64,000 nucleotides of DNA from a virus, in the IMG/VR virus record IMGVR_UViG_3300031215_000009, positions 17,442 to 81,441 of that record. One strand, given 5' to 3'. How positions within the stretch are numbered: position 1 is the stretch's first letter; every line of letters begins with the position of its first letter. Both the position numbers and the translations under genes were made by a program. The notes under the pieces were generated by a model that was not told the origin of the DNA, searched no databases, and was given only the letters and a program-made list of their open reading frames with translations. This document shows, piece after piece, positions 1 to 64,000 of the stretch.

Positions 1-16
1 AAATACGATATATATC

Positions 17-205
17 ATGTTTGAAAACCCCAGAAAAAACCCTAATATTAAACAAGGTGATAGATTATTAATTGATTTTGACCAAATCAAAGCACCTAAA
101 ACTAATAAAAATGATATTAATATAGAAAGAGAAAAACTAAAAGAGGATATTAAAAAACCTACGATTAGAATTAACCCACCTAAAAAAGGTAAAAGTTTAT
201 TTTAA
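17..205 (+). CDS. hypothetical protein ending in KGKSLF (possible clamp-binding tail)
   Basis: 62-aa ORF abutting the next gene; C-terminal K-x-x-L-F like PolB fragment 3. Confidence 0.5.
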   Translation: MFENPRKNPNIKQGDRLLIDFDQIKAPKTNKNDINIEREKLKEDIKKPTIRINPPKKGKSLF

Positions 206-679
206 ATGAATGAAGAAAACGAAGAACTAAAACAAACTGAATTATCAACGTCTGATAAATTAGATGTTGCGTTTGAAAAAGAACGCAAAGAAATATCTGC
301 ATATATTAAAGAAAATATTACAGATAAAATGCATAGTATTGATGAAATAGCAAATCTTCAAGTTCATTTGTTATCTCAACGACAACGATTGGTTGATAAG
401 ACTAATAGTTTAAGAGCCTCTATTAGAAAGAAAAACAAAAGTATGGCAAGGATTAGGAAACAAAAATTTCGTTTCTATAAACTCGACTATGACGTTAAAT
501 TAAATGATTATGAAATAACAAGACATATTGATGCAGATGTAGAGGATGTAGTAAATATGGTTAAAATATTAGAAAATCAAATATTATACTACAAAGATAC
601 AACCGACACGTTAGACAAATGTACTTATATGATTAAGTACTTAATAGACGTTAAAAAGTTTATGTCAGGTAGTTTTTAA
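206..679 (+). CDS. uvsY: UvsY-like recombination mediator
   Basis: Helical protein with HIDADVE and C-terminal YMIKYLIDVKKFMSG resembling T4 UvsY; directly upstream of uvsW. Confidence 0.75.
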   Translation: MNEENEELKQTELSTSDKLDVAFEKERKEISAYIKENITDKMHSIDEIANLQVHLLSQRQRLVDKTNSLRASIRKKNKSMARIRKQKFRFYKLDYDVKLNDYEITRHIDADVEDVVNMVKILENQILYYKDTTDTLDKCTYMIKYLIDVKKFMSGSF

Positions 680-729
680 CACTATTAAATACCTTATAAA
701 CACTATAAACACTATAAATACAAGTACTC

Positions 730-1749
730 ATGAAATTCGAGACAACTCACTCGGGTAAAATATTAACTTTAGTTGACGCTTCTGTTTTAGAAAGAAAGCA
801 ATTAAGTTTATCTTTAACCAAAAAATTAGAATATTACAATTTCTTACCTCCAGCAGTTAAGAAAAGATGGAATGGAATTGTATCTTATTTCCACAAGGAT
901 AGATTTGTCCCTGTTGGTTTGTGGCAAGAATTAAAGTACATTGCAGAAACTTTCAAATTCCCATTAGAAATAACAGGACTTGGAGAAGCAATATTCTACA
1001 AAGATGTAACAAGAGATGAATTTCAAGATTGGGTAGATGATAAGTTTTTCGGTGCCGTTAATTCTAAAGGTGATGATTTTATTCCAAGAAAATATCAAGT
1101 TGATACTGCATACGCAATCTTAACTAATAAAATATCAGTTAGTGAATTAACAACAGCTGCAGGGAAATCTTTGATTATCTTTATTTGTATTGTTTATTTT
1201 CAAGAAACTGGTTTAGGAAAGAAATTCTTAATGATTGTACCATCTATTGATTTAGTAATACAAGCTTATGAAGATTTTAATGAATATAATAGTTTTTTAT
1301 TAGAAGATAATAGATTTCCATTGAATATCAAACAAATTCATGGGGGAGAAAAGAAAGACTTTATTGCATCACAAAATATACATGTTAGTACGTTTCAATC
1401 ACTTGCTAAATTTCAAAATCAATACTTCACTGTATTTGATACTGTTATTGTTGATGAGTGTTTACACCCAGACAGTTTAATCAAGATGGGAGATAATACA
1501 ACAAAGAAAATATCAGATGTAGTAATAGGAGATGAAGTTTGGACTACTAATGATATTACAGGAGATTTGGAAATTAATAAAGTAGATTATATTTATAAAA
1601 ATCTTTCAAGTCACGAACACTTATATGAATTGGAATTAGAGGATGGTTCGATATTAGAACTAACAGGAAATCACAAAGTAAAACTTTCTGATAAATCTTA
1701 TAAGAGAGTTGATGAATTGACAGGAAGTGAAGATATAATAACTTATTAA
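730..1749 (+). CDS. uvsW: UvsW SF2 helicase fragment 1 fused to split intein N-part (IntN 1459..1746, 96 aa)
   Basis: PRKYQ Q-motif, TAAGKS Walker A, VIVDE followed by CLHPDS (intein block A) and LTGNH (block B). Confidence 0.93.
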   Translation: MKFETTHSGKILTLVDASVLERKQLSLSLTKKLEYYNFLPPAVKKRWNGIVSYFHKDRFVPVGLWQELKYIAETFKFPLEITGLGEAIFYKDVTRDEFQDWVDDKFFGAVNSKGDDFIPRKYQVDTAYAILTNKISVSELTTAAGKSLIIFICIVYFQETGLGKKFLMIVPSIDLVIQAYEDFNEYNSFLLEDNRFPLNIKQIHGGEKKDFIASQNIHVSTFQSLAKFQNQYFTVFDTVIVDECLHPDSLIKMGDNTTKKISDVVIGDEVWTTNDITGDLEINKVDYIYKNLSSHEHLYELELEDGSILELTGNHKVKLSDKSYKRVDELTGSEDIITY

Positions 1750-1753
1750 ATAA

Positions 1754-2032
1754 CCTATAAAAAGTTTACAAGAAATTATAAATGAACAAACAGAAGCTAT
1801 TCATCAAGATACTGGGATAGAAGAAGGACAACGCAAAGATGTTGATGAAAAAGTAGAAAAGAAGAATCAACAGAATATAGATAAGTTCAAAGGTTTAGAA
1901 GTTTACTTAAAAGAAAATGACTACAAATTCCATTTAATAGATGAAGACTATTTTAGTGTTCAAGATTATTCTTCTTTGGAAAACCAACCAAATAAAAAAT
2001 TACTTAAAACCAGACTAAAAGCATTTATATGA
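1754..2032 (+). pseudogene. remnant of endonuclease gene between intein halves
   Basis: Open frame without ATG ending DKFKGLEVYLKENDYKFHLIDEDYF...KAFI*, like a PD-(D/E)XK/TnsA-type nuclease C-terminus; stop overlaps IntC ATG (ATGA). Confidence 0.5.
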
Positions 2033-2832
2033 AAATAAAGAAAATAACAAAAAAGAAATATAAAGGTGATGTTTATAATCTTAGAATAGATAGTGAAGAT
2101 GGAAACAATCATAATTACTTTGCTAACGATATTAATGTATCGAATTGTCATAGAACTAAGTCAAACACTATTAGAGAATGTATTAGTAAGTGTGTAAATG
2201 TAGAAAGACGTTTCGGATTAACAGGAACAACTCCAAAACAAGGTACTTTAGATAGTTTAACACTACAAGCATATCTTGGTCCCAAGGTAATAGAAGTTAA
2301 AGCAAAAGAATTACAAGACAAAGGAGATATTGCAGAAGTTGATATAGCAATTGTTGAATTGATTTACCCTGAAGAAATTCAAAAACGATTTGATGATATT
2401 AAAAAGAGTATGACAGGTGAAGACAAAGGAAAACTTCTTAAAATAGAACAAGATTTTATTATTAAGTACATTCCTAGAGTTGAATTAATTTCAAAAGTCA
2501 TTTCTAAAGTTCAAAAAAACCAATTAGTGTTGTTTCACAGACAAGCTTATGGTAAACAACTTAAAAAGTACTTAGAAGAAAATACAGATAAAGAAATATA
2601 TTTTATTTATGGTGAAACTAAGAAAGATGATAGAGCTGAGATTAAAAGATTGATGGAACATGATGTTATTGAAAAGGAAATAGATGCTTTTCGATTTGAT
2701 TCAGAAGGTAATAGTTATGAAATATCACACAATGAGTATATTAGATTAGTAAATGGTAAATCTATAAAGGTGTCAAATTTAAGTGAAAATGATGATATTG
2801 ATTTGAAAAGTATATCTAAATTTAAAGTTTGA
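2029..2832 (+). CDS. uvsW: UvsW fragment 2: IntC (39 aa, ends VSN) + helicase middle + degenerate half-Hint tail
   Basis: YNLRI..HNYFAN.INVSN|CH restores DECH motif II; GLTGT motif III; LVLFH motif IV; tail resembles second half of IntN. Confidence 0.92.
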   Translation: MKIKKITKKKYKGDVYNLRIDSEDGNNHNYFANDINVSNCHRTKSNTIRECISKCVNVERRFGLTGTTPKQGTLDSLTLQAYLGPKVIEVKAKELQDKGDIAEVDIAIVELIYPEEIQKRFDDIKKSMTGEDKGKLLKIEQDFIIKYIPRVELISKVISKVQKNQLVLFHRQAYGKQLKKYLEENTDKEIYFIYGETKKDDRAEIKRLMEHDVIEKEIDAFRFDSEGNSYEISHNEYIRLVNGKSIKVSNLSENDDIDLKSISKFKV

Positions 2833-2877
2833 ATCACAACTGGAGTAAATATATAAAATATATAAAATAGATATATT

Positions 2878-3819
2878 ATGAAAAATGATTTACTTAAATG
2901 TTTCCAAGAAAAACATGGAACTCCAGATAATGTAAATAAATTAAATGAATATGTTGATTTCCTCCTGACATATAAGTTAAATGAAACTGAATATACTGAA
3001 AATCATCATATATTAGATAGGGCATCATTCCCAGAATTTGAAAAAGAAGAATGGAATATTATAACATTAGACTATAAAGACCATATTAAAGTACATGAAA
3101 TGTTGTTTGAAGATTATAATATTAGAAGATACCAAAGAACTCTTACTTTCAAAGGAGTGAAAAAAGATTATAAGTTACTTTCTAATGCAGCAAAGAAAGG
3201 ATGGACTAAATTTAAAAACAACAAAGTAAAATATGATTTATTTTGTTTACGTAGAAGTGTAATAATGAAAACACTTTCGTCAGATGAACAATCAAGAAGG
3301 GGTAAATTATTTTGGGATAATTTATCAAGTGATGAATTAGAAAAATGGAAAATGAAATGTAATAAAGGTAGAACCAACGAATCAAAAATAAAACAAAAAG
3401 AATCAATTAATATTTATTATTCTAATCCTGATAATAGGGAAAAGAAATCTAAAGAAACAAAAGACTATTGGGATTCATTAAGTGAATCTAAAAGAAATGA
3501 TTTTAGAAAAAACATGAAATCTATAAATTCTAATGAAGATAAAAGAAAAGATGCAAGTGTAAAAATAAAAAATAAATGGCAAGACCCTGTTTTTCAAGAA
3601 AAAATGTCAAATAGAAAAACTAAACCAAAAAACAAATATGAATTGATATTTGAAGATGGTAATAAAGAAATAATAATTGGGTTTTCTGAAATGATAGAAA
3701 AATATAACTTAAATGCTACACTAATTAGAAAATTCTTAAATACGAAAACCAAAGTAGAATCTAAAAGTAAACGAGAACAAGCATTAAATACAATAGGATT
3801 AATAATAAACCAAATATAA
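2878..3819 (+). CDS. free-standing HNH homing endonuclease
   Basis: YTENHHIL..NIITL...HIKVH HNH motif followed by Lys-rich helical repeats; lies inside the fractured uvsW. Confidence 0.85.
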   Translation: MKNDLLKCFQEKHGTPDNVNKLNEYVDFLLTYKLNETEYTENHHILDRASFPEFEKEEWNIITLDYKDHIKVHEMLFEDYNIRRYQRTLTFKGVKKDYKLLSNAAKKGWTKFKNNKVKYDLFCLRRSVIMKTLSSDEQSRRGKLFWDNLSSDELEKWKMKCNKGRTNESKIKQKESINIYYSNPDNREKKSKETKDYWDSLSESKRNDFRKNMKSINSNEDKRKDASVKIKNKWQDPVFQEKMSNRKTKPKNKYELIFEDGNKEIIIGFSEMIEKYNLNATLIRKFLNTKTKVESKSKREQALNTIGLIINQI

Positions 3820-3820
3820 T

Positions 3821-4163
3821 ATGGCACAAATAACAAATTTAAAACACATAAAAAAGAAAGTAGAGGCTGCAAGAGTTCTTGTAGCCTCTTATTAGGTGCG
3901 GTACGTTATCGACAGGAATTAACATAAAAAATATCCATAATATTCACTTTACTGAATCGTTTAAATCAGATGTTATTGTAAGACAGTCTATTGGTAGAGG
4001 TTTAAGACAACATAAAGATAAAGATAAATTAAGAGTTTATGATTTTGTAGATTGTCTTAATACTGGAAAAGATAACATGTTAATGAATCATTCAAGAGTT
4101 AGACGAACAATCTACAAAGAACAACAATTTGATTATATTATCAAGAAAGTACATTTAATTTAA
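3821..4163 (+). CDS. uvsW: UvsW fragment 3 (motifs V-VI), interrupted by 7-nt insert TAGGTGC at 3893..3899
   Basis: MAQITNLKHIKKKVEAARVLVASY* then in +1 frame GTLSTGINIKNIH...VRQSIGRGLRQH...VYDFVD, matching UvsW VASYGxxSTG and QxIGR; missed by ORF track. Confidence 0.85.
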
Positions 4164-4167
4164 TAAT

Positions 4168-4203
4168 GGTCTCATAGAGTTAAATACTTTATGAGACCTT
4201 TTA
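4168..4203 (+). terminator. intrinsic terminator
   Basis: GGTCTCATAGAGT / ACTTTATGAGACC stem followed by T tract. Confidence 0.8.
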
Positions 4204-4253
4204 TTTTTTATAAAGTTTTTAATTACATTAAATAATTAAAAGAAATATAGTAA

Positions 4254-4601
4254 ATGAAGAGTTTAAATGAATTTTTAAAGGAAGAGGTATCTGATAAGTT
4301 AGAAGAAAGAACTGTTCAAGTTAAAAGAAAATATGGTATTCATGATTCTATCAAAGTTGGAGCAATTGCACCAGTTAGATTAAAAATATTAGGATTTATT
4401 GCAGAAAAAGGTCATTGTACTAAAGATGAATTAAAAGAATTTATAAATTCTAAAAATGAAGATTCAGGGACAAGAACTAATATGTCTTGGTTAAGAAAAA
4501 ATGCAAAATATATTACAGAATTTGAAAAAGATGGTTGTAGTTGTTGTAAACTTTCTAAACTTGGTAAAAGAGTTATAAACAAAACAAATATCAACGATTA
4601 A
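4254..4601 (+). CDS. hypothetical late protein (winged-helix-like, capsid-targeting-like N-terminus)
   Basis: MKSLNEFLKE start; ATTAAATA upstream. Confidence 0.65.
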   Translation: MKSLNEFLKEEVSDKLEERTVQVKRKYGIHDSIKVGAIAPVRLKILGFIAEKGHCTKDELKEFINSKNEDSGTRTNMSWLRKNAKYITEFEKDGCSCCKLSKLGKRVINKTNIND

Positions 4602-4667
4602 TAGTTTAATTCGCAATTAAATCTAATTAGGATTAAATATAGTAACTAAAAAATATAAACATAAAAA

Positions 4668-5261
4668 ATGAAAAATTTAACAGGATTTATAAACGAGGCT
4701 CAAAAGTCTAAAAAACAAAAAGAATATCAAGATTTCTTTGATAAGAAATTAGAAAAATATAATGTAAAATCACCTGCAGAACTTGATGATGCTGAAAAGA
4801 AAAAATTCTTTAATGAAATAGATAAAGAATGGACAGGTGAAGCTACAAACGAAAAGAAAGTAGAAGAAGATTTCGATTCTGAAGATGATGAAGATTCTGA
4901 AGACTTGAAAGATAAGAAAGATAAAGACGATAAGAAAGACAAAAAAGAAGAAGATGAGGATGATGAAGAAGATGAGGATGATGAAGAAGATGAAGATGAT
5001 GAAGAGGATGATGAAGAAGATGAAGATGAAGAAGAAGATGAGGAAAAAGTTGATGAAAGTTTAATAACAGAAAAAGAATCTAAATTTGCTAAAAAATTCA
5101 AAGGGTTAGTAGATAGTAAAGATATTGCAGGAATTAGAAACGGTGTAAAAAACGTTTTCGCTGATTTAGCAGAAGAAGGAGCAGCTAATGAAGATATTAG
5201 AGAATTTATTCAAATGTATGTTGATATTTCATTGGATCAAATCGAAGCATCTGTTGGATAA
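4668..5261 (+). CDS. acidic putative head core/internal protein
   Basis: MKNLTGFINEA start, long D/E tract, late-promoter motif upstream. Confidence 0.65.
   Translation: MKNLTGFINEAQKSKKQKEYQDFFDKKLEKYNVKSPAELDDAEKKKFFNEIDKEWTGEATNEKKVEEDFDSEDDEDSEDLKDKKDKDDKKDKKEEDEDDEEDEDDEEDEDDEEDDEEDEDEEEDEEKVDESLITEKESKFAKKFKGLVDSKDIAGIRNGVKNVFADLAEEGAANEDIREFIQMYVDISLDQIEASVG
4947..5043 (+). repeat. low-complexity GAR/GAY repeat encoding EEDEDD units
   Basis: tandem gaagaagatgaggatgat-like units. Confidence 0.8.
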
Positions 5262-5290
5262 GTATAATAAAACACAACAAAACACATTAA

Positions 5291-5320
5291 AAAAGGAATC
5301 TCAAAAGGATTCCTTTTTTT
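5291..5320 (+). terminator. intrinsic terminator
   Basis: AAAAGGAATC-TCAAAAG-GATTCCTTTT + T tract. Confidence 0.85.
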
Positions 5321-5322
5321 AT

Positions 5323-5350
5323 TGATTAAATATTAAAACTTAGAATTACT
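5323..5350 (+). repeat. 28-bp direct repeat copy 1 (late promoter + leader)
   Basis: TGATTAAATATTAAAACTTAGAATTACT identical at 9046..9073. Confidence 0.9.
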
Positions 5351-5354
5351 ATAC

Positions 5355-6632
5355 ATGGCAAATTGTAACATTATAACTTTAAAAGGAACATCTTCGATTT
5401 CAAATGATAGAATCATTATAAATGAAAATTTTAAAAACCTTATTGGGTGTTTAAAAGAACTACAATCTTTAGTAGATTCTGGAAATATAGATATTAATAG
5501 TAATTCTGTTAGTAATGATTCGAATGTTCCTGGTAATACTGTTACCAATGCACTAAATAATTTATTATCTTCAATGTCAACAAGTAATTCAGTTACTTTA
5601 GTTGATTTACTTGATGATTTACCATATATTGGTAGTAGTGGTGATTTATGTTTTGTTAGAGATATAACTGCAAAAACAACACCTATAAGTGCATTATATA
5701 TTTATGATACAGAATGGAAACAATTAATTAGGGAAGATTCAAATACGTACATAACAGATTTGAATGATGCTATCGAATCACCGGGTCTAAATATAATAGG
5801 AGCAACCGTCGCAGATATAAAAGGTAAAACATTCTCAGATTTCATTGATATTTACGTGTTTCCAACTGTAGCAGCATCAATATCAGCAAACGAATCTGCT
5901 AATATAGTTTATGCTGGTGCATCTTCAACTGTTGAAGTAGGTACCACACTAGATGTTACATTAACTGCAACATTTAATAGAGGTTCTATACAAAATGGTG
6001 ATGGTAGTTCAGGTCCATTATTAGTAGGTTTACCAAATCAATATGAATTTTCTGGACCTGGTATTTCGGTTCCTGTTGTAATTACATCAACAAATTTATC
6101 TGAAATATTAACAACTGCAAATACTGGAATGTCAACAGTATTAGCGATTTTCGGTTCACAAAATTGGGGAATTGATATTGATTATGATGCTGGAAGTGGT
6201 ACTTATTTAGATTCTAAAGGAAATGTTGCTAATAATCTTGATGGTAGTAGAGTATCTGGAAATGATACAGATGATACACCAAATATTACAGGTAGATATT
6301 ATGTATTTTATGATACTGGTTCAATAGTATCAAATTCAGCACAAGTTAGAAATTCATCAGGAAAAGTATTTTTATCTGCATCTAATACTGGTTCATTTAC
6401 TATAAATATACCATTAAATACAGCAGAAGTATATTTTTCAGTTCCTACTGGAAAATCAGTACAAGTAAATTACGTACAAAGTTCAAATGCAGACGTAACA
6501 GGGTCATTTGCTAGTTCAACATTTAATGTTGATGATGCTAGTGGTTCTGCAGTATCTTATGATACTTGGCGTTCTACTATTGGTGGTGGAGGTTATCCTG
6601 CAAATGCAACATATAACGTAGTAATAAGTTAA
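5355..6632 (+). CDS. putative virion structural protein (fibre/Ig-like, beta-rich)
   Basis: S/T/G/N-rich beta-strand composition; late promoter upstream. Confidence 0.6.
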   Translation: MANCNIITLKGTSSISNDRIIINENFKNLIGCLKELQSLVDSGNIDINSNSVSNDSNVPGNTVTNALNNLLSSMSTSNSVTLVDLLDDLPYIGSSGDLCFVRDITAKTTPISALYIYDTEWKQLIREDSNTYITDLNDAIESPGLNIIGATVADIKGKTFSDFIDIYVFPTVAASISANESANIVYAGASSTVEVGTTLDVTLTATFNRGSIQNGDGSSGPLLVGLPNQYEFSGPGISVPVVITSTNLSEILTTANTGMSTVLAIFGSQNWGIDIDYDAGSGTYLDSKGNVANNLDGSRVSGNDTDDTPNITGRYYVFYDTGSIVSNSAQVRNSSGKVFLSASNTGSFTINIPLNTAEVYFSVPTGKSVQVNYVQSSNADVTGSFASSTFNVDDASGSAVSYDTWRSTIGGGGYPANATYNVVIS

Positions 6633-6646
6633 AAATAAAACAATAA

Positions 6647-8302
6647 ATGAGTTTTTTCAATTTACCCTTTCCTATCAGAATTGCGGGTGCTGACCCAGTT
6701 GATGGAGAAAGATACTTAGCAGCAGATTTAACAGAAAGAAATGATTTAATAGGTTCAGGAAGAGAATATGATGGTTTACAAGTATTTGTAGAATCTGAAA
6801 AACTATTATATATTTTAGAAGATAAAACGATTCCAACTTGGACAGTTATCGGTTCAGGTGGTTCTATTGACTTACCTTTAAAGTATTATTGGATAGTTGA
6901 CCCAATAAATGGTGATGATTCAACGGGAGAAAAAGGTAATATATTAAAACCACATGCTACAATAGCAGGGGCGGAATTAGGAGCAACTTCTGGTGATACT
7001 ATAAAAATAGTTTCTGATATTGTTGAAGCAAATTGTGGTAAAGATGGATTAACTTATATATTTGACGAAAATGTTCAAATGTATTGGCCAAGCACTAATG
7101 CTAACATTACAGGACAAAACTGGAATGCTCTTTTTACAGATTATGGTGCTACTGGAACAGAAGTTATGTCATATACTATAATAGGTGGTAAGTTTCTTGC
7201 AGGTAGTTATTGGTATGGTAATTGGCGAAGAAGTGTAGTACGATTAAATGCTGCATCTAGTGTGAAAATGATTGCAGCAGAAACTATTGGGATGGAACAA
7301 AATGATGGGTGGATATTTCACATGGTTGGTGACAATTCAAGAATTGATGTTACTTGTAGTGGAGATATAACAAATTCTTATGAAGTATTAAGAATTAATG
7401 GAAATAATGTTACTGCTAATATACATACACAATCTAGTATAGTGCCTATTGAAAATTCTGGAATTGTTATTGTTAGAACTAGTGCTGTATCTAATTATCA
7501 TGTAGTGATTACCGCAGAAATAAATATGTCAACAAGAGGTCATGATATTGGTGTAGAACGTAGACCATTTCATTTGCGTGGTTCTACTAATAGTACAAAA
7601 AAGAGTACAGTTGTTATAAACACTCCAGTATTTGATTATTATGATAATTATCCTAATACTGCAGGTGACGAATACGGTTTAGTTACTTTAGTTGAAACTG
7701 GCGTTAATATATATGTAGCATTTAATGCAGATATAGTTAAAATTCATCATGACGTTTCAATACCTGGAGGTTATTATCAAGGTGGTAGAGCAGGTTTATA
7801 TAGTTCTTCAGGTGGTCAAAACTTTACATTCGCACATATAGATTTTAATATTAGACTATTACTTTTAGGGATTAATCACAATCTAGATTATTGTAGAAAT
7901 ACAACAGCTGCTGCAAAACCTAAAACTCTCATTAATCTTATAGATTGTACTATTGTTTCATATACTGATAACGCAGATACATATAATGATTGGAGAACTA
8001 ATTCAAACAGAGATAACACTGTATTAATTCCTACTATGTACACAAATTACGTTTTTAAAGGTGACACTGTTGTTGTTATGAATCCAGTAGGTGCAACTGC
8101 AGGTAAAAAAGTAATAGGAAGTTACGATAATGTTAATGATGGTGCATTTATAATGGGTGAATTTGTATCTAATGCTGATATTAAAAATACAACTTTCGAG
8201 GATTTATATACTGGAACAGATTATGCAACTGGTATACCTAAAATGAAACTATTAAATAACAATATATTAACAGACTACACAAATTATGAAAATATAATAT
8301 AA
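6647..8302 (+). CDS. putative tail fibre/spike with beta-helix (depolymerase-like) domain
   Basis: WIVDPINGDDSTG...PHATIAGA motif typical of beta-helix start; N-terminal anchor-like segment. Confidence 0.6.
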   Translation: MSFFNLPFPIRIAGADPVDGERYLAADLTERNDLIGSGREYDGLQVFVESEKLLYILEDKTIPTWTVIGSGGSIDLPLKYYWIVDPINGDDSTGEKGNILKPHATIAGAELGATSGDTIKIVSDIVEANCGKDGLTYIFDENVQMYWPSTNANITGQNWNALFTDYGATGTEVMSYTIIGGKFLAGSYWYGNWRRSVVRLNAASSVKMIAAETIGMEQNDGWIFHMVGDNSRIDVTCSGDITNSYEVLRINGNNVTANIHTQSSIVPIENSGIVIVRTSAVSNYHVVITAEINMSTRGHDIGVERRPFHLRGSTNSTKKSTVVINTPVFDYYDNYPNTAGDEYGLVTLVETGVNIYVAFNADIVKIHHDVSIPGGYYQGGRAGLYSSSGGQNFTFAHIDFNIRLLLLGINHNLDYCRNTTAAAKPKTLINLIDCTIVSYTDNADTYNDWRTNSNRDNTVLIPTMYTNYVFKGDTVVVMNPVGATAGKKVIGSYDNVNDGAFIMGEFVSNADIKNTTFEDLYTGTDYATGIPKMKLLNNNILTDYTNYENII

Positions 8303-8307
8303 TAGAT

Positions 8308-8541
8308 ATGAAAACTTATAACACAAAGAAAATAAACTTATTTTTCACTTTTGATAGTGAAGGAAATGTAATAGAAGGTAGTAAATTTGTTGGTGTTACT
8401 TATCTTGATGAAGATGGACAAAGATTTGAACCAGAAGGTAAACGTTCTAGTTTAGCAGTTCAATATGAACAAATGACAATAGAACAAAAAGAAGCATTTG
8501 ATACATTAATAGAATCTTATGTGAATCTTAAAGACCAATAA
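8308..8541 (+). CDS. small hypothetical protein (possible fibre chaperone)
   Basis: 77-aa ORF directly after fibre-like gene. Confidence 0.55.
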   Translation: MKTYNTKKINLFFTFDSEGNVIEGSKFVGVTYLDEDGQRFEPEGKRSSLAVQYEQMTIEQKEAFDTLIESYVNLKDQ

Positions 8542-8555
8542 AAATATATAGCATT

Positions 8556-9032
8556 ATGCAAAATATTAATCAATTAAAAACATTATTTAAGGTAAAAGAT
8601 TTATATTCTTTTACTTTATATCCTAATTTAAAAGAAGAGGTTATAATAAATGCTTTATTAAAAGATATTAAAGATTATGATTTACCAAAGGAAGTTTTTA
8701 ATTTATTATTAGAAGCTTGGAATAGTAGATTTTGGGTAACTCATGGGTATGATGGAGCAACTATAATAAAAAATAAGAAGCATCCAGCAATTGCAAATTT
8801 CTTGCATGATTATATGTGGAGATTTGGAATGGGTGGATATAAAAGTGATTTTATATATAAAAAATTATTACCAATAACAGGATATAAAAATACAACAGCT
8901 TTAAAAAGATTTTACATAATAAGATTAGCTTGGTTATTTCATTATAAATGGAAACATATATTTAAAGATAATAAATTACCTATTAGTATTAATGTTAATA
9001 ATTTGTACATAAAATTAAAAGAACACATTTAG
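8556..9032 (+). CDS. DUF1353-like protein
   Basis: YDGAT...ANFLHDYMW...SDFIY motif pattern. Confidence 0.6.
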   Translation: MQNINQLKTLFKVKDLYSFTLYPNLKEEVIINALLKDIKDYDLPKEVFNLLLEAWNSRFWVTHGYDGATIIKNKKHPAIANFLHDYMWRFGMGGYKSDFIYKKLLPITGYKNTTALKRFYIIRLAWLFHYKWKHIFKDNKLPISINVNNLYIKLKEHI

Positions 9033-9045
9033 TGTTCTTTTTTTA

Positions 9046-9073
9046 TGATTAAATATTAAAACTTAGAATTACT
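9046..9073 (+). repeat. 28-bp direct repeat copy 2 (late promoter + leader)
   Basis: identical to 5323..5350; preceded by terminator hairpin AAAAGAACAC/GTGTTCTTTT. Confidence 0.9.
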
Positions 9074-9076
9074 TTT

Positions 9077-10003
9077 ATGAACAAATTATATGAAGGTGGA
9101 AATGCCGTTAGTAACGTTATGCCAATTAGAGCAGAAGATACAATACCTACTCTTAAAGATATAGACACTAAAATTTTATCAAGATTTTTAAAATTAAAGA
9201 AAAATGAATGGGCTGCGTTAGGTTCAACAGGTAAAAAGTTACCCGGACAATCAAGTGGCGATATTGATTTAGCAATTGATATTAATAAAATTGCAAAATC
9301 TTATAAAATACAAACTAATGAAGTTGGTCAAAAAATACTTGATTTATTAGATTCTGCATATCCTAAGATGGAAAAAAACTATATGAAAGGATTAGAAATT
9401 ATTTCATTAGCTTATCCAATTAAAGGTTCTGGTGGAAATGTTCAAGTAGATTTGATGTTACAAGACAATATTGATTTTGCAAAATGGATGTTTCATAGTC
9501 CTGATTTTACTAAACACGAGTCTGAATGGAAAGGTTTATATAGAACGGAATTACTAAAAGCAATTGGTAATGCTATTTCTATTCCAGAAATGACAGAATA
9601 TTTTGAAGATGAATTTGAAGGAAAATATAAAGGAACTATAAAGAAATTAGCAAGAAATATGTTAGATCCAAACAAAGGTTATAAGAAACAATTGAAATCA
9701 TTTGTTGGTAAAAAAGGAACACCTGTAAAAACTGGGAAAAGTGAATATGAAGAACTTATAAGTAAAGACCCAGAATTCATTACAAAAGCATTATTAGGTC
9801 AATCTGCAACTATCAAAGATACTAATTCATTCGAAACTGTATGGAAAGTAATGCAAAACAAAGATTTCCCATGGAAAGACCAACTGAATAAAATTGTAGT
9901 TAAATTTGCAGAGGTTCTTAGAGGTAAAGGTTTACCTATGCCAAAAGAACTTGGTATTTCAGAGAATTCTCGAATGAAAAAGTTTTCAGATATTAGACAA
10001 TAA
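9077..10003 (+). CDS. Pol-beta superfamily nucleotidyltransferase
   Basis: LGSTGKK..SSGDIDLAI (hGS..DxD) and VQVDLM third Asp. Confidence 0.8.
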   Translation: MNKLYEGGNAVSNVMPIRAEDTIPTLKDIDTKILSRFLKLKKNEWAALGSTGKKLPGQSSGDIDLAIDINKIAKSYKIQTNEVGQKILDLLDSAYPKMEKNYMKGLEIISLAYPIKGSGGNVQVDLMLQDNIDFAKWMFHSPDFTKHESEWKGLYRTELLKAIGNAISIPEMTEYFEDEFEGKYKGTIKKLARNMLDPNKGYKKQLKSFVGKKGTPVKTGKSEYEELISKDPEFITKALLGQSATIKDTNSFETVWKVMQNKDFPWKDQLNKIVVKFAEVLRGKGLPMPKELGISENSRMKKFSDIRQ

Positions 10004-10004
10004 A

Positions 10005-10039
10005 TTTGTTTAACTTAAATAAAAATCGTATATTTACAT
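10005..10039 (+). promoter_or_regulatory. Bacteroidota housekeeping-sigma-like promoter
   Basis: TTTG ... CGTATATTTAC, resembling -33 TTTG / -7 TAnnTTTG. Confidence 0.5.
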
Positions 10040-10065
10040 AATATACAAAACTAAATTAATAAAAA

Positions 10066-10470
10066 ATGGCAGGACTACAACACTTATTCGATATTTATAG
10101 TAAACAAGGAAACGAGTTTATACAAGATATGTTTAGTAAACAATTAATTGTATCGGAAAAACCAGATGGTTGTCTAAAATATGATACTATTTTAGAAACC
10201 GAAGATGGATTAAAGACAATACAAGAAATATGCGAAACTCAATACAAAGGTAAAGTTAAATCATATTGTATAGAAACTAATAGTATAGTTTGGGATTGTA
10301 TAATAAATCATCTAATAAAGGAAGACCTTTCAAAAGTATGGTTTGAATTAGAATCTACCAATGGACAAATAATAACAGTAACTGGCAACCATAAAATATA
10401 CTGTTCAGATTTAAAAATGTGGAAAAGAGTTGATGAATTAGATGGTACCGAATTGTTATTGTTTAAATAA
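10066..10470 (+). CDS. ATP-dependent (RNA) ligase-like enzyme, N-extein (35 aa) + IntN (99 aa)
   Basis: SEKPDG motif I followed by CLKYDT block A and VTGNH block B. Confidence 0.88.
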   Translation: MAGLQHLFDIYSKQGNEFIQDMFSKQLIVSEKPDGCLKYDTILETEDGLKTIQEICETQYKGKVKSYCIETNSIVWDCIINHLIKEDLSKVWFELESTNGQIITVTGNHKIYCSDLKMWKRVDELDGTELLLFK

Positions 10471-10539
10471 AGAAAGGGTATCATAGGAATTGTAGTTCCT
10501 CGCCCTTTCTTTAAAATAATTATTAACTAATGTATTTAA
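10463..10539 (+). promoter_or_regulatory. endonuclease-associated promoter/bulged-hairpin cassette, copy A
   Basis: TTAAATA + TAAAGAAAGGGT/GCCCTTTCTTTA stem with inner AGGAAT-TGTA-GTTCCT, then ATGTATTTAA. Confidence 0.75.
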
Positions 10540-10589
10540 CACACTAAAAGAATGTCCAATTTGCAAAAAGAAAATGAAATTTTTTGTAG

Positions 10590-10753
10590 GTAGACCGTGA
10601 TGTAAATGCCGCTTGTAACATAAAATCTTTTACTTTAAAAAATATCTTGAGTACGGAACATACTCTTAAAAATCAAGGTAAGTTGCCAATATTAGTTGGA
10701 GCGTTAACCCTTGAAGCCCATCCCATCACCTCTGGCGTGGGTGGGTAGTTCAC
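10590..10753 (+). mobile_element. tnpB: IS200/IS605-family remnant: tnpB 3' end and right end (omegaRNA region)
   Basis: Frame from 10593 reads DRDVNAACNIKSF...EAHPITSGVGG*; terminal hairpin GAAGCCCATCCCA..TGGGTGGGTAG ending TTCAC. Confidence 0.8.
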
Positions 10754-10872
10754 TAGTTCTTTGGGAAACATATATAAATAATGCGAGTGATTCGGAATTA
10801 TTAAATACAATAACTAAAATAATATCAAATGGAAATAACGAAAATAAAATCTATAAAGAAATTAGACAATAA
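10754..10872 (+). pseudogene. C-terminal remnant of Vsr/DUF559-like endonuclease
   Basis: VLWETYINN.. resembles VIWEKDF of the intact nuclease at 24288; CPIC zinc-finger remnant at about 10553. Confidence 0.5.
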
Positions 10873-12052
10873 ATTTACTTGTTATGACATAACAACGGAA
10901 AAAACCCATAATTTCTTTGCTAATGAAATATTAGTTCACAATTCGTCATTTTCAGCACAACAAAGAGAAGATGGTGGTATGGATTTCTTTAAAAGAGATG
11001 ATAGACAACCAATATCTAAATTAGACAGAACAATAATGTCTTTATATGAACCACCAATTGAATTCATCGAAAAACAAATAGGTGATAAAAAGATTCCATC
11101 AAATTTAAGATTTGGATTTGAATATTTTCAAAATACTAAACCAGTTGCAATATCTTATGATGTATTACCTAAGAATGGACTTGTGTTAACACACATGAAA
11201 GAAATGAATGATAAAGGTAAAGTAACAAAATTTATTGATGATCCAAAAACTTTGAATAAATGGGCGAAATACTTTAATGTAGAGAACCCTTTTATCATTT
11301 TTGATGGTAAGTTAAGTCAATTACAAAAAGAACAATTAGAAGAGTTCCTTAACACACCATTCGAAGACTTAGTTGCTAAGTTTAAAACTTCATCGTTTAC
11401 TAAATACATTGTTTCTATTTTAAATCCAAAATTAAAAAAAACAGCACTAAATAATACTCTTGATAAACCAATTGAAGGATTAGTGTTCAAATTTAATGAT
11501 GGTGAGTATCTGGCAAAAGTAGTTGACCCAATGTTTACTCAAATGGCAAGAGATAAGGCAAATGCAAGACACGCTGAAAAAAAGAATAATAAACAAAGTT
11601 CTGATGAATTTGGATTAGTTCTTTATACTTTTATTAATTGGATAGAAGAAAATCAAATATTTAAAGATTTCATTGCAGATGGTGATAATGAAGATGAAAA
11701 ATATGTTGATTTAATGACAAGAATTGCAAAGCGTTTTATTGACGAAAATGCTATATTCTTAAAAGGATTGAATATCAAAAAACCAGATTTTGCTAAAGCA
11801 CCAGAATTTGCATTGAATACTAAAATGATTAAAAATAAAGAAGTTGTAGATTTCATAAATAAAAATAGAAACCAAGAAGAAATATTCAAAATTTTGTTAT
11901 CTGGGTTTAGGAAACTTAGAAAACGAAAAACTAATATGATTGATGAAAATTTGATGAAACAAATCAATTCAGTTGTAAATCAAATAAGAACAATTACAAA
12001 AAAAGTAAACGAAGAATTTCTTTCATTTTCAGATTGGAAGAAAACATTGTAA
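10829..12052 (+). CDS. ligase-like enzyme: IntC (38 aa) + C-extein
   Basis: YDITT..HNFFANEILVHN|SS; FGFEYF (motif III), IEGLVFK (motif IV), LAKVV (motif V). Confidence 0.88.
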   Translation: MEITKIKSIKKLDNKFTCYDITTEKTHNFFANEILVHNSSFSAQQREDGGMDFFKRDDRQPISKLDRTIMSLYEPPIEFIEKQIGDKKIPSNLRFGFEYFQNTKPVAISYDVLPKNGLVLTHMKEMNDKGKVTKFIDDPKTLNKWAKYFNVENPFIIFDGKLSQLQKEQLEEFLNTPFEDLVAKFKTSSFTKYIVSILNPKLKKTALNNTLDKPIEGLVFKFNDGEYLAKVVDPMFTQMARDKANARHAEKKNNKQSSDEFGLVLYTFINWIEENQIFKDFIADGDNEDEKYVDLMTRIAKRFIDENAIFLKGLNIKKPDFAKAPEFALNTKMIKNKEVVDFINKNRNQEEIFKILLSGFRKLRKRKTNMIDENLMKQINSVVNQIRTITKKVNEEFLSFSDWKKTL

Positions 12053-12078
12053 TTAAATACTAAAAATAACATAATATT

Positions 12079-12459
12079 ATGGCTAAGAAAAAAGAAGTGA
12101 TTAACAAAGAAGTAACAAAAGTTGTTGATGAAGTGACAATTGAAGAAACTTCGGTAACTGAAGAAAAAGTTGAAGAAAAAGTTGAAGAAAAAGTTGAAGA
12201 AAAAGTTGAGGAAAAAGTTGAAGAAAAAGTTGAAGAAAAAGTTGAAGAAAAAGTTGAAGAAATAGATGTAGATATTACTATCGAAAACCCGGTTAAAGAA
12301 ATAATTGTAAATGCTGTTATTGAAAATCCAAATTCTAAAAAAGTTGAAGGTAAAGGTAAAATTGTTAAATTATCACATAGAGTTGCAGTTTACGAAGATG
12401 GTACAGAACTAAAAATCACAAGTAAAAAACAACACGCTGAATTAAGAAAGCAAAGATAA
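12079..12459 (+). CDS. hypothetical protein with EEKV repeats
   Basis: ORF with late promoter; tandem 12-bp repeat. Confidence 0.65.
   Translation: MAKKKEVINKEVTKVVDEVTIEETSVTEEKVEEKVEEKVEEKVEEKVEEKVEEKVEEKVEEIDVDITIENPVKEIIVNAVIENPNSKKVEGKGKIVKLSHRVAVYEDGTELKITSKKQHAELRKQR
12160..12261 (+). repeat. 12-bp tandem repeat GAAGAAAAAGTT (about 8 copies)
   Basis: visible directly. Confidence 0.9.
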
Positions 12460-12502
12460 ATAACTACTACCATGTATGTAAAAGCCCTGTATGTAGTTTA
12501 AT

Positions 12503-12532
12503 AAAAGGTCTAGTTAATTCTAGACCTTTTTT
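12503..12532 (+). terminator. intrinsic terminator
   Basis: AAAAGGTCTAG/CTAGACCTTTT + T tract. Confidence 0.85.
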
Positions 12533-12565
12533 GTTTGTATTAAATAAGAAAACAAATATTATCAA

Positions 12566-15052
12566 ATGGCAAACGAAGATGTTATCAAAAAAGATATGAT
12601 TAGTGAACTAAAGGATATGGAATCTGAAAACGACCAACGTCATTTAGAACCTGTAAACGTAGTAGTTGGAAGATTTCAACCCTATACGATTGGTCATTTA
12701 AGTATGGCAAAAGAATTAGAAAAAATCAATGGTTTACCATCGGTTTATATTTATATAAGAAGTAAAAGTGGTAAAAATGCAAAATTTACAGATAAGTTGA
12801 CTATCAACTACATGGAAGATGTTGTTCAAGGTCAACCATTAGTAAGAGATGCCTGGGCAATGGAATCTGCATTTATTCCTGTTATTATACTTGAATCGCA
12901 AAGAAGAGGATATAATCCAGTACTTATTGGTGCAGGGGAAGATAGAGCAAAGTCATATAAAGGTATGGCAAAGAGAATGAAAGATGTTGTAACACACCCA
13001 GATTTCGAAATAAAAGAACTTAAAGGAAGAATAACATCAGCAACAGAAGTTAGACAAGCTATTTTAGATGATGACAAGAAAAAATTTAATAAACTTGTTC
13101 CCAAACAAGTACAACCATATTATACACAACTTAAAGCAGAATTAGAAGCAAGTTTAGTTGAATCTATTAATGTTTCTGATATTGTAAACAACTTTGATGT
13201 TGATATTGATGAGATGGAATCTATACTTTATAAATATGATGAAGATTTCTTTTCTGATGTATTGATTATTGAAAGTATTTTAGAATATGAACTAACACAA
13301 AAAACAATTAAAACTATGAATGAAGATACTATGTCCCCAGCAGTAAAAAAAGAAATGATTTCAGTAATTACTACCTATACAGGAGCAAGAAATTCTTTTA
13401 TTGAAAAAAAGATAGAAAATAATCCTAATTGGGATTGGAATAAAATTACATCTGCATTAACTTCTAAAGATAAAAAAGAAAAAAAGAAAGTAGTTGATGT
13501 TATTATGGGATGGGGTTCAGAAATAGATAAAAAATATATTAATGAATCTATTAATGAGGCTGCAATGTCTAAAGATACTAAGAAATTCCTTAAAGGGATG
13601 AAAAAGATTAAAATAAATGAATTAGGTGGATGGATGCCTGGTCATAAATATATTTATTTTGATAGTAATGATTCTAAATATTACTTTGTTGACTTTGAAG
13701 GAGATCACATGGAATTAAAAAACGAAGGCACACTAAAAGAATTAGAAAAATTCTTGAAAAAGAATGAATCTAATCATATTGAATTAGTACATGTTTACGA
13801 TGAAGATGGTTCATTATTCGGAACAGGTGAATTAATTAAAACTAAAGGAGATAAATCATTAGTTAGTTTTGATGCAAATACAGAAAAATGGGTTAAATCT
13901 AAATTAGTTAAACTTGTCGAATCTAAAGTGAATGAGAAACTTAAACTAAACAGTAACTATCCTGTATATCATCACACATTTGGTTCAGCATTAGATGCTA
14001 TTTCAGCATACGCAGAATCAGGTGGATATAATATCGACCAACAAGAATTCTTCACTGCATTTGGAGATGCCTTCTTTAAACCAAAGAAAGGTAAAACTTT
14101 AAGTAAATCAGTTGAATTGCAAGATAAAAACGGAAACGTAGTTGGTGTATTACATTCTTCAATATACAATAGAGGTGTTGATGGTAAAACATACGAATTG
14201 ACTATGTATTCTGACCAAACTAAAAAAGGATTGAGAGAATCAGTAAACGAAAGTAAAGGTAACTTTAAGGATGCTTTAAAAGTTATGAACTTTAAAGATG
14301 CTTCTAAAGAAGATGTACATAGTATGATTACAGATTTCTTTGGTGAAGATGGTGTTCCTGTATTAGAACACATGACATCTAAACATGGTGAATCAATAAA
14401 CAAAGCACACACAAGATTCTTCGAAAGAGTTATTGCATTCAAAAAAGGTGAATTAACTTTAGAATCTTTAGATAGTATAAAAGAAAGAGAATCAATTCCT
14501 TACTTATCTAAAATTACAGAATCTAAATTGGAATCATTTAAAGATGCACTTACAGAAATGGTAGGTTCTAATGAATATGAAGCTAAACTTGATGCCGCAA
14601 TTTGTATGTTAGTTAAATCTAACAGACCTGTTGTCTGGGAAGATTTCAAATCTCAAATGTTAAGTTGTGATTTCTTTAAGAAAGATTTTAAACCATTCTT
14701 AATGATGCAAGGTTTAAATGATTATCAGATTGATAAATTCATTGAAAATATACTTAGAGTAAAGTATCAACATTATACAAATTATTTCACTGGATCAATT
14801 CCATTGCAATATGTAAAGGAATCTGAACAAATTCTAGAAGCAACCGTCGAAGATGGACTAGCAGGAATTATTGCAAGATATACAGGAGCAAGAGCTACAC
14901 ACATTCTAAAAGTAATGGCAGAACAACCAGAAATTGATTGGACTAAAGTTGCAAAGGATATTTCAACTACTGATAAACATGGATTACGAAGATCATTCAT
15001 GTTCCCATCAAAAAAGGAAACAGAAAACTTTAATAAAGTATATTTAAAGTAA
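12566..15052 (+). CDS. multidomain protein with N-terminal HIGH-family (cytidyltransferase/NMNAT-like) domain
   Basis: VVGRFQPYTIGH, GAGEDR, ITSATEVR motifs; modules separated by INES/VNES-type linkers. Confidence 0.8.
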   Translation: MANEDVIKKDMISELKDMESENDQRHLEPVNVVVGRFQPYTIGHLSMAKELEKINGLPSVYIYIRSKSGKNAKFTDKLTINYMEDVVQGQPLVRDAWAMESAFIPVIILESQRRGYNPVLIGAGEDRAKSYKGMAKRMKDVVTHPDFEIKELKGRITSATEVRQAILDDDKKKFNKLVPKQVQPYYTQLKAELEASLVESINVSDIVNNFDVDIDEMESILYKYDEDFFSDVLIIESILEYELTQKTIKTMNEDTMSPAVKKEMISVITTYTGARNSFIEKKIENNPNWDWNKITSALTSKDKKEKKKVVDVIMGWGSEIDKKYINESINEAAMSKDTKKFLKGMKKIKINELGGWMPGHKYIYFDSNDSKYYFVDFEGDHMELKNEGTLKELEKFLKKNESNHIELVHVYDEDGSLFGTGELIKTKGDKSLVSFDANTEKWVKSKLVKLVESKVNEKLKLNSNYPVYHHTFGSALDAISAYAESGGYNIDQQEFFTAFGDAFFKPKKGKTLSKSVELQDKNGNVVGVLHSSIYNRGVDGKTYELTMYSDQTKKGLRESVNESKGNFKDALKVMNFKDASKEDVHSMITDFFGEDGVPVLEHMTSKHGESINKAHTRFFERVIAFKKGELTLESLDSIKERESIPYLSKITESKLESFKDALTEMVGSNEYEAKLDAAICMLVKSNRPVVWEDFKSQMLSCDFFKKDFKPFLMMQGLNDYQIDKFIENILRVKYQHYTNYFTGSIPLQYVKESEQILEATVEDGLAGIIARYTGARATHILKVMAEQPEIDWTKVAKDISTTDKHGLRRSFMFPSKKETENFNKVYLK

Positions 15053-15054
15053 AC

Positions 15055-15085
15055 AAAAAGGGAATCGTAATTGATTCCCTTTTTT
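15055..15085. terminator. bidirectional terminator
   Basis: AAAAAGGGAATC/GATTCCCTTTTT between convergent genes. Confidence 0.85.
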
Positions 15086-15112
15086 AATATGAATAAATGT
15101 GATTAATATCAT

Positions 15113-15937
15113 TTAATACCACGATTTACCCTGTGCTTTTAGTTTTTCTTTTAATTCCTTTGTTGGTCGTCCCCAATTATCATCATTAACCATTTCCCTG
15201 ACAATATCTCTAAAAGTATCTCCAGCTCCATAAGTTACTTTATGATGTTCTTCTTTAGACATTCCAGATTCTTTTGTTGTAGTTCCTTCTGTTTCGTTAT
15301 GATGTTCTACAAATGATGTTCCTACAAATATATGTGGAATTTGATGATGTTGCAATGCAACACTATACCAATTGTCACAAAACCAAAACTTTACACGTTC
15401 TTCGAGTTTACCTATTTTATCAAATACGTTTCTTGATTGAAATAAACACCAACCTGCAATATGTTGTCTCACACCATATCCAACTTCAATATTGTTTAAT
15501 TTCCTTTTATGCCACATTTCTCGTGGATTACAAGGAGATGCTGAAACAAATTCCCATTGTGCCGGATTTCCTTTTCTTTGTGCATTTATTAAACCTATTA
15601 TTTCAGACGCCCAACCTGGTTTAAATACTAAATCGTTGTTACATAAACAAGTCCATTCTGCAGACCCATGTTCTAATCCTACATTTAAGTATGTGTGATA
15701 CCCAAATTCTTTATCTGTATAAACAGTTTTAATAGAATGTCCTTTACCCTCAATATCATCATACGATGTGTCTTTGTTGGATTCTACTACTATTATATTA
15801 AATTTTATATTGCTGGATTCTTCACTATCTATAAGTGTTTCTATTGTTGTAAGTGATTCTTTGTGTAATTTTTTACTTTTCGCCCAGGATATGATAACCA
15901 TATCAACCTCAGTGTGTTTCAAATTAATTTGTGACAT
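15113..15937 (-). CDS. glycosyltransferase family 2
   Basis: VDMVIIS, IIVVES, YLNVG, LCNND (DxD-like), FWFCDNWY. Confidence 0.8.
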   Translation of the reverse strand: MSQINLKHTEVDMVIISWAKSKKLHKESLTTIETLIDSEESSNIKFNIIVVESNKDTSYDDIEGKGHSIKTVYTDKEFGYHTYLNVGLEHGSAEWTCLCNNDLVFKPGWASEIIGLINAQRKGNPAQWEFVSASPCNPREMWHKRKLNNIEVGYGVRQHIAGWCLFQSRNVFDKIGKLEERVKFWFCDNWYSVALQHHQIPHIFVGTSFVEHHNETEGTTTKESGMSKEEHHKVTYGAGDTFRDIVREMVNDDNWGRPTKELKEKLKAQGKSWY

Positions 15938-15975
15938 TGATGTGTTTGTTTAAAATAAATGATTCTTATTTGTTA

Positions 15976-15986
15976 TTTAATAAGTA
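15976..15986 (+). promoter_or_regulatory. putative middle promoter TTTAATAAGTA (representative copy)
   Basis: same motif at 25866, 41580, 61597 and variant at 63835, mostly ahead of replication/DNA metabolism operons. Confidence 0.55.
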
Positions 15987-16003
15987 TAAAAACACACTAT
16001 TCT

Positions 16004-16252
16004 ATGGAAATACACATAAACAATATATTAGACTTGAGTTTAGTTAATGAAGATGTTACTCATTTTGTTAATTTATTTGGGTTACTTAAAGATACAATTA
16101 ATTCATCTGAAAAATCAGTAGGGTTTAAAAAGAAAGGAAAAATAACAGTCGAATTGACAGAAGAATCTATTGAATTTATAATGAAAATGTGCGAATCTGC
16201 AGGTATAATAACAGAAGATGAAATAGAAAATCAAAACCAAGAACAAGAATAA
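16004..16252 (+). CDS. hypothetical protein
   Basis: likely start MEIHINN downstream of promoter motif; coupled to polB. Confidence 0.6.
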   Translation: MEIHINNILDLSLVNEDVTHFVNLFGLLKDTINSSEKSVGFKKKGKITVELTEESIEFIMKMCESAGIITEDEIENQNQEQE

Positions 16253-16254
16253 AT

Positions 16255-17763
16255 ATGATATTAGATATTGAACAAACAAAATACACCAATTCGGTAAAAA
16301 TTTCTTATATTGATGCAAACAGGAATAGACAAATTCTTGACATTCCTAAAAGAGATTTTTGGAAATGGAAGTATAATGAAGGTGCAAATGCAGATTCTAC
16401 TTTTAAATCTTGGGATAACAAAGGAGTTGTTAGGTGTTCATATAAAGATTCTGATAATATAGACAAGAAAAGTATATGGGAATGGATCAATGCACAACCA
16501 GAATACAAAGACTTGTTATATCAATTCAATATACCAAAGATTCTTTTTTGTGATATTGAAACAGATATTCATGATGGATTTCCAGATGTAACTTTAGCAA
16601 AAGAAAAAATTACTTGTATTACCGTTTGTTATAAAGATGATAAAGGTGTTGTACAAGTAATAATTTTAGGTGAAAAGGAAAACTTTGATTACGACAAACA
16701 AAAGAAAATGAATGATTTCATTGCTGATTATTTTTCAAAAATATCAGATTTGAAATTTGTATTGAAATATGTATTTATTCCAGATGAAAAGAAATTATTA
16801 GAATCATTTGTTAAGATTTGTTCTAAGTTTCACGTTTTAACTGGTTGGAACTTTATTAATACCTTCCGTTCAAAGTGGTTTAATGACAGTGGATTTGATT
16901 GGCCTTTCTTATCAAAGAGAATGGAAAACTTAGGAGTTGATTACAGATCAATTTCACCAACAAGAAACATTGCAAAGAAAAAAGATGTTGGTAATGTACC
17001 AAGTCACTTTGCAGTTGTTGATTATATGTATTACTTTGATGCATTTGATAGAAGTATTAAAGTAAAAGAATCTAAATCATTAGACTTTGTTTCTGGGGAA
17101 GTTCTTAAAGTTAAGAAATTAAAATATGGAAACTATCCAGTAATGGATGGTGATGTTCTTAAAGAAATGTATGATAAAGATTATTATACTTATTGTTTAT
17201 ATTGTGCCGTAGATACTATTTTAGTTCTATTAATACACGAAAAAAGACAACCATTCTCAGCAATCTTAGCACAAGGTAATGATTCCGGTAATCATATCGA
17301 CAAAGCAGATTCTGCTGTAAATGTTACAGAAGGATTTATGTCTAAGGCTTACTATAAGGACAACAAAGTAATGCCAATGATTGATATGACTAAAAGGAAA
17401 AAAGAATGGTATGAAGGTGCCTTTGTGAAGGCCCCTTTAGCAGGTTTACACGAATTAACATGTTGTTATGACTTTAGTTCACTATATCCATCAATATCAA
17501 GATTCTTAGAATTAGGATTTGAAAACTTTGATAGAAAATTAACAGATGATTTGAAAAAGTATGTAAACTATAAACCAGTTTCACTTAAATTAGAAAGACC
17601 AAAGAATGATGAGATTGTAAGTGTTACCGGTTGTGTATTCAAAAAAGGTGAATCAACATTAAAAAAAGTTTATGATGAATTGTACGCTGCAAGGAAAAAT
17701 AATCAATACCGAGCAAAATTATGTGCAAAAATCGCTCATGAATTAAAAGAAAAAAGTAAATAA
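16255..17763 (+). CDS. gp43: family B DNA polymerase fragment 1 (exonuclease + motif A)
   Basis: CDIET ExoI, TGWN..FDWPF ExoII, YCAVDT ExoIII, YDFSSLYPS motif A; ends in fingers helix. Confidence 0.93.
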   Translation: MILDIEQTKYTNSVKISYIDANRNRQILDIPKRDFWKWKYNEGANADSTFKSWDNKGVVRCSYKDSDNIDKKSIWEWINAQPEYKDLLYQFNIPKILFCDIETDIHDGFPDVTLAKEKITCITVCYKDDKGVVQVIILGEKENFDYDKQKKMNDFIADYFSKISDLKFVLKYVFIPDEKKLLESFVKICSKFHVLTGWNFINTFRSKWFNDSGFDWPFLSKRMENLGVDYRSISPTRNIAKKKDVGNVPSHFAVVDYMYYFDAFDRSIKVKESKSLDFVSGEVLKVKKLKYGNYPVMDGDVLKEMYDKDYYTYCLYCAVDTILVLLIHEKRQPFSAILAQGNDSGNHIDKADSAVNVTEGFMSKAYYKDNKVMPMIDMTKRKKEWYEGAFVKAPLAGLHELTCCYDFSSLYPSISRFLELGFENFDRKLTDDLKKYVNYKPVSLKLERPKNDEIVSVTGCVFKKGESTLKKVYDELYAARKNNQYRAKLCAKIAHELKEKSK

Positions 17764-17808
17764 ATGCATTTAATAATAAACAAGTAACAAATAGTAAATT
17801 TAAAATTA

Positions 17809-18597
17809 ATGAAAAAAGTAGTATTAAAAACAGTAGACTTAGTAAAGTTCAATAGCTTTATAGATTCTTTAATCCCACTTAGTGAATCGGGAACAATATA
17901 TTTCAAGATTGATTCAGAAGGATTAAGTACAGATTCACACAATAGTAGTGGAACTATTATTAAAAGTTTGAGAACAAGTATAGGTGAAATTTGTGGTGAA
18001 AGCAACTTAGATAAAGTTGAAGGACCAATTAAATTTTGTTTCTATGATGGTAAAAAAGTAAAAAAAGCATTTTCATTCCTAAGTGGTAGTGATATTAAAT
18101 GTGAAATTACATTTCAAAAATTAGATTCAACAGGTGAATTGTTTGCAGAATCTATGAGAGTTTCAAGTCCTAAAATATCATTTACCTTAGATGCAGCAGA
18201 CCCTGATTTATTCGAATTTGCAAATGTACCAGCAGAATCTATTGCAGAGGTAAAAGATGTAACAAATGCTGATTGTAACTTTAGAATGACAGCAAATGAA
18301 ATTTTACAAGTTCAAAAGTTTTTTGACTTTGATACAAATGAAGAAGTTGAATTTCAAGTTAATGGTGAAGTAAGAGTTGTTTCTGAAGGTGCATATAATA
18401 TTGCAATATCAGATGATTTTGAAGGTTTATCAGGTGGTGGAACAAATTCTTATAAAGTTTCAAAAGACTTGTTTAAATTGTTAGATTTCAACACTTATAT
18501 AGTTTATCCATTGATAGATGAATGTAAAATCATTTTCGAAGCAGAAGATAAAACATCAGAAGTAGTACTTACCTTACACGAAGATTTAGAATTGTAA
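17809..18597 (+). CDS. gp45: sliding clamp (gp45-like)
   Basis: about 260 aa acidic alpha/beta two-domain pattern, located within polB locus. Confidence 0.65.
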   Translation: MKKVVLKTVDLVKFNSFIDSLIPLSESGTIYFKIDSEGLSTDSHNSSGTIIKSLRTSIGEICGESNLDKVEGPIKFCFYDGKKVKKAFSFLSGSDIKCEITFQKLDSTGELFAESMRVSSPKISFTLDAADPDLFEFANVPAESIAEVKDVTNADCNFRMTANEILQVQKFFDFDTNEEVEFQVNGEVRVVSEGAYNIAISDDFEGLSGGGTNSYKVSKDLFKLLDFNTYIVYPLIDECKIIFEAEDKTSEVVLTLHEDLEL

Positions 18598-18620
18598 AAT
18601 TTGGGAATATAAAAGTATTT

Positions 18621-18700
18621 GATTAAATAAAGAAAGGAACTATAATAGGACTCGAATCCTAAGTTCCTTTCTTTAAAATAATTAAACTTAATGTATTTAA
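18621..18700 (+). promoter_or_regulatory. endonuclease-associated promoter/bulged-hairpin cassette, copy B
   Basis: GATTAAATA + TAAAGAAAGGAACT/AGTTCCTTTCTTTA, inner TAGGA-CTCGAA-TCCTA, then ATGTATTTAA. Confidence 0.8.
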
Positions 18701-18780
18701 CACACACCCAAATAATCCCAAATTCTGGAGGATTGTATCAAATAAGAAATAAAAATTTCAATAATTATAAATACATTTGA
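18691..18780 (+). pseudogene. GIY-YIG endonuclease N-terminal remnant
   Basis: MYLTHTQIIPNSGGLYQIRNKNFNNYKYI* (GLY..YI); stop abuts polB fragment 2 ATG. Confidence 0.6.
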
Positions 18781-19521
18781 ATGATTAAAATAAGAGATAT
18801 GACAACTGATGAAATAGAGAACTTTGATTATAGTTCTCTATCAGAATCTGAGAAAGCCAATATCATTAGGGAACTAACTGACGAAGCAGCAATCAAAGGT
18901 ACACTTGAACAATCTAATAAATTAGTTCTTAACTCTATTTATGGTTCGATGGCATCTATATTTTTCTATTTTTATAATAAGAGTTTAGCGGAAACAATAA
19001 CAGGACAAGGACAAGATGCTATTCGATATGCTGAAAGGGCAGTTGATTCTTATTTTCAAAACATTTTACACAAAGATAAATTTATTCTTAATAAATTAAA
19101 AGAAATTTGTCCAGATGTGAATGTAACCCCCGAACCTTGTGTTAAACCAACAGTTGTTTATATTGACACAGATAGTGTTGATAAAGATACTATTATTAGT
19201 ACAAATAAAGGAAATATTAGAATAGAAGATTTGTATAACGAAAATTCTATTAATGCAGGGGGAACCAAAAGTGGGCACGAATCTGTTGAAACTAACAGAA
19301 CAGTATTGAATTGGTCAGAAACTAATGGACTTTATCAAGCACCAGTAAAAAGAATTATTAGACACAAAGTATCTAAAGCAAAATGGAAACTTAAAACTAA
19401 ATCTGGAAAAGAAGTAACTGTAACTAACGACCACTCTATGATTGTATTTAGAAATGGGGTTAAGATAGAAGTTAAACCATCTGAAATATTAAAAACCGAT
19501 AAAATATTGTCAATTAGGTAA
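18781..19521 (+). CDS. gp43: PolB fragment 2 (motif B, YIDTD) + Ser1 IntN (19174..19518, 115 aa)
   Basis: KLVLNSIYG motif B; YIDTD|SVDKDT; VTNDH block B. Confidence 0.93.
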   Translation: MIKIRDMTTDEIENFDYSSLSESEKANIIRELTDEAAIKGTLEQSNKLVLNSIYGSMASIFFYFYNKSLAETITGQGQDAIRYAERAVDSYFQNILHKDKFILNKLKEICPDVNVTPEPCVKPTVVYIDTDSVDKDTIISTNKGNIRIEDLYNENSINAGGTKSGHESVETNRTVLNWSETNGLYQAPVKRIIRHKVSKAKWKLKTKSGKEVTVTNDHSMIVFRNGVKIEVKPSEILKTDKILSIR

Positions 19522-19565
19522 CTTTGTAGTTTATATAGATTAAATTTAGAAAGTCTATATAAAAT

Positions 19566-19766
19566 ATGAATTTAAAAGAACAAATAAAAGGATTTAGAAA
19601 TAGAGAGATAAATTACATAGTGCGAATATGTGATATATTAGAATTTGATAGTTGCATAGTAACGGGAGAATCTATAATATATCCAAATACTAAAATTAGA
19701 CAACACAAAGACGGTGAAATTTACTTAGAAAATGAAATACGAAATAGAAGAAATAGAATACATTGA
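19566..19766 (+). pseudogene. internally deleted ORF between intein halves (probable endonuclease remnant)
   Basis: position typical of fractured-gene endonucleases; hairpin 19530..19563 covers its leader; overlaps IntC start. Confidence 0.4.
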
Positions 19767-20685
19767 GTGTATAGGAGAATTTGATGATGAATATGTTTAT
19801 GATATAGAAGTTGATGATGATACCCATACATTTATTGCAAATGATATATTGGTTCATAATTCTGCTTATGTGACTTTTGAAGAAGTTGCAAAGAAAATCA
19901 ATTGGACAGGTTCAGCAACGGATTTAGTACTTACTATCAATAAACACAGACTAGAATCTTATTTAAAGAAAGTGTTTGAAAAGTATGCTGAATCTTATAA
20001 TACTGAAAATTATTTAGATTTTGAATTAGAAACAATCAGTAAATCGGGTATTTGGGTAAAGAAAAAGAAATATACACAAGACATTGTGTGGGCTGATGGT
20101 AAGTTCTATGATAGTGGTAGTTACACAAAAACAACAGGATTGGAGATCATTAGATTAACTACACCTCCATTTTGTAGACCAGAATTAGTTAAATTAGTTC
20201 AATGGATATTCGATAAAGGTAAACAATTTACACAAAGAGATATTACAATTGAATTGTTGAAATTAAAGAAAAGATTTGCAATTGTTGACATTGAAGATAT
20301 TAGTATTACAACAGGAATAGGTGATTATGAAAAATATATTCTTAGTGACACTAATGGGTTAAAAGTTGCAAGTGGTTGTGGAACTCACATTAGAGGAGCA
20401 GGGATTTATAATATGTACCTTAATAACAATCCAGATTATGAAAATAAGTATGAAAGATTAAAAACAGGTGACAAAGTTAAGTGGTATTATGCAAAATCAC
20501 ACAAAGAAGAATTAAATGTTTTTAGTTACAAACGTGGTTCACACCCTAAAGAGTTTGCACCAGAAATAGACATTGATTTGATGTTTGAAAAAACAGTGAT
20601 AAACCCACTAAATAATATTCTTCAAGCAATGCCAGGGATTAATGCATTATCTGGTTCATTGAAGATCAAAAAAAGATTATTTTAA
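19732..20685 (+). CDS. gp43: PolB fragment 3: IntC (43 aa) + palm/thumb
   Basis: VYDIEV..HTFIANDILVHN|SAYV restores YIDTDSAYV motif C; KKKKY; GLEIIR. Confidence 0.93.
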   Translation: MKYEIEEIEYIECIGEFDDEYVYDIEVDDDTHTFIANDILVHNSAYVTFEEVAKKINWTGSATDLVLTINKHRLESYLKKVFEKYAESYNTENYLDFELETISKSGIWVKKKKYTQDIVWADGKFYDSGSYTKTTGLEIIRLTTPPFCRPELVKLVQWIFDKGKQFTQRDITIELLKLKKRFAIVDIEDISITTGIGDYEKYILSDTNGLKVASGCGTHIRGAGIYNMYLNNNPDYENKYERLKTGDKVKWYYAKSHKEELNVFSYKRGSHPKEFAPEIDIDLMFEKTVINPLNNILQAMPGINALSGSLKIKKRLF

Positions 20686-20702
20686 AAAAACAATTAATAT
20701 AT

Positions 20703-21011
20703 ATGGCAAAAACAAGTAAAAAACATAGTTCCGTTGATGATATATTCAAAGAACTTAACGAAGTTAATCCTTTTGGTAGTAGTAGTTTCGGTACCTCAGA
20801 GATTTATAAAAACAACAACTGGATTGATTCTGGTAATTGGATTCTTAATGCAGCATTAAGTGGTTCAATTAAAAAAGGGTTTCCAAGTACTAAACAAACA
20901 TCATTAGTAGGAGAATCTGGTTGTTTACCGAAAGAAGAAGTTGTTCGATTATATATACTAAAGAGTATAGATAATTATGATAGAGAAATTATTAACGAGG
21001 AACATATCTAA
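20703..21011 (+). CDS. uvsX: UvsX/RecA N-extein + very short IntN (29 aa)
   Basis: IDSGNWILNAALSG..GFP..LVGESG|CLPKEE. Confidence 0.9.
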   Translation: MAKTSKKHSSVDDIFKELNEVNPFGSSSFGTSEIYKNNNWIDSGNWILNAALSGSIKKGFPSTKQTSLVGESGCLPKEEVVRLYILKSIDNYDREIINEEHI

Positions 21012-21052
21012 CACTAAATCTTTATTTTGTGTTAAGGACGAAAACAAAAAAT

Positions 21053-22525
21053 ATGAAAATAGAAATTATTAAAAAAGAGTTAACTCATTGTGGATATGAC
21101 ATCGACAAGTTAACTGATGGGGAATTAACTAAGTTATTCAATACTCATTGCGAAGAACATTCTGAATTAGTTAAAGTACAAGATTTAATTGAAAATAAAC
21201 TATCTAACTTTATAGTTATAGATACACCAGATGGATTTCAAGAAATTAGTACTATTTATAATAAAAAGGAAAGACCTATATATGAAATAGTATTGACTAA
21301 TGGATTTAAAGGACTATCTTCTAATGACCACTTATATGAAACACCAACTGGATGGGTTAAAGCCGAAGTACTTAAAAAATCTGATTTAGTATTGACTAAA
21401 GATGGAGTTTACGAGGTATCTACTATAAATAAAAAAGACAAAGAATTAGTATATGATTGGACAGTAGAACACGAAAACCATAGATACTGGTCTGGTGTTG
21501 GAGGTATTAGTTCCCATAATAGCGGTAAAACATTCTTAACACTTAACGCTGTAAGGAATGCACAATTAGCTGGTTACACACCAATTTATTACGATACAGA
21601 AGGTGCTGTTGACCCTGATAGTTGTTTGAATTTCGGTATTGATTTAAAAAACTTTAGACACGAACCAGTTTCGGAGATTGAAAAGTTGAAAACAATGTAT
21701 GCTATTTTCATCAAGAACTTAACCGCATTGAAAATCAAAGGACAAGAAATTCCTAAATTTATTCTGATTCTTGATTCAATCGGAATGGTTGCATCATCAA
21801 AAGAAATAGAAGATGCAAGAACTGGAAATAGTGCCGCAGATATGACAAGAGCAAAACAAATACGTTCGTTCTTTAGAATTATCACATCAGATTTGAATTC
21901 ATTAGGAATTCCAATGATATTCACAAACCATACAATGGTAAACATTGGTGGTTATGGAGACCCAGTTGTTCAAGGTGGTGGAGGTGGTGTTGTTTATTCC
22001 CCAAGTATCACATTATACTTATCAAAAGCAAAATTGAAAGATGATAAGAATGATGATAAAAGACAAACAGGTGTAATTGTAACAGCCAAGACCGGAAAGA
22101 ATAGATTTGCACAACCTAAAACTATTAAGTTTCCTATATTCTTTGATAGACCATTCAACAGATATATGGGTGTTCAAGATTATCTAAGTTGGGATAATGT
22201 AGGAATTGCAAAAGGAAATCTATTAACAAAATCTGAATATAATAAACTTAAAGGACAAGCAAAAGAAAAGATAAAAGTTTTTACACCAGACAACTCAGAT
22301 GAAATAATGTATTTCGCACCAAAAGAAACAGCGAGAAAATATGTTGTTGAACATTTAGGCGAAGCAATCGACACGAGACAATTATTTTCTGAAAGAGTTA
22401 TGAAACCATTAGAAGATAGATTTGATGCTGTAATTAGAAAAGATTTCGAATTTAGTTCACAAGAAACCGATGAAGAAATTGAAGAAATACTTCACAATGA
22501 TGATGAAGAACTAAACGAAGATTAA
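21053..22525 (+). CDS. uvsX: UvsX/RecA: long IntC (156 aa) + C-extein
   Basis: SSNDH block B, VYDWTV..SSHN|SGKT restores Walker A GESGSGKT; YYDTEG, ILDSIG, FTNH. Confidence 0.92.
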   Translation: MKIEIIKKELTHCGYDIDKLTDGELTKLFNTHCEEHSELVKVQDLIENKLSNFIVIDTPDGFQEISTIYNKKERPIYEIVLTNGFKGLSSNDHLYETPTGWVKAEVLKKSDLVLTKDGVYEVSTINKKDKELVYDWTVEHENHRYWSGVGGISSHNSGKTFLTLNAVRNAQLAGYTPIYYDTEGAVDPDSCLNFGIDLKNFRHEPVSEIEKLKTMYAIFIKNLTALKIKGQEIPKFILILDSIGMVASSKEIEDARTGNSAADMTRAKQIRSFFRIITSDLNSLGIPMIFTNHTMVNIGGYGDPVVQGGGGGVVYSPSITLYLSKAKLKDDKNDDKRQTGVIVTAKTGKNRFAQPKTIKFPIFFDRPFNRYMGVQDYLSWDNVGIAKGNLLTKSEYNKLKGQAKEKIKVFTPDNSDEIMYFAPKETARKYVVEHLGEAIDTRQLFSERVMKPLEDRFDAVIRKDFEFSSQETDEEIEEILHNDDEELNED

Positions 22526-22540
22526 AATAAATTCTAAATT

Positions 22541-22574
22541 AAATCCCACATTTCTTTGATTTGTGGGATTTTTT
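22541..22574 (+). terminator. intrinsic terminator
   Basis: AAATCCCACA/TGTGGGATTT + T tract. Confidence 0.8.
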
Positions 22575-22625
22575 GTTATCTTACATTTTCTAAAAATTAA
22601 ATAAACTATAAAAATAATTAACAAA

Positions 22626-22838
22626 ATGAACGATTTATTAAAATATATTAATAAAGAAGAAATTAATGAAGCAATGGTACAAATTGCAGGAAGTAAAAAA
22701 CCATCAGGTGCAAAAGTTTTAGCAAAGATTACTGTTGAAATGTTAGTTGATAAAGGTTATTTTACAAAACTACCTAAAGATTTTATACCGTATGCAAAAG
22801 AAGATATTGAAGAAGTTATTATAAATAGTACATTTTAA
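22626..22838 (+). CDS. small late hypothetical protein
   Basis: own TTAAATA promoter and terminator; INEA motif. Confidence 0.6.
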   Translation: MNDLLKYINKEEINEAMVQIAGSKKPSGAKVLAKITVEMLVDKGYFTKLPKDFIPYAKEDIEEVIINSTF

Positions 22839-22917
22839 TATTATAATCATAATTTAATTACGAAGGACTAAAATTATTTAGTCCTTTTTTGTGTTTAATA
22901 CACAAAGAAAGATATAT

Positions 22918-24240
22918 ATGATAAACACTAATGAATTTGAGAAGATATTTTTACTGTACGCATTGCAAACACCTGTCTATTTAGAACCAGTTGAACAAGG
23001 GTTCTTTTCCGTACCAGAAATAGATTTACTTGCTACCCTATCAAAAAGGTATTACAAGAAATATAAAATTGCACCTACAAAAGATAACTTGTGGATGCTT
23101 ATTTCAACAGGAGAATTAGAACAACGATGTCCTAAAGTATTTTTTGATGAAATATTTAAGAAAAAAATAGAATCTTATGATATTGCTTGGGTAGAAGAAA
23201 CAGCTCAATCGTGGATCAAATGGAAACATTTAGACTCATCTATCATTGATACAGTTGAATATATCAATACTGTAAAGGTTACACCTGAAAATGTTAGTTC
23301 TATTGTTGATGATGTTAAAAATATGATTAATGGTAGAAACAATATTACTTTTGATGATGATTTAGGTTCAGATTTCTTTGATACAAAATCTCACGTTCGT
23401 GACCCACAAGATTTATTAAGTTCTAATTATGATTTCTTAGACAAAAACCTTGGTGGGCACTCTAAAGGAACATTAAATGTTTATGTTGCACCACCAAACA
23501 CAGGAAAATCGTTATTCTTAGCACAAGATGCTGCTAATTATATGAAAGCAGGTAAAAATGTATTGTTTATCTCATTAGAAATGGGAGGACAAAAGGTTCA
23601 TAAAAGAATTGGTTCAGATATTTTCAATATTGCTATGAGTGATTATGATAACAAAGCAGATGATACTGATTTCATGCATCGCAAAATTTCTGAATTCAAA
23701 GCACATAGTATAATTGAACCAGGTGCATTAACAGTAAAGAATTACGAAACAAGTAATGCAACTGCCGATGATATTGATAATTTTATTGGTAAAGTTCAAG
23801 ATATTACAGGATTAGTTTATGATGTTGTAATAGTGGATTATATTAATATCATGAAAGATATTAGAAATCCTAATTCAGAATCAACATACATCAAGATTAA
23901 AAACATTTGTGAAGATTTAAGAGCAGTTGCTCAAAGAAGACATGTAGTTCTTTTAAGTGCAACACAAACTAACAGATGTTTAAGTTTAGATACTAAAGTA
24001 CAAACTAAAGAGGGAGAAATGGAAATATCTAAAATAAAAGAAGGTGACTTTATTATGGGAACAGAAGATTGGGTTAAAGTTACTAAAGTTTACCCAATAG
24101 AAACACTACCTAAAGTATTGAAACTTAAAACCAAATCAGGAAAAGAAATTGTTTGTGGTCATAATCACTTATTCCCAATAGGAGATAAATTAGTAAAAGC
24201 ATCCGACTTAGTAATTGGAGACAAATTAACAAGTAAATAG
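22918..24240 (+). CDS. gp41: gp41/DnaB replicative helicase N-extein + IntN (23977..24237, 87 aa)
   Basis: APPNTGKS Walker A, ISLEM, IVDYI, SATQTNR|CLSLDT; CGHNH block B. Confidence 0.93.
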   Translation: MINTNEFEKIFLLYALQTPVYLEPVEQGFFSVPEIDLLATLSKRYYKKYKIAPTKDNLWMLISTGELEQRCPKVFFDEIFKKKIESYDIAWVEETAQSWIKWKHLDSSIIDTVEYINTVKVTPENVSSIVDDVKNMINGRNNITFDDDLGSDFFDTKSHVRDPQDLLSSNYDFLDKNLGGHSKGTLNVYVAPPNTGKSLFLAQDAANYMKAGKNVLFISLEMGGQKVHKRIGSDIFNIAMSDYDNKADDTDFMHRKISEFKAHSIIEPGALTVKNYETSNATADDIDNFIGKVQDITGLVYDVVIVDYINIMKDIRNPNSESTYIKIKNICEDLRAVAQRRHVVLLSATQTNRCLSLDTKVQTKEGEMEISKIKEGDFIMGTEDWVKVTKVYPIETLPKVLKLKTKSGKEIVCGHNHLFPIGDKLVKASDLVIGDKLTSK

Positions 24241-24287
24241 GTGTTTGTGTTGCAGATAATAGTTTTTGAGTAAATAGTATTGTATAA

Positions 24288-25487
24288 ATGTCATATATTA
24301 TGAAATCAAAAACTATTAAAAATAACATACAAAAAATCATAGAGCAAGACAATTATAATAAATCAAATGTCGAAATTAATTTTCGTAGATTGTTAGTATT
24401 CTTTAGATTCTTTGAAAAAAATATTAGATTCGTCCAGATATATCAAACAACAAAGAAACTTCAATTATTAAAAAAACTATATTATATGTTTCAATACAAT
24501 ATAGAAATAGAAACATCTACAAATTTAGATGAAAAATGGACAAATTTATTGTCTTTGTCATCTAAAGATAGTTCATCTATTGAATATCATACTATCATAT
24601 ATGGACAAAAATTAGGTAAGGTTATACAAGAAAACAAATCAAAGAAAACTGCAATTACTGTTAATAATTTTATTAACAAGGTAGGTACTCTTTATAAAAA
24701 TATCGAAGAAGCCAAAGTAGCATATAGAAATAGTAGAAATGGAACAAGTGATGTAAAGTTTAAAGAAAAATTTGGAACGAACTGGAAGGAACACAAACAA
24801 GAGTATTTAGACAGGAAACGACATAAACAATCAGTAGAGTATTTAGGGGAAGATGAATACAATAAAAGAAAAGAATATCACAAATACTATAATACGAAAG
24901 ACGGATATATCAAAAAGCATGGATTTGTAAAGGGATATGGTTTATGGAAAAGTAAAAATAATAATATTAGAAAGTCTAATAAATTATTAACACACAACCG
25001 AGATAATAATAGTTTACCTGCACATATTCAAAGATATGGTATATTCAAAGGTAACCAAATATATAAAAATCTTTGTTCAAAACAAAGACAAATATCAATA
25101 GTAAATGAATCGTATAAATATTTTGGTAAAAATAATGGTGCTATTAGTAAAATATCAATGGTATTATATGATATGTTAATTCCATTTATTGATAATATAG
25201 AATGTGAGTTTAAAATAAATAGATATTATTTTGACTTTAAGATAGGTAAGACTATTATAGAGTTTAATGGTGACTATTGGCACTGCAATCCTATGATTTA
25301 TGAACATGACCAATTAGTAAAATTTCCAAATAGAACAATACCCGCTAATACTAAATGGGAAGAAGATAAAAAGAAAATTAAAGTTGCTAAAGATAATGGA
25401 TATGATGTTATTGTTATTTGGGAAAAAGATTTTAGAAATAATAAACAAAAAGTATTACAACAATTAAAAAGAATATTATGTATTTAG
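24288..25487 (+). CDS. Vsr/DUF559-like homing endonuclease between intein halves
   Basis: FDFKIGKTIIEFNGDYWHCNP...GYDVIVIWEKD; N-terminal helical repeats. Confidence 0.85.
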   Translation: MSYIMKSKTIKNNIQKIIEQDNYNKSNVEINFRRLLVFFRFFEKNIRFVQIYQTTKKLQLLKKLYYMFQYNIEIETSTNLDEKWTNLLSLSSKDSSSIEYHTIIYGQKLGKVIQENKSKKTAITVNNFINKVGTLYKNIEEAKVAYRNSRNGTSDVKFKEKFGTNWKEHKQEYLDRKRHKQSVEYLGEDEYNKRKEYHKYYNTKDGYIKKHGFVKGYGLWKSKNNNIRKSNKLLTHNRDNNSLPAHIQRYGIFKGNQIYKNLCSKQRQISIVNESYKYFGKNNGAISKISMVLYDMLIPFIDNIECEFKINRYYFDFKIGKTIIEFNGDYWHCNPMIYEHDQLVKFPNRTIPANTKWEEDKKKIKVAKDNGYDVIVIWEKDFRNNKQKVLQQLKRILCI

Positions 25488-25843
25488 ATGAAATAATAGA
25501 AATAGAAACAATAGACAATATAGATACCGTAGATATTGAAGTATCAGGTAAAGATAGATTATTTTATGCTAATAATATTTTAACTCACAATAGTGGTTTT
25601 GAGAGTTCAAATATTAATATGGGAATGATTGCAGAATCAGCTGGTTTAGCAGCAACTTGTGATACTATCATGGCAATTATTCAAACACCTGATATGAACC
25701 TAGAAGGATTCTATTGGTTGAAACTATTAAAAGTTAGAGATGGTTCCGGTAAAGGAATAAAGTGTAAAATTGATATAGATTATGAATACATGAGATTGCA
25801 CGAAACCAACACGGTATTGTTTGACGATGGTAGTGGTGAATAA
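25478..25843 (+). CDS. gp41: gp41 helicase IntC (38 aa) + C-extein
   Basis: VDIEVSG.RLFYANNILTHN|SGF; IAESAGLAATCD; LLKVRDG. Confidence 0.93.
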   Translation: MYLDEIIEIETIDNIDTVDIEVSGKDRLFYANNILTHNSGFESSNINMGMIAESAGLAATCDTIMAIIQTPDMNLEGFYWLKLLKVRDGSGKGIKCKIDIDYEYMRLHETNTVLFDDGSGE

Positions 25844-25891
25844 AATATTTCAACTAAAAAACACATTTAATAAGTATAATTAACCAACAAT

Positions 25892-26371
25892 ATGGCAGAA
25901 GATAAAAAACCAACAACAAAACAATCCAACTATTACTTACAAAGTAGGTATGATAATGGAGAACTTAATATAGAACCGATTTCATTTGAACCAGATACTG
26001 GTAGTAGAATGTATTCCGACAATTCACAAGAATCTGTAAATAAAAAAGAAGACTTAGAAGAATTAGATTTACAAATTTCAAACAATTCTATGATTAAAAA
26101 ATTAATTGATGATATTCCATTAGAAAGAACAATTAATTTACCAATAGAAAGTGTTAATAAGATATATGCATTTTGTATGTTGTTATTGAAAAACAATAAA
26201 CGATTATCGAGATTGACAAAAACAGATATGTTTGCATTAATAACAGACTATATCAATCTTAATGAAAAAGAAGAACGTTATTTCTATAAAAATTTATCAA
26301 TTAAGTTTAAAGGTGAATTATTAGATGAATTGAAAAAAGCTAATTTATACAAATCAAATAAATTATTTTAA
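25892..26371 (+). CDS. hypothetical protein, candidate gp33-like late transcription co-activator
   Basis: C-terminal FYKNLSIKFKGELLDELKKANLY..KLF loosely resembles gp33 helices and tail. Confidence 0.4.
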   Translation: MAEDKKPTTKQSNYYLQSRYDNGELNIEPISFEPDTGSRMYSDNSQESVNKKEDLEELDLQISNNSMIKKLIDDIPLERTINLPIESVNKIYAFCMLLLKNNKRLSRLTKTDMFALITDYINLNEKEERYFYKNLSIKFKGELLDELKKANLYKSNKLF

Positions 26372-26388
26372 TATGTCAAAAGTATTTT

Positions 26389-26471
26389 GAATAAATAAAG
26401 AAAGGAACTATTATAGAACTGCAAATTCTAAGTTCCTTTCTTTAAAAATAATTAACTTAATGTATTTAATC
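26389..26471 (+). promoter_or_regulatory. endonuclease-associated promoter/bulged-hairpin cassette, copy C
   Basis: ATAAATA + TAAAGAAAGGAACT/AGTTCCTTTCTTTA, inner TAGAA-CTGCAAA-TTCTA, then ATGTATTTAA. Confidence 0.8.
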
Positions 26472-26805
26472 TCACGAGAATGGAGTATCAGAACTCCATA
26501 TTATTTCTACAAAACAACAAATCTTATTAGCAATAAATTCTACTACGGTAGTGGAACGGATAAAGAAAACTACATTAGTTAAAGACAAAAAAGGAAACAA
26601 ATTTCATATCAGTCCAGATGATACTCGATATATAAGTGGTGAATTATTCGGACACACTAAAGGTGATTGGGTTTGGAATAATAGAATACAAATAAACAAT
26701 ATGATAAAAATAGCGAAAGAGTGGAAAGATTTTTATAGTTTAGTAAAATTATCTGAACTAAAATCACATTTAATAAGTAACAATATTAAATTTGAAAAAT
26801 TATGA
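26460..26805 (+). pseudogene. degenerate Seg-like GIY-YIG endonuclease
   Basis: YYFYKTTNLISNKFYYG then, frameshifted, VKDKKGNKFHISPDDTRYISGELFG repeat typical of phage HEG C-termini. Confidence 0.7.
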
Positions 26806-27854
26806 GTAAGGTTTTCGTGTGGTCTGACACTCATTTAGGTGCAAGGTCAAACTCAACAGAGTGGATGGATATAATGGAAGAAGCACATTTCAAATTCATT
26901 ATTCCAACAATAAAAAAACATTTCAAAAAAGGAGACATCATCGTAAATTGCGGTGATGTTTTTGACAATAGAACCTCCGTTAACATTAAATCATTAGACT
27001 TAGGAATAAGGATTTATGAAGAATTAGGTAAAATTGGACCAGTTCACATCATTGCAGGGAATCATGACCTCTATTATAAAACTAATACAGAAGTAACCAG
27101 TTTAGATTCGTTGAAATACATTCCAAATGTAACTGTACACAAAGATGTAAATGTAATAGAACATGACAATCAAAAAATATTAATGATGCCTTGGAGGCGA
27201 GATATTAAAGAAGAAGCAGAAACCTTACAAGATTATCAAATTAATAACAATTGTGACTATGCATTTATGCATGGTACTTTTTCGTTAATCAAATACAACA
27301 AATATGTGAACATACACGAAGACGAAGGAGCTAATCCAAAAAGTGCTGATGGTTACAAAAGAGTTTACACAGGACATATTCATTGGTCACAACAAAAAGG
27401 AAATATCAATGTTGTAGGTACACCTTATCAAATCACTAGAGGAGACTCAGGGAACAATAAAGGGATGTTTATATTAGACCTTGCCACAGGTAAAGATACG
27501 TTCTATGAGAACACTATATCACCTAAATTTATACAGTTTACAATAAATAATATAGATAAAGACCAACTAATGGAAATACACGCATTAAGTAAAAACAACT
27601 TTGTTGATATTAACATTAAAGAAAAGTTATTATCATCAAGTTCATCTAAACTTACAAAAGTATTTCATAAGATTGGAGAACAAACTAGAGTATTAAATAT
27701 TTTCCCAATTGAAGAAGATTATGGGGAAATAGACGAAGACTCATCTACATTAGATGCAAAAGAACTTATTAATAAAGAAATTAACAATAGGTTTCAGGGT
27801 GAAGATAACAAAAAAGCAAGAAAGATTTTTGAAGACTTGTTTAAAGGAATATAA
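26802..27854 (+). CDS. gp47: Mre11/SbcD-like recombination nuclease
   Basis: SDTHLG, GDVFD, GNHD, MHG, GHIH metallophosphoesterase motifs. Confidence 0.93.
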   Translation: MSKVFVWSDTHLGARSNSTEWMDIMEEAHFKFIIPTIKKHFKKGDIIVNCGDVFDNRTSVNIKSLDLGIRIYEELGKIGPVHIIAGNHDLYYKTNTEVTSLDSLKYIPNVTVHKDVNVIEHDNQKILMMPWRRDIKEEAETLQDYQINNNCDYAFMHGTFSLIKYNKYVNIHEDEGANPKSADGYKRVYTGHIHWSQQKGNINVVGTPYQITRGDSGNNKGMFILDLATGKDTFYENTISPKFIQFTINNIDKDQLMEIHALSKNNFVDINIKEKLLSSSSSKLTKVFHKIGEQTRVLNIFPIEEDYGEIDEDSSTLDAKELINKEINNRFQGEDNKKARKIFEDLFKGI

Positions 27855-27859
27855 CAATT

Positions 27860-29518
27860 ATGAAATTACTTAAATTAGAATATAAAAACTTTAATTCATA
27901 CGGGAACAAAGTAACTCGAGTTGAATTTAATGATAAAGGTGAAATGATAATGCTTATCGGTCAATCTGGCCATGGTAAATCTACAATTAGAGAAGTTATT
28001 TCATATTTGATTTATGGTAAAGTTCAAGAAAAGAAACTTGGGGATCTCCCCAACAGAGTTAACAAATCTCTTTGGGGAAAAATCACTTTAGGGGCAAAGG
28101 GTTCAATTATAACTATTGAACGTGGTATTGCACCAAAAGTGTTTAATGTATGGATTGACAATGTAGAACAAGAAGTTGCTGGAAATAGTAACATACAGGG
28201 TATAATCGAAGATGATTATATGAAAATTCCACAATCTACATTTGACAATGTTATATCAATTTCTGTTGATAAATTCAAGTCATTCTTGACAATGAAACCA
28301 TCAGACAAAAGAAAAATCTTAGACCAAATCTTTGGTATAATATTCTTTAATAAAATTCACGATTCTTTAAAAGAAAATGTTAAACAATTCAACATTGAAA
28401 TAAAAAACTTAGATGGACAAGCAAGAGTATTACTTGACAATAAGAAATCAATTCAAGATAAGTTGGAAAAGATTGACAAAGATAAATCAAAAGATATTAC
28501 AGATAAATTAGAAGAGGTTGTTTCACAAATAGAAGAATTAAGTACATCTTTAACAGATTTAAACAATAAGTCTGAATTAGTATCTGAAAAGTCTAATTTA
28601 GCCTTTGAAAAAATGACAAAATTGACAAAGACTAAAAATGATTATGCATATAAAATAAAGGATTGTACAGAAAAACTAAAACTTTATGATAATGAAGAAT
28701 GTCCAACTTGTGGATCAGATTTAACCGGGGAAATACATAAGAAATATCAAGAAAAGGTAAAAGAAGATAAGATTGCATTTGAAGCTGAGATTGAAACGAC
28801 TAAAGATGCAATAACTAAAGTAAAACTAGTTACAATCTTGATTGACAATAAGAAACGAGAATTAAATGATTCTATTTTTGACATTAGATTAGGATTAGAT
28901 AAATTACACACAACACAAAACACTTTATTAAAACCTAAAGAAGAAAAAAGTGAATTTGATTCTGTATTACAGAACACTATTAAAAAAATTGATGAAATTC
29001 TATTAAACATAGAAGAAAATAAAAAGAATGAATTTTTATACACTGAATTAGGTAAAATATTTGGTGATGATGGGGTTAAGTTACAAATTACAAGAAACTT
29101 TTTACCAAGTTTTAACAAGTCTATCAATGAGATTAGTAAGAAATTACATTTCCCATATAAAATTGAAATAGATGAAAAGTTTAATAGTAAGTTGTTATAT
29201 ATTGGGGAAGAAATTAATACAAAGACATTAAGTACAGGGGAACGTAAAAAAGCAGATTTTGCTGTGTTAATTTCTTTGATTCATATTATGAAAAGAAACT
29301 ATCCAAATATCAATTTATTATTCTTAGATGAAATATTAGCGTCACTTGATGCTAATTCTATACACGAAGTATTGTCATTGATAAGAACAATTGTAGATGA
29401 ATTGGATTTGAATGTATTTGTTATTAATCATTCAACTCTACCCAAGGAAATGTTTGATTCAGTTTATTCTGTAAATAAAGTAGCAGGATTTAGTGAATTA
29501 GAGATAAATCCTTGTTAG
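27860..29518 (+). CDS. gp46: Rad50/SbcC-like ATPase
   Basis: GQSGHGKST, CPTC zinc hook, LSTGE, LFLDE. Confidence 0.93.
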   Translation: MKLLKLEYKNFNSYGNKVTRVEFNDKGEMIMLIGQSGHGKSTIREVISYLIYGKVQEKKLGDLPNRVNKSLWGKITLGAKGSIITIERGIAPKVFNVWIDNVEQEVAGNSNIQGIIEDDYMKIPQSTFDNVISISVDKFKSFLTMKPSDKRKILDQIFGIIFFNKIHDSLKENVKQFNIEIKNLDGQARVLLDNKKSIQDKLEKIDKDKSKDITDKLEEVVSQIEELSTSLTDLNNKSELVSEKSNLAFEKMTKLTKTKNDYAYKIKDCTEKLKLYDNEECPTCGSDLTGEIHKKYQEKVKEDKIAFEAEIETTKDAITKVKLVTILIDNKKRELNDSIFDIRLGLDKLHTTQNTLLKPKEEKSEFDSVLQNTIKKIDEILLNIEENKKNEFLYTELGKIFGDDGVKLQITRNFLPSFNKSINEISKKLHFPYKIEIDEKFNSKLLYIGEEINTKTLSTGERKKADFAVLISLIHIMKRNYPNINLLFLDEILASLDANSIHEVLSLIRTIVDELDLNVFVINHSTLPKEMFDSVYSVNKVAGFSELEINPC

Positions 29519-29529
29519 TTAAATAGACT

Positions 29530-30330
29530 ATGAGCGAAACTTATAACAATTATCAAAACAAGGATGATGTATTATTCCGTAATTTGATAATCGGAACATT
29601 AAATGCAATTGATGATAGAATATTCTGGAATAATGTTATTGATAACAAAAAGACCAAAGTAGAAGTACCAGTAAATTTTACTGTTGCTGGATCAGAAAGG
29701 TTTATGAGTGATATATTTCTAAATTCAGATGAATTAAAATCAGAAGGAAAAGCAACAGGTCTTTATGAAAAGTTTCCAAGAGCGACATTGAGTTTGCAAG
29801 GTATAGGATTACAAGAAGAATATTTAGCGAATAAGTTCAAACGAGCAAATTTCATTAAACAAGAAGGTAATGAAGTCAGAGAATTCAATGCAGAATTTAT
29901 GGAAGCCCCTTTTAAAATGGACTTTGAAATTACTATTCACGTAGATTCCATAGTAGATATTTTTAAATGTATAAATTCGATATTTTCAAACATGTATAAA
30001 AATGTATATTTCTATGTCGATGTGTTTAGTGTGAAGGTACCATGTTATTTTGCAATCCCACCAGATATAAATAAGGAAAGGTTAGTTAACTTTGGTCTAT
30101 CGGATAAAAAAGAAATAAAAATAACATTTCCAATAGAAGTACAAGCAAGTTATCCATTATTCAAAGATAAAACAGAAATTTTTGCAGGAAATAGAATGGA
30201 GAATATAATTGCTAATATTTATACAATTTCCGAAAAACCTAAAGATACTGATTCTGCAGGTCGAAATATCGTAGTTACAAAAGATGTGTGGCCAACTGGA
30301 AATAATTCTGGTTCAACCTACAATGATTAA
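29530..30330 (+). CDS. gp15: tail sheath stabilizer/completion protein (gp15-like)
   Basis: FRNLII..VEVPVNF..FPRATL..APFKMDFEI pattern; late promoter. Confidence 0.65.
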   Translation: MSETYNNYQNKDDVLFRNLIIGTLNAIDDRIFWNNVIDNKKTKVEVPVNFTVAGSERFMSDIFLNSDELKSEGKATGLYEKFPRATLSLQGIGLQEEYLANKFKRANFIKQEGNEVREFNAEFMEAPFKMDFEITIHVDSIVDIFKCINSIFSNMYKNVYFYVDVFSVKVPCYFAIPPDINKERLVNFGLSDKKEIKITFPIEVQASYPLFKDKTEIFAGNRMENIIANIYTISEKPKDTDSAGRNIVVTKDVWPTGNNSGSTYND

Positions 30331-30362
30331 ATAAGTAAATAAGAAAAATAAAATACAATAAA

Positions 30363-31904
30363 ATGAGAATTAACGTTATTGAAAAATTAGGACTATATGA
30401 AAAACTAAAAGGGTTATCTGCAAGTCTTAACGAACACGAAGTATCTCAAACGATTTGCAACAAAGCAATACACGATTTGAAAAGTGGGTTTACCGCAAGT
30501 AAATTTAACTTATACTTAGAACAATTAAAAGAATATGATTGGATTACAGATGTTGAAAGTTTCCTTGAATCAGTTGACACATTTATAAACGAAAACAAAT
30601 ACGGGTTAGAACTTGAAAGAATAATGAACAAATTGGATGGTATTAACACATACGTACCAGTTGTTGAATCAATCAAAAGTTTAGTAGCTCTTGAAGAATC
30701 AGAAATTAAAAACAGTCTTCCATCATTATCAAAATTCAAATTCGAACCAAATGTTAAGAGATTAATAGAAGGTTTCGAAAGAGAAGAGTTTAATGTACAA
30801 ACTACGGCAAAAGCAGAAATTACAAGTTCACCTGTGTCACCTGTTATGCAATTAGAAGAAGGATTTGTATTCACTTCTAAAAGCGGTAACTATATGGTAG
30901 CAAATGACCTTACTAAAGTTGAAAAATTTACAGGTAAAGTTAGTGCTGAATTTGCAAAAGCAAACCAAGCTTTGAATATGTTTACTTACAAAGGTAACAA
31001 CACATTTGAAGCAGTATTACCAAAAGCAACGTTTAAGATTGTTACAAGTGAAAAAGGTAATACAATGACTATCAATGAAAGTGTAATTGAAAACAAAGAA
31101 CAATTATCTAAAGTATTGAAAAACGCAGGATTTATTGATTATACTAATACTAAAGTGAGATCACTTGTTGAATTCATGTATGAAAAAGCAAACGATTTTA
31201 TAGAAATTGATTTTGTTAAATCGGTTGAAACTATCAAAGAAAACTTTGAAGTATTCAAAATGGCAAACAATGAAGTATCTATTTCTAAATTCGATAAAGT
31301 TTCAAGAGGGTTTGTATTAGAATCATTAGACATTGAAGATGTTGAAGAGTTAAGTGAATCATTAAAGAAAAATTATGATTTAGATTTCAATCATGTTCTT
31401 GAAGGATTACACATCAATGTTGATTCTTTAGAGTTTAAAGGATTAGTAGAAGGAATTGATATAACTAAACTTGTTGATATGACTAAAACTGATGAAATTT
31501 ACGCTAAGATTGACGAAGCAGTTGCAAAGTACAACGAATTAAATGTTGAAAATAGAGCAAATGTTGAAGCTGAATTCAAAACTTTATCAGAAATGGAAGA
31601 CACATTAAAGAGTGATGAAGTTCAATTTATCGTTGAAACAAAGAAAGTCTTAGTTGAAAAACTAGATGAAGGTGAGGAGTTAGAGAAGTCTATCGCTATG
31701 TTAAACGAAGAATTAACTACTTTGTTAATAGAAAAGAAAAAGGTTTCCCCAAAGGAAGCAAAAAAAAGATTAGAAGAAATTAGAAAATCTTTAAAAGCGG
31801 AAAACATTAGTTATGGTGAAATTGCAGAACTTGAAGCACTTTCAGCATATATTGAAGATGATGATATAGAACTTAGACAAGCAGCTGGATTACCAGAAAA
31901 TTAG
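30363..31904 (+). CDS. putative head core/structural protein
   Basis: Glu-rich, many L/I-x-E motifs, late promoter. Confidence 0.55.
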   Translation: MRINVIEKLGLYEKLKGLSASLNEHEVSQTICNKAIHDLKSGFTASKFNLYLEQLKEYDWITDVESFLESVDTFINENKYGLELERIMNKLDGINTYVPVVESIKSLVALEESEIKNSLPSLSKFKFEPNVKRLIEGFEREEFNVQTTAKAEITSSPVSPVMQLEEGFVFTSKSGNYMVANDLTKVEKFTGKVSAEFAKANQALNMFTYKGNNTFEAVLPKATFKIVTSEKGNTMTINESVIENKEQLSKVLKNAGFIDYTNTKVRSLVEFMYEKANDFIEIDFVKSVETIKENFEVFKMANNEVSISKFDKVSRGFVLESLDIEDVEELSESLKKNYDLDFNHVLEGLHINVDSLEFKGLVEGIDITKLVDMTKTDEIYAKIDEAVAKYNELNVENRANVEAEFKTLSEMEDTLKSDEVQFIVETKKVLVEKLDEGEELEKSIAMLNEELTTLLIEKKKVSPKEAKKRLEEIRKSLKAENISYGEIAELEALSAYIEDDDIELRQAAGLPEN

Positions 31905-31994
31905 TATAAATAAAATAAATTACATAAAAAACGTATTTAATATATACATAAAGGGGAAACAATTATGTTTCCCCTTTTTAAATTTAAGAAATAT

Positions 31995-32741
31995 ATGTCA
32001 AAAACTAAAAATTATCTAAATAAAAAAGATTTGTTAGAAGAAATCTACAAATCAAGAGCACAAGACGAACTTACAACAAAATGTGTAGAAATGTTAATGT
32101 TACTTGCAAAAAAGACTATTCGAAAACTTTATTACAAATGTGAAGATGATAAAGAACATGCACTATCAGAAGCATATTACGATTTGGCAAAGAATTGGCG
32201 AGGATTTGATCCAGATTACGCAAAGTTTCATGGTTATGCAGATTTAAAACCAGGTGATGAAATTAGAGTTTATCCAGAAAAAGGTTCAGATAGGACAGCA
32301 GCCGCAATTGTAGTAGAAAACTATCCAGTAGAAACTCTTATAGAAGAAGAAAAAAAACGTTTAGTTAGTTTAGGTAAAAGAGAAATAACATTTGAACATA
32401 TTAAAGAAGATGAAATTGTTATTTTTAGATTCTTAAAAAAAGGGGTTAGAAAATCTAAATCTAATCCAGAAGAAGATTATACAACATCAATGGTAGATGT
32501 TACAGGTTCAGATACTATCAAATTAAATTATATCGTTAAGAAAAACCTTAGAGATATTGATATATTTGAAAAAGAACAAATAATTATCAAAGACCCAAAT
32601 CCATTTTCCTTTTTTACATCAGCATGTATCAATGGTTATGCAAAAGGATGGAAAAGATTATATCCAAAGAAATCGAAAGGATTGTTACTTAGTATAGATT
32701 CTGGATATAATACAGACGGCGATGGTATGCATTCAATATAA
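31995..32741 (+). CDS. gp55: late-transcription sigma factor (gp55-like) with about 125-aa insertion
   Basis: NYLNKKDLL..MLLAKK..NWRGFDPD [insert] NPFSFFTSAC. Confidence 0.75.
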   Translation: MSKTKNYLNKKDLLEEIYKSRAQDELTTKCVEMLMLLAKKTIRKLYYKCEDDKEHALSEAYYDLAKNWRGFDPDYAKFHGYADLKPGDEIRVYPEKGSDRTAAAIVVENYPVETLIEEEKKRLVSLGKREITFEHIKEDEIVIFRFLKKGVRKSKSNPEEDYTTSMVDVTGSDTIKLNYIVKKNLRDIDIFEKEQIIIKDPNPFSFFTSACINGYAKGWKRLYPKKSKGLLLSIDSGYNTDGDGMHSI

Positions 32742-32815
32742 TATCCCATCAAATTAATTTAAACCTTAAACCTCTATCATTTGATAGGGGTTTTTTTGTG
32801 TCTATTAAATAATAT

Positions 32816-33295
32816 ATGAATATTAAGAACTTGAAACCAACAATGAATGGAAGAACAAAACAAGGATATTTTAACATATCTGAATCCGTTAAATATATTG
32901 GAGCAGTAAAGAAAGTAATTTATAGGTCCTCGTGGGAACAACGTTTTTGTATTTGGTGTGAAAGAAGTCCAGTAGTAGAAAAATGGTCTTCAGAATCAAT
33001 AGTAGTGAAATATCATTGTCCAATAGACAATAGAGTTAAGAATTACTATCCAGACTTTTTAGTTAAAATGTCAGATGGTAAAACTTGGTTAGTTGAAGTA
33101 AAGCCCGCACAGGAATATAAAAATCCACCATCAAAACCTAAAAGAAAAACAAAGAAATCATTGAAAACTTATGAATATCTGATGAAAAATTATATAGTAA
33201 ATACCTCGAAGTTTAAGTCTGCAATTGCATTTTGTGATTCAAAGGGGTGGACTTTCTTTGTTGCAGATGAAAATTGGTTCAAAACTAAGAAATGA
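32816..33295 (+). CDS. gp4: head completion nuclease
   Basis: YRSSWE..WSSE..YYPDF..VEVKP. Confidence 0.88.
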   Translation: MNIKNLKPTMNGRTKQGYFNISESVKYIGAVKKVIYRSSWEQRFCIWCERSPVVEKWSSESIVVKYHCPIDNRVKNYYPDFLVKMSDGKTWLVEVKPAQEYKNPPSKPKRKTKKSLKTYEYLMKNYIVNTSKFKSAIAFCDSKGWTFFVADENWFKTKK

Positions 33296-33900
33296 TACTA
33301 AAAGAAATAAATCAAGAAGTTAGGTCTAAGGGAGTTAAAATTGCAGAAAAAGAAGCTGATAATTGGTTATCATCTGCAAAAAATAACCCAAGAGACTCAA
33401 CTGTTGTGTTTTGTGAAAATCAAATGATGCAAGTTGGTAAAATAAACCAATTTAGTTATAATCCCAAAGGTAAAGACACTTTAGATTATTATGACAAAAA
33501 ACCTTTAGTTCTTAGTTTAGGTGTTGTGCATAAGAAAAAAATGAGATATGAATTAGGAATAAACTTAAATTTTATTCCCGCTCCATATAAATGGTTCATA
33601 TTAGATAAAGTTCAAAGAACATATAGTGGTTTCTTTAATAGACAAAAAGATGGTAGAGCATCAAACGATGCATTAAAACAACCACAAATAATGTACAAAT
33701 ATAGAGCAATAAAGGCAATGTTATCTCAATATGGATTTGAATTTGCAATTAGAATGTACATCCCAAGTAGAAAATCAAGAGTTTATTGTATTAATTATAA
33801 TAGTTGGGTAAACGCCTCCTTTTTAAAGAAAGAAAACTTTTCTGGTATCACATATAGTGAAATGATAAAAGAGTTTCAAAAAGCGAAAAATTCGAGGTAG
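33292..33900 (+). CDS. gp2: DNA end protector protein
   Basis: YNPKGKDTLDYYDKKPLV..GINLNFIP. Confidence 0.8.
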   Translation: MILKEINQEVRSKGVKIAEKEADNWLSSAKNNPRDSTVVFCENQMMQVGKINQFSYNPKGKDTLDYYDKKPLVLSLGVVHKKKMRYELGINLNFIPAPYKWFILDKVQRTYSGFFNRQKDGRASNDALKQPQIMYKYRAIKAMLSQYGFEFAIRMYIPSRKSRVYCINYNSWVNASFLKKENFSGITYSEMIKEFQKAKNSR

Positions 33901-33931
33901 TTAAATAATATAATAAAAAGATAATTAAAAT

Positions 33932-35542
33932 ATGGCATCTATATTCAATAGAAGTGGGGCAAATAGCAATAATCCCAATGTAAATAATAAATCATTCAGA
34001 AACACTTCTTTAAGAAAGTTATCTGGAAGAGGATATGATTTCAAGGATAGTGTAATATCAAATTCAGAAGCAATTGGTTCTATTGAGAATCAAATTGGTT
34101 GGGAAGATAACAATAACCTGTTACGTTATGGTTATGACACTAATAATATGGATCAATTATATGATTTTTCATATTCTGATGTATATTCAAAGAAAAACAT
34201 TCCCTTTTTTGACCAAAACTATCCTGAAAAGATAAAACAACTTAGAAGTTATGCATTACAAGATGAAATTGAAATGATTCTCGATACATTGACAGATGAA
34301 GTAGTTGTTTACAATACAGATAGATATTTTGCAGATATTTCTTGGGAATCAGACCCAAATATGAAAGACGAGTTTTCTCAAATCATAAAAGAAAACTTAA
34401 ATGATAATTTCAAAAAGATATATAATCTATTTGGATTTAAAAATGAGAACACAGCTTGGCACTTTGTAAAGAAGTTTTTAGTTGATGGTTATTTATCATA
34501 CGAAATCATTTGGGATAATTCAAAAACAAACATTATTGGTTTCAAAGAATTAGATCCAGTTTCATTAACACCAAAAATTTATGAAGATGGTACTCGTGGA
34601 TGGGTTCAATATCCAATGGACCAAGTTAAGAAACGTGAATTAACGGACGCCCAGGTTATTTTCTTATCTTATTCAGCAATCAACAACGAAAATAGAGTAT
34701 CGTACACTGAGAGACTTGTAAGGTCGTTTAATCTATTGAGAATCATGGAACAAACAAGAATTATTTGGTCTGTTGTGAATAGTTCATACAAAACTAAATT
34801 TATTATTCCAGTTGGTGGAAAGTCTAAACAAATGGCAAAACAAACATTAGGTTCATTAATGCAGTCTTATAGAGAGAATGTAGATTTTGATAATGAATCA
34901 GGAGAATTAAAAATCAATGGTAAATCAATGATGCCTTTCTCTAAAGAATATTGGATCCCAGAAGGGGAACAAGGAACACCATCAATTGAAAATATTGGGA
35001 ATGATGGACCAGATTTATCAGATACAGACAAATTAAAATATTTTGTTGATAAATTAATTCAAGTTTCTAAAATTCCAAGAAATAGATTTATGAAAGAAGA
35101 ATCTCCAAGATGGGAATCTTCAGCTGAAGGATATACAAGAGAAGAAATATATTTCAGTAGGTTTATTGACAGATTAAGAGGTAAAATTCAAGAAGTTTTA
35201 TTAAGACCTGTAATTTTACAAACTAAAAGAGATATTAAAGAATTAGCAGAGGATCCGATGTTTGATTCAAAAGTTAATCTAAACTGGACAAGATATGATG
35301 TTTTTGAAAAAATAAAGGAAACTGAATTACTACAAAGAGAATTAGATTTAATTAGTTCAGCAAAAGACTCATTAATTGACTATGATGCAGAAGGTAACGA
35401 AATTAGATTTTTTGCATCCGAGTTTTTAGTGCGAAAATACTTGACATCATTGACAGAAACTGATTTAAAGTTGAACAGAAAACTGAAAGCACAAGAAGAT
35501 AAAGCTATGAAAGATAACCTACCAGATGAACAAGAATTTTAA
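33932..35542 (+). CDS. gp20: portal protein
   Basis: FLVDG, ELDP, FNLLRIMEQTRIIW, EYWIP, KIPRNR, TREEIYFSRFIDRLR. Confidence 0.92.
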   Translation: MASIFNRSGANSNNPNVNNKSFRNTSLRKLSGRGYDFKDSVISNSEAIGSIENQIGWEDNNNLLRYGYDTNNMDQLYDFSYSDVYSKKNIPFFDQNYPEKIKQLRSYALQDEIEMILDTLTDEVVVYNTDRYFADISWESDPNMKDEFSQIIKENLNDNFKKIYNLFGFKNENTAWHFVKKFLVDGYLSYEIIWDNSKTNIIGFKELDPVSLTPKIYEDGTRGWVQYPMDQVKKRELTDAQVIFLSYSAINNENRVSYTERLVRSFNLLRIMEQTRIIWSVVNSSYKTKFIIPVGGKSKQMAKQTLGSLMQSYRENVDFDNESGELKINGKSMMPFSKEYWIPEGEQGTPSIENIGNDGPDLSDTDKLKYFVDKLIQVSKIPRNRFMKEESPRWESSAEGYTREEIYFSRFIDRLRGKIQEVLLRPVILQTKRDIKELAEDPMFDSKVNLNWTRYDVFEKIKETELLQRELDLISSAKDSLIDYDAEGNEIRFFASEFLVRKYLTSLTETDLKLNRKLKAQEDKAMKDNLPDEQEF

Positions 35543-35597
35543 GGTTAAATTCAAAAGGATTAAATATTATAAATTAAGACAAAATTAATTAATACAA

Positions 35598-37478
35598 ATG
35601 AAAGATTATTTATTAATAGAAAAATCAAAGTTTAAAGTAAAATCTACAGACGAAAGTGATAAATATACTTTAGAAGGTGTTTTTACAGAATTCGATAATG
35701 AAAATAGAAATGGTAGAATTTATACCAGAAAAGAATTTCAACCACATTTTGATGTCTTGAAAAAGACAGTATTAGAAGGGACTTCTGTTGGGGAATTGGA
35801 TCATCCAAAACAATTTGAAACAACATTGAAAAATGTTTCACATAAGATTGAAGATATTTGGATAGACGAATCAACTAACTGTGTAATGGGGAAAATTAAG
35901 TTACTAAACACAGAAGCAGGAAAAAATGCAAAAGCATTAGTTGATGCTGGTGTTCCTTTACATATTTCTTCAAGAGCAGCTGGAACTGTTACAGAAAACA
36001 AATCTGTTAAAATTCATAAACTTTTTACTTATGATTTAGTAGATACTCCAGGTTTCGCAAATGCCCGTTTGAATAGTTTAACAGAATCTTTTGGGTTCTT
36101 AAATGAAAACGAAGAACTTGATGAATTTAGTAATTTTGCTATATATGAAGTTCAAAAGCAAATCAAAGCGGATATGGTTGAGTTAAATAATAAAAATAAA
36201 GAAACTAAACCAATGGACAAAATCGAATACCTTAAAGAAAACGAATTCAACAAATACACAGAAGAACAGTCTAAAGCAACTAAAAAAGCTATTAATTCTG
36301 TTAAATCTGAAATTGCTGAAATGAAAGAAATTCAAGAAAGTATAATTGAACAAAATGATTCAATTGTTGATGAATATAGTAATGCAGATTTCAAAAAGAA
36401 AATTGCAGATTTAGAAGAAAAATTAGTTGCAATCGACAAATGGTCTGAGCACGTTAAAGACGAATTTAATGGTCTTAAAGAAGCTAATGATGGTGGAAAA
36501 CTTGGTAAAGAAGATGAAACTATCGAATATCACGTAGGGGATGAAGTAGAAGGAAAAATTGTTAGAGCAATCGAAAAAACAGATGATGGTAAAACAACAA
36601 TCTATTTTGAAGGTGAAGACGAACCAATGATTATGGAAGCACAAGCAGAACTTGCTAAAGCAGACCCATTACAAGTTGGTGCAAAATATAAAGGTGGTGT
36701 TATTACACAAGTAGAAGTTCAAGATGATGGAAGTACTAAAGTATATCTTGATTCAACTGATGAACCTATTATTGTAGGTAAAACTAAAGTTGATAATTTA
36801 ATTGACGATACTACAATGCAAGAAAAGTACGATGCTCTTGAAGCAAAGTTTGAAGCAATGATTAAGTGGTCAGAAGAAGTAACAGAAACTGTTACAGCAT
36901 TAGAAAAATGGTCAGATCATTCAACTGACACTGTTTCAGCAATGGAAAAGTGGACAGACCACGTTACAGAAAGTGTTACAACTATTGAAAAATGGTCAGA
37001 ACATGTAACAGAATCAGTAACTCTTTTAGAAGAAAGTGCTGTAAATAAAAGTGATATAAACGCTGAAAAAATTAACGAAAATAAAATTTCCGATTTTAAA
37101 GCGAGTATATATAATAAGTTAGAGAGTATTTTAGAAAATGCTAAGGAGCAAAAAGCAACAGACAAAACACCTCTAAACGAATCTAAATCTGATTTAGAAA
37201 AGAAAAACGAGTCTCCATTATGGTTACAAATGATTCCAACTAAATACAAGGAAACTTGGGAAGGATTAGAAGAAAGCGAAAAAGTTAGAATCTCAAAGAG
37301 AGCTGATTTATTCGATTTCAAAACAGAATCAGTAATTAAATCTTTTTGGAACAACGAGTTGACTAAAGAGAATGTAATTAAAGAGGAAAAAGTTGAAATT
37401 ACTCCTGAAGCTAAACAAACTATGCTTAACGAAAGAAGAGCAGCCGCAGTTAAAGGTTATAGAGCAAATTTCGGTTAA
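35598..37478 (+). CDS. gp21: prohead protease fused to scaffold-like region
   Basis: NRNGRIY, GELDHP, ISSRAAG, YDLVDTPG; C-terminal coiled coil with EKWSEHVTESV repeats. Confidence 0.9.
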   Translation: MKDYLLIEKSKFKVKSTDESDKYTLEGVFTEFDNENRNGRIYTRKEFQPHFDVLKKTVLEGTSVGELDHPKQFETTLKNVSHKIEDIWIDESTNCVMGKIKLLNTEAGKNAKALVDAGVPLHISSRAAGTVTENKSVKIHKLFTYDLVDTPGFANARLNSLTESFGFLNENEELDEFSNFAIYEVQKQIKADMVELNNKNKETKPMDKIEYLKENEFNKYTEEQSKATKKAINSVKSEIAEMKEIQESIIEQNDSIVDEYSNADFKKKIADLEEKLVAIDKWSEHVKDEFNGLKEANDGGKLGKEDETIEYHVGDEVEGKIVRAIEKTDDGKTTIYFEGEDEPMIMEAQAELAKADPLQVGAKYKGGVITQVEVQDDGSTKVYLDSTDEPIIVGKTKVDNLIDDTTMQEKYDALEAKFEAMIKWSEEVTETVTALEKWSDHSTDTVSAMEKWTDHVTESVTTIEKWSEHVTESVTLLEESAVNKSDINAEKINENKISDFKASIYNKLESILENAKEQKATDKTPLNESKSDLEKKNESPLWLQMIPTKYKETWEGLEESEKVRISKRADLFDFKTESVIKSFWNNELTKENVIKEEKVEITPEAKQTMLNERRAAAVKGYRANFG

Positions 37479-37511
37479 AATTAAGAAAATTAAAAAAAAT
37501 AAGTTGTTAAA

Positions 37512-39170
37512 ATGAACAAACATCAATTATTAGAAAGTTGGACACCAACTATCGAACAAACAATTGGTAAAGATGTAGATGCTACTAAAAAACATTTAGT
37601 TGCAACAATCTGTCAATTACAAGAAACCTATGAATCCAAACTACAAGGTATGGGTGGATTAATGGAAAACAATGCTTACGCAACTTTAGGTTCTGTAAAC
37701 GGTATGGGTGCAGTACAATTACCTACAACAAATGGAAACGGTTGGTCAACTGGAGCAGCAGGTTCTGGAGATGTTCCTTATTCTCTATTACCATTAGCTA
37801 TTCAAGTTGCAGCACAAACTATTGGATTGGAATTAGTTCCTACTATCCCAATGAACTCTCCAGTTGGAATGTTATCTTACATGGATTTCGTTTATTCTGG
37901 TGGTAAAAATGGTTATGCACCATTGAATGATTTATATGCAAAAGGAACAAGTGGATTCGGTGCAAACTCACCTATCTATATTAAAGTACCTTTGGATGAT
38001 TACACATTAGCTGTTAAAGGAGCAACTGCAACTTTAGATACTACTGCTGTAACTGTATTAGGTCAATCAAGAATTGATGGTTACGCTATCTTAAAATTAC
38101 CAAGAGAATTAGGTGCTGCAGTTTCTGTTGCTACTTTAGTTCCAGCGGCAACTCCAGGAACTAATGCATTGACATTTGCTGGTGGTACTGCAGGTATTAC
38201 TGCAAAAGCAGAATTAGTAAAAGCGTTAGAAGATCACATTATTGATTTCTCTACAAACCAAGGTGCTGACACATTCAACCAAGTTGATAAAATGTCAAGA
38301 TTACAAGGTGAAACTACACCAGCAAACGTTGGAAACCTACAATTATTCTCTAAAGCAATCGAGGCTAAGACTGTACAAGCAGCAGCAGCGGTAACAAGAG
38401 AGCAATTAATGGACTTGAAACAATTCGGTATTGATGCGGTTGCACAAGCAAACCAATTCTTAGCGAATGAAATGACGCAAGTTATTAACAAGGACATTTT
38501 AGGTGAAATCTTTGAGTTAGGATTAACTAACCACAAGAACATCGAAACTGTTTCTGGAAAAAACTATCACTTAGTTTTAGACCAAAACAACACTGCTAAT
38601 TCTATTGCAACTTTGGCAGCAGCAAATCCTTTCTGGGGATATTTCACAGGAATGGGAAGTGTAACATCAGTAGATGCTGCAAACTTAGGTGCTGAGAACT
38701 TAGCAACAAGACAAAGAAGATTAATGTCAAGAATGTTAGCTTCAAGTAACATCATTTCTGTAAGAGGAAGAAGAGGACCAGCAACTTTCGCTGTATGTTC
38801 TGGAGGTGTTGCAAGTGGATTCCAAGATTGTGCAGGTTTCGTACCTTACCCAATCGCTAACACTATTAACCAAGTTCCTGGTGCTTTATATCCAATCGGA
38901 ACATTGGCAGGAGTAGCAGTATACGTTGACCCTAACATGACTTGGGAAGATGGTAGAATTGCATTAGGAAGAAAAGGAGACGGTAACACACCAGGTCTTG
39001 TATTCATGCCTTACGTAATGGCTGATACTGTTGAAACAATCGCAGAAGGAACAATGGCTCCTAAACTTCAAATGAAGTCTAGATATGCATTGGTTCACGC
39101 TGGACATCACCCTGAAACTATGTACTTGACTATCGGTACAGAGAACATTGTTGATAACGGTTGGGCATAA
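37512..39170 (+). CDS. gp23: major capsid protein
   Basis: VPTIPMNSPVG, DLKQFGIDA, EMTQVINKDIL, RGRRG, GTLAG..VYVDP, FMPY, KSRY. Confidence 0.93.
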   Translation: MNKHQLLESWTPTIEQTIGKDVDATKKHLVATICQLQETYESKLQGMGGLMENNAYATLGSVNGMGAVQLPTTNGNGWSTGAAGSGDVPYSLLPLAIQVAAQTIGLELVPTIPMNSPVGMLSYMDFVYSGGKNGYAPLNDLYAKGTSGFGANSPIYIKVPLDDYTLAVKGATATLDTTAVTVLGQSRIDGYAILKLPRELGAAVSVATLVPAATPGTNALTFAGGTAGITAKAELVKALEDHIIDFSTNQGADTFNQVDKMSRLQGETTPANVGNLQLFSKAIEAKTVQAAAAVTREQLMDLKQFGIDAVAQANQFLANEMTQVINKDILGEIFELGLTNHKNIETVSGKNYHLVLDQNNTANSIATLAAANPFWGYFTGMGSVTSVDAANLGAENLATRQRRLMSRMLASSNIISVRGRRGPATFAVCSGGVASGFQDCAGFVPYPIANTINQVPGALYPIGTLAGVAVYVDPNMTWEDGRIALGRKGDGNTPGLVFMPYVMADTVETIAEGTMAPKLQMKSRYALVHAGHHPETMYLTIGTENIVDNGWA

Positions 39171-39190
39171 TAACTTAAACACAATAAACC

Positions 39191-39224
39191 AAAAGGGTAA
39201 CATTTATTTGTTACCCTTTTTTTT
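39191..39224 (+). terminator. intrinsic terminator after capsid gene
   Basis: AAAAGGGTAACA/TGTTACCCTTTT + T tract. Confidence 0.88.
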
Positions 39225-39254
39225 GATTAAATAACTAAAATACCAACTTAAAAT

Positions 39255-40316
39255 ATGATTAAGAATTTAAACGATTATAGTCAATATATTTCAAATAAAG
39301 AAAACCTTTCTTTAACAGAAGAAGATTTAGGATTTTTAAAATCTTATATGGACACACAAGAAAAACTAAAAGCATTTTTAGCAACATATATGTATATTTT
39401 ATCTCCCGGAACTGGAGATGGTATAATGGAATCAAATAGGTTAGAATCTATTGATATTAAAAAAGTATTAGAAGATAATAATGAACTTAATGAAAATGTT
39501 CTTGGTAATGTTATGGCATTCTTAAAAGGAAAAACTGGAATTAGCAAATATTATAAAGGATTGGATTCAGCAGCGAAAAACTATATTAAAGCATCTAAAC
39601 AAATTGATAAATTGGATTTAGATAAAAGAACAGATTCAAGAGAAAAAGCATTAGATGTTTATACAAAACAAGTTAAGTCATTAGATTCTATTAAAAGTGA
39701 TGTTGATAAACTTAAAAAAGATTCTAAGATATTAACTAAATATGACCAATTTGCATTAAACAAATATAAAATTAATTTATTTTTATCAGGAAAGAAATCT
39801 GGAGTTAGTTTAGCAAAACTGAAAGGTTATGAAGATAAAATTGATAAAATCAAAGCAGACCAAGTAAAGTATGCTCAAGAAATTAAAGATAACGAACAAA
39901 AAACCAAAAAAGAACAAGAAAAGGCAAAAGAAAAGGTGGCAGAAGAGGGTGATAAGAAAGATGATAAAGATGAAAAGACAGAAGTAGAAAAAACACAATC
40001 TGAAACTGCTAAAATCAAGGCTGATGTTGATAAAGAAAACCCAAATCAAGACACTAAAGATGTTAAGAATGAAAAGATTCAAAAACAATTAGATGATTTA
40101 AAAGCAAAAAAGAATAGAATCAAAATAGAATCTATTAAAAAACCAAAGAAAGGTAAAGATTACGAAAAAGAAATTGATGACCTTTCTAATAAAGTAGCAA
40201 ATCTTGAAAAGAAACTTAAAGAAAATTCTACACTATCATTATCATTCTTTTATGAACTGAGTAATATTAACGAAAAACTTACATGCTTAGAAAACTCAAT
40301 CGGAGAAAATCTGTAA
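39255..40316 (+). CDS. putative internal head protein, coiled coil
   Basis: late promoter, LNE motifs, K/E-rich. Confidence 0.6.
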   Translation: MIKNLNDYSQYISNKENLSLTEEDLGFLKSYMDTQEKLKAFLATYMYILSPGTGDGIMESNRLESIDIKKVLEDNNELNENVLGNVMAFLKGKTGISKYYKGLDSAAKNYIKASKQIDKLDLDKRTDSREKALDVYTKQVKSLDSIKSDVDKLKKDSKILTKYDQFALNKYKINLFLSGKKSGVSLAKLKGYEDKIDKIKADQVKYAQEIKDNEQKTKKEQEKAKEKVAEEGDKKDDKDEKTEVEKTQSETAKIKADVDKENPNQDTKDVKNEKIQKQLDDLKAKKNRIKIESIKKPKKGKDYEKEIDDLSNKVANLEKKLKENSTLSLSFFYELSNINEKLTCLENSIGENL

Positions 40317-40924
40317 GAAAAAACTTTCATACAGATATAATATATCAAAGATTATTATTAGATAAAGCAAATCAACAAGAAAAACGCGTGTTTACCTCCA
40401 ACAAGGTAGCACGTAATTTCTTTGATGATGATTTATTTTGTAATATGTTGATCCAAAAGGATAAGTTTATAATGAATAAACTTACAGGAACATTAGCAAA
40501 AAGATTATTTCCATTTTATCCAAGTTATATTCCATTAGTAGATTCAAATATTATTCTATCTAAAGATGAATATTATTGGACTGCAAACACTATACATTAT
40601 CCATGTTTAAGATGTGGTGAAAATACAACATCATTTTTAGGTGATTTTGGATTAAAGAATGTATTGTGTGGTACTTGCATTGAAGATAATTACATTAACA
40701 AGAAAGGAATATTTGATAAAAGACTACACGACCACGAATATTCAAAATTTCATCAAAATTTCTACGTAATTAACAAAGAACATCAAAGTATGATATTCAG
40801 TAAGTTGATTAAACGAGAGAAATCTTTTTATTCTAATGACAAATCTATAAGAAAAGGATTGAAACGTAGTTATACTGAAAAATTAAAGAGCATTGAAAAG
40901 GTTTTTAATTCTTTGACAAATTGA
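40283..40924 (+). CDS. hypothetical protein with CxxC..CxxC (start uncertain)
   Basis: CLRC...CGTC. Confidence 0.5.
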   Translation: MLRKLNRRKSVRKNFHTDIIYQRLLLDKANQQEKRVFTSNKVARNFFDDDLFCNMLIQKDKFIMNKLTGTLAKRLFPFYPSYIPLVDSNIILSKDEYYWTANTIHYPCLRCGENTTSFLGDFGLKNVLCGTCIEDNYINKKGIFDKRLHDHEYSKFHQNFYVINKEHQSMIFSKLIKREKSFYSNDKSIRKGLKRSYTEKLKSIEKVFNSLTN

Positions 40925-41573
40925 TTTTAAGTAAATACGGTATAATTACACCTTTACTATTCAATGCAATAGAAGTTTTAACTTCTAGAAGGTTATTTTC
41001 TTCATCTTCAACAAACTTAGTTGTACTACGAAACGAACCTAAGAAATCAATTTTACCTTTTTTAGATACAGTATAGTGTTCTATAATATCACAATTACAC
41101 ATTTCAATGTATATGTGTATATTTTTTCTACGGTCACGTATTTCTTTACGAACAATTGAAATGTTATTCTTCAAAAATGTTATTGCTAAACTTAATTCTA
41201 AAAATTTTTGTTTAAGTTTTTTTACACTTCTTTTTGCAATCTCATCAATTTCTTTAAATTCTAACTCAGCACTTGGTAATTCATAGATGTAATTGAAAAG
41301 TTCTTCACTTTCTTTATCTTTGTTTACAATTTCATACGTTGATACAAAAGATTCTAAATCCTTGTATCGTTTTTCTAAAGTTTCAAATTCTTTAAACAAA
41401 TAACCTTTTTTAATATTATCATCAACTCTTTGTAAATATGCAAGTAATTTCCAATGTTTGTGTTCTATATCTATTGGTTTTTGGACAAACCACGTATTAG
41501 GAAATTCATTTACAATATAATTTTTATCTGTAAATGAAACTTTTTCTGTATCTATAAAATATTCTGTATTCAT
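40905..41573 (-). CDS. hypothetical protein
   Basis: 222-aa ORF; WFVQKPIDIEHKHWKLLAYLQ. Confidence 0.65.
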   Translation of the reverse strand: MNTEYFIDTEKVSFTDKNYIVNEFPNTWFVQKPIDIEHKHWKLLAYLQRVDDNIKKGYLFKEFETLEKRYKDLESFVSTYEIVNKDKESEELFNYIYELPSAELEFKEIDEIAKRSVKKLKQKFLELSLAITFLKNNISIVRKEIRDRRKNIHIYIEMCNCDIIEHYTVSKKGKIDFLGSFRSTTKFVEDEENNLLEVKTSIALNSKGVIIPYLLKINLSKN

Positions 41574-41617
41574 ATTGTCTTTAATAAGTGTAATTAACAG
41601 TCTTAATAATATTTACT

Positions 41618-42571
41618 ATGAGTTTAAAAAATAACATTTGGGTCGAAAAATATAGACCACAAACACTTGATGATTTAATTATCCCAGAAAGAGTATATAA
41701 CAAGTTCCAAGGTGGAAAGTTAAACAACCACGTATTACTTTATGGAAGTCCCGGATTAGGGAAAACGAGTTTAGGGAAGATTATCGCAAAAGATATGGTT
41801 TCTTTAGAAATCAACTGTTCACTTGATACAAGTGTTGACAATGTTAGGACTAAAATTACTGAATTCTGTTCAAATATTTCTATTTTAAATGGAAAGAAAG
41901 CACAAAAGGTTGTGTTATTAGATGAGTTTGATGGAGTATCTGATGCTTATTTAAAAGCAATGAGGGGGGTTATTGAAAAATTTGCAGCAACTACAAGGTT
42001 TATTGCAACGTGTAACTACATTCAAAAGATTCCTGATAATGTTCAATCCAGATTTGATTGTATTAACTTTGATTTTCCTAAAGAAGAAGAAAGAGATTTG
42101 ATGAAGAAATACTTAATGAGATTTCATCATATTTGTAAAGCAGAGGGAATGACAGTTGATCCAAAAGTTATGGGACAAATTGTAAAAAAACATTTTCCAG
42201 ATTTACGTTCTACTATTACTTTTTTACAAGGTATGTTCGAAGAAGGTAAAACAGAGATTACTTTAGAAGATTTAAACTCATTTGCTGGTGAAAATAAACA
42301 ATTGTTTGACCATTTAATGGATAAACAATTGGATTTCATTGAATTATATTCGTATGCTTATAAAAACTATGTGAATAATGAAGACAATGTACTTAGTTCA
42401 TTAGGAAAAGAATTTGTCGAATACTTAATTAAGAATGATACATCTTCAAATAAAATAGGTAACGTAATTGTAGAGGTTGCCGACTACACTTACAAATCAC
42501 AATTCGTGATTGATAAATTTGTTACATTATCGGCTTGTTTACAAAAAATCAAATTAATATTAAATGCGTAA
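41618..42571 (+). CDS. gp44: clamp loader large subunit
   Basis: WVEKYRP, GSPGLGKT, LDEFD, TCNY, SRF. Confidence 0.95.
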   Translation: MSLKNNIWVEKYRPQTLDDLIIPERVYNKFQGGKLNNHVLLYGSPGLGKTSLGKIIAKDMVSLEINCSLDTSVDNVRTKITEFCSNISILNGKKAQKVVLLDEFDGVSDAYLKAMRGVIEKFAATTRFIATCNYIQKIPDNVQSRFDCINFDFPKEEERDLMKKYLMRFHHICKAEGMTVDPKVMGQIVKKHFPDLRSTITFLQGMFEEGKTEITLEDLNSFAGENKQLFDHLMDKQLDFIELYSYAYKNYVNNEDNVLSSLGKEFVEYLIKNDTSSNKIGNVIVEVADYTYKSQFVIDKFVTLSACLQKIKLILNA

Positions 42572-43754
42572 ATTTACATTAATCATTGATGGTAATTACT
42601 TATTGTATTCAACTTTAAGTGTTCTTCAATTGTTTTCACCAAAGAATCAAATGTTCTTAAAGACAAATGATGAAGAAATTCTAAGAAAAGATACTAATTT
42701 CTTGCTGGAAAAACTGGCACAGGTATATGCTAAGGATATTAGAAGTATGAGTCCAATTTTGGAAGATGTTATCATTACGATTGATGATGCTCATTCTTGG
42801 AGAAAAGATTTATGTCTTACTAAGAATTACAAAGGAATCGAAAAGGAATTACTTTATAAAGGTAATAGAAAAAAAGATGATAGTTTAGATTTTACAGCTA
42901 TCTTTAATGTTTTTGATTCTTTTGTAAAGGGTATTGCTATTAGTTCTGGTACTAAATTCAAATCCATTACAGGTTGTGAGGGAGATGATTTAATTTTTGT
43001 TCATTCAAGTTATTTGAATAGTCAAGGAAAAAGTACTATCATTTATTCCGGGGATGGTGATTTAAAACAATGTGTAGGGTTTGATAAATCTAAAAACACA
43101 TTTACAATTCAATATCAAAAGCAAAATAAGAAACTTTGGATTGACAGAGAGACTGCATTATACATTAAAGAACATCAAAAAGAATATTTTGTTGATTGCT
43201 TACGTTCTGTTATTGCAAATACTTCTTCAAAGTTAGCAGTAGTTGATCCATTTGAGGTCGTTCTAAGTAAAGTTATCGGTGGTGATATAAGTGACAACAT
43301 ATTTTCAATTATAAGCGAACAGAGACAGCGTAAGACAGGTAAAAACATAGGAGAGTGGTATGAGACTAGAGTAACACCAACAATTGTTGCAAAGGTAAGT
43401 AAAGAAATTGACATTAACAAATATAATGTAGAAGATTTATTTAGACTAGATTTTCAAAAAAAGTTAGCAAGTTCAACATTAAGAAACTTTAAAACACAAA
43501 ATAGATATACTATTGATGACTTGCAAAATAATGTTGATGTGAATACTACATTAGTATTATTACACAAGGACACTATACCATCTTATTTGTATGCTGATAT
43601 TTTAGATTGGTCTGAAAAGGTTGCAACTAAACCTAAGTGTGAACTTAAAAAACAATTCAATTACAAAGAACTACTAATGTCTATGAAATTATACGATAAA
43701 AAATTACAAGACGATTCAAGTAGTGCATCAATATTTAAAGAATTAGGATTATAA
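42564..43754 (+). CDS. rnh: RNase H / 5'-3' flap exonuclease
   Basis: IIDGN, SWRK, YKGNR, EGDD, SGDGD, GGDISDNI. Confidence 0.9.
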   Translation: MRKFTLIIDGNYLLYSTLSVLQLFSPKNQMFLKTNDEEILRKDTNFLLEKLAQVYAKDIRSMSPILEDVIITIDDAHSWRKDLCLTKNYKGIEKELLYKGNRKKDDSLDFTAIFNVFDSFVKGIAISSGTKFKSITGCEGDDLIFVHSSYLNSQGKSTIIYSGDGDLKQCVGFDKSKNTFTIQYQKQNKKLWIDRETALYIKEHQKEYFVDCLRSVIANTSSKLAVVDPFEVVLSKVIGGDISDNIFSIISEQRQRKTGKNIGEWYETRVTPTIVAKVSKEIDINKYNVEDLFRLDFQKKLASSTLRNFKTQNRYTIDDLQNNVDVNTTLVLLHKDTIPSYLYADILDWSEKVATKPKCELKKQFNYKELLMSMKLYDKKLQDDSSSASIFKELGL

Positions 43755-43918
43755 TGGAAGAATTAACAAATAAAACAAACCCGAAAATAGACGCTTCTAA
43801 AATAGAAACGTTAGAAGATGATAAGTTAATATTCAAATTGATGAATTTAACTGTTAATAAAGAAAACGTATCAGATAGTGATTATGAATCTTTAAAACAT
43901 TTATTACATGATAATTAA
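43754..43918 (+). CDS. small hypothetical protein (54 aa)
   Basis: TAATG-coupled ORF MEELTNK... filling the gap. Confidence 0.5.
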   Translation: MEELTNKTNPKIDASKIETLEDDKLIFKLMNLTVNKENVSDSDYESLKHLLHDN

Positions 43919-44348
43919 ATCACCATTTGATATTTTAAATCAATTAGGAAAATCTGCATTTGATGATATTTCTAATATGGATAAGAAAAGACACGCATTC
44001 ATTATAAATAGAATGTTATCAAGAGCATTACCAGAAGTTTCATTGAATATGAATCACATGAGAGTTGCTCCAGAAAGTACCGTAGATTTTTGGAATCAAG
44101 CATTTAAAGATATGATGGCATCCCAAAGAGGAAGGAACATGTTAAATCACATTAGAAGTGTATATAGAGTTTCAATGGCAGGTGCTAAGAAAAAAACAAA
44201 GAAAAATATTGACAAAGATTTAGCAAAACAATATATGCAGATCAGTAAAATTGGAAAAAAAGAGTTTAAAGTTTTAGAAGATTATCACGAAAAAGACTTG
44301 GTTACATATTTAAAGAAGTTTTCTAAAATGTTAGAAACTACTAAATAA
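43908..44348 (+). CDS. gp62: clamp loader small subunit (gp62-like)
   Basis: SPFDILN..FIINRMLS..MN pattern; near gp44. Confidence 0.7.
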   Translation: MIIKSPFDILNQLGKSAFDDISNMDKKRHAFIINRMLSRALPEVSLNMNHMRVAPESTVDFWNQAFKDMMASQRGRNMLNHIRSVYRVSMAGAKKKTKKNIDKDLAKQYMQISKIGKKEFKVLEDYHEKDLVTYLKKFSKMLETTK

Positions 44349-44357
44349 ATTTTAAGT

Positions 44358-45149
44358 ATGAAAATAAAAGAAAAGTTTTGGGTTGGGACATTTATTTCCC
44401 TATGGTTATTAGTAAGTACAGTAAGTACATTTCACGCAGTTGAATTTTTTGAATTGTCTAATAATCAATTTTTATCATGGGTATTAGCATTCGCATTTGA
44501 ATTAGGTGCTATGGCATCATTAGGTGGAATGGTAATAGGTAAAGGAAATAAATCTATTATATGGATAATGTTCATTCTTTTAACGGCTTTTCAAATACAT
44601 GGTAATATGTTTTATGCATGGACACACTCAGGTGATTTAACTAATTGGACAAACCTATTTGATTTAGGTGACGAAGATGTTAATTTCACCAAGCGTGTGT
44701 TTTCGTTTATAAGTGGTGGTATTCTACCGTTAATTTCATTAGGGTTCGTTAAATCGTTAATGGATTACTTGAAACCACAAGAAGATGTTATAAGTGAAGG
44801 AATAACTGAGGAAGTAATTGAGGGAATACCTGATGAAAAAAATAATAAACAATCATCATTTACTAAGGAAGAAATAGAGAATAACGAAAAACTGCGACAC
44901 GAAGAAATATCAGAAATTGAATTTGAAGAAGTAAAAGATGATGTAAAAATTGATAATACAACAGGGAAAGTAAACATTTCTGACGAACCTTTAGAAATGA
45001 AAAAGGAATTTTGGTTAGGTCAAACAGATGAATCGCCTATTATTGAAGAAGTAAAAGATAGTGAGTTAAATACTAAGAGTGACCCTATTAACTTAGGTGA
45101 TATTATTGATAAAGCGGAAAATACTGTGAATTCAATAGGTGAAAAATAA
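44358..45149 (+). CDS. membrane protein (about 4 TM + acidic tail)
   Basis: hydrophobic segments in N-half. Confidence 0.7.
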   Translation: MKIKEKFWVGTFISLWLLVSTVSTFHAVEFFELSNNQFLSWVLAFAFELGAMASLGGMVIGKGNKSIIWIMFILLTAFQIHGNMFYAWTHSGDLTNWTNLFDLGDEDVNFTKRVFSFISGGILPLISLGFVKSLMDYLKPQEDVISEGITEEVIEGIPDEKNNKQSSFTKEEIENNEKLRHEEISEIEFEEVKDDVKIDNTTGKVNISDEPLEMKKEFWLGQTDESPIIEEVKDSELNTKSDPINLGDIIDKAENTVNSIGEK

Positions 45150-45159
45150 TTAACAATAA

Positions 45160-46233
45160 ATGTCAAGTACTACTAAATGTGTAATAAGAATAGATGAAAA
45201 TGGACCAAGAGTTGAATCCAACAGTAACGTTATTGCAAGTGATTTAAAATTAACCCTAAAAGATTATATTCCAGAAGTAACCAATTGGACTACGTGGAAT
45301 GGTATATTAAATGAAGGTGAAACGATAAGTATTTCGACACCATATAAATTCATTGCTCTAAGAGCAAGAAATGCTGGTAATAGTGTTGGTAGTACATTAA
45401 ACCCACCAACAGGAGCAATTGATTTAACAAGTGCCTGTTTACCAGCAAATAATTCATTAGCAAGTAATTGTGGGTGTTCTGATGATTCTTCATCTTCAAA
45501 TGAGGTATTACTTGATTTTAAAATGGATCAATATACAACCTATGAATTAGATAACAAAACAATTTATTCAACAAACCCTTATATTTTCGATTGTACAAAT
45601 GGTGCAACCGCTTCTGGTGTAACTGGATGGTCAGGTTGTGTGATTAATAGTACAGACCCTTGTGGTGTTACAGGAGCAACAGGAGCAACAGGTGCAGTTG
45701 GAATCACTGGTGGTATAGGAGGAACTTGTATAATAGGAGCTACAACGGTAGCTGCACCAGCAAAAGGTGTTTATGAATATGCATTTGTTGGATTACTTAA
45801 AGATAATAATTTAGTAATCAAAACAGATGAAGCAGAATGTGACTATAAATGTAAGTTAGATTATTATGCTTATACAAAAACAGACAACGAATATATATTG
45901 TTTATTTGGGATGACACTGCCGGAAAATGGGTAATTGTTAGACTTGATGAAAAAATAAGTGATATTGTAACAAATAAAATATCATTTAATATCATTGAAT
46001 TAATAGAGTGGTCTGAATCAGTATACTCTTATAAAAATAGTAATATAACAATGCCTGGTGTTACAGGAGCAACAGGTACAAATAGTTATGAAGGTTCTGT
46101 AACGGAATTAGATATTGATATGCCAGTCGAATTCAAGTTGAATAGTCTGTTTATAATGGAATCTAAAACCTTTACAGGGATAATTACATCGAGGTTAAAT
46201 AACTTAGATGTTAATATAATGTTAGCAGTTTAA
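45160..46233 (+). CDS. putative structural protein with GxT (GAT/GVT) repeats
   Basis: GVTGATGATGAVG; Cys-rich. Confidence 0.6.
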   Translation: MSSTTKCVIRIDENGPRVESNSNVIASDLKLTLKDYIPEVTNWTTWNGILNEGETISISTPYKFIALRARNAGNSVGSTLNPPTGAIDLTSACLPANNSLASNCGCSDDSSSSNEVLLDFKMDQYTTYELDNKTIYSTNPYIFDCTNGATASGVTGWSGCVINSTDPCGVTGATGATGAVGITGGIGGTCIIGATTVAAPAKGVYEYAFVGLLKDNNLVIKTDEAECDYKCKLDYYAYTKTDNEYILFIWDDTAGKWVIVRLDEKISDIVTNKISFNIIELIEWSESVYSYKNSNITMPGVTGATGTNSYEGSVTELDIDMPVEFKLNSLFIMESKTFTGIITSRLNNLDVNIMLAV

Positions 46234-46251
46234 TTTTAAATTTATATAAAG

Positions 46252-46560
46252 ATGAGTAAAGAAGTGAAAAAAGAAAACACAAATCAAGCAGGTGCAAAAA
46301 CAGTAACACAAAACGTTCCTGAAGGGCCACAACAAGTAACAAATTTCCACCAAGCAATTTCTGTATTGTTACAAGCCGCAGAAATAGGAAGAAAAGCGGC
46401 AATTTATGATTGGGAAGATAGTATTTTAATTGGACAAGCCGTTATTTTATTAACAGATGCTCAACAACAAGCACAAGAACAAGCAGTTGCTCAACAACAA
46501 AAACAGGAAACTCCTGTCCCAGAAACTAAAGAAGTTAATTTAGAACCTATTAAAGACTAA
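46252..46560 (+). CDS. hypothetical protein
   Basis: ORF in operon. Confidence 0.6.
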   Translation: MSKEVKKENTNQAGAKTVTQNVPEGPQQVTNFHQAISVLLQAAEIGRKAAIYDWEDSILIGQAVILLTDAQQQAQEQAVAQQQKQETPVPETKEVNLEPIKD

Positions 46561-46563
46561 TAC

Positions 46564-47790
46564 ATGAAACATAGAATAGTATTAACTATGATAGTAAAGA
46601 ATGAAGAGCACGTAATTGAACGTGCTCTTAACTCTTGCTATAAAATGATTGATTCATATTGTATAGTAGATACAGGTTCAACAGATAAAACCAAAGAAGT
46701 TATTAAAAACTTTTTTGATTCAAAAGGAATCGAAGGTAAAATTGTTGACTTTGAATTTACTAACTATGAAGAATGTAGAAACAAATCAATTGAATTTGGG
46801 AAAGAATTAGGAGAATATGGATTCTGGATGGATGCTGATGAAGAACTAATTTTAGATAAAACATTCAGTAAACAAATTTTCAAAACATTTTTAAAAGGAA
46901 ATAAATTTCCAGATCAATTAGTAATTGATGTACATTATGGTGCATTAAAATACCATAGAGCACAATTCTTTAAGTTTAGTTCAGATTGGTATTGGTATGG
47001 ACCTGTTCACGAAGTTTTAACGAAAAATAAAGAAGGGTCAACTCAAATGCAATTCCCATTTGGTTATCATAAAGTACACCCTGATGGAAATTCTTGGCAA
47101 ACTGATGACTTATCAAAGAAATATCAAGACCACGCAGAAATTCTTTTACAATATCAAAATGATAATGAATGGAAAGATGCTAGATGGACTTTTTATTTAG
47201 CACAATCCTATAAAGATGCTGCAAATATTAGACTATCAACTGATCCAAAAGATGAATTGGGAATTACACTTGTAAAGAAAGCGATTCAATATTTTACAGA
47301 AAGAGTTGCAGATAAAACTGGATTTCATCAAGAAATTTATTATTCTCAATTAATGATAGCGAGACTTCAATATCATTTATCATCTGATGATTTGATTTTG
47401 AATCAATTACTTAAATGTGAAGAACTAAATGCTGATAATAGAGTAGAGCACTTATTTAATATAGCATCATTTTTACAAGCACAAAGTTATCATAAAAGTG
47501 CATTGATGTATCTTAAACTTGGGTTAAAATATATAAAAGAAGGTACAACAAGTGCATTGTTTTTAGAACCTATGTGTTATGAATGGGCATTATATGATAT
47601 GTATGGAGTTTCATTATATTTCACAGGTGATTTAGATGGATCATTAAAATATTTTAAATACACACTTAAAAAAATAAACAATGGAAACGCAACAAATATT
47701 GACATTGAAAGAGTTGAAAATAATGTTAAATCCGCTGAGAATGCAATTCAACAACGAAATCATACCCCTAGACAAAAAATCAGAATCTGA
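46564..47790 (+). CDS. GT2 glycosyltransferase with TPR region
   Basis: LTMIVKNEE, VDTGSTD, WMDADE, GPVHE, FYLAQSY. Confidence 0.9.
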   Translation: MKHRIVLTMIVKNEEHVIERALNSCYKMIDSYCIVDTGSTDKTKEVIKNFFDSKGIEGKIVDFEFTNYEECRNKSIEFGKELGEYGFWMDADEELILDKTFSKQIFKTFLKGNKFPDQLVIDVHYGALKYHRAQFFKFSSDWYWYGPVHEVLTKNKEGSTQMQFPFGYHKVHPDGNSWQTDDLSKKYQDHAEILLQYQNDNEWKDARWTFYLAQSYKDAANIRLSTDPKDELGITLVKKAIQYFTERVADKTGFHQEIYYSQLMIARLQYHLSSDDLILNQLLKCEELNADNRVEHLFNIASFLQAQSYHKSALMYLKLGLKYIKEGTTSALFLEPMCYEWALYDMYGVSLYFTGDLDGSLKYFKYTLKKINNGNATNIDIERVENNVKSAENAIQQRNHTPRQKIRI

Positions 47791-47974
47791 TGATGATATA
47801 CAATTCACTTGGGGTTCAAATGTTTTAATTCTATATCGTAGTCCAAATGGAACTATTTTCAAAAAGAATGGAGATAAAGATGATTTGTGTATAAAGATTA
47901 ACGGATTTAATAAAGATTTACAAAATTTAACAATAGACGACACAGGGGTTTTAATGACTTTTTATAATGGATAA
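47741..47974 (+). CDS. hypothetical protein (start uncertain)
   Basis: ORF overlapping neighbours. Confidence 0.4.
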   Translation: MQFNNEIIPLDKKSESDDDIQFTWGSNVLILYRSPNGTIFKKNGDKDDLCIKINGFNKDLQNLTIDDTGVLMTFYNG

Positions 47975-48317
47975 AAAACAAATAACATATTTCGACACAA
48001 CTAATAAATTGTTACAAAATCTTCAGAATTGTACAAACAAGGACATAGATAATGCATTTACAAAGGAAGCTTTAAAGACATTAATAAATATAATGCAAAC
48101 ACAAAATTCTTTTATTGAATATATTATCAAATTAGAAGATAACATGGAGATAGTTTCTGATGATAAACAAATCATCAAAGGTATGTTGTGTTACATTAGA
48201 GGTCGAAAAAGATTTGGAAAAATTACAGACATTGATGAAGAAAAAGGAATTTATACCCTTAGAATTTTAGATTCTGACGAACAATTAAGAGTGACCAAAA
48301 GTCACTTTAATATATAG
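47967..48317 (+). CDS. hypothetical protein with SH3/KOW-like C-terminus
   Basis: KGMLCYIRG..FGKITDIDEEKGIYTL. Confidence 0.55.
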   Translation: MDKKQITYFDTTNKLLQNLQNCTNKDIDNAFTKEALKTLINIMQTQNSFIEYIIKLEDNMEIVSDDKQIIKGMLCYIRGRKRFGKITDIDEEKGIYTLRILDSDEQLRVTKSHFNI

Positions 48318-48344
48318 ATTAAATAAAATACAAATTATTAAATT

Positions 48345-49373
48345 ATGGCAAACGACAAAGAAGAAATTTCAGCTCAAGAAAGAGCACTAAGAGATATGGA
48401 CAAAGAACCAAAAATATCTCAAGAAGACCAAGAAGGAATGGATGATTTAGAATCAGCAAACCAAACAAAACCTGTTGAAGATACAAAAGTTGTTGAATTA
48501 GGTAGAGCAAAAAGAATTGATTATACTAAACAAGATGTTGAAAGTACTAACTTAAAACATGGTTTTTTTAAAGTCAACCCAACTGAATTTCCATCTAAAG
48601 GTAGATTCTATCCAAATGGTATAACTATTAGAATTAAAGCTGCAACAGTTAAAGACATTAGAACATTTTCAGCATTAGATGAAGATAATCCTTATGAAGT
48701 TGATGAAGCATTAGTAGCATTGCTTAGTAACTGTGTAAGAGTTTCTTTTCCAGAAAGAGTTGGTTCGTGGAAAGATATTTTAGAAGAAGATAGATTAAAT
48801 CTTATTTTAAGTATTAGAGAACTTACATTTGCGGAAGGTGAAAATAAAATATCATTCAAAGTAAAATGCGAATCTTGTTCAACTGATAATGACATGGATA
48901 TTACAAATCAAAACTTCCAACAAAGGGATATTAACGAAAAACTTGAAAAGTATTATTCTGATGCACACAAACGTTTGAATGTTGAAACAAAACAATATGG
49001 TATAATTAACATAAAACCACCAACAATTGGTATAATGAGAGTTGTTAACAAATATATCAAAACATTACAAGAGAATAAAGAAAACTTAAAGGAATACTTA
49101 CCGTTCTTAAAAACTGTTCCTTATATGATTGAAGAATGGAGAGGTTTAAGTGTTGATGATATGGGGAAATATAGAATTGAATTCCTTAGATGGAATACTA
49201 ATAAGTTTTTAACCTATACTAAAATTGTAGAACTAGCACAAATTTCAGTTAAAGAAAAAATGATGAAACCATGTAGTAATTGTGGTGACCCAATAGAAGC
49301 AACGATTGAATTACCAACAGGTATTAAAGGATTGTTTATTGAGGATAATATTTTGGATGATGAATTAATCTAA
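48345..49373 (+). CDS. gp26: baseplate hub protein (gp26-like)
   Basis: FPSKGRFY, TVKD, LSIRELTF, CESC, KPPTIG, CSNC. Confidence 0.75.
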   Translation: MANDKEEISAQERALRDMDKEPKISQEDQEGMDDLESANQTKPVEDTKVVELGRAKRIDYTKQDVESTNLKHGFFKVNPTEFPSKGRFYPNGITIRIKAATVKDIRTFSALDEDNPYEVDEALVALLSNCVRVSFPERVGSWKDILEEDRLNLILSIRELTFAEGENKISFKVKCESCSTDNDMDITNQNFQQRDINEKLEKYYSDAHKRLNVETKQYGIINIKPPTIGIMRVVNKYIKTLQENKENLKEYLPFLKTVPYMIEEWRGLSVDDMGKYRIEFLRWNTNKFLTYTKIVELAQISVKEKMMKPCSNCGDPIEATIELPTGIKGLFIEDNILDDELI

Positions 49374-49438
49374 AAATTCAAAAAGATAATCAGAAATGGT
49401 TATCTTTTTTGATTAAACAAAAAAAGAAATATATACAA

Positions 49439-49780
49439 ATGAAAAGATTAAATGATTATTTAAACGAAGGTTCTAAAATACAAAATGAAATAAAATTATT
49501 AAATAAATCTGAAAAGTTTTGGGATGCTAAATTCAAAAAAGCAATTAATTTATTCCCTGAATGGAAAGATGAAAAAATTGTTGTTACTAATAGTATTAGA
49601 AAAGCATATAATGAAATGGTAATAGATGTTGTTAAAGGAGATAAAGGTTATGTTGAAATGCCTGGTAGAACATCAAACAAAATACATACTAAATTCGCAG
49701 AAGATATGTGGACAAAATTAAAAGGTAATGAATGGGCAAAGAAATATGCACTTGAAGACCACCTTGGTTGGTTAAAATAA
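49439..49780 (+). CDS. small late protein with capsid-targeting-like N-terminus
   Basis: MKRLNDYLNEG; flanked by terminators. Confidence 0.6.
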   Translation: MKRLNDYLNEGSKIQNEIKLLNKSEKFWDAKFKKAINLFPEWKDEKIVVTNSIRKAYNEMVIDVVKGDKGYVEMPGRTSNKIHTKFAEDMWTKLKGNEWAKKYALEDHLGWLK

Positions 49781-49870
49781 TTAATATGTTCGAAATTCGA
49801 GAATAAAGAAAAGACTATCAGCAATGATGGTCTTTTCTCGTTTAATTAAATACAATACAAATAATAGTAT

Positions 49871-50200
49871 ATGGCAACACCAATTGTTAGATTAAAACTT
49901 AGTGACATTTTTAAATCATTTCAAATAGATTTAAGAGGGTTTTATAAGAATAGAGTATATGTACAACACCATTTACATATACAACCGTCAGAGATAGATT
50001 CTATGTGTTATTATGAATATCAATGGATGCTTAAAGATTTAGTAGAAATGTTAAAAGAACAAAATGGTGACAAATCCACTAGTCAAGAAGAAACAAACAG
50101 TCAGATGGAAGATATGAAAAACAAAACAAGTAAGTACACGAAAGGGTTTGGTGGTAACAATGTGCCAAAATTAGGCAGTTTCAAAATGCCGAAGATGTAA
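49871..50200 (+). CDS. gp51: baseplate hub assembly protein (gp51-like)
   Basis: FYKNRVYVQHHLHIQPSEIDSMCYYEYQW; position between gp26-like and tape measure. Confidence 0.65.
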   Translation: MATPIVRLKLSDIFKSFQIDLRGFYKNRVYVQHHLHIQPSEIDSMCYYEYQWMLKDLVEMLKEQNGDKSTSQEETNSQMEDMKNKTSKYTKGFGGNNVPKLGSFKMPKM

Positions 50201-50204
50201 TTCT

Positions 50205-50253
50205 GATTAAATAAAAGAAAGGGAATCACTGGACTGGAATCCTATCCCTTTCT
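50205..50253 (+). promoter_or_regulatory. endonuclease-associated promoter/bulged-hairpin cassette, copy D
   Basis: GATTAAATA + AGAAAGGGA/TCCCTTTCT, inner GGA-CTGGAA-TCC. Confidence 0.7.
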
Positions 50254-50276
50254 AAAATAAACACAACAATTATTTG

Positions 50277-50333
50277 TATAATTTAGAATGGTGCACACCA
50301 TCTGGAAATACCCTACATTGGATGATTAAATAA
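50277..50333 (+). pseudogene. HNH endonuclease remnant
   Basis: YNLEWCTPSGNTLHWMIK* (NLEW.T..N..H HNH signature). Confidence 0.7.
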
Positions 50334-50387
50334 CATAACAAAGTTAGGTAATTTCAAAATGCCAAAAATGTAAAATAGTCAATTTAG

Positions 50388-53300
50388 ATGGGTGAAAATT
50401 TAGTAGCAGGAATATTAAAGAATATTGAAAGAATGTCTGAAGTTAATATTAATGTTAATTATGACATTCTTTTAGGTATAAAAAAGAATAATATTATTCT
50501 TTCGAAAGTAATAGGTAAAGAACTTAGGATTCAAACAAAACTTTTAAAGGAAATTGTAAATAATTTAACAGGTAGTTCTGTTAATAGTTCACTAAAAGAT
50601 ATAGGTAATCAAACAGGAAATATTTTTAAACGCATTACAAAGAATTTAACAAGTGGTTCTGTTGGTGATTCGCCTATCAAAAAGAAAGAAGACACTTCTG
50701 ATGACAGTTCACCAAAAAATAAGAAAGAAAAATCTTCTGGTCTTGCCTTAGCAGCGCTTGGTATTAAAAACTTTGCACTTATGCTTAAAAAAGGGGCATC
50801 TAAAAACGTTACTAAATTAGCAAAAGCAATCACATTATTAACTAAATCAGTAGAAGGGTTTGCAAAAGCTGTTAATAAAATAGACGAAAAAAAGTTTAAA
50901 TCATTTATGGAAATTTTCTTGCCAATTGGTAAGAAAATTTTCATGTTTTCATTACTTATTGCACTATCAGCACCACTATTGATGATTGGGTTAATTACAA
51001 CACTACCTTTATTGTTTTTGTGGGTTAAATTCTTTAATTGGATAGGAAAATCATCAAAGAAAATAAACAAAGGCGTAAAAATGCTTTTATTTATAGCATT
51101 ATCAACTGCAGTAGTTACTTTAACTGTTTTAATGGCATCTTATGCATTAGGTTCACCATTAAAAACAATGGCAGCATTTGTCTTAGTTGCAGCATCATTG
51201 TTAATTTTAACTTTAGCATATTTCTTAATATCTAAATCTAGTAAAAGTTTAAAAACAGGAGTACTTACAATGTTAATGATGGCTTTAACTACCGCACTAT
51301 TAGTAGCAATTGTTATTATTGCATCTAAGAATCTTGGAGGACCAGAAGAAACATTAATTGCATTTGGGTTAATCGCTGGTTCTTTATTACTTCTTGCATT
51401 TACGTTTTTCCTTATAAGTAAAGTTAAAGGTGATGTTATTGCTGGTTCAGTTGCATTATTAATAGGTGCTGTTGCTGTTATTGCACTTGCTACTGCAATG
51501 ATAATATGGATGAAAGCAAATACAACATGGGAAGGATTAGCAATGTTAGGAGCTGCAATTTTAGGATTAGGTCTTGCTATGGTAGGGTTTGGTGCTGTTT
51601 CTGGATTAGTTATTCCTGGTGCGGCTGCATTAGTTCTTGCTAGTGTTGGTTTATTAGTTTTTTCATCTGCTGTAATGGTTTGGATGAAAGCAAAAACAAC
51701 ATGGGAAGGTATTGGAATGTTAGGAGCTGCAATTATTGGTGTTGGTGTAGCAATGGCTGGTTGGGGAGCAGTTGCTTTTTTAATCATTCCGGGGGCAGCA
51801 GCAATGGTAATAACGGCAGGTGGTTTGTTAATGTTTACACAATCACTTAAAAACTTTCAAGAAGCAAAATGGTCAACAAATAACACAGACAACTTGTTAT
51901 ATTCTATCGAAACTATATTAACAGGGTTCATTACTATATTTGATGATATATCATATAGTGACATTGCAAAAGCAATGTTTGGTGCTAATTTATTAGGAGA
52001 TTTAGGAAATAGTATTAGTCAATTTGCATCCGGGCTAAGCGCATTTGCATCAGGTCAAGAACCCGAATTTGCAGTAAAAGATGGTAAACTGATTTTAGTT
52101 GGTACTAAACCTTTAGGGAAAGACTTAGGTAAAAGAGTAGGAGACACAATTAAAGCTTTGGTTGATCCATTAGTTAGTGATTCAAGTGTATTAGCAAATT
52201 TAGGTGCTGGAGCAGGTTTATTTTTTGATGGACCAATTGGTAATGGTATTGATTTATTAGGAAGATTAGGAAATAGTATTTCTGGATTTGCTAAAGGTTT
52301 ACAATCTATGGCAGAATTAAAAATTCCTATATATGGTAAAAATGATAAAGGTGAATTAGTTGTTACAGGATATGATAAAATGCCTGAAGGATTTGGTGGT
52401 TTAGTTGGAAAGAATATTAAAGCTTTGGTTGATCCATTAGTTAGTGATTCAAGTGTATTAGCAAATTTAGGTGCTGGAGCAGGTTTATTTTTTGATGGAC
52501 CAATTGGTAATGGTATTGATTTATTAGGAAGATTAGGAAATAGTTTAGCCGGTTTTGCAAAAGGTGTACAAGCGTGGGCAAAATTAAAAATTCCTATATA
52601 TGGTAAAAATGATAAAGGTGAATTAGTTGTTACAGGATATGATAAAATGCCTGAAGGGTTTTCAACAAAAGTTGGGGATAATATAAAAATGATGGTTACC
52701 GCTTTAACAAAACCACTAGAAGATTTAGGTAAAAAAGATGGTGGGTGGTTTAGTTCATCGGATTACGAAAACGGATTAAAATTATTAGGAGAATTAGGAG
52801 CACCATTAGAATCACTAGCAAATGCAGCAGAAAAATTTAGTTCTGTTGATGTTGACCCATTAAAAGTTAAAAATGTTGTTAGTGGAACAATTAAATCCTT
52901 TGTTCAAGCATTATCTAAAGATGCTCTTAAAGGACTGGACGAAAAGAAAGGTAAAACAATTCTTGATGGATTTAATTACTTTGCGGATGCTGTAACTAAA
53001 ATAGCAGGTAAAGATACTAAAGATATTGGAACAATGTTTACTAAAGTTAAAGATTCTATTAATACAATGGATTTAAAGAAATTAAACAAATTAAATGACC
53101 TTGCATATAACCTTAGTAAATTTGCTGAAAATATGAAAGGTTCATTTGGTGATTTAGAAGATGTATTAGAAAAACTATCTGATGTTATTAATGAAATGAA
53201 TGGATTGCAAATTGCGGTTCCAAATACAACTAATCAACCTACTACACAAGTAACAAACACAACTCCTACTAATTCACAAAATACTGAATTTAAAACATTA

Positions 53301-53396
53301 GATTTGGGACCATTGTTAGCAGAATTAGATGACATCAAGAATGTGTTAATGTCTGGTATTGAGGTAGAAGTGAAAGGTAATAACCTAAGTTCATAA
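50388..53396 (+). CDS. tape measure protein
   Basis: 1002 aa, helical, Ala/Gly-rich hydrophobic core and internal repeats; after gp26/gp51. Confidence 0.75.
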   Translation: MGENLVAGILKNIERMSEVNINVNYDILLGIKKNNIILSKVIGKELRIQTKLLKEIVNNLTGSSVNSSLKDIGNQTGNIFKRITKNLTSGSVGDSPIKKKEDTSDDSSPKNKKEKSSGLALAALGIKNFALMLKKGASKNVTKLAKAITLLTKSVEGFAKAVNKIDEKKFKSFMEIFLPIGKKIFMFSLLIALSAPLLMIGLITTLPLLFLWVKFFNWIGKSSKKINKGVKMLLFIALSTAVVTLTVLMASYALGSPLKTMAAFVLVAASLLILTLAYFLISKSSKSLKTGVLTMLMMALTTALLVAIVIIASKNLGGPEETLIAFGLIAGSLLLLAFTFFLISKVKGDVIAGSVALLIGAVAVIALATAMIIWMKANTTWEGLAMLGAAILGLGLAMVGFGAVSGLVIPGAAALVLASVGLLVFSSAVMVWMKAKTTWEGIGMLGAAIIGVGVAMAGWGAVAFLIIPGAAAMVITAGGLLMFTQSLKNFQEAKWSTNNTDNLLYSIETILTGFITIFDDISYSDIAKAMFGANLLGDLGNSISQFASGLSAFASGQEPEFAVKDGKLILVGTKPLGKDLGKRVGDTIKALVDPLVSDSSVLANLGAGAGLFFDGPIGNGIDLLGRLGNSISGFAKGLQSMAELKIPIYGKNDKGELVVTGYDKMPEGFGGLVGKNIKALVDPLVSDSSVLANLGAGAGLFFDGPIGNGIDLLGRLGNSLAGFAKGVQAWAKLKIPIYGKNDKGELVVTGYDKMPEGFSTKVGDNIKMMVTALTKPLEDLGKKDGGWFSSSDYENGLKLLGELGAPLESLANAAEKFSSVDVDPLKVKNVVSGTIKSFVQALSKDALKGLDEKKGKTILDGFNYFADAVTKIAGKDTKDIGTMFTKVKDSINTMDLKKLNKLNDLAYNLSKFAENMKGSFGDLEDVLEKLSDVINEMNGLQIAVPNTTNQPTTQVTNTTPTNSQNTEFKTLDLGPLLAELDDIKNVLMSGIEVEVKGNNLSS
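52149..52657 (+). repeat. near-identical tandem duplication, 267-bp period
   Basis: 52149..52390 vs 52416..52657. Confidence 0.9.
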
Positions 53397-53436
53397 ATCA
53401 GTTATAATTTCAGTTAAATATCATATAAGAACAAAA

Positions 53437-54249
53437 TTGTATGTTATGAAAACAAGAAAATTAAGTTCCACTGATAAAGAAGAAGTGTCGGAATATTTAG
53501 AAAATATTATAATTAATTTAAAAACAAAAAATTTTATGGACAATCAAGGAAATTACTCTCAATTTAAAAAAGACATTTCGGTAGCGAAATTCAAAAATAA
53601 TTCAACAAATCAAGGTGCAATAGTTAAATCTATTACAAGTAAAGATAATACTATCACAATTGTTCATGGAAGACCTGGAACAGGTAAAACATTTTCAGCA
53701 ATCCAAGGAGCATTAAAAACATTTAAAAATGGTTCTTATAAGAAAATCTACTTAACTAAGTCCGTAAAGACATTGGATAATAAATCTGAAGATATTGGAT
53801 TCTTAAAAGGGTCATTAGAAGAAAAGATTGCACCATTCATGTTTTCTTATGATTTCAACTTTAAACAAATCATAAGTCCAACAGTTTATATGGCAGCAAG
53901 AGAACAACAAGTTATTGAATTTTTACCTTTGGCATATATTAGAGGAATTGGTCTAAATAACTGTATAATCATTTTAGATGAAGCACAAAATATAAACAAT
54001 GCTATTTTAAGGACTGTTTTATCGCGTATAGGACAAAATTGTAAACTTATTATATTAGGTGATACTCAACAAAAAGATAGTTCATCTGGACACACCTCAG
54101 GACTTGAGTTTTTAATTAAACATTTTTCAGACATAAAAGGATTCACTGTTATTGAAATGACTGCTGAAGATCAAAGTAGAGCTGATATTATTAATCAAAT
54201 TGAAGATAGATACGAAGAATTAGAAAAAAAGGGTACTAAAGTAGGATAG
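53437..54249 (+). CDS. phoH: PhoH-family ATPase
   Basis: GRPGTGKT, IGFLKG, LAYIRG, LDEAQN, SRIG, GDTQQ. Confidence 0.92.
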   Translation: MYVMKTRKLSSTDKEEVSEYLENIIINLKTKNFMDNQGNYSQFKKDISVAKFKNNSTNQGAIVKSITSKDNTITIVHGRPGTGKTFSAIQGALKTFKNGSYKKIYLTKSVKTLDNKSEDIGFLKGSLEEKIAPFMFSYDFNFKQIISPTVYMAAREQQVIEFLPLAYIRGIGLNNCIIILDEAQNINNAILRTVLSRIGQNCKLIILGDTQQKDSSSGHTSGLEFLIKHFSDIKGFTVIEMTAEDQSRADIINQIEDRYEELEKKGTKVG

Positions 54250-54266
54250 TATTTAAAAAAGAGCAT

Positions 54267-54299
54267 AAAAAAGGGAACTATTAATTTAGTTCCCTTTTT
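54267..54299. terminator. bidirectional terminator
   Basis: AAAAAGGGAACTA/TAGTTCCCTTTTT between convergent genes. Confidence 0.85.
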
Positions 54300-54314
54300 G
54301 TTTTTTAATTCTTA

Positions 54315-54866
54315 TTAAGCTTGAATTTCTGTCCAGTAATCACTTCTAAAAGTAACTTCTAATTCCAGTGGATCACCAGAAGTATAATCTAATGGTAATT
54401 CTGGTAAATCCCCGTTGATGAAACAATCGTGGAATGTTCTTTGCCAATGCACATCTCCAACTCTATTATACATTGTAACGATAATTTTAGCATCAGCATA
54501 GTCTTTTTTAAGGCCCATTTCACCAGTAAGTGGATTATAACCTAATCTTTTCCAATCTCTTAAAGTATTGTAGATGTAATTTGAATTATCATCATTTAAG
54601 TTCATTGAAAAGTTAATTGCTAAATCAACTATTGTGTTTGTCGGAACAGTACTAAGGTGTGACCTTTTTGCTGTTTTAAATTCTTGTTCTACGGCTTCTT
54701 GTCCAAGTTCAGTAGTTAAACCACCAATACTTCTAACATGTTCTAAACACATTTCTCCACCACCAACACCAGGAGGTGGTAGTATAGTAATTTCAAATAA
54801 ATTGCCTGCGACAAATTCATATTTGTTTACCGATGCCTTTGAATTTTTATAATGAGGTAAGTTCAT
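54315..54866 (-). CDS. gp19: tail tube protein
   Basis: NLFEITI, WKRLGYNPLTG, KKDY, VTFRSDYW; downstream of sheath. Confidence 0.85.
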   Translation of the reverse strand: MNLPHYKNSKASVNKYEFVAGNLFEITILPPPGVGGGEMCLEHVRSIGGLTTELGQEAVEQEFKTAKRSHLSTVPTNTIVDLAINFSMNLNDDNSNYIYNTLRDWKRLGYNPLTGEMGLKKDYADAKIIVTMYNRVGDVHWQRTFHDCFINGDLPELPLDYTSGDPLELEVTFRSDYWTEIQA

Positions 54867-54948
54867 ATATTGTTATTTATTTTACTTTTCTTTTTAGTAT
54901 TAAGATATAGCGAACTAATTAGTTCGCTATATCTTATTTAATCATTTA

Positions 54949-57900
54949 TTATGCTACTGTGAATTCTCCAGCCGCAATTCCACCTGTTCTTAGAATAGTT
55001 ACTCTTTGTACAAGTTTTCCTAAACCTCTTACAGGTTCAACTGCGATGTCAATAATACCCATATCATTATCAATAACTTCATTAGTATTATTTACAGTAT
55101 TCATTATTGTTGAGAAATCATATAATCCACCATCATTCAAGATTTGTCCTAAGAATCCATCAACTAAAGTTTTGATTTCTAATCTTGTTTGAACTGTGTT
55201 AAATTCCCATCTGTAATTTTTAAGGATAGATTCAACAGTTTCTTCAATATAAATTAACAATTCTCTAACATGAATACTTGACAATGCTGATTTGATATTT
55301 TGTTGTGCTGTTTGGTTAGCATTAATTACGTTTCCGAAACCTCTACTTGGAACAGTTACATTCAATCCAAATGGTTCTACTGCATCTAATCCTTTTCTAT
55401 CATAGATATATTCAACACCTACTATGTTATTTCCAGACAATACCCCTCTTCTTGGTCCTGCAATAATAGAATATGGTTGTGAACTTCTATATTTGGCCAT
55501 AAAGTTATTTGACACATAAGCTGCTGGTGGAACTAACTTTGTAGATGGTCCTTCTCTCATTACTAAGTAAGGGTGAAAGAATCCAACATAGTTTGAACCT
55601 TGATTTAAACTTGGCAACGAGAATGTGTTACTTGGGTTAAAATCTTGATTACCTCCAGTTGCAACATATCTTGGGTCAAAATCACTTCTCGTATTTAACT
55701 TGAATAGTGGATTGATTGAATCATCAAATTGTTTAACAGATGGTGCATTTAAGATTGCAAATGCAAACTTTCTATCTCTACATAATGAAGATAATACATT
55801 TTTACTATTTGGTTCAATTAAACCATCAAAAGTATCAACAATATATCTAAAGATAATTGCTTCTCTATCTGCTAATGCAGAATATAATCCAGTGTTAGTT
55901 AAAACACCCATGATTTCATTTTGTCTTAAAGCAGTACCATTTGGTAATTGTGCTTCTCTCATTACAAACCCATCAAGTCCATGAACATTATAGTTAGTAA
56001 CGAAATTTTGTACTGACTTATATCTTTCTACTTCATCGTTAGATGTTCCGAAATATACAGGGTCAATTGTTTTAACAGTTACAATTTGTGTAAGTGAATC
56101 TTCTTTTACAGAATCTATTCTTGTATATCTTGTATTTCCTGTTCTTGGGTCAAATTTAGTTTTAGTTGAACCATCGTCAAAACTTCTAATTAAGTATTCT
56201 TCAGGTTTAATATCACCTACTTTATATATACTAGTTCCACCTACACTATAAGTAAATTCATAGTCAGATATTTTAGTTACATTAAAGGTTTTGTTGATTG
56301 CACCTGCAATAGATTTAATATCCATTGTAATTCCAAATCCTGCTAAACTTTCTGGTGTTAATGTGTAGTAAGTTATCCCATGAGATAATTTATCAACACC
56401 TAACAATCCATCAAGACCATCGCCAGTTGATCCATCAGCAACTCTTGAAACGATTTCAAATGTTTCATAAGCACCACCGGCCACTTTTACAGTATCACCA
56501 CTTGATAAAACACCAGAAATATAATCAATACCAGATTCCGCAGATTGTGTAAACACATATCCAGGAGTATCGAATACTTGGATAGCAACTTCATTATAAA
56601 CCGGTAATGTTTCATCATTACTTAAACTATATGCAGAACCATCAATGAATAAAGATTCTGTTCCGGCTTCATTTAAAGGATAAATTTGAATACTGATTTT
56701 GTCAGTACTTAAAGATACATCTTTTGCTAATGCCATTGTTGTTGTTCCAGCAGTTGCACCATTTACACCAATAGTTGATGAACATTCGATGAAACTTACA
56801 TTTGCAGCAACTGTTGTTGCCCATGATAACCATGTAGCATCATCAGCAAATAAACTTGTACCTCCTGTTGCAAAAGCATCAGTAGATGAAGGTGCATATA
56901 TTGTTACAGTATCATATTTCCCTGTTGCACCTGCATAAGCAGCTGTATCTGTTAAAGATGATTGTGCATTTGCAGCACCAGTATAAGAAGTAGCACCATA
57001 AAAATCAACAGTGTTTGCTTCGAAATTTAATACCTCAGAATCGTAGTCTTCCGCAGAGTATGTTAAATCCTCAACTACTGTACCTAAGTAAGATAAGTAA
57101 TTAATTTTATTTAAAGAAGATGAACCTTCAATTGTTCCACCTAACAAGTCAATTACTGTACCTGATAATAATGTAGAACCATCAAACAAATCATCATCAA
57201 TTGAACAAAACAATCCGTTGAATGCAGTTTCTAAGTTAATTAAATCTTGGATATATAAATCAGTTCCGTCATTATCTTGGAAGTTTGGAATTAAAACTCC
57301 AATGTACTCACCTAAAGATATTACGTTTGGATTTTCTAATAATGAAACTAAACCATCTGATTCGTTTCCAACTGAATCTGTGTAAATTTTCTTGATACCA
57401 TTAGTATCAAAGTAATCACCTAAAATCGGATCAACAGATAATTTTTCAAAATCAGTATAATCTCCTTTAATTACGTTAACTCTTACACAGTAATCATTAA
57501 TGAAATCGGAACCATCCATAAATTCTGGAACATCTGCTTCACCATACCAATCATTTGCAGTAATATCAAGACCTTGAATTCTATCTTGTGTTACAATAAC
57601 TGATATTTTTTTTCTACCAACGTTACTAAAGTTCAATAAAGACTTTGTGTAACCATCTTGGTTATTAATGTTTTTCAACGCCTTGTCTGTGTCTAATTTC
57701 CAGAACTTAGATGTGTTGAAGTTTCCTGATAAAGGAGCATAACCTGTTTTTTGGTTAGCTTCGTTTGCTGCAGTAGAAAAACTAATAAACTCAGTTGTAT
57801 CAAGTTCAGAATCCAACTTTAATAAGTTTAATGCGATGATTGGAGAATCCAATAACATCTCACTAGCACTTAAATGGAAGTAAGAACCTTTTTTTTCTAA

Positions 57901-58101
57901 TTGCTTATCTCTTTTTCCATATACACTCTCGAAGAATGCATAATCCTGACAAAATACCGGAGTATTGAAAGGTCCAACTTTACTAAATCCAATAATCAAT
58001 CTGATTGTTGAAGTCGTAGTTGTTACGATTTGTGATTTGTCGAATTCAAATACATACACACCTGAACTCTTAATATTAGACAAATATACGGGTAAACTCA
58101 T
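54949..58101 (-). CDS. gp18: tail sheath protein
   Basis: SSGVYVFEFDKS, GPFNTP, VPPAAYVS, AGPRRG, IHVRELL, WEFN, IAVEP. Confidence 0.93.
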   Translation of the reverse strand: MSLPVYLSNIKSSGVYVFEFDKSQIVTTTTSTIRLIIGFSKVGPFNTPVFCQDYAFFESVYGKRDKQLEKKGSYFHLSASEMLLDSPIIALNLLKLDSELDTTEFISFSTAANEANQKTGYAPLSGNFNTSKFWKLDTDKALKNINNQDGYTKSLLNFSNVGRKKISVIVTQDRIQGLDITANDWYGEADVPEFMDGSDFINDYCVRVNVIKGDYTDFEKLSVDPILGDYFDTNGIKKIYTDSVGNESDGLVSLLENPNVISLGEYIGVLIPNFQDNDGTDLYIQDLINLETAFNGLFCSIDDDLFDGSTLLSGTVIDLLGGTIEGSSSLNKINYLSYLGTVVEDLTYSAEDYDSEVLNFEANTVDFYGATSYTGAANAQSSLTDTAAYAGATGKYDTVTIYAPSSTDAFATGGTSLFADDATWLSWATTVAANVSFIECSSTIGVNGATAGTTTMALAKDVSLSTDKISIQIYPLNEAGTESLFIDGSAYSLSNDETLPVYNEVAIQVFDTPGYVFTQSAESGIDYISGVLSSGDTVKVAGGAYETFEIVSRVADGSTGDGLDGLLGVDKLSHGITYYTLTPESLAGFGITMDIKSIAGAINKTFNVTKISDYEFTYSVGGTSIYKVGDIKPEEYLIRSFDDGSTKTKFDPRTGNTRYTRIDSVKEDSLTQIVTVKTIDPVYFGTSNDEVERYKSVQNFVTNYNVHGLDGFVMREAQLPNGTALRQNEIMGVLTNTGLYSALADREAIIFRYIVDTFDGLIEPNSKNVLSSLCRDRKFAFAILNAPSVKQFDDSINPLFKLNTRSDFDPRYVATGGNQDFNPSNTFSLPSLNQGSNYVGFFHPYLVMREGPSTKLVPPAAYVSNNFMAKYRSSQPYSIIAGPRRGVLSGNNIVGVEYIYDRKGLDAVEPFGLNVTVPSRGFGNVINANQTAQQNIKSALSSIHVRELLIYIEETVESILKNYRWEFNTVQTRLEIKTLVDGFLGQILNDGGLYDFSTIMNTVNNTNEVIDNDMGIIDIAVEPVRGLGKLVQRVTILRTGGIAAGEFTVA

Positions 58102-58121
58102 AATTTTAATCTTATTTTAGT

Positions 58122-58131
58122 ATATTTAATC
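58122..58131 (-). promoter_or_regulatory. late promoter GATTAAATA (representative; many copies in window)
   Basis: minus-strand GATTAAATA upstream of sheath; same motif before most structural genes. Confidence 0.75.
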
Positions 58132-58150
58132 AAAAATAAACTAGAAATAG

Positions 58151-58183
58151 TTTGTATTTGTCAAATTTATCTCGTATCTTTAT
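58151..58183 (+). promoter_or_regulatory. Bacteroidota housekeeping-sigma-like promoter upstream of ECF sigma gene
   Basis: TTTG ... CGTATCTTTA. Confidence 0.5.
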
Positions 58184-58369
58184 CGAAGGATAATAGTATT
58201 TGTAAAATAAATTAAAAAAATACCACATGAAATAAAATAAAACAGTATTAATATACATATAATAATTGTACAATTCACCAGGGGTAATATTAATACTCTT
58301 TGGGTAAATTGTATAATGAAGGGAATTAAATAAACAATTATAAACAAAGTAAAAATAAAGTAGGTAAGT

Positions 58370-58975
58370 ATGAAAAAAGTAGGTAAAGTAAACATTAAAT
58401 CATTGGGATTGAAATTCCAAGAAACAAAATCAGAAAAAACATTTAAACAATTATTTGATGCTTGTAAACCAGGTGCAATTAAATATTACTTAAAATTTAA
58501 TAATCCTTTGGAATTATTAGAAGATTGTTATAATGAAACATTAATTGCAATCTGGAATGATATTGATAAGTATGATGTAAAAAAATACAGCATTAGTACT
58601 ATGATATATTTGAAAATGAAACAAAACATCATTAGACATTATAAAAATGTAGGGGGTCAATATCAAAATTTAGATATTGATGAACCATCTGTAACTAATA
58701 AAGTATTAGCACAAGAAAGTGGTGATAATATTTTTGACTTACAACAAGAATATATTAAAGATGAAAGTGTTGAAACACTTTGGTGTAGTATTAAGACTAT
58801 ATTAAATAATGATATAAGTTACAATATATTATATGATAAGTATGCAAACAATATGAAATCAAAAGAAATTGCTGATAAATACGATACTAAATTACAAAAC
58901 GTATTAAACCGAATTTTTAACGCAAAGAAAAAAATTGAATCTAACGAAGAAATATACCATGAATTCATCAAATAA
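58370..58975 (+). CDS. ECF-type sigma-70 factor
   Basis: region 2 (EDCYNETLIAIWNDIDKYD..ISTMIY) and region 4 HTH (MKSKEIADKYDTKLQNVLNRIFNAKKKI). Confidence 0.85.
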   Translation: MKKVGKVNIKSLGLKFQETKSEKTFKQLFDACKPGAIKYYLKFNNPLELLEDCYNETLIAIWNDIDKYDVKKYSISTMIYLKMKQNIIRHYKNVGGQYQNLDIDEPSVTNKVLAQESGDNIFDLQQEYIKDESVETLWCSIKTILNNDISYNILYDKYANNMKSKEIADKYDTKLQNVLNRIFNAKKKIESNEEIYHEFIK

Positions 58976-59471
58976 ATTTTTCAATTTCCTATTAAACTTA
59001 GGATATTGGCAAGAATACAACGAATATTCTAAACTAAAGAGTGTATTAACCGAATTTTTCACAACAGAAGATGATAAATTGCAACAAGCGTTTATCAAAA
59101 ATTTTGATTATCCTGAAGATATGGTTGATGCACCCGTTAGGTTCGAACCAAAAACTGGAGATGTGTATTATACACTTAATTTTAAATCTAAAGAATTGTT
59201 TGAAAATTCTGGAACACAAGAAAAGGCACTATCTAATAGTTTAGTTGTTCTTGATAAGTTTTTACCTTTAGGTGTTACTCAATATTTAGAACCACAACCT
59301 CCAATACATATACCTGACACCTTTACCTTATTATGTTCATTAAGGGTTTTAACAGACACTACACCAAAGAAAACTTTGTGGAATACTGTTGGTTCAATAT
59401 TCAAACCTTTGACAATTCTTTCAATATTAGGTATAATAATAGCGGTATGTGTAAAATATTTGATGCAATAA
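58959..59471 (+). CDS. hypothetical protein with C-terminal TM helix
   Basis: ORF with terminal hydrophobic segment. Confidence 0.6.
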   Translation: MNSSNKFFNFLLNLGYWQEYNEYSKLKSVLTEFFTTEDDKLQQAFIKNFDYPEDMVDAPVRFEPKTGDVYYTLNFKSKELFENSGTQEKALSNSLVVLDKFLPLGVTQYLEPQPPIHIPDTFTLLCSLRVLTDTTPKKTLWNTVGSIFKPLTILSILGIIIAVCVKYLMQ

Positions 59472-59521
59472 AATGCTTTAAATATAAAGACAATTACATT
59501 TATTCACAAACCTAAAAATTA

Positions 59522-60070
59522 ATGGAAAAAACAAGTAACAATCCACCAAAAAATGAAGAAGGTGGTAAAACAATTCATTTAGACCCTCTTAGAGAAGAGG
59601 ACTTAGAAGATAAAAGAAATCTTATAGCAGAAAATTGTTTCATAGAAATAGACATTGCTTTGAAAAGTTATTCACAATGTTTTGGTGAAGATTTTTCATA
59701 CGATGAACTATCATTATTACATTCTACAATTGCATATATATTAAGTAGTCATGAAATAAAACATAAGTTATCAAATGTTGACATGGAACAATTTTCAATA
59801 CCAAAGTCACCCTTTAAAACAAAAGAAGGAACACCTACTGATAAATTATTCAACTTAACAGAATCAGATAAAATTCACTATATTACTAATTTGATAATGA
59901 ATTCTAAATTAGGATTTCACGAACTTAATAAAAGTGAATATTTTGAAAAAATGAATAAAGATTTGATGGTAGAAAAAAATGGTTTGTTATTTCAAACGAA
60001 CATTATGTATGATAGAAGCATACTTTTATTAAACAATAAATATAGTAAATTAATCTTAAATATAAAATAA
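59522..60070 (+). CDS. hypothetical protein
   Basis: ORF in operon. Confidence 0.6.
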   Translation: MEKTSNNPPKNEEGGKTIHLDPLREEDLEDKRNLIAENCFIEIDIALKSYSQCFGEDFSYDELSLLHSTIAYILSSHEIKHKLSNVDMEQFSIPKSPFKTKEGTPTDKLFNLTESDKIHYITNLIMNSKLGFHELNKSEYFEKMNKDLMVEKNGLLFQTNIMYDRSILLLNNKYSKLILNIK

Positions 60071-60073
60071 ACA

Positions 60074-60601
60074 ATGGGAAAAGTTAAAACAATTACAAAA
60101 GAAAAAAAAGTACAAAGAGTACTTGGTGGTGATATTGAAACTATGAAGTTAGAAGAACTACAAAAAGAATTTGATAAAGTAAAAGAGGTATATTCTACAA
60201 AGACATATCCTTTAACATTATCACAAAGTGCAATTTCATTATTATTAATGGAAATTTTACCTAATGTAGAATGGATAGGACAACAAGCATGGGATATTTT
60301 AGAAGCACAAAAAGTTATTGTAGAATTAAAACCTGATGTTGAAGCACAAATCACAACTGCGTCTGTAAGGTCAATGTTCCAATTTTTAGCAACTAACAAG
60401 TACAAAGGAGTTGATAACGTAATGGCAGTATCTGATTTATTAACACTATTAGCAACAATCATTCAAGGACCAATTCAAGAAGATGAACAAGTTTTTAGAG
60501 ACGCTGGTTTCGAATTACAAGCTGCAGAATTAGGAATTTTACCTGAAAAAGCAATGGCAGATGCAATGTCAGCACAAGCAAATGGTGCTCCACAAGCATA
60601 A
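60074..60601 (+). CDS. hypothetical protein
   Basis: ORF in operon. Confidence 0.65.
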   Translation: MGKVKTITKEKKVQRVLGGDIETMKLEELQKEFDKVKEVYSTKTYPLTLSQSAISLLLMEILPNVEWIGQQAWDILEAQKVIVELKPDVEAQITTASVRSMFQFLATNKYKGVDNVMAVSDLLTLLATIIQGPIQEDEQVFRDAGFELQAAELGILPEKAMADAMSAQANGAPQA

Positions 60602-60616
60602 AAAATAAACTAAATT

Positions 60617-60955
60617 ATGGAAAAGTTTCAAGCAAAGATTCCTTTCATAACATTAATCCTAGTGTGTTGTACGTATCTTTATACGTGCAACACTAATAGG
60701 AATGTTGGGAAAGTTATCAAAGAAAACAAAGAAATGTCATCATCTATTGATTCTCTAAAAACTGAGATCACTAACTTATCAGATAGTACTATTTCAGCCG
60801 AAGAATTTCAAATAAGATTAGAATTAGAAGGTTACAAAATTTCAAATAGAAATCTTTATTATAATAATGCTATTATTAGAACTAAAGTGAGACCTGATGA
60901 TATTATGCACAAGTATAATGCTGAAATAGAACGATTAACAAAAAAATTAAAATAA
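60617..60955 (+). CDS. membrane-anchored coiled-coil protein
   Basis: N-terminal TM followed by coiled coil. Confidence 0.6.
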   Translation: MEKFQAKIPFITLILVCCTYLYTCNTNRNVGKVIKENKEMSSSIDSLKTEITNLSDSTISAEEFQIRLELEGYKISNRNLYYNNAIIRTKVRPDDIMHKYNAEIERLTKKLK

Positions 60956-60957
60956 TC

Positions 60958-61272
60958 GTGAATATTGATAATCTTCTCAAAAAAATAGAGAAAGAATCTA
61001 AAGACCAAATAACTAAAAATAAAATAAAAATCAATAGGTTTGTTAGTAAGTATAAAGATGTAAGACAATGTTTCTATACAGATGATGAAAATGATGATTT
61101 ATATAATTTTTTGTTTGATATGTCAAATGAATATAATTTATTGGAATCTGATGTATATTTTTTATATATCGAATCTAAATTTGATATATTCGGAGAAATA
61201 TCAAATACATTTGAAGAAGACTTTGCAACTCACATTACATTAAGCGAAACCATTAAAAAAAAGAAAGCATGA
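60958..61272 (+). CDS. hypothetical protein
   Basis: ORF in operon. Confidence 0.55.
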   Translation: MNIDNLLKKIEKESKDQITKNKIKINRFVSKYKDVRQCFYTDDENDDLYNFLFDMSNEYNLLESDVYFLYIESKFDIFGEISNTFEEDFATHITLSETIKKKKA

Positions 61273-61532
61273 TTGACACTTGGAATATAGTAGAAAATGA
61301 AAATGTTAAAACAATCTGGAAAGATTTAGAACAAACAAACTACAATGAAATTAAAAATGTAGAAGAAACAATTGGATCAGAACCATATTTTTGTAAAAAA
61401 ACAAACTCAGTAGTTTTTAAAACATCGGTTCCCCATATTAGAATGGAACGTGGACAAAATTATTCTGAACTTGAATTAATTTCAAGATATTTAACAACAG
61501 AAAGTAAATTATATGATCTGTTAAAAAGTTAA
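61269..61532 (+). CDS. hypothetical protein
   Basis: ATGA-coupled ORF. Confidence 0.55.
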   Translation: MIDTWNIVENENVKTIWKDLEQTNYNEIKNVEETIGSEPYFCKKTNSVVFKTSVPHIRMERGQNYSELELISRYLTTESKLYDLLKS

Positions 61533-61641
61533 TACAAAGAGCAACTAAAAGGTTGCTCTTTTTTATATCAATAAAATATTTTAAAGATAAATGTACTTTA
61601 ATAAGTAAGAAATAAAATTAAGAACAATAATAAATTACACC

Positions 61642-62454
61642 ATGAAAACTGAAGAAGTAAGAGATATACTAATAAAACTTTACAAAATTACAAAAACCCC
61701 TGTGACATTCTTTGATATTGAATCAACAGGAATAGATAAAATAACTGATGATATTATTGAATTGTATTTGTGTAAGTATGATGGTAATGAATTCATAGAA
61801 AGTGATTCATATTACAATACAAACGTTCCTGTTAGAGCGGAAGCATTAGAAAAACATGGAATAACAAATGATTCTTTGATAGGTTATCCATATTTCAGCG
61901 AATGTGCAAAAGATATATACTCAGAATACTTTTCTAAAGGAACTATATTATGTGGTTACTGTTCAAATAACTTTGATATTCCATTTATAATCGAAAAGTT
62001 TTTACAAGCAAAAATTACAAGTTCTGTTAATATCTTACAAAACAAAAGAATTGATGTTTATGATATTTATAGACAACTTTACCCAAACACATTAGAAGGT
62101 GTTTATGATAGAGTAGTTGGAGGTCCAATGGGTAATGCACACGAAGCTAAGACAGACGTTATTGCAACTATCAAAATCTTAGATAAATTAATCTCAACAA
62201 AAGGAGATTATGAATTAGTAACATCATCAGATACTATTGATACTGATAAATTCTTTAGTAGAGAAGGAAATTCAATCTTCTTTGCAAAAGGAAAATTAAA
62301 AGGTGAAAATGTTCTTAAAATGGATTCAAAAGAATCTTTAGGATTTTTAAGATGGATGACAAGAATGGATTCAATTTCGATTCATACTAGAACAGTTGCC
62401 AATAAATTAATAGAAAAAATAGAATCAAATCTTGCAGCAAATTTATCTGTATAA
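61642..62454 (+). CDS. DEDDh 3'-5' exonuclease (DnaQ-like)
   Basis: FFDIESTG, HGI, NNFDIPF, AHEAKTDV. Confidence 0.9.
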   Translation: MKTEEVRDILIKLYKITKTPVTFFDIESTGIDKITDDIIELYLCKYDGNEFIESDSYYNTNVPVRAEALEKHGITNDSLIGYPYFSECAKDIYSEYFSKGTILCGYCSNNFDIPFIIEKFLQAKITSSVNILQNKRIDVYDIYRQLYPNTLEGVYDRVVGGPMGNAHEAKTDVIATIKILDKLISTKGDYELVTSSDTIDTDKFFSREGNSIFFAKGKLKGENVLKMDSKESLGFLRWMTRMDSISIHTRTVANKLIEKIESNLAANLSV

Positions 62455-62457
62455 AAA

Positions 62458-62490
62458 TTAGGTTATGTCAATATAAAGTTGTATATTGCA
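62458..62490 (+). promoter_or_regulatory. Bacteroidota-like early promoter
   Basis: TTAGG ... TTGTATATTGCA. Confidence 0.45.
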
Positions 62491-62512
62491 ATATAAATTA
62501 AAATATACTACT

Positions 62513-62851
62513 ATGACCTATTTTCTGTATTCCCTTTTTATGATTATTACCGGAGTTTTAATCTGGTTTCAAACAGTTGCCCCAATTAGATTTCCAGTGT
62601 TTTTAAGTAAATACACTTGGTTAGTTTATCTCTTAGGATTATTCACAAGTATTTTATTTGTAGAAGCATCCAAAATTGGGGCAACTATTTTTGTAAATCC
62701 ATGGACACTTCGTTTCATGGCATTTGCAATTAATACCCTTTTATTTGCTACCCTAACCCAAGTAACAATGGGCACAGATTTTGACACTAAAACAATTGTA
62801 TGTTTATTATTAAGTGTTGCAATAATATTGATTCAATGTTTTTGGAATTAA
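62513..62851 (+). CDS. small 4-TM membrane protein (SMR/EamA-like)
   Basis: four hydrophobic helices in about 112 aa. Confidence 0.6.
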   Translation: MTYFLYSLFMIITGVLIWFQTVAPIRFPVFLSKYTWLVYLLGLFTSILFVEASKIGATIFVNPWTLRFMAFAINTLLFATLTQVTMGTDFDTKTIVCLLLSVAIILIQCFWN

Positions 62852-62879
62852 AGATTAAATAAAGAAACAAAGAATTTTT

Positions 62880-63776
62880 ATGAAAGGAATAGATAAATTT
62901 AAAACATCTTTAAAGGTAGATAGAAAAATAAAAGAATTAGCATTAGCTGAAAACTTTGAAGATCAAGAAAAATTAGACGAAAAACTGATAACATTCGGTA
63001 AAAAAGCATATCCTAAATTTGGAAATGTAGTTTTATTAGCAGGTGGAGCAGGTTCTGGTAAAGGTTTTGTTAAAGATAAACTTATGGGAATTGAAGGTCA
63101 AGTGTATGATGTAGATGTTATCAAAGAACTTGCATTAAAATCTACATTAATTAAGAAAAATATTTTAGAAGAAACGGGTAAAGATATTTCAACATTTAAT
63201 CTTAAAAACCCTACTGATGTTTCAACACTACACACTGTATTAGAAAAAACATTAGGAATTATAGGTAAAAGACAAGCAGCAAGATTTTCTGCTATTTTAT
63301 TAGCACCAAAAGATAGAAAACCAAATTTAATATTTGATATGACACTAAAAAGTTTAAATAAACTAAGAAGTGTTTCGGGTCATATTAAAGACTTAGGATA
63401 TGAAGATATAAACACACACCTTGTTTGGGTAATAAATAGCTACTCTGTTGCAATTACACAAAACAAAAGTAGAGATAGACAAGTTCCTGAGGAAATATTA
63501 ATGGACACACATAGAGGAGCAGCACAAACAGCAAAAGATATTCTTGATATGGGTAAAGATATTAATAAATATTTAGATGGTGATGTTTGGTATGTATTCA
63601 ATAAAAGAGGAGAAGATTCTACAATTGTTTCATCAGGTTCTGGTGGTTCATATATAGAAGATGCAAATTATATTAAAGTAAAAGAAGCTGGAAAAACTAT
63701 TAATGCTAAAAAAGTAACATCCGAGGTTAAAACAAAAATAAAAGAGTATGTTCCACCAAGTAATTATTGGAACTAA
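62880..63776 (+). CDS. P-loop kinase (zeta-toxin/AAA_33-like)
   Basis: LAGGAGSGKG, DVD, LIFDMT, NKSRDRQVPEEIL; late promoter. Confidence 0.75.
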   Translation: MKGIDKFKTSLKVDRKIKELALAENFEDQEKLDEKLITFGKKAYPKFGNVVLLAGGAGSGKGFVKDKLMGIEGQVYDVDVIKELALKSTLIKKNILEETGKDISTFNLKNPTDVSTLHTVLEKTLGIIGKRQAARFSAILLAPKDRKPNLIFDMTLKSLNKLRSVSGHIKDLGYEDINTHLVWVINSYSVAITQNKSRDRQVPEEILMDTHRGAAQTAKDILDMGKDINKYLDGDVWYVFNKRGEDSTIVSSGSGGSYIEDANYIKVKEAGKTINAKKVTSEVKTKIKEYVPPSNYWN

Positions 63777-63800
63777 TAAACGTAATTATATAATAAAACC

Positions 63801-63832
63801 AAAGGGAACTAAAATATTAGTTCCCTTTTTTT
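63801..63832 (+). terminator. intrinsic terminator
   Basis: AAAGGGAACTAA/TTAGTTCCCTTT + T tract. Confidence 0.85.
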
Positions 63833-63867
63833 GTTTTAATAGGTATAAAATTTTAAACAAAAATTAA

Positions 63868-64000
63868 ATGGCAAAAAAAAGACTCAATTCAATTACCAAT
63901 GAATAGGGAGTATCTATTCAACAAACAAGTAGACCAATCATCAATAGGAGAAGTTACACAATTCATTTTAGATGTGAATGCAGATGATGCCTACTTAAAG
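63868..64000 (+). CDS. partial ORF running off window end
   Basis: ATG at 63868, open to end. Confidence 0.5.

Follow-up and report, generated by a model that had tools for sequence, protein, structure and literature searches.

The window analyzed here is a 64,000-nt stretch of an IMG/VR record from an uncultured salt-lake phage (81,441 bp; CheckV completeness, 26%). Between its positions 730 and 25843, five genes are each interrupted by a split intein, namely, those for an SF2 (UvsW-type) helicase, an RNA-ligase-like protein, PolB, UvsX, and a gp41/DnaB-like helicase; all features described below are on the plus strand. A sequence-only reading of this region had listed five pairs of open reading frames (ORFs), N-extein-IntN and IntC-C-extein, and translation finds every one of them in its place. 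A search of the whole 81,441-bp record with HMMs trained on these halves turned up no further intein.

Layout of the interrupted genes

The helicase N-extein (730-1458; 243 aa) matches Pfam ResIII/DEAD, ends in motif II (...VDE), and is colinear with the intein-less helicase of the related phage contigs L008 and L004; the PHROG family "DNA helicase" matches a full-length relative of this gene. Its IntN (1459-1746, with the stop codon extending to 1749; 96 aa) has Cys1 and a TGNH block B and is recognized by Pfam Hint and, above cut-off, by TIGR01445 (29.4 bits). The same N-extein-IntN architecture is found in 77 other protein clusters from metagenomes. After a 279-nt spacer comes IntC (2029-2145; 39 aa), which aligns with the other four IntC, ends in ...VSN without the penultimate His, and is matched by the self-trained IntC HMM at E = 9e-16, a training set that included this half. 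The C of the DECH box is supplied by Cys+1, at 2146. The middle extein ORF (2146-2832) represents extein up to about 2658, followed by a 57-aa tail without a counterpart in relatives; it carries only the first half of Helicase_C, where relatives pass straight into motif V. A second split, without an intein, is occupied by a free-standing HNH homing endonuclease gene (2878-3819; phrog_12434, E = 3e-15) that is missing from the helicase genes of L004, L005, L007, and L008. The 3' part of the gene (3821-4163) consists of a 24-codon ORF (3821-3892), a 7-nt insert containing the stop codon TAG (3893-3899), and motifs V-VI (3900-4160) in the +1 frame, which lack their own start codon. Just upstream is a 12-bp hairpin.

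The next gene, which weak family evidence tentatively identifies as a ligase, begins with an ORF (10066-10470) that combines a 35-aa N-extein ending in EKPDG (10066-10170) with a 99-aa IntN (10171-10467; Cys1, TGNH; TIGR01445, 36.4 bits). The 358-nt spacer (10471-10828) contains an endonuclease-gene leader hairpin, a stub ORF, and decayed coding remnants; it includes an ~80-nt element (fold z, -4.25) that occurs in three copies in all and gives a hint of a TnpB-like C terminus, at E = 0.31 only. The downstream ORF (10829-12052) starts with a 38-aa IntC (10829-10942; ...VHN; TIGR01443, 31.9 bits) followed by Ser+1. P0015 carries a contiguous intein at the identical position, and P0020 repeats the IntC-extein architecture.

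Piece 1 of PolB (16255-17763; Pfam DNA_pol_B_exo1 and DNA_pol_B), with the exonuclease domain and motif A, matches positions 105-496 of the 856 in phrog_262 and ends at a plain stop codon, with no intein. The break between pieces 1 and 2 is kept in all eight relatives, as is the position of the intervening 262-aa ORF (17809-18597), which has no Pfam, PHROG, or meaningful PDB match. Piece 2 (ORF 18781-19521) runs from motif B to ...YIDTD and into a 115-aa IntN (19174-19518) with Ser1, TNDH, and an "RH" motif (TIGR01445, 42.7 bits). A 210-nt spacer separates it from the ORF of piece 3 (19732-20685), which begins with a 43-aa IntC (19732-19860; ...VHN; TIGR01443, 36.9 bits) and continues with Ser+1 (SAY...).

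In UvsX, a 73-aa N-extein ending in GESG is followed by a 29-aa IntN with Cys1 (20922-21008, within ORF 20703-21011). The second ORF (21053-22525), 41 nt away, starts with a 156-aa IntC (21053-21520; ...SHN), which also contains block B (SNDH), and proceeds through Ser+1 into the Walker A motif (SGKT). It matches Pfam RecA, and the UvsX-like family phrog_97 matches an intein-less relative. Solved structures most similar to this IntC are those of VidaL (6VGV; E = 6e-8), itself presumably a UvsX intein. Thus, the two UvsX ORFs do carry an IntN and an IntC, as the sequence-only reading had it, but their split is atypical.

The gp41 N-extein ORF (22918-24240 from its ATG; it also opens at GTG 22891) matches DnaB_C and ends with an 87-aa IntN (23977-24237; Cys1). 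A free-standing endonuclease gene (24288-25487; 399 aa; phrog_22677 and a weak "endonuclease" match) starts 47 nt past the IntN stop and overlaps the start of IntC by 10 nt. Its Vsr-like C terminus is related to the endonucleases within the UvsX inteins of relatives (E = 7e-4). The last ORF (25478-25843) has a 38-aa IntC (25478-25591; ...THN) and Ser+1.

Each gene therefore has a single intein joint, as originally described, but PolB is actually divided into three pieces and the helicase into four, which had been overlooked. The endonuclease genes supposed to lie between the halves are likewise intact at only one of the five loci, gp41.

Evidence for genuine splits and proposed splicing

In a six-frame search, TIGR01445 (intein N-terminal) exceeds its cut-off at four of the five IntN and does not detect the 29-aa IntN of UvsX; the gp41 IntN, with 25.6 bits in this search, has 22.1 bits against a cut-off of 24.5 in a per-protein scan. 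TIGR01443 (intein C-terminal) exceeds its cut-off at two of the five IntC (ligase and PolB) and misses three. The profile check suggested along with the sequence-only reading is thus positive for these six halves. Of the 10 ORFs, 7 have a Pfam Intein_splicing or Hint match at E <= 0.01; the 3 without a hit contain the UvsX IntN, the helicase IntC, and the gp41 IntC. All five inteins have their catalytic positions filled (Cys1 or Ser1, block B His, terminal Asn, and Cys or Ser at +1); departures from the canonical residues comprise SN instead of HN in the helicase IntC, GHNH without Thr in block B of gp41, and SNDH in UvsX. The junctions had been said to rebuild conserved motifs, and in intein-less IMG/VR relatives all five sites read through as expected (DE/CH, KPDG/S, DTD/SAY, GESG/SGKT, and QTNR/). 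On sequence grounds, the window is confirmed to hold five genuine split inteins, each junction restoring a conserved host motif.

Could the inteins nevertheless be contiguous and splice in cis, the stops between the halves being assembly or sequencing errors or the product of an alternative genetic code? UvsX is where this might apply: its halves, only 41 nt apart, are in different frames, one indel placed between about 20993 and 21011 could join the two, and none of the Logan pieces listed, which concern loci other than gp41, is shown to span 21009-21053. Contiguous PolB and ligase inteins do occur in relatives. However, the spacers, of 41 to 1,237 nt, have several stops and include all three stop codons, and no indel is reported at any junction across four runs, the only one listed being at 18624. 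Logan contigs from other runs agree with the window across 1700-2371 (run X1, identical), 3511-4020, and 10676-11239, although X1 may be the sample behind the window's assembly, in which case its contigs are not independent. Moreover, independent contigs have the same splits with other spacers. PolB is split in L001 and L002 with spacers of 77 to 78 nt, and the short-IntN split of UvsX is at the identical point in six contigs (the window, L002, L008, L011, L013, and L014). Four of these (L008, L011, L013, and L014) have an intact, ~1.3-kb Vsr-like endonuclease gene (416 to 429 aa from the first Met) between the halves, and L002 retains a remnant of one. These shared splits exclude assembly error, and we regard the cis-splicing alternative as extremely improbable.

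In the trans-splicing scheme, each half-gene would be translated separately and the two halves coexpressed; IntN and IntC would associate, in part by charge complementarity, to form a single HINT domain. An acyl shift at Cys1 or Ser1, transfer to the Cys or Ser at +1, Asn cyclization, and a final acyl shift to a peptide bond would then yield the intact enzyme. Replication and recombination could plausibly depend on this process. Within the 81-kb record, each of the five split genes is present as a single copy; as the record is only ~26% complete by CheckV, intact paralogues may be encoded elsewhere in the genome.

It is unlikely, though conceivable, that some of the five no longer splice and act as noncovalent clasps or sit in decaying host pseudogenes. 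The prime candidate is the helicase, with its two further breaks, one of them the stop-containing 7-nt insert with no start codon downstream, its IntC lacking the penultimate His, and its intein without a close relative in IMG/VR. The stop and frameshift at 3893-3899 are reproduced in a run X2 contig identical across 3511-4020, so this gene may be dying, and may be altogether nonfunctional, whatever its intein does. Against this, no catalytic position is vacant in any of the five inteins, the helicase N-extein-IntN form is common in metagenomes, and dN/dS for the segment after the insert (3900-4160) is 0.10 versus L004, in keeping with the remainder of the gene, in one pair over a short segment. 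Values for exteins are 0.05 to 0.24, and those for inteins are 0.16 (IntN) and 0.04 (IntC) for PolB versus L001, 0.27 and 0.08 for PolB versus L008, and 0.33 for the UvsX IntC versus L008, all from short segments and single pairs. By this measure, the PolB and UvsX inteins are under purifying selection.

Intein cassettes in related phages

ORFs were checked in L001, L002, L004, and L008, with L005 and L007 added for the helicase; for other relatives, we used same-frame tblastn coordinates. Sites are intein-less in all four loci covering the helicase site and all seven relatives covering the ligase site. The PolB site is intein-less in five of eight relatives, split in two, and contiguous in one (L008, a single 564-aa frame), the UvsX site is intein-less in six and split in two of eight, and the gp41 site is intein-less in five and split in one of six, counts in which L003 and L006 seem to be one phage. 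Every stage is thus represented among close relatives: sites with no intein, contiguous inteins (PolB and ligase), splits that retain a complete Vsr-like endonuclease gene (UvsX), splits with a remnant, and splits with none.

The backbone of L002 is 70 to 85% identical to the window, whereas the gp41 and UvsX cassettes are 99 to 100% identical and the PolB cassette is about 95% identical. The gp41 intein and endonuclease gene (23953-25608) differ by two mismatches outside the deletion in L002, which leaves only the last 69 aa of the endonuclease; the gp41 IntC is 100% identical, and the flanking extein is 82% identical. There are 4 mismatches in the UvsX intein (20919-21531); in the PolB intein, IntN has 18 and IntC has 1. 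The tracts of identity extend 3 to 30 nt past the intein ends. Such near-identical cassettes in diverged backbones indicate recent horizontal transfer between related phages.

Taken together, the sequence data make it very probable that these are five distinct inteins, naturally split, bearing canonical catalytic residues, and each seated in a conserved motif of a gene for replication, recombination, or repair; they would be selfish cassettes at differing stages of an endonuclease-driven cycle. In that cycle, gp41 would represent the stage that is split with the endonuclease gene intact, the ligase a stage with the leader and remnants kept, and UvsX, PolB, and the SF2 helicase one in which the endonuclease gene has been lost; the cassettes would pass between co-occurring related phages.

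The sequence-only reading took the five pairs to be necessarily orthogonal to one another. Whether they are strictly so, and maintained in that state by selection on account of the lethality of any cross-splicing, is a separate question, and we give a positive answer slightly less than an even chance. The inteins share little sequence identity with one another (IntN, 22 to 40%; IntC, 20 to 49%). The helicase and ligase have acidic IntN (-10 and -5) and slightly basic IntC (+3 and +1), whereas PolB and gp41 have basic IntN (+8 and +2) and acidic IntC (-14 and -7). Distant inteins are described as mostly orthogonal (PMC7090010). However, with only two charge classes, cross talk within a class is possible, and the closest resemblances fall there: the helicase and ligase IntN are 40% identical, and those of PolB and gp41 are 36% identical and share a 9-residue stretch. 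The cross-reactions described in PMC7090010 mostly involved atypically split inteins, and the UvsX intein here is of this kind. Horizontal acquisition would make the set an accident of invasion rather than a coevolved design, and some cross-reaction may be tolerated.

Comparison with known systems

As a source of splicing tools, the set is less new than the sequence-only reading implied, since three of its members are relatives of gp41-1, Aes123 PolB1, and VidaL. The nearest solved structure to the gp41 IntN is gp41-1 (6QAZ/6RIZ; E = 1e-11 over 67 aligned residues), from a gp41/DnaB-like phage helicase, with halves of similar length and an acidic IntC. About half of the aligned residues differ, block B here is GHNH, and the native C-extein starts with SGF instead of the SSS given for gp41-1 (PMC7090010), so the insertion points may differ.

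The Aes123 PolB1 intein of T4-like Aeromonas phages is reported to be naturally split (120 + 39 aa, compared with 115 + 43 aa here) and active (PMC11923092). The ORF of PolB piece 2 and IntN has it as its nearest solved structure (9HTH; E = 7e-9), and both are split inteins of phage PolB with Ser1 and Ser+1. However, the match spans only about 59 residues, the PolB IntC here has a noncatalytic Cys, and in the close relative L008 the intein is contiguous.

VidaL and other atypically split inteins (6VGV/6VGW) are described in PMC11923092 and PMC10189870, the former giving a typical IntN length of 15 to 25 aa. The UvsX intein resembles VidaL, its best PDB match, in its short IntN and in having block B in a long IntC, which has roughly 35 more N-terminal residues.

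The intein-less breaks, between PolB pieces 1 and 2 and at the helicase HNH gene, resemble the endonuclease-associated splits of gene 43A/43B in Aeromonas phages 25 and 44RR and nrdA-a/mobE/nrdA-b in phage Aeh1 (PMC2988022, PMC3045599), whose pieces are described as assembling noncovalently (PMC2988022). Unlike those, the PolB pieces have a conserved 262-aa gene between them, and both PolB and the helicase also bear a split intein further on.

The arrangement as a whole is a known kind of selfish element, the "fractured genes" that Dassa, London, Stoddard, Schueler-Furman & Pietrokovski described in 2009 for eight host types (PMC2677866), although its density here is unusual. Their loci include gp41, a ligase, an atypically split case, and one without an endonuclease (gp41-7), and share with gp41 here a short noncoding gap before an endonuclease gene whose 3' end overlaps the IntC start; the 47-nt gap and the overlap thus fit their model. 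UvsX, PolB, and the SF2 helicase are outside the eight host types that the study names. Compared with the loci it describes, the five here are on one contig with known genome context, and only one keeps its endonuclease gene. The states postulated in the model of Dassa et al. (PMC2677866), namely, empty, contiguous, and decayed, are found in close relatives of this phage.

Intein halves and their host genes

Translation of the plus-strand open reading frames (ORFs), together with precise mapping of the intein boundaries, confirms the five split pairs claimed in the sequence-only reading, all of them on the plus strand. Each consists of an N-terminal and a C-terminal intein half (IntN and IntC) joined to the parts of a host protein (the N- and C-exteins). 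In the gene of the SF2 helicase, which may be of the kind named UvsW in T4, the N-extein (730-1458) continues into an IntN of 96 aa (1459-1746), and a 279-nt spacer precedes an IntC of 39 aa (2029-2145) with Cys at position +1. The ligase-like gene has its N-extein at 10066-10170, an IntN of 99 aa (10171-10467), a spacer of 358 nt, and an IntC of 38 aa (10829-10942). In PolB, an IntN of 115 aa (19174-19518) and an IntC of 43 aa (19732-19860) flank a 210-nt spacer. The UvsX intein is atypically split, after block A, so that an IntN of only 29 aa (20922-21008) is followed, after 41 nt, by an IntC of 156 aa (21053-21520) that carries both the SNDH and the SHN motifs. In the gp41/DnaB-like gene, a 399-aa ORF (24288-25487) lies between the IntN of 87 aa (23977-24237) and the IntC of 38 aa (25478-25591). 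The residue at +1 is Ser in each of the last four genes.

With position 1 fixed by the intein-less alleles of relatives, the first intein residue is Ser in PolB and Cys in the helicase, ligase, UvsX, and gp41. Block B (TxxH) has its His in all five inteins and its Thr in three (TGNH, TGNH, and TNDH), the deviating forms being SNDH in UvsX and GHNH in gp41. A terminal Asn followed by Cys or Ser at +1 is found in 5 of 5 inteins and a penultimate His in 4 of 5; the helicase intein ends in Ser-Asn. At all five loci, the two halves are on separate ORFs, divided by stop codons and spacers of 41 to 1237 nt. Searches with intein N and C profiles, suggested as a check in that reading, bear out the assignment: four of the five IntN pass the cut-off of the NCBIfam N-terminal model TIGR01445 and two of the five IntC that of the C-terminal model TIGR01443. 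The Pfam families Intein_splicing or Hint match 7 of the 10 ORFs at E ≤ 0.01; as each ORF holds only half a domain, most of these matches do not reach the gathering score. HMMs trained on these halves reveal no intein beyond the five in the record as a whole, where the next best matches have E values of 0.064 and 0.64. The five pairs are real split inteins, most probably functional, and belong to a class that is already well known. Finding five of them in 25 kb is notable.

Sequencing errors and recoding were considered as explanations for the stop codons between the halves. These are excluded, since the splits recur in related phages and in contigs from other sequencing runs; an alternative genetic code is also ruled out by the presence of all three stop codons in the spacers. 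The runs were used as low-depth Logan contigs and compared over a 20-kb stretch, with the gp41 locus outside it; one of them (X1) is possibly the source sample of the window. Contigs from other runs are identical to the window over 1700-2371, 3511-4020, and 10676-11239 (one substitution), and a single indel, at 18624, is reported in four runs. The UvsX split point is the same in the six contigs read, the window included, and the listed Logan contigs are not shown to bridge this junction. High-depth joints with sides of 22 to 24 nt (e.g., 3325>18748) resemble repeats of other organisms and were disregarded.

The window covers bases 17442-81441 of its IMG/VR record. It has a G+C content of ~28%, with nearly all genes on the plus strand, and its PolB is only ~30% identical to those of the nearest named phages. 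The sequence is contained in public runs (9 rows, 9 studies), every one of which bears the label salt lake metagenome, and there are no RNA runs among those listed. Shine-Dalgarno-like sequences are absent from all gene starts examined in 730-25843, those of the IntC ORFs among them, and the leaders are A/T-rich, which would fit a Bacteroidota-type host.

The host proteins match Pfam domains ResIII, DEAD, and half a Helicase_C in the helicase, as well as DNA_pol_B, RecA, and DnaB_C. Through their intein-less relatives, they match the PHROG families named DNA helicase, DNA polymerase, UvsX-like recombinase, and DnaB-like replicative helicase. The helicase also shows the DECH box and motifs V and VI. 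The 81,441-bp record, estimated by CheckV as 26% complete, carries no second copies of the host genes.

For the ligase, no label more specific than "RNA-ligase-like" is warranted. No Pfam, PHROG, or PDB profile matches the window protein or its intein-less relative. Among 18 aligned homologues, 8 match RNA_ligase (PF09414; best E value, 7e-6) and 1 matches DNA_ligase_A_M. The residues of the EKxDG motif are conserved as E in 18, K in 16, D in 12, and G in 13 of the 18, and 6 of these proteins have a fused cytidylyltransferase-like domain. In the window, an ORF adjoining this gene (12566-15052, within 9077-15052) has an N-terminal cytidylyltransferase-like domain, and distant homologues combine the ligase-like and cytidylyltransferase-like domains in one protein of ~640 aa.

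Endonuclease genes, their remnants, and additional gene breaks

The sequence-only reading pointed to known fractured genes with an intervening endonuclease. This arrangement holds for gp41, where a free-standing endonuclease gene (24288-25487), transcribed in the same direction as the two halves, separates IntN from IntC, but not for UvsX, PolB, the helicase, or the ligase, where there are only a leader and stubs. Relatives of the UvsX locus do carry an endonuclease gene. The spacers of the helicase (1750-2028) and PolB (19522-19731) show no endonuclease remnants in tblastn searches with seven endonuclease proteins. An element of ~80 nt is present in three copies (10463-10545, 18618-18705, and 26386-26475), each consisting of a strong stem-loop (z from -4.2 to -7.2), an A/T spacer, and an ATG with a short stub ORF. 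One of these copies, strongly folded and followed by its ATG stub, is found in the ligase spacer. These elements are probably leaders of decayed free-standing endonuclease genes. A 118-nt stretch of such an endonuclease-gene leader (18587-18704) is 100% identical, with 0 mismatches, to that in the related locus L002, in a diverged backbone.

The ligase spacer also contains a 51-codon frame (10590-10742) with some similarity to the C terminus of TnpB/Cas12f-like proteins (PF07282, with an E value of only 0.31). As this match covers 10 profile positions, a TnpB-like remnant is not established. Around 10668-10735, metagenome contigs reach a depth of 70 to 250x, compared to 3 to 10x elsewhere; this is therefore a short piece common to something abundant in the lakes.

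Two host genes are broken further. PolB is in three pieces, the first of which (16255-17763) closes with a plain stop and has no intein. A 262-aa ORF (17809-18597) sits between pieces 1 and 2, a layout found in 8 of 8 relatives; this ORF has no family match and only chance-level matches in the PDB. The intein-less break lies between motifs A and B, and the two parts are complementary halves of a single PHROG polymerase profile (positions 105 to 496 and 495 to 837 of 856). Aeromonas phages provide a published case of such an intein-less split, in their gene 43 (PMC2988022).

The helicase gene is broken into four segments. Its middle extein ends after motif IV and is followed by a 57-aa tail without Pfam matches and then by an HNH endonuclease gene (phrog_12434; E value, 3e-15). 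Downstream, in the 3' part of the gene (3821-4163), a 24-codon ORF (3821-3892) stops within the first half of motif V at a 7-nt insert that includes a TAG (3893-3899); the remainder of the helicase lies in the +1 frame and lacks a start codon. A 12-bp hairpin (z of -3.8) ends just upstream of this insert, whose sequence is reproduced in a contig from a second run, and the last helicase segment is an intact frame under selective constraint, with a dN/dS of 0.10. The insert could reflect translational recoding or a very recent inactivation. A group I intron was considered for the second break and rejected after an Rfam search of 1-28000 gave no intron match at E ≤ 1, although such a search can overlook introns that contain large ORFs. 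The HNH gene is flanked by the C-terminal tail (2659-2832) and an N-terminal head of ~18 aa (3821-3874), both absent from relatives. Such extensions may aid the assembly of the pieces, as is reported for NrdA of phage Aeh1.

Intein alleles in related phages and exchange of cassettes

We compared the window with eight IMG/VR loci (L001 to L008, of which L003 and L006 are apparently one phage) whose PolB piece 1 is 65 to 80% identical, using tblastn with 19 window pieces. ORFs were read in L001, L002, L004, and L008, with L005 and L007 added for the helicase alone; in the others, the state was taken from same-frame, contiguous tblastn coordinates. The helicase and ligase sites are intein-less in every locus that covers them (4 and 7, respectively), with no split or contiguous forms. 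At the motif C site of PolB, 5 of the 8 loci are intein-less, L001 and L002 are split, and L008 has a contiguous intein in one 564-aa frame. The UvsX site is intein-less in 6 of 8 loci and split in L002 and L008, and the gp41 site is intein-less in 5 of 6 and split in L002; neither has a contiguous form. The empty alleles read VDE-CHRT, KPDG-S, DTD-SAY, GESG-SGKT, and QTNR-A/M, just as predicted in the sequence-only reading. In gp41, Ser at +1 is restricted to intein-bearing alleles, and the empty ones have Ala or Met.

Several intermediate forms are represented. In L008, an intact endonuclease ORF (a 423-codon frame) lies between the UvsX halves. In L002, the spacer of 394 nt holds a C-terminal remnant of such a gene. 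Three more distant phages (L011, L013, and L014), with UvsX IntC 39 to 47% identical, have a short IntN, an endonuclease of 419 to 429 aa, and a long IntC. Among the relatives of the ligase-like protein, P0015 (542 aa) has a contiguous mini-intein at the same site (KPDG/C...HN/S), and the combination of IntC and extein recurs in P0020 (404 aa). The helicase IntN and intein have no relative in the IMG/VR search. The architecture of helicase N-extein plus IntN is seen in 77 other protein clusters of 213 to 383 aa, with the intein part 47 to 62% identical; that search took in only proteins of 186 to 594 aa, so contiguous helicase inteins could not appear.

The PolB intein and its exteins have diverged from L001 about equally (pS of 0.46 to 0.55 and 0.62 to 0.63, respectively). 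Its dN/dS values are 0.16 for IntN and 0.04 for IntC against L001 and 0.27 and 0.08 against the contiguous form in L008. The UvsX IntC has a dN/dS of 0.33 against L008, and the exteins range from 0.05 to 0.24. These values indicate purifying selection on the intein halves.

The comparison with L002 reveals a mosaic. The backbone is 70 to 85% identical, with extein pS values of 0.49 to 0.65. The segment with the gp41 IntN, endonuclease gene, and IntC (23953-25608) has 2 mismatches outside a deletion in L002 at 24263-25247. The UvsX intein (20919-21531) has 4 mismatches, and L002 carries an additional insert of 358 nt at 21048. In the PolB intein, 18 mismatches fall in IntN and a single one in IntC. 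The islands of identity stop 3 to 24 nt before and 11 to 30 nt after the intein ends, the trace left by a horizontal transfer of the cassettes that was both recent and precise. The unlike deletions in the two genomes show that the endonuclease genes decay rapidly.

The UvsX cassette is ~99% identical in the two phages, with the endonuclease gene absent from the window and only a remnant left in L002, and the identity ends 3 to 11 nt outside the intein in a backbone whose synonymous sites are near saturation. As a tentative suggestion that we regard as rather unlikely, split inteins lacking an endonuclease might still spread as precise cassettes among co-infecting salt-lake phages, with only mutually compatible ones stacking in a genome. 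The UvsX cassette would then be mobilised in trans by the endonucleases of related cassettes; alternatively, the endonuclease would decay very fast after each invasion. On this reading, a phage could accumulate a co-resident set of five inteins, the stacking being limited to compatible, that is, charge-swapped and non-cross-reacting ones. If this were true, such genomes would be natural filters for orthogonal intein sets.

Different inteins of the window are 22 to 40% identical in IntN and 20 to 49% in IntC. The helicase and ligase inteins have an acidic IntN and a slightly basic IntC, and those of PolB and gp41 have a basic IntN and an acidic IntC; a 9-residue stretch is common to the PolB and gp41 IntN. 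The net charges and identities are compatible with little cross-talk between the two charge classes, while inteins of one class may cross-react. In PMC7090010, 15 of 24 tested split forms were mutually orthogonal, and cross-reaction was mostly seen with atypically split inteins.

Comparison with known split inteins

In the open-access literature searched, we found no paper that describes a phage genome with five split inteins or a split intein in UvsW. The five-intein set reveals no new mechanism. As material for engineering, it offers new natural variants of the gp41-1-like, Aes PolB-like (Ser1/Ser+1), and VidaL-like atypical families, as well as two little-characterised inteins, at DE/CH of the SF2 helicase and KPDG/S of the RNA-ligase-like protein. 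The matched contiguous and split inteins of PolB and the ligase constitute a natural experiment on adaptation to being split.

Among solved structures, the gp41 IntN is closest to gp41-1 (E value, 1e-11) and the PolB IntN to 9HTH (7e-9). The best PDB match of the UvsX IntC is VidaL (6e-8), and the helicase and ligase IntN have only weak matches to DnaB and DnaE inteins. The Aes123 PolB1 intein of T4-like Aeromonas phages is naturally split (120 + 39 aa) and cysteine-less, and inteins with an atypical split usually have an IntN of 15 to 25 aa (PMC11923092). An Arg-His motif is typical of Ser1 inteins (PMC10189870), and the PolB IntN likewise has an RH pair.

The closest parallel is with the fractured genes of ocean metagenomes (Dassa et al. 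2009; PMC2677866), described from 27 loci, among them those of gp41 helicases and a DNA ligase, as well as a terminase locus whose IntC is unusually long. The account includes a gap of 27 to 51 nt before the endonuclease gene, an overlap of its 3' end with the start of IntC, and leader hairpins. The gp41 locus matches it closely, the gap being 47 nt and the overlap 10 nt; however, its endonuclease leader folds no better than shuffled sequences. At the gp41 site of L001, a GIY-YIG/I-TevI-like endonuclease gene (16584-17598 of that locus) lies just 3' of the intein-less gene and is followed by a duplicated gp41 3' end, which looks like intronless homing. The stepwise model proposed in the same paper leads from a mini-intein through invasion by an endonuclease to its loss. 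The window and its relatives place most states of this model on closely related genomes: empty, contiguous mini-intein, and split, the last with an endonuclease gene, a remnant of it, or nothing left. The relatives thereby give a clear view of invasion and decay at the level of a population. To these states, the sharp-edged islands of identity add direct sequence evidence of the exchange of split-intein cassettes among co-occurring phages.

What the first reader, a model, noticed from the sequence alone, without database searches (positions are those of the whole stretch)
2660..3870. Second UvsW break bridged by an apparently non-catalytic split half-Hint module
Seen: between helicase motifs IV and V, fragment 2 ends with VIEKEIDAFRFDSEGNSYEISHNEYIRLVNGKSIKVSNLSENDDIDL. 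This aligns by eye to the second half of the gene's own IntN (LYELELEDGSILELTGNHKVKLSDKSYKRVDELTGSEDI). It has no Cys/Ser block A, and block B TxxH reads SHNE. After an intact HNH gene, fragment 3 starts MAQITNLKHIKKKV, like the basic first strand of an IntC (MKIKKITKKK), but without blocks F/G and runs straight into ARVLVASY. Inference: one half of the pseudo-symmetric Hint fold was kept as a non-splicing zipper that reassembles the split RecA2 domain, letting an endonuclease sit inside an essential gene without splicing. I do not know of this being described.
Basis: partly seen in the sequence, partly recalled or inferred. Interest (0 to 1): 0.9.

Follow-up and report, generated by a model that had tools for sequence, protein, structure and literature searches.

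The report
Endonuclease cassette splitting a phage helicase
A selfish endonuclease gene has cut a phage helicase gene in two and brought along a leftover piece of an intein as a probable protein clasp, plus a hairpin and a tiny stop-containing gap that ribosomes apparently have to jump, much like the famous gene 60 hop of phage T4.

Summary
The quoted sequences are there. The 55-aa tail of fragment 2 (2665-2829) really is a non-catalytic Hint piece. A 31-member tail profile matches the last third of this gene family's own IntN (hhalign 92.9%, E 3.8e-7). It also finds genuine inteins among 1.84 billion proteins. Two AF2 models match almost only inteins, at low Z.

Fragment 3 stops at TAG (3893) right after ..VLVASY. 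Motif V resumes 7 nt later in the +1 frame, without a start codon.

The whole unit is widespread: tail, Mob-like HNH gene, 15-aa head, a cassette copy of the deleted helicase codons, a 12-bp hairpin and the gap. Thirty-eight of 64 metagenome loci hold it in UvsW. In 27 of 27 distinct gap-bearing junctions a stop follows the Tyr codon, and gaps are 4-17 nt. No single frameshift explains all of them. The downstream part is under purifying selection.

The closest known system is T4 mobA/gene 39-60, with its tails and 50-nt bypass, followed by mobE-split NrdA. The best reading is no splicing, non-covalent assembly through the tails, and a ribosomal hop or shift. Binding of tail to head and the hop itself are inferred, not shown. 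This scan also noted the gap independently (e1-6113774).

The parts
730..1458 (+). UvsW-type helicase, N part up to the DE of motif II
   Evidence: ResIII 1.4e-13 and DEAD 2e-9; phrog_16259 DNA helicase 2.9e-47; tblastn to unsplit L001 residues 1-235
1459..1749 (+). Split-intein N fragment (first break), starting at Cys after DE, with TGNH block B; includes the stop
   Evidence: Hint 3.2e-7 at aa 242-325; 7-member IntN alignment with invariant C1, H3, TGNHKV
2029..2145 (+). Split-intein C fragment ending ..VSN, followed by Cys +1 at 2146
   Evidence: 6-member IntC alignment with invariant NHNY and VSN; sequence
2146..2664 (+). Helicase middle part (CH of motif II to ..RLMEHD)
   Evidence: phrog_9690 DNA helicase 1.3e-28, protein 3-211 to profile 15-209; tblastn to L001 residues 223-401
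2665..2832 (+). C-terminal tail (CTE), 55 aa plus stop: a non-catalytic fragment homologous to the second half of an intein N fragment
2878..3819 (+). Free-standing Mob-like HNH homing endonuclease gene
   Evidence: phrog_12434 HNH endonuclease 3.1e-15; invariant HH..N..H..H; weak tblastn hits to genes annotated MobD-like/Mob-like; the same gene sits at the same UvsW site in 38 of 64 loci
3821..3865 (+). N-terminal head (NTE), 15 basic residues unique to the cassette
   Evidence: 24-member alignment; pN/pS 0.19 for the 24-codon ORF; the ATG lies 1 nt after the HEG stop
3866..3892 (+). Cassette copy of the helicase strand (AARVLVASY) that precedes motif V; the last codon, TAT, is the proposed take-off codon
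   Evidence: Matches KRLLVASF of unsplit L001; Tyr codon in 27 of 27 gap-bearing loci
3862..3889 (+). 12-bp hairpin with a 4-nt loop, ending directly before the Tyr codon
   Evidence: MFE -19.9; helix 88.5% paired against 37-60% when slid, with several pair types at two positions; mean -18.6 in 27 gap-bearing loci against -6.3 in 75 HEG-less loci
3893..3899 (+). Coding gap TAGGTGC: an in-frame stop plus 4 nt
   Evidence: reproduced in contigs of runs X1 and X3; family table
3900..4163 (+). Helicase C part (motifs V and VI to the natural C-terminus), with no start codon of its own
   Evidence: phrog_9690 8.2e-27, profile 220-306; open for 86-99 codons in 28 of 28 loci that reach its end; pN/pS 0.18; the first six codons are conserved as residues but use 3-6 different codons each
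4168..4198 (+). Terminator-like hairpin with a T run after the gene
   Evidence: The only terminator-like site in 600-4400

Best explanation
The second break is a mobile cassette built around a Mob-like HNH homing endonuclease. It has inserted into the RecA2 domain of a UvsW-type helicase.

The cassette supplies five things:
1. A tail of about 55 aa on the upstream fragment. The tail descends from the second half of a split-intein N fragment and has lost block A and the block B Thr/His.
2. The endonuclease gene.
3. A 15-aa basic head.
4. Its own copy of the nine helicase codons removed by the insertion, written so that they fold into a 12-bp hairpin.
5. A 7-nt gap that begins with a stop codon directly after the Tyr codon.

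Nothing is spliced at this break. The two chains assemble non-covalently, probably with the tail, and perhaps the head, acting as a clasp or assembly aid. This would parallel the tails of mobE-split NrdA and of T4 gp39/gp60.

To make the downstream chain, a ribosome that started at 3821 pauses with peptidyl-tRNA-Tyr on UAU and a stop codon in the A site. It moves forward over the gap, most likely by a short hop helped by re-folding of the hairpin behind it. It then resumes at GGT 3900.

At the DNA level the gap probably also spoils the endonuclease's own target, as the 50-nt gap does for MobA.

Shown here: the anatomy, the homology of the tail, the conservation of the cassette, the covariation of the hairpin, and purifying selection on both sides of the gap.

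Inferred: binding of the tails, the hop, and the immunity role.
For: Tail is Hint-derived.
- hhalign gives 92.9%, E 3.8e-7; the controls give under 0.3%.
- The profile search of 1.84 billion proteins gave 124 hits at E of 0.001 or less. Five of them (P0072, P0073, P0090, P0102, P0112; E 7.6e-8 to 5.1e-5) are intein-bearing proteins. They are matched over their CTP(D/H)H block B segment.

The cassette is conserved.
- 38 of 64 loci found with the endonuclease hold it between UvsW pieces at the same site.
- 110 of 123 matched tails end within 15 residues of a protein C-terminus, and no fused full-length form was seen.
- L220 has lost the endonuclease but keeps the tail, stop, start, head, hairpin and a 17-nt gap.

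The gap.
- In 28 of 29 junction rows a stop directly follows the Tyr codon.
- Among 27 distinct gap-bearing loci the gap lengths are 7 nt (14 loci), 4 (5), 8 (2), 5 (2), 6 (2), 9 (1) and 17 (1).
- One shift at the Tyr codon gives an open path in 21 of 27. It does not in L134, L136, L142, L154, L157 and L220.
- The first six codons after the gap are G T L/F S T G in 27 loci, written with 3-6 different codons each.
- pN/pS of the C part is 0.18. The pair L140/L141 has pS 0.34 and pN 0.

The hairpin.
- It is present in 27 of 27 gap-bearing loci, with MFE from -12.8 to -26.7.
- It is absent in the one gap-less cassette, L151 (-3.8).
- It is weak in 75 HEG-less genes (mean -6.3).
- Covariation is shown.

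Other points.
- No intron was found.
- The contig holds no tRNA gene and no second UvsW, and TAG ends 8 long ORFs.

Precedent.
- The MobA element has a CTE, an NTE, a copy of the deleted host segment and a gap that opens with a stop.
- The NrdA tails are essential for activity.
Against: - No expression, protein or binding data exist for any of these loci. No RNA run was listed and the complex predictor was unavailable.
- Take-off and landing triplets match in only 7 of 27 loci. The window has TAT against TGC. The gene 60 family has matched codons.
[quoted passage not shown] In gene 60 the conserved stem-loop includes the take-off codon, and its 5' stem-loop is poorly conserved.
- In the window itself a plain +1 shift would also give an open frame, with two extra residues.
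- No Pfam Hint model matches any of the 31 tails.
- The head shows no measurable likeness to IntC.
- For NrdA the tails were not needed for heterodimer formation (section heading), so 'clasp' may be too simple.
- Hairpin covariation is counted on related sequences and overlaps coding constraints.
Confidence: 0.6

Rival explanations
1. The cassette is the same, but the ribosome makes an ordinary +1 frameshift at UAU UAG G. It is stalled by the stop and pushed by the upstream hairpin, as in prfB. Fragment 3 then carries two extra residues (R, C) between ASY and GT. Relatives use +1, -1/+2 or readthrough according to their gap.
For: The window's +1 path is open. 17 of 27 gaps are 1 mod 3 with an open +1 path, and 4 of 27 have an open +2/-1 path. 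18 of 27 gaps start with TGA, 5 of them as TGAC. That TGA followed by C is the prfB shift context and a poor termination signal is recalled, not from a call. Short shifts at stops are better documented than hops.
Against: Six of 27 loci cannot be read by any single shift. These have a stop directly before the Gly codon in the target frame, or two in-frame stops, or a 17-nt gap. Yet their C parts are intact. The residues that would be inserted differ freely between close relatives (D, N, EY, ED, KD, KY, EV, RC), as expected of untranslated sequence. tRNA-Tyr has no +1 re-pairing on AUU.
Confidence: 0.2
2. One reading: fragment 3 is a plain ORF, and a half-Hint zipper alone explains how the gene works. 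No recoding is involved.
For: The tail is Hint-derived. One relative (L151) does have a plain ORF without a gap.
Against: In the window the ORF from 3821 ends at TAG 3893 after 24 codons, and the motif V/VI frame has no start codon. Contigs of two runs confirm the letters. 27 of 28 distinct junctions carry such a gap.
Confidence: 0.03
3. The tail and head are leftovers with no role in assembly. The two RecA2 halves find each other through their own interface, or the tail serves another purpose such as folding, stability or regulation of the endonuclease.
For: NrdA-a and NrdA-b still form a heterodimer without their tails (section heading). The T4 insertion is described as a pendant with little influence on activity. 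The tail's pN/pS of 0.39 is the weakest constraint of the three parts.
Against: The tail is kept in all 31 aligned loci across endonuclease identities down to about 32%, and also after loss of the endonuclease in L220. The tail is acidic and the head basic, as in split inteins. The NrdA tails are essential for activity.
Confidence: 0.2
4. The stretch 2665-3899 is removed by splicing, either as a group I/II intron or as an unusual working split intein.
For: Endonuclease genes inside genes are usually housed in introns or inteins. The same gene has a working-looking split intein at the first break.
Against: There is no Rfam intron match in 1-6000 at E of 1 or less. The tail evolves as a protein. 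L220 keeps stop and start 11 nt apart without the endonuclease. There is no Cys/Ser/Thr at the start of the tail, no conserved TxxH, no blocks F/G, no terminal Asn, and no conserved nucleophile after the head.
Confidence: 0.03
5. The gene is a dying pseudogene. The endonuclease killed a dispensable helicase and the pieces only look intact.
For: The gene carries two breaks and a frame break. That UvsW is not essential in T4 is recalled, not tested here.
Against: pN/pS is 0.18 for the C part and 0.19 for the head over 22 and 133 pairs. The C part is open in 28 of 28 loci that reach its end. The contig has no second UvsW, though it is only an 81-kb contig.
Confidence: 0.04

Closest known systems
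T4 MobA element in the topoisomerase II large-subunit gene (genes 39, mobA, 60, with the 50-nt translational bypass)
   Different: The host gene is UvsW, not topoisomerase; that paper mentions neither 'helicase' nor 'UvsW'. The gap is 4-17 nt, not 50. Take-off is Tyr, not Gly/Asp, and the landing triplet matches in only 7 of 27 loci. [quoted passage not shown] The head is 15 aa, not about 30. Profile likeness of the MobA tail to this tail or to IntN is not significant (8.8% and 3.2%).
mobE-split NrdA of Aeromonas phage Aeh1 (Friedrich 2007, recalled; Crona 2011, PMC3045599)
   Same: A free-standing Mob endonuclease fragments an enzyme gene. The tails created by the insertion are essential for activity. 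The authors proposed electrostatic tail pairing and a possible origin from a degenerate split intein.
   Different: No coding gap or recoding is reported there. An intein origin was only speculated. Here it is supported by profile and fold comparisons for the tail.
Fractured genes: split intein halves with a free-standing endonuclease gene between them (Dassa 2009, PMC2677866)
   Same: The gene order is host N part, Hint piece, endonuclease, second piece, host C part. They occur in phage replication genes from metagenomes. The first break of this same gene is of that kind, without an endonuclease in the window and with a 274-aa ORF in L220.
   Different: Those inteins keep all splicing blocks and are expected to ligate the exteins. 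At this break blocks A, F and G and the nucleophiles are missing.
Low-level stop-hopping and prfB-type +1 frameshifting in E. coli (mentioned; details recalled)
   Same: A P-site tRNA faces a slowly read stop codon, and the ribosome makes a short forward movement of a few nucleotides.
   Different: Those are either inefficient accidents or a single fixed +1 shift with a Shine-Dalgarno stimulator. Here a conserved hairpin precedes the site, and the distance varies from 4 to 17 nt between relatives.

Membership tests
Intein / Hint fold (tail 2665-2829) | Sequence-profile similarity to the N-terminal splicing region | tested here: met
   hhalign to the IntN profile gives 92.9%, E 3.8e-7 over 33 columns. 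The profile search finds 5 intein-bearing proteins over their block B segment. No Pfam Hint model reaches E of 10 or less on any of 31 tails.
Intein / Hint fold (tail 2665-2829) | Hint-like three-dimensional arrangement | tested here: met
Working (split) intein | Block A nucleophile (Cys/Ser) as first residue of the N fragment | tested here: not met
   The tail corresponds only to IntN columns 63-95. The first half is absent and no conserved Cys/Ser follows the helicase part.
Working (split) intein | Block B TxxH | tested here: not met
   Most relatives read KSDF. The window reads EISH, keeping His but not Thr. No column there is invariant. Genuine inteins matched by the profile read CTPDH or CTPHH.
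Working (split) intein | Blocks F/G, terminal Asn and a Cys/Ser/Thr +1 residue on the C fragment | tested here: not met
   The head is 15 aa and runs into the helicase strand. There is no HN or SN and no conserved nucleophile. hhalign to IntC gives 1%.
Mob-type free-standing HNH homing endonuclease | HNH (beta-beta-alpha-metal) motif and likeness to Mob genes of T4-like phages | tested here: met
   HH..N..H..H is invariant in 7 sequences. phrog_12434 matches at 3.1e-15. tblastn to genes annotated MobD-like/Mob-like gives 28-32% identity at E 1e-4 to 6e-6. There is no Pfam hit.
Mob-type free-standing HNH homing endonuclease | Site-specific cleavage of the cassette-less allele and homing | not testable with these tools
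   The only evidence is indirect: the same insertion site in 38 loci of diverse UvsW genes.
MobA/gene 60-type bypass cassette | Split host ORF with conserved C- and N-terminal extensions and a cassette copy of the deleted host segment | tested here: met
   definition taken.
MobA/gene 60-type bypass cassette | Coding gap that opens with a stop (or hungry) codon after the take-off codon | tested here: met
   27 of 27 distinct gap-bearing loci: TGA 18, TAG 6, TAA 3.
MobA/gene 60-type bypass cassette | Matched take-off and landing codons | tested here: not met
   The window has TAT against TGC. A Tyr triplet lies before the Gly codon in 7 of 27 loci. The others are GAC 8, TAA/TAG 5, AAY 4, TGC 2, GTC 1.
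MobA/gene 60-type bypass cassette | Sequence homology of the cassette parts to the MobA element | tested here: inconclusive
   The CTE profile of 8 phages against the tail profile gives 8.8%, E 0.0038. Against IntN it gives 3.2%, E 0.014. The register is the same in both.
MobA/gene 60-type bypass cassette | Bypass shown at the protein level | not testable with these tools
   No RNA or protein data were available.
UvsW / SF2 helicase | Helicase motifs in order, over the full length of an unsplit relative | tested here: met
   tblastn of the 504-aa L001 protein covers residues 1-235, 223-401 and 413-502 in three window pieces. The PHROG helicase families match.

The most novel reading that the evidence does not exclude
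This is a second, independent natural family of programmed translational bypassing. A Mob-like endonuclease cassette in UvsW genes makes ribosomes hop 4-17 nt from a Tyr codon over a stop codon. The hop is driven by a covarying hairpin that re-forms at the mRNA exit. The two helicase chains are held together by a domesticated half of a Hint domain. The same origin may hold for the 'unique' tails of the T4 gp39/gp60 element.
Probability: 0.4. Interest if true: 0.92.

Novelty: new variant of a known kind. Interest (0 to 1): 0.8.

Why it matters
As of 2022 the bypass cassette of the T4 gene 60 / MobA family was called unique (section read). Here is a look-alike element in another gene, with 27 natural variants of gap length, stop codon, landing triplet and hairpin. 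That makes it a ready-made mutational series for asking what moves a ribosome forward without decoding. The hairpin lies exactly where the 'exiting mRNA as driver' model would want a spring.

The tail also gives the first sequence and fold evidence, as far as my searches show, that the assembly tails which mobile endonucleases leave on split genes can come from inteins. That idea was only speculated for NrdA. A naturally evolved, non-splicing Hint half that still brings two chains together would interest people who engineer split proteins.

For annotation, such loci are called as broken genes. The C part, which has no start codon, is easily missed.

Tried and rejected
- Introns: the Rfam scan of 1-6000 at E of 1 or less gave no intron, only two chance sRNA rows elsewhere.
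- Pfam on the tail gave no Hint hit, alone or over 31 members. A weak Y_Y_Y match in 13 members (best 0.0073) was taken as a beta-strand pattern.
- The PDB sequence search with the tail profile gave nothing significant; Ataxin-1 at E 0.24 was best.
- The word-index protein search for the tail found only the window's own protein.
- The exact DNA pattern for the Tyr-stop-gap found 1 true locus among 121 matched places.
- Two IMG/VR scans with the endonuclease found a single contig.
- Cultured phages: no record covers 80% or more of the endonuclease. The long tblastn alignments of fragment 2 to Pseudomonas phage PA5oct turned out to be an unsplit helicase.
- No RNA holder was listed for the stretch, so nothing can be said on expression. 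Parts without contig cover are not evidence.
- The head-versus-IntC profile comparison was not significant.
- T4 gp39 tail against this tail or IntN: single sequence 6%, E 0.006; 8-phage profile 8.8% and 3.2%. I kept this only as a lead. An IMG/VR scan for more MobA tails returned 5 T2/T6-like unsplit genes.
- No consensus structure was found in the 60 nt after the gap. The hairpin is not terminator-like by the scan.
- TAG reassignment was rejected. Reading TAG as sense leaves the wrong frame, TAG ends 8 long ORFs, and there is no suppressor tRNA.
- A hop landing on the cognate UAC at 3902-3904 was rejected, because the next codons run into a stop.
- Not in print, as far as these searches go: a UvsW gene split by an endonuclease with tails, a bypass or hop in a helicase gene, or a natural non-splicing Hint remnant used as a clasp.
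Full report
WHAT IS IN THE WINDOW

The window is the last 64 kb of an 81.4-kb, 28.7% G+C phage-like contig. Stretches of it occur in salt-lake metagenome runs.

One UvsW-type helicase gene lies in pieces between 730 and 4163:
- Fragment 1 (730-1749) ends in a split-intein N fragment that starts at the Cys after the DE of motif II.
- Fragment 2 (2029-2832) starts with the matching C fragment (..VSN, then Cys) and carries the helicase as far as ..RLMEHD.
- It then runs on for 55 residues that no helicase has.
- A 313-aa HNH gene follows at 2878-3819.
- One base after its stop, an ATG at 3821 opens a 24-codon ORF. It has 15 basic residues, then AARVLVASY, then TAG at 3893.
- The rest of the helicase (GTLSTGINIKN.., motifs V and VI) starts at 3900, in the +1 frame. 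That frame is open only from 3885 and has no ATG, GTG or TTG.

An unsplit 504-aa relative (L001, uncultured phage LR756500.1) reads ..KKLMEVGD KRLLVASF GTFSTGINITN.. without interruption. The window therefore has two things at this place. One is a large insertion between ..MEHD and ..ARVLVASY. The other is seven extra bases (TAGGTGC) between SY and GT.

Contigs from two runs reproduce the 7-nt site without a difference: X1 at 3511-4020 and X3 at 3860-4010. Other contigs bridge tail to endonuclease and endonuclease to head. X1 may be the sample of origin.

It did not see the stop and the frame break.

IS THE TAIL A PIECE OF A HINT DOMAIN? YES.

With the endonuclease as bait I collected related loci (see below) and aligned 31 tails (A6) and 7 IntN fragments of the first-break intein family (A7).

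Profile against profile, the tail matches the last third of IntN (columns 63-95, the block B strand and what follows) at 92.9% probability, E 3.8e-7. The same tail profile against the helicase C part and against the endonuclease gives 0.1% and 0.24%.

A profile search of 1.84 billion cluster representatives gave 124 proteins at E of 0.001 or less.
- 123 of them have a listed match. In 110 of those the match ends within 15 residues of the protein's C-terminus. These are tails of split genes.
- None of the 123 has the tail in the middle of a full-length helicase.
- Five hits are long proteins with Pfam intein domains. The tail profile aligns to their ..CTPDH.. or ..CTPHH.. segment, which is block B and its two flanking strands.
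- Three other outliers are repeat proteins that I take as unrelated.

AF2 models of the window's tail (pLDDT 80.6) and of the family's typical tail (L151, pLDDT 85.6) show four short strands and a helix. Aligned to 48,161 representative chains:
- Npu DnaE IntN residues 43-99 are among the best.
- Foldseek has no hit at E of 0.001 or less, though inteins fill its top ranks at rmsd 1.2-2.5 A.

The catalytic features are gone. There is no first half and so no block A. TxxH reads KSDF in most relatives and EISH in the window.

The head shows no measurable likeness to IntC (1%). On that side the 'half-Hint' idea rests on position and charge only.

THE CASSETTE IS WIDESPREAD AND HAS A FIXED BUILD

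The protein search found five relatives of the endonuclease. A scan of JGI and ENA metagenome contigs gave 64 loci.

In 38 of them (L124-L158, L160, L161, L163) the endonuclease match lies next to UvsW pieces at the same place. The other 26 are short contigs or more distant HNH relatives without UvsW. One of the 38 is the IMG/VR contig found earlier (L003 = L154).

The order is always the same:
- helicase N part
- tail of about 50 aa
- stop
- endonuclease
- ATG
- basic head of about 15 aa
- nine helicase codons ending ..(V/I)(A)SY

Of 29 junction rows (28 loci and the window), 28 have a stop codon directly after the Tyr codon, and then a few bases before GGN ACN.. (G T L/F S T G).

Three loci stand out.
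- L151 has no gap. It has Phe instead of Tyr and a plain ORF.
- L158 keeps ASYGTF and then shifts by one base.
- L220, found in a scan for the C part, has lost the endonuclease. The tail's stop and the head's ATG are 11 nt apart. It keeps tail, head, hairpin and a 17-nt gap.

THE GAP IS NOT READ, BUT WHAT FOLLOWS IT IS

Among 27 distinct gap-bearing loci:
- The gap is 7 nt in 14 loci, 4 in 5, 8 in 2, 5 in 2, 6 in 2, 9 in 1 and 17 in 1.
- It starts with TGA in 18, TAG in 6 and TAA in 3.
- The codon before it is always Tyr (TAT 19, TAC 8). In 75 cassette-less genes that position is Y, F, L, M, T or V.

A single +1, +2 or -1 shift at the Tyr codon gives an open path in 21 of the 27. It does not in six: L136 and L142 have a stop directly before the Gly codon in the target frame, L134 and L157 have two in-frame stops, L154 has one in-frame stop, and L220 has 17 nt ending in TAA.

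The residues that a shift would insert differ between close relatives. L140 and L141 have identical C parts and differ by one base in the gap.

The sequence after the gap is clearly translated from its first codon.
- The six codons G T L/F S T G are kept in 27 loci, with 3 to 6 different codons each. These include both serine codon families.
- The frame stays open for 86-99 codons to the natural C-terminus in all 28 loci that reach it.
- pN/pS between cassette-bearing loci has a median of 0.18 over 22 pairs. L140/L141 have pS 0.34 and pN 0.
- The head ORF has pN/pS 0.19 (133 pairs) and the tail 0.39 (105 pairs).

So ribosomes must arrive at the Gly codon already translating. The one movement that serves all 27 loci, and restores exactly the sequence of unsplit helicases, is a forward hop of the peptidyl-tRNA-Tyr ribosome from the Tyr codon to just before the Gly codon.

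Against a gene 60-like hop, the triplet before the Gly codon is a Tyr codon in only 7 of 27 loci. The rest are GAC 8, TAA/TAG 5, AAY 4, TGC 2 and GTC 1. All but GTC differ from UAY at one position.

For the window alone, a +1 shift giving ASY-R-C-GT cannot be told from a hop.

THE HAIRPIN

Directly before the Tyr codon every gap-bearing locus has a stem of 10-14 pairs with a 3-5-nt loop. In the window it is 3862-3889: 12 pairs, one G-U, MFE -19.9.

On 28 aligned sequences (24 distinct rows):
- The helix is paired in 88.5% of cells, against 37-60% when the partner is slid by 1-3 columns.
- 23 cells have changes on both sides, against 0-8 in the slid controls and 5.0 on average in the shuffles.
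- Two positions show AU, GC, GU and UA or CG.

These changes are largely synonymous third positions of the Ala and Val codons.

The mean MFE of the 51 nt before the Gly or stop codon is -18.6 in 27 gap-bearing loci (range -12.8 to -26.7). It is -6.3 in 75 cassette-less UvsW genes (range -0.2 to -11.9). It is -3.8 in gap-less L151.

The hairpin is not terminator-like, and no conserved structure follows the gap.

With the Tyr codon in the P site, the 3' arm lies inside the ribosome. Re-forming the stem would pull mRNA out at the exit. That is the kind of 'driver' proposed for gene 60 (passages read). This step is my inference.

WHAT IT IS LIKE

The build matches, part for part, the MobA element that splits the T4 topoisomerase gene into genes 39 and 60: a conserved C-terminal extension, the endonuclease, a unique N-terminal extension, a cassette copy of the deleted host segment, and then a coding gap that opens with a stop. 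In that family too the endonuclease can be lost while the rest remains. The gap protects the element from its own nuclease (Manning and Atkins; abstract, sections 12 and 19 and passages read). That preprint calls the bypass cassette unique and mentions neither helicase nor UvsW.

The window's endonuclease is weakly similar to genes annotated MobD-like or Mob-like in T4-type phages.

For mobE-split NrdA the tails are essential for activity. The authors speculated that they might be remnants of a degenerate split intein (Crona et al.; abstract and passages read).

The T4 insertion has been solved as a 'pendant' on the TOPRIM domain and is read as an assembly aid (PMC11461880, passages read). That paper does not contain the word intein.

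Fractured genes with working split inteins and an endonuclease between the halves are the third relative (Dassa et al., passages read).

New here are the host gene, the evidence that a tail comes from a Hint domain, the very short and variable gap, and the conserved 5' hairpin.

WHAT REMAINS OPEN

No tool could show that tail and head bind. No RNA or protein data exist for these uncultured phages. The hosts are unknown.

The hop, the clasp and the immunity role are inferences from anatomy, conservation and analogy.

An earlier first-stage note of this scan (e1-6113774) also flagged the 7-nt gap and the stem as a candidate bypass or +1 frameshift. I reached the same view from the sequence before reading it, and tested it on relatives.

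VERDICT

I give 0.6 to the reading of a Mob-type split-gene cassette with a Hint-derived tail and obligatory recoding. I give about 0.4 to the bolder reading that this is a true second family of programmed hopping.

Novelty: a new variant of a known kind. Interest: 0.8.

Noticed in passing
window 1754-2028: Between IntN and IntC of the first break, a 91-codon frame is open in 29% G+C DNA. It has no ATG/GTG/TTG near its start, and its stop overlaps the IntC ATG (ATGA). It has only a faint PHROG hit (helicase loader, E 0.052). In L220 the same place holds a 274-aa ORF, so this may be the stump of an endonuclease gene.
   Followed up: partly
L268 (T4) 3781-3918 minus strand; PDB 8yo3 chain C about 470-538: The C-terminal extension of T4 gp39 aligns in the same register to this tail and to the IntN block B region. 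The scores are weak: single sequence 6%, E 0.006; 8-phage profile 8.8% and 3.2%. The solved T4 TOPRIM insertion also turns up among the tail models' weak structural matches. The classical MobA tails may also be Hint-derived.
   Followed up: partly
L151 4494-4826: This is the one cassette with an endonuclease but no gap. It has Phe instead of Tyr, different Ala and Ser codons, and no hairpin (MFE -3.8). It serves as a natural control linking hairpin, Tyr and gap.
   Followed up: yes
L220 2109-3264: This cassette has lost the endonuclease. The tail stop and the head ATG are 11 nt apart. The hairpin is kept, and the gap is 17 nt ending in TAA.
   Followed up: yes
L158 about 4640-4700: In this divergent cassette ASYGTF is continuous and the frame then shifts by one base before STG. 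It could be a different recoding site or a sequencing error.
   Followed up: no
P0007 (196 aa, Logan): A relative of the endonuclease was called with an N-terminus resembling helicase motif V (..LSTGLNIQ..) directly before the endonuclease start. This hints at another insertion point just after motif V.
   Followed up: no
L002 (Prevotella phage Lak-B2) 1146-1718 and about 3000-3942: Lak megaphages carry the same split intein at the same DEC site of their UvsW gene. They are 73% identical in DNA to the window over the IntC start, but have no second break.
   Followed up: partly
window 4668-5261: A 197-aa ORF whose middle is a long run of Asp/Glu (GAA/GAT repeats). The relative L001 has a similar gene after its UvsW.
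   Followed up: no

Follow-up and report, generated by a model that had tools for sequence, protein, structure and literature searches.

Is the uvsW gene of this phage broken, or do ribosomes still read it as one message across seven nucleotides that carry a stop codon? The question arises because of a single junction in the stretch of 64,000 nucleotides that we analysed (the window), which is part of an 81-kb IMG/VR record (a metagenome contig) and whose DNA occurs in salt-lake metagenomes, no RNA run being among the runs in which it was found. Here an upstream uvsW frame (frame 2) runs for 24 codons from ATG 3821 to TAT 3890-3892 and then meets TAG at 3893-3895, the codons leading into the stop being GTT CTT GTA (3881), GCC (3884), TCT (3887) and TAT (3890-3892, Tyr). 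Between the Tyr codon and GGT 3900-3902 lie 7 nt at 3893-3899, namely TAG and then GTGC (3896-3899), and the GGT opens 87 sense codons (3900-4160) that complete helicase motif V and are closed by TAA at 4161-4163. An earlier, sequence-only reading of this DNA had drawn attention to the junction, and on re-reading the window its letters and coordinates for GTA GCC TCT TAT, the 7 nt and GGT are correct. It had also claimed that removing the 7 nt restores VASY-GTLSTG; in intact UvsW proteins, whose sequence here is VAS[Y/F]GT.STG, the Gly follows the Tyr or Phe directly. Our answer is that this is most likely a real and conserved recoding site, a short hairpin-assisted bypass carried by a homing-endonuclease cassette.

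To see why, it helps to have the pieces of the divided gene, and of what divides it, laid out in order:

730 to 1749, plus strand: uvsW fragment 1, the helicase N-terminal part up to the break in the DE/C box, then an N-intein (Hint) piece.
2029 to 2832, plus strand: uvsW fragment 2, a C-intein piece, the helicase middle and a C-terminal extension of ~55 aa (about 2659-2829) that the cassette would supply.
2878 to 3819, plus strand: HNH homing endonuclease gene, 313 aa (phrog_12434 HNH endonuclease, E 3.1e-15).
3821 to 3892, plus strand: uvsW fragment 3a, 24 codons, with a new N-terminus (3821 to about 3874) and VLVASY of motif V, probably element-encoded (3875-3892).
3862 to 3889, plus strand: predicted hairpin, with a cassette-specific 5' arm (3862-3873), a loop (3874-3877) and a 3' arm made of the L-V-A-S codons (3878-3889).
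3890 to 3892, plus strand: TAT, proposed as the take-off codon; 35 of 35 distinct cassettes have Tyr at this place.
3893 to 3899, plus strand: candidate untranslated gap, TAG and GTGC, with the proposed landing triplet TGC at 3897-3899.
3900 to 4163, plus strand: uvsW fragment 3b, 87 codons from GGT (the rest of motif V, then the motif VI region) and TAA.
4168 to 4198, plus strand: terminator-like hairpin and T run after the uvsW stop, the sole terminator-like site in 2600-4400.

Fragment 1 is recognised by Pfam as ResIII/DEAD, with Hint PF01079 at residues 242-325, and belongs to phrog_16259. Fragment 2 corresponds to phrog_9690 positions 15-209; its native part ends at about 2658-2664, and the tblastn match to intact UvsW stops at 2658. 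In the endonuclease the HH and other invariant residues are conserved (alignment A1), and the ATG of fragment 3a sits 1 nt past the endonuclease TAA stop. The 87 codons beyond the gap are the UvsW C-terminus (phrog_9690 positions 220-306, E 2.8e-26) and share 52-58% identity with those of Pelagibacter phage HTVC008M and of an uncultured phage. As a separate observation, the host uvsW also carries a split intein.

The best reading of the 7 nt is that they form the coding gap of a putative mobile homing-endonuclease cassette, lodged in uvsW between helicase motifs IV and V. Such a cassette would bring five parts with it: the tail of ~55 aa on fragment 2, the HNH endonuclease gene, a new start with a short N-terminus, a recoded copy of VLVASY and the stop-led gap. 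The recoded VLVASY copy would pair with the sequence directly upstream of it, and the gap would fall inside the invariant AS-Y-G-T motif, between Y and G. What the gene looks like when it has been left alone can be seen in nine viral contigs (L004-L012) whose UvsW C-termini are 67-84% identical to that of the window, and in which the gene is unsplit and has no endonuclease, gap or hairpin. The VLVASY of the window aligns to these nine, using other codons: GCC TCT in the window stands against their GCA AGT, and ACG TTA TCG against their ACT CTT AGT, with GCC, ACG and TCG being rare in this genome (2.1, 2.3 and 2.9 per 1000 codons). Since the 5' arm of the hairpin has no counterpart in these relatives and the 3' arm consists of the VLVAS codons, the hairpin appears to have arrived with the insertion. 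More broadly, AS[Y/F]-GT stands without a spacer, at a fixed AS-x-GT spacing, in 78 of 80 endonuclease-free loci. The sequence-only reading had offered a mobile-element footprint as an alternative to bypass, and this was half right: the gap is indeed part of what we take for a homing-endonuclease cassette.

How widespread is this arrangement? A megablast of 600-4300 against phages gave no match, and the exact 27-nt pattern had 0 matches among viral contigs, in a collection that leaves out the window's own record. The endonuclease has six protein relatives, two of them 59% identical (P0003, P0004), and alignment A1 of these relatives, used as search input, led to 56 metagenome loci and 42 viral loci. 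Full-length endonuclease homologues (37-45% identical) lie at the same uvsW position, as located in the metagenome loci by tblastn with intact UvsW. The junction is present in 26 of 58 sources (the window and L084-L140), and all except one of these 26 read Tyr, stop, gap, GGN ACN; the exception, L110, has Phe and lacks both gap and hairpin (-2.9 kcal/mol). A degenerate pattern of hairpin, Tyr and stop brought in 18 viral contigs, and the family then stands at 49 loci with 35 distinct sequences, all reading Tyr, stop, a gap of 4-17 nt and GGN; the counts are phylogenetically non-independent. The 35 distinct sequences are made up as follows:

Gap length: 4 nt in 9, 5 nt in 3, 6 nt in 1, 7 nt in 18, 8 nt in 2, 9 nt in 1 and 17 nt in 1.
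Take-off codon: TAT in 22, TAC in 13.
Stop after the take-off codon: TGA in 27, TAG in 5, TAA in 3.
Codon after the gap: GGN in 35 of 35.

The flanking parts recur too, with a conserved tail of ~55 aa on the upstream fragment at 23 of the 23 loci listed and, throughout the family, a downstream fragment whose short new N-terminus begins at, or overlaps, the endonuclease stop. The window is a divergent TAG/UGC member of this proposed cassette family: it is among five distinct TAG-led gaps, shares its UGC landing triplet with L084 only, has a hairpin sequence of its own, and encodes an endonuclease at most 45% identical to those of the other gap loci fetched.

Does the hairpin matter? The sequence-only reading had described a stem of approximately 12 bp ending just before the Tyr codon, and RNAfold agrees, pairing 3862-3873 with 3878-3889 (12 bp, loop AGTT) so that the stem ends 0 nt before that codon. 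The 141-nt context has a folding energy of -28.6 kcal/mol (z = -3.34), a stability matched by 0 of 200 shuffles. We also scanned both strands of the 64-kb window for stems of 10 bp or longer that lead into a sense codon, a stop and an extended open frame, and obtained only two matches, this hairpin at 3862-3889 and another at 60664-60693; the second looks like a gene end, its 'sense' codon being itself TAA. In 25 gap loci the 39 nt before Tyr have an MFE of -12.7 to -24.3, and at 79 endonuclease-free uvsW loci the hairpin is absent (MFE mean -4.4, sd 2.3, best -9.9). Among the 31 distinct hairpins, stem length ranges over 9-13 bp, 29 have a 4-nt loop, and in 26 the distance to Tyr is 0 nt.

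Covariation takes the argument further. Within a set of 23 sequences (18 distinct), from which L084 and L111 (other register or loop size) and L110 (no stem) were left out, 98.1% of 216 cells pair and both sides have changed at 4 of the 12 pairs (22 cells); 0 of 500 shuffles do as well, and pairing falls to 36-57% in slid registers. Two synonymous third positions form the most variable pair, and the hairpins of L084 and L111, in their other register, keep the same 3' end. The predicted hairpin is, on this showing, under selection. It could in principle serve some purpose other than decoding, and two of these were considered and rejected. An intrinsic terminator is one, and the 3862-3889 hairpin is not called by a terminator scan, whose sole terminator-like site follows the uvsW stop. 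A DNA palindrome or protein-binding site is the other, and is unlikely given that in 28 of the 31 distinct hairpins the sense strand has the stabler fold, as expected of an mRNA structure with G-U pairs.

What would a ribosome do here? The explanation that we favour, and consider probable, is a translational bypass in which the upstream hairpin refolds and so drives the hop. A ribosome starting at ATG 3821 would pause once UAU (Tyr) occupies the P site and UAG the A site, and during the pause the 3' arm of the hairpin (-1 to -12) would lie inside the ribosome, the E-site codon included, with the 5' arm already out. Re-pairing of the arms at the mRNA exit would then draw the message forward, and peptidyl-tRNA-Tyr would leave UAU and be carried 7 nt to UGC 3897-3899, where the anticodon GUA could form U-A, G-U and C-G pairs. 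With GGU 3900 entering the A site, decoding would resume and yield one 111-residue protein in which motif V is intact, and this fragment presumably assembles non-covalently with spliced fragment 1+2. By analogy with T4 MobA, the gap probably serves to disrupt the site that the endonuclease would itself attack, while the motif gains no residues.

The landing site is where this mechanism makes contact with the family data. The triplet before GGN agrees with UAY at three positions in 7 of the 35 distinct sequences (perfect or wobble landing triplets, TAT or TAC), at two positions in 26 and at one position in 2 (ACC, GTC), and this UAY bias is as predicted by re-pairing of a retained peptidyl-tRNA-Tyr. 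The TGC of the window agrees with UAY at its first and third positions, could form G-U at the second, and is near-cognate only; a perfect UAC lies 3 nt beyond the landing triplet (3902-3904), in a dead frame. Because no single frameshift fits the family, because 33 of the 35 landing triplets fit UAY at two or three positions and because of the hairpin geometry, our interpretation of the window is a 7-nt hop that leaves UAU 3890 and lands on UGC 3897. The core of the sequence-only reading, a hairpin-helped short bypass from UAU to a near-cognate UGC, is in this respect backed by the recurring layout, the covariation, the purifying selection described below and the fit of the landing triplets, and the nascent peptide that it called Lys-rich does contain 5 K in 24 residues.

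The strongest competitor to a hop is a forward frameshift, in which the hairpin and stop would promote a +1 shift at UAU-U, AGG and UGC would be read, and Arg-Cys would be added inside motif V. The arithmetic is agreeable, the 7 nt being one skipped base and two codons of which neither is a stop; upstream hairpins have been shown to raise +1 shifting at a stop codon on 70S ribosomes; and a +1 or +2 path is open in 30 of the 35 distinct gaps. Yet in the other five (6, 7, 7, 9 and 17 nt) a stop blocks the shift or read-through path, and the size of the shift would have to vary (+1, +2, 0) even between close relatives, such as L088 with 8 nt and L106 with 4 nt, or L093 with 9 nt and L142 with 7 nt. 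The added residues would likewise vary in number and kind, whereas the motif spacing is fixed in 78 of 80 intact genes. In the window itself the two codons that a +1 shift would use are rare (AGG 2.5 and TGC 0.5 per 1000 codons), and moving from UAU to AUU yields no re-pairing. We therefore hold a frameshift to be improbable here.

A quite different objection is that nothing is decoded at all. The C-terminal end of uvsW might be dead or dying, inactivated by the invasion or by imprecise repair of an endonuclease cut, with its intact look reflecting recency and nothing more, and the dispensability of uvsW in T4 lends this a certain plausibility. The sequence-only reading had itself named recent inactivation as an alternative. 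The downstream frames are open for 86-99 codons in 33 of the 33 complete distinct sequences, without decay, and their median dN/dS is 0.18 (132 informative pairs of 300), which indicates purifying selection. For example, L099 and L100 have 0 of 126 nonsynonymous and 12 of 36 synonymous differences, L088 and L106 have a pN/pS of 0.10 despite gaps of 8 and 4 nt, and L101 compared with L087 has a pN/pS of 0.08 although a second stop ends the gap of L101.

The cassette also appears to have kept company with its surroundings. Endonuclease and exon distances are correlated (Spearman 0.87 over 276 non-independent pairs), with similar synonymous divergence in many pairs, and in 9 of the 18 pattern-scan contigs the endonuclease is lost or a remnant, with the tails, hairpin, stop, gap and open frame all kept. 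Both the co-divergence and the retention of gap and frame after endonuclease loss contradict recent inactivation, and the covarying hairpin and the invariant Tyr and stop argue against a dead gene as well. There are some facts on the other side. The cassettes of L099 and L100 are near-identical (one mismatch in 3164-4501), with an endonuclease pS of 0.01 against an exon pS of 0.34 and with divergence starting at 4502, inside the gap; this implies recent homing, shows that a cassette can arrive recently and places the element's 3' end at the gap. In view of this pair, the signal of selection may partly predate the invasion in some lineages. The window has no close gap-bearing relative among the sequences fetched, and being the sole fetched member of its own sub-lineage it has to be judged by pN: fragment 3b differs from the outgroup L012 by a pN of 0.209, compared with 0.212 and 0.216 for the intact L004 and L010, a result that a very recent insertion would pass too. 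The window thus shows no excess nonsynonymous change, and the earlier statement that its 87 downstream codons have intact motifs without decay is upheld. Taken over the family, we regard a dead gene end as very unlikely.

We give equally little credence to removal of the gap from the RNA, which would call for a structure-guided cut beside the hairpin and religation, for example by phage RNA-repair enzymes. A structure-defined excision would suit a gap of variable length with fixed boundaries. However, we know of no precedent for the excision of 4-17 nt from a bacterial or phage mRNA, no Rfam family matches in 1-6000, and the UAY bias before GGN is explained by tRNA re-pairing and not by excision. 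Several further routes to a continuous protein were tried and rejected. For a group I intron, Rfam gives nothing in 1-6000 with an E of 1 or less beyond two unrelated sub-threshold matches at a permissive threshold, and VLVASY is encoded only after the endonuclease gene. An intein joining fragments 2 and 3 finds no Hint domain in the fragment 2 tail (Pfam), and fragment 3a, with 24 residues, is without a His-Asn plus nucleophile. Reinitiation in the gap would have as its sole start-like codon GTG 3896, which is out of frame, the first in-frame ATG being at about 4077. Stop-codon reassignment sits badly with a family in which all three stops occur and most gaps are not multiples of three, and for a special tRNA there is no tRNA gene in the 64-kb window.

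Finally, an assembly or sequencing artefact, an alternative that the sequence-only reading had raised and that a metagenome contig at low depth invites, can be set aside almost entirely: Logan contigs from two runs carry the gap unchanged (X1, 510 nt, 3511-4020, depth 4.5; X3, 151 nt, 3860-4010, depth 2.1), each with 0 differences and 0 gaps across the 7 nt, so that an assembly slip is very unlikely, and the same architecture occurs at 48 other loci. X1 and X3 are salt-lake runs with different study codes; X1 is possibly the source sample itself, and rare variants do not show in contigs.

What does all this amount to? As far as we have searched, the proposed uvsW bypass cassette has not been described in print: we found no paper, PMC12619734 included, that connects uvsW with translational bypass, in a search of main texts drawn mostly from outside the subscription journals. 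An isolate with the cassette is likewise not known, since 0 of 109 phage records cover at least 80% of the endonuclease and a query with the 24-residue N-terminus from L087 gave no match. We lean, mildly, towards a larger claim, which is that there exists a second, non-homologous family of endonuclease-borne bypasses, widespread in uncultured T4-like phages, whose sole conserved stimulator would be a 12-bp hairpin, its 3' arm occupying the E site and mRNA exit as a stop codon comes into the A site, and its refolding acting as a spring that moves peptidyl-tRNA-Tyr by 4-17 nt with little need of a matched landing codon, and whose gap would be an immunity device against the element's own nuclease. 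An independent family, if true, would make the pairing of an endonuclease with an untranslated gap a recurring evolutionary answer to self-cleavage in indispensable motifs. It would also furnish a small, cloneable test bed of ~80 nt in which to study how a ribosome that is not translocating is moved along, and, if the spring reading is true, the natural variants would be a ready mutational series for testing whether forward bypassing is driven by pairing of the mRNA as it exits. There is a practical consequence for annotation too, in that a uvsW called truncated or a pseudogene in such phages is probably whole.

To our knowledge, efficient programmed bypassing has long been known from one bacterial or phage system, T4 gene 60, and this is the natural yardstick for the uvsW site. 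Bonocora and colleagues (in 2011) are said to have described there a gene 39 / mobA / gene 60 element with a 50-nt translational bypass. In Manning and Atkins (bioRxiv 10.1101/2022.08.31.505936), where gene 60 bypass is tied to a homing endonuclease, the MobA element places an HNH endonuclease between a C-terminal and an N-terminal tail, follows these with an element-encoded region of homology and closes with a stop-led bypass; the element's 3' end is at the landing codon, the gap protects against self-nicking, and some derivatives without endonuclease keep the bypass. The likeness is close. In uvsW as in MobA, an HNH endonuclease gene of ~1 kb splits a replication or repair gene, tails are added to the C-terminus of ORF1 and the N-terminus of ORF2, the replaced host codons are supplied as a recoded copy, and the gap opens with an in-frame stop right after the take-off codon; the uvsW element too appears to end at the gap (L099 and L100), and its endonuclease-free derivatives keep the gap. 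As at bypass sites, a take-off codon is followed by a stop in all 35 distinct sequences, and the mRNA structure is, by computation, conserved.

There are differences too. The host gene is uvsW, whereas MobA sits in the gene for the large topoisomerase II subunit; gaps here span 4-17 nt with a Tyr take-off codon in 35 of 35 where MobA/gene 60 has 20-50 nt and Gly or Asp, and the nascent chain has 18-26 residues only. Unlike that of gene 60, the uvsW gap is too short to hold a take-off stem-loop or an internal mini-SD spacer. One signal is clearly conserved in uvsW, a 5' hairpin that stops at the take-off codon, and 10.1101/2022.08.31.505936 states that in gene 60 the 5' stem-loop is not shared between clades. 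That preprint, which identified homologues of the gene 60 cassette, calls the cassette unique, and its text leaves uvsW unmentioned. The uvsW endonuclease is only distantly Mob-like: against named phage proteins it is best matched by MobD-like and Mob-like sequences, at 28-31% identity over 41-58% of the query (28% over 58% for a MobD-like one). The putative cassette would work like the MobA element and is probably not a member of the MobA family. A further relation is MobE in nrdA of Aeromonas phage Aeh1, a free-standing endonuclease that, as that preprint describes, leaves a gene in pieces without recoding; its split ORFs carry added tails and their products reassemble. Tails and reassembly are alike, and the coding gap, absent there, is present in uvsW.

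Seen from the side of the ribosome, the site has two other precursors. Short hops of E. coli ribosomes over a stop or slow codon, reportedly described by Weiss and co-workers in 1987, resemble the proposed one in that peptidyl-tRNA leaves a codon before a poorly decoded one and re-pairs a few nt downstream, independently of frame. They differ in being low-level or engineered and in needing matched codons, whereas the uvsW site is natural, conserved and linked to a mobile element, with a dedicated hairpin and mostly near-cognate landing; such hops are mentioned in the introduction of 10.1101/2022.08.31.505936. The second precursor is the upstream refolding hairpin, which stimulates +1 frameshifting (Cho et al. 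2013, PMC3639245). In Huang, Cho and Chang 2018 (PMC6321510), a GC-rich 12-bp tetraloop hairpin next to the E site raised +1 shifting at CUU-UGA on E. coli ribosomes, only without RF2. These constructs share with uvsW a stable tetraloop hairpin of ~12 bp directly 5' of the shift site, a stop in the A site and the 70S ribosome; they are designed, use prfB CUU-UGA and shift by +1 only, whereas in uvsW the E-site codon is part of the 3' arm and the ribosome would be displaced by 4-17 nt. As the 70S effect appeared only without RF2, the efficiency of bypass in our phage could be low. For gene 60, pairing of the exiting mRNA has been proposed to drive forward bypassing, an idea that the hairpin geometry at the uvsW site also matches. 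With another gene, another take-off tRNA and a far shorter gap, the site in this salt-lake phage's UvsW repair helicase is a miniature candidate counterpart of the T4 gene 60 bypass.

Two of the other loci compared with the window, L099 and L100, have in common a homing endonuclease cassette that interrupts the helicase gene uvsW and differs between them by one mismatch over about 1.3 kb (3164-4502), whereas a third of the synonymous sites differ in the flanking uvsW exon. The divergence begins within the gap, the short stop-led stretch between the Tyr codon and GGN, at the landing triplet (TAC versus GAC). This pattern is a signature of recent homing, and the point at which divergence sets in marks the 3' end of the element.

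In L110 (3579-4830), the endonuclease ORF of 303 aa looks intact and yet the cassette has no gap; at its junction Phe replaces Tyr, the motif is encoded by different codons and the hairpin has decayed to -2.9 kcal/mol. L110 is a natural 'gap-free' control: gap and hairpin are present, or missing, together. The longest gap observed is that of L183, on the reverse strand, where 17 nt separate the Tyr codon from GGT and end in TAA, in the downstream frame and immediately 5' of GGT; this cassette has lost its endonuclease. In the window, the first codons after the gap (3900-3917) include ACG and TCG, which are rare in this genome (2.3 and 2.9 per 1000 codons, respectively), where the intact relatives, with unsplit uvsW, have ACT and AGT. 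The use of ACG and TCG could represent co-converted donor sequence, or else changes that blunt the endonuclease's target.

Upstream of the endonuclease gene, uvsW fragment 2 ends in an addition of about 55 aa (window about 2659-2829), which has no Pfam match and is conserved in all 23 cassette loci compared, whose tails have in common the pattern ...NG.x.K....DDDID... Downstream of uvsW, an ORF of 197 aa at 4668-5261 has a long low-complexity middle rich in Asp and Glu, opposite which the other strand reads poly-Ser. Two weak Rfam matches, to the sRNA SpF25 (5247-5324, E 0.037) and to sR52 (4971-5013, E 0.2), lie far under their gathering scores and are probably due to chance.

A second break of uvsW, in the region 730-2832, falls within the DE|C(H) box and looks like the work of a split intein, whose pieces are as follows.

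Pieces of the apparent split intein in uvsW
C-terminal end of uvsW fragment 1 (730-1749): Hint N-piece, Pfam PF01079
Start of uvsW fragment 2 (2029-2832): short C-piece, terminating ...VSN, then Cys

The 279-nt spacer between the fragments (1750-2028) has no listed ORF of at least 30 aa on the uvsW strand. PHROG families 16259 and 9690 match the first and the second of these uvsW halves, respectively, and, because these matches include the intein pieces, the same split recurs in catalogued phages.
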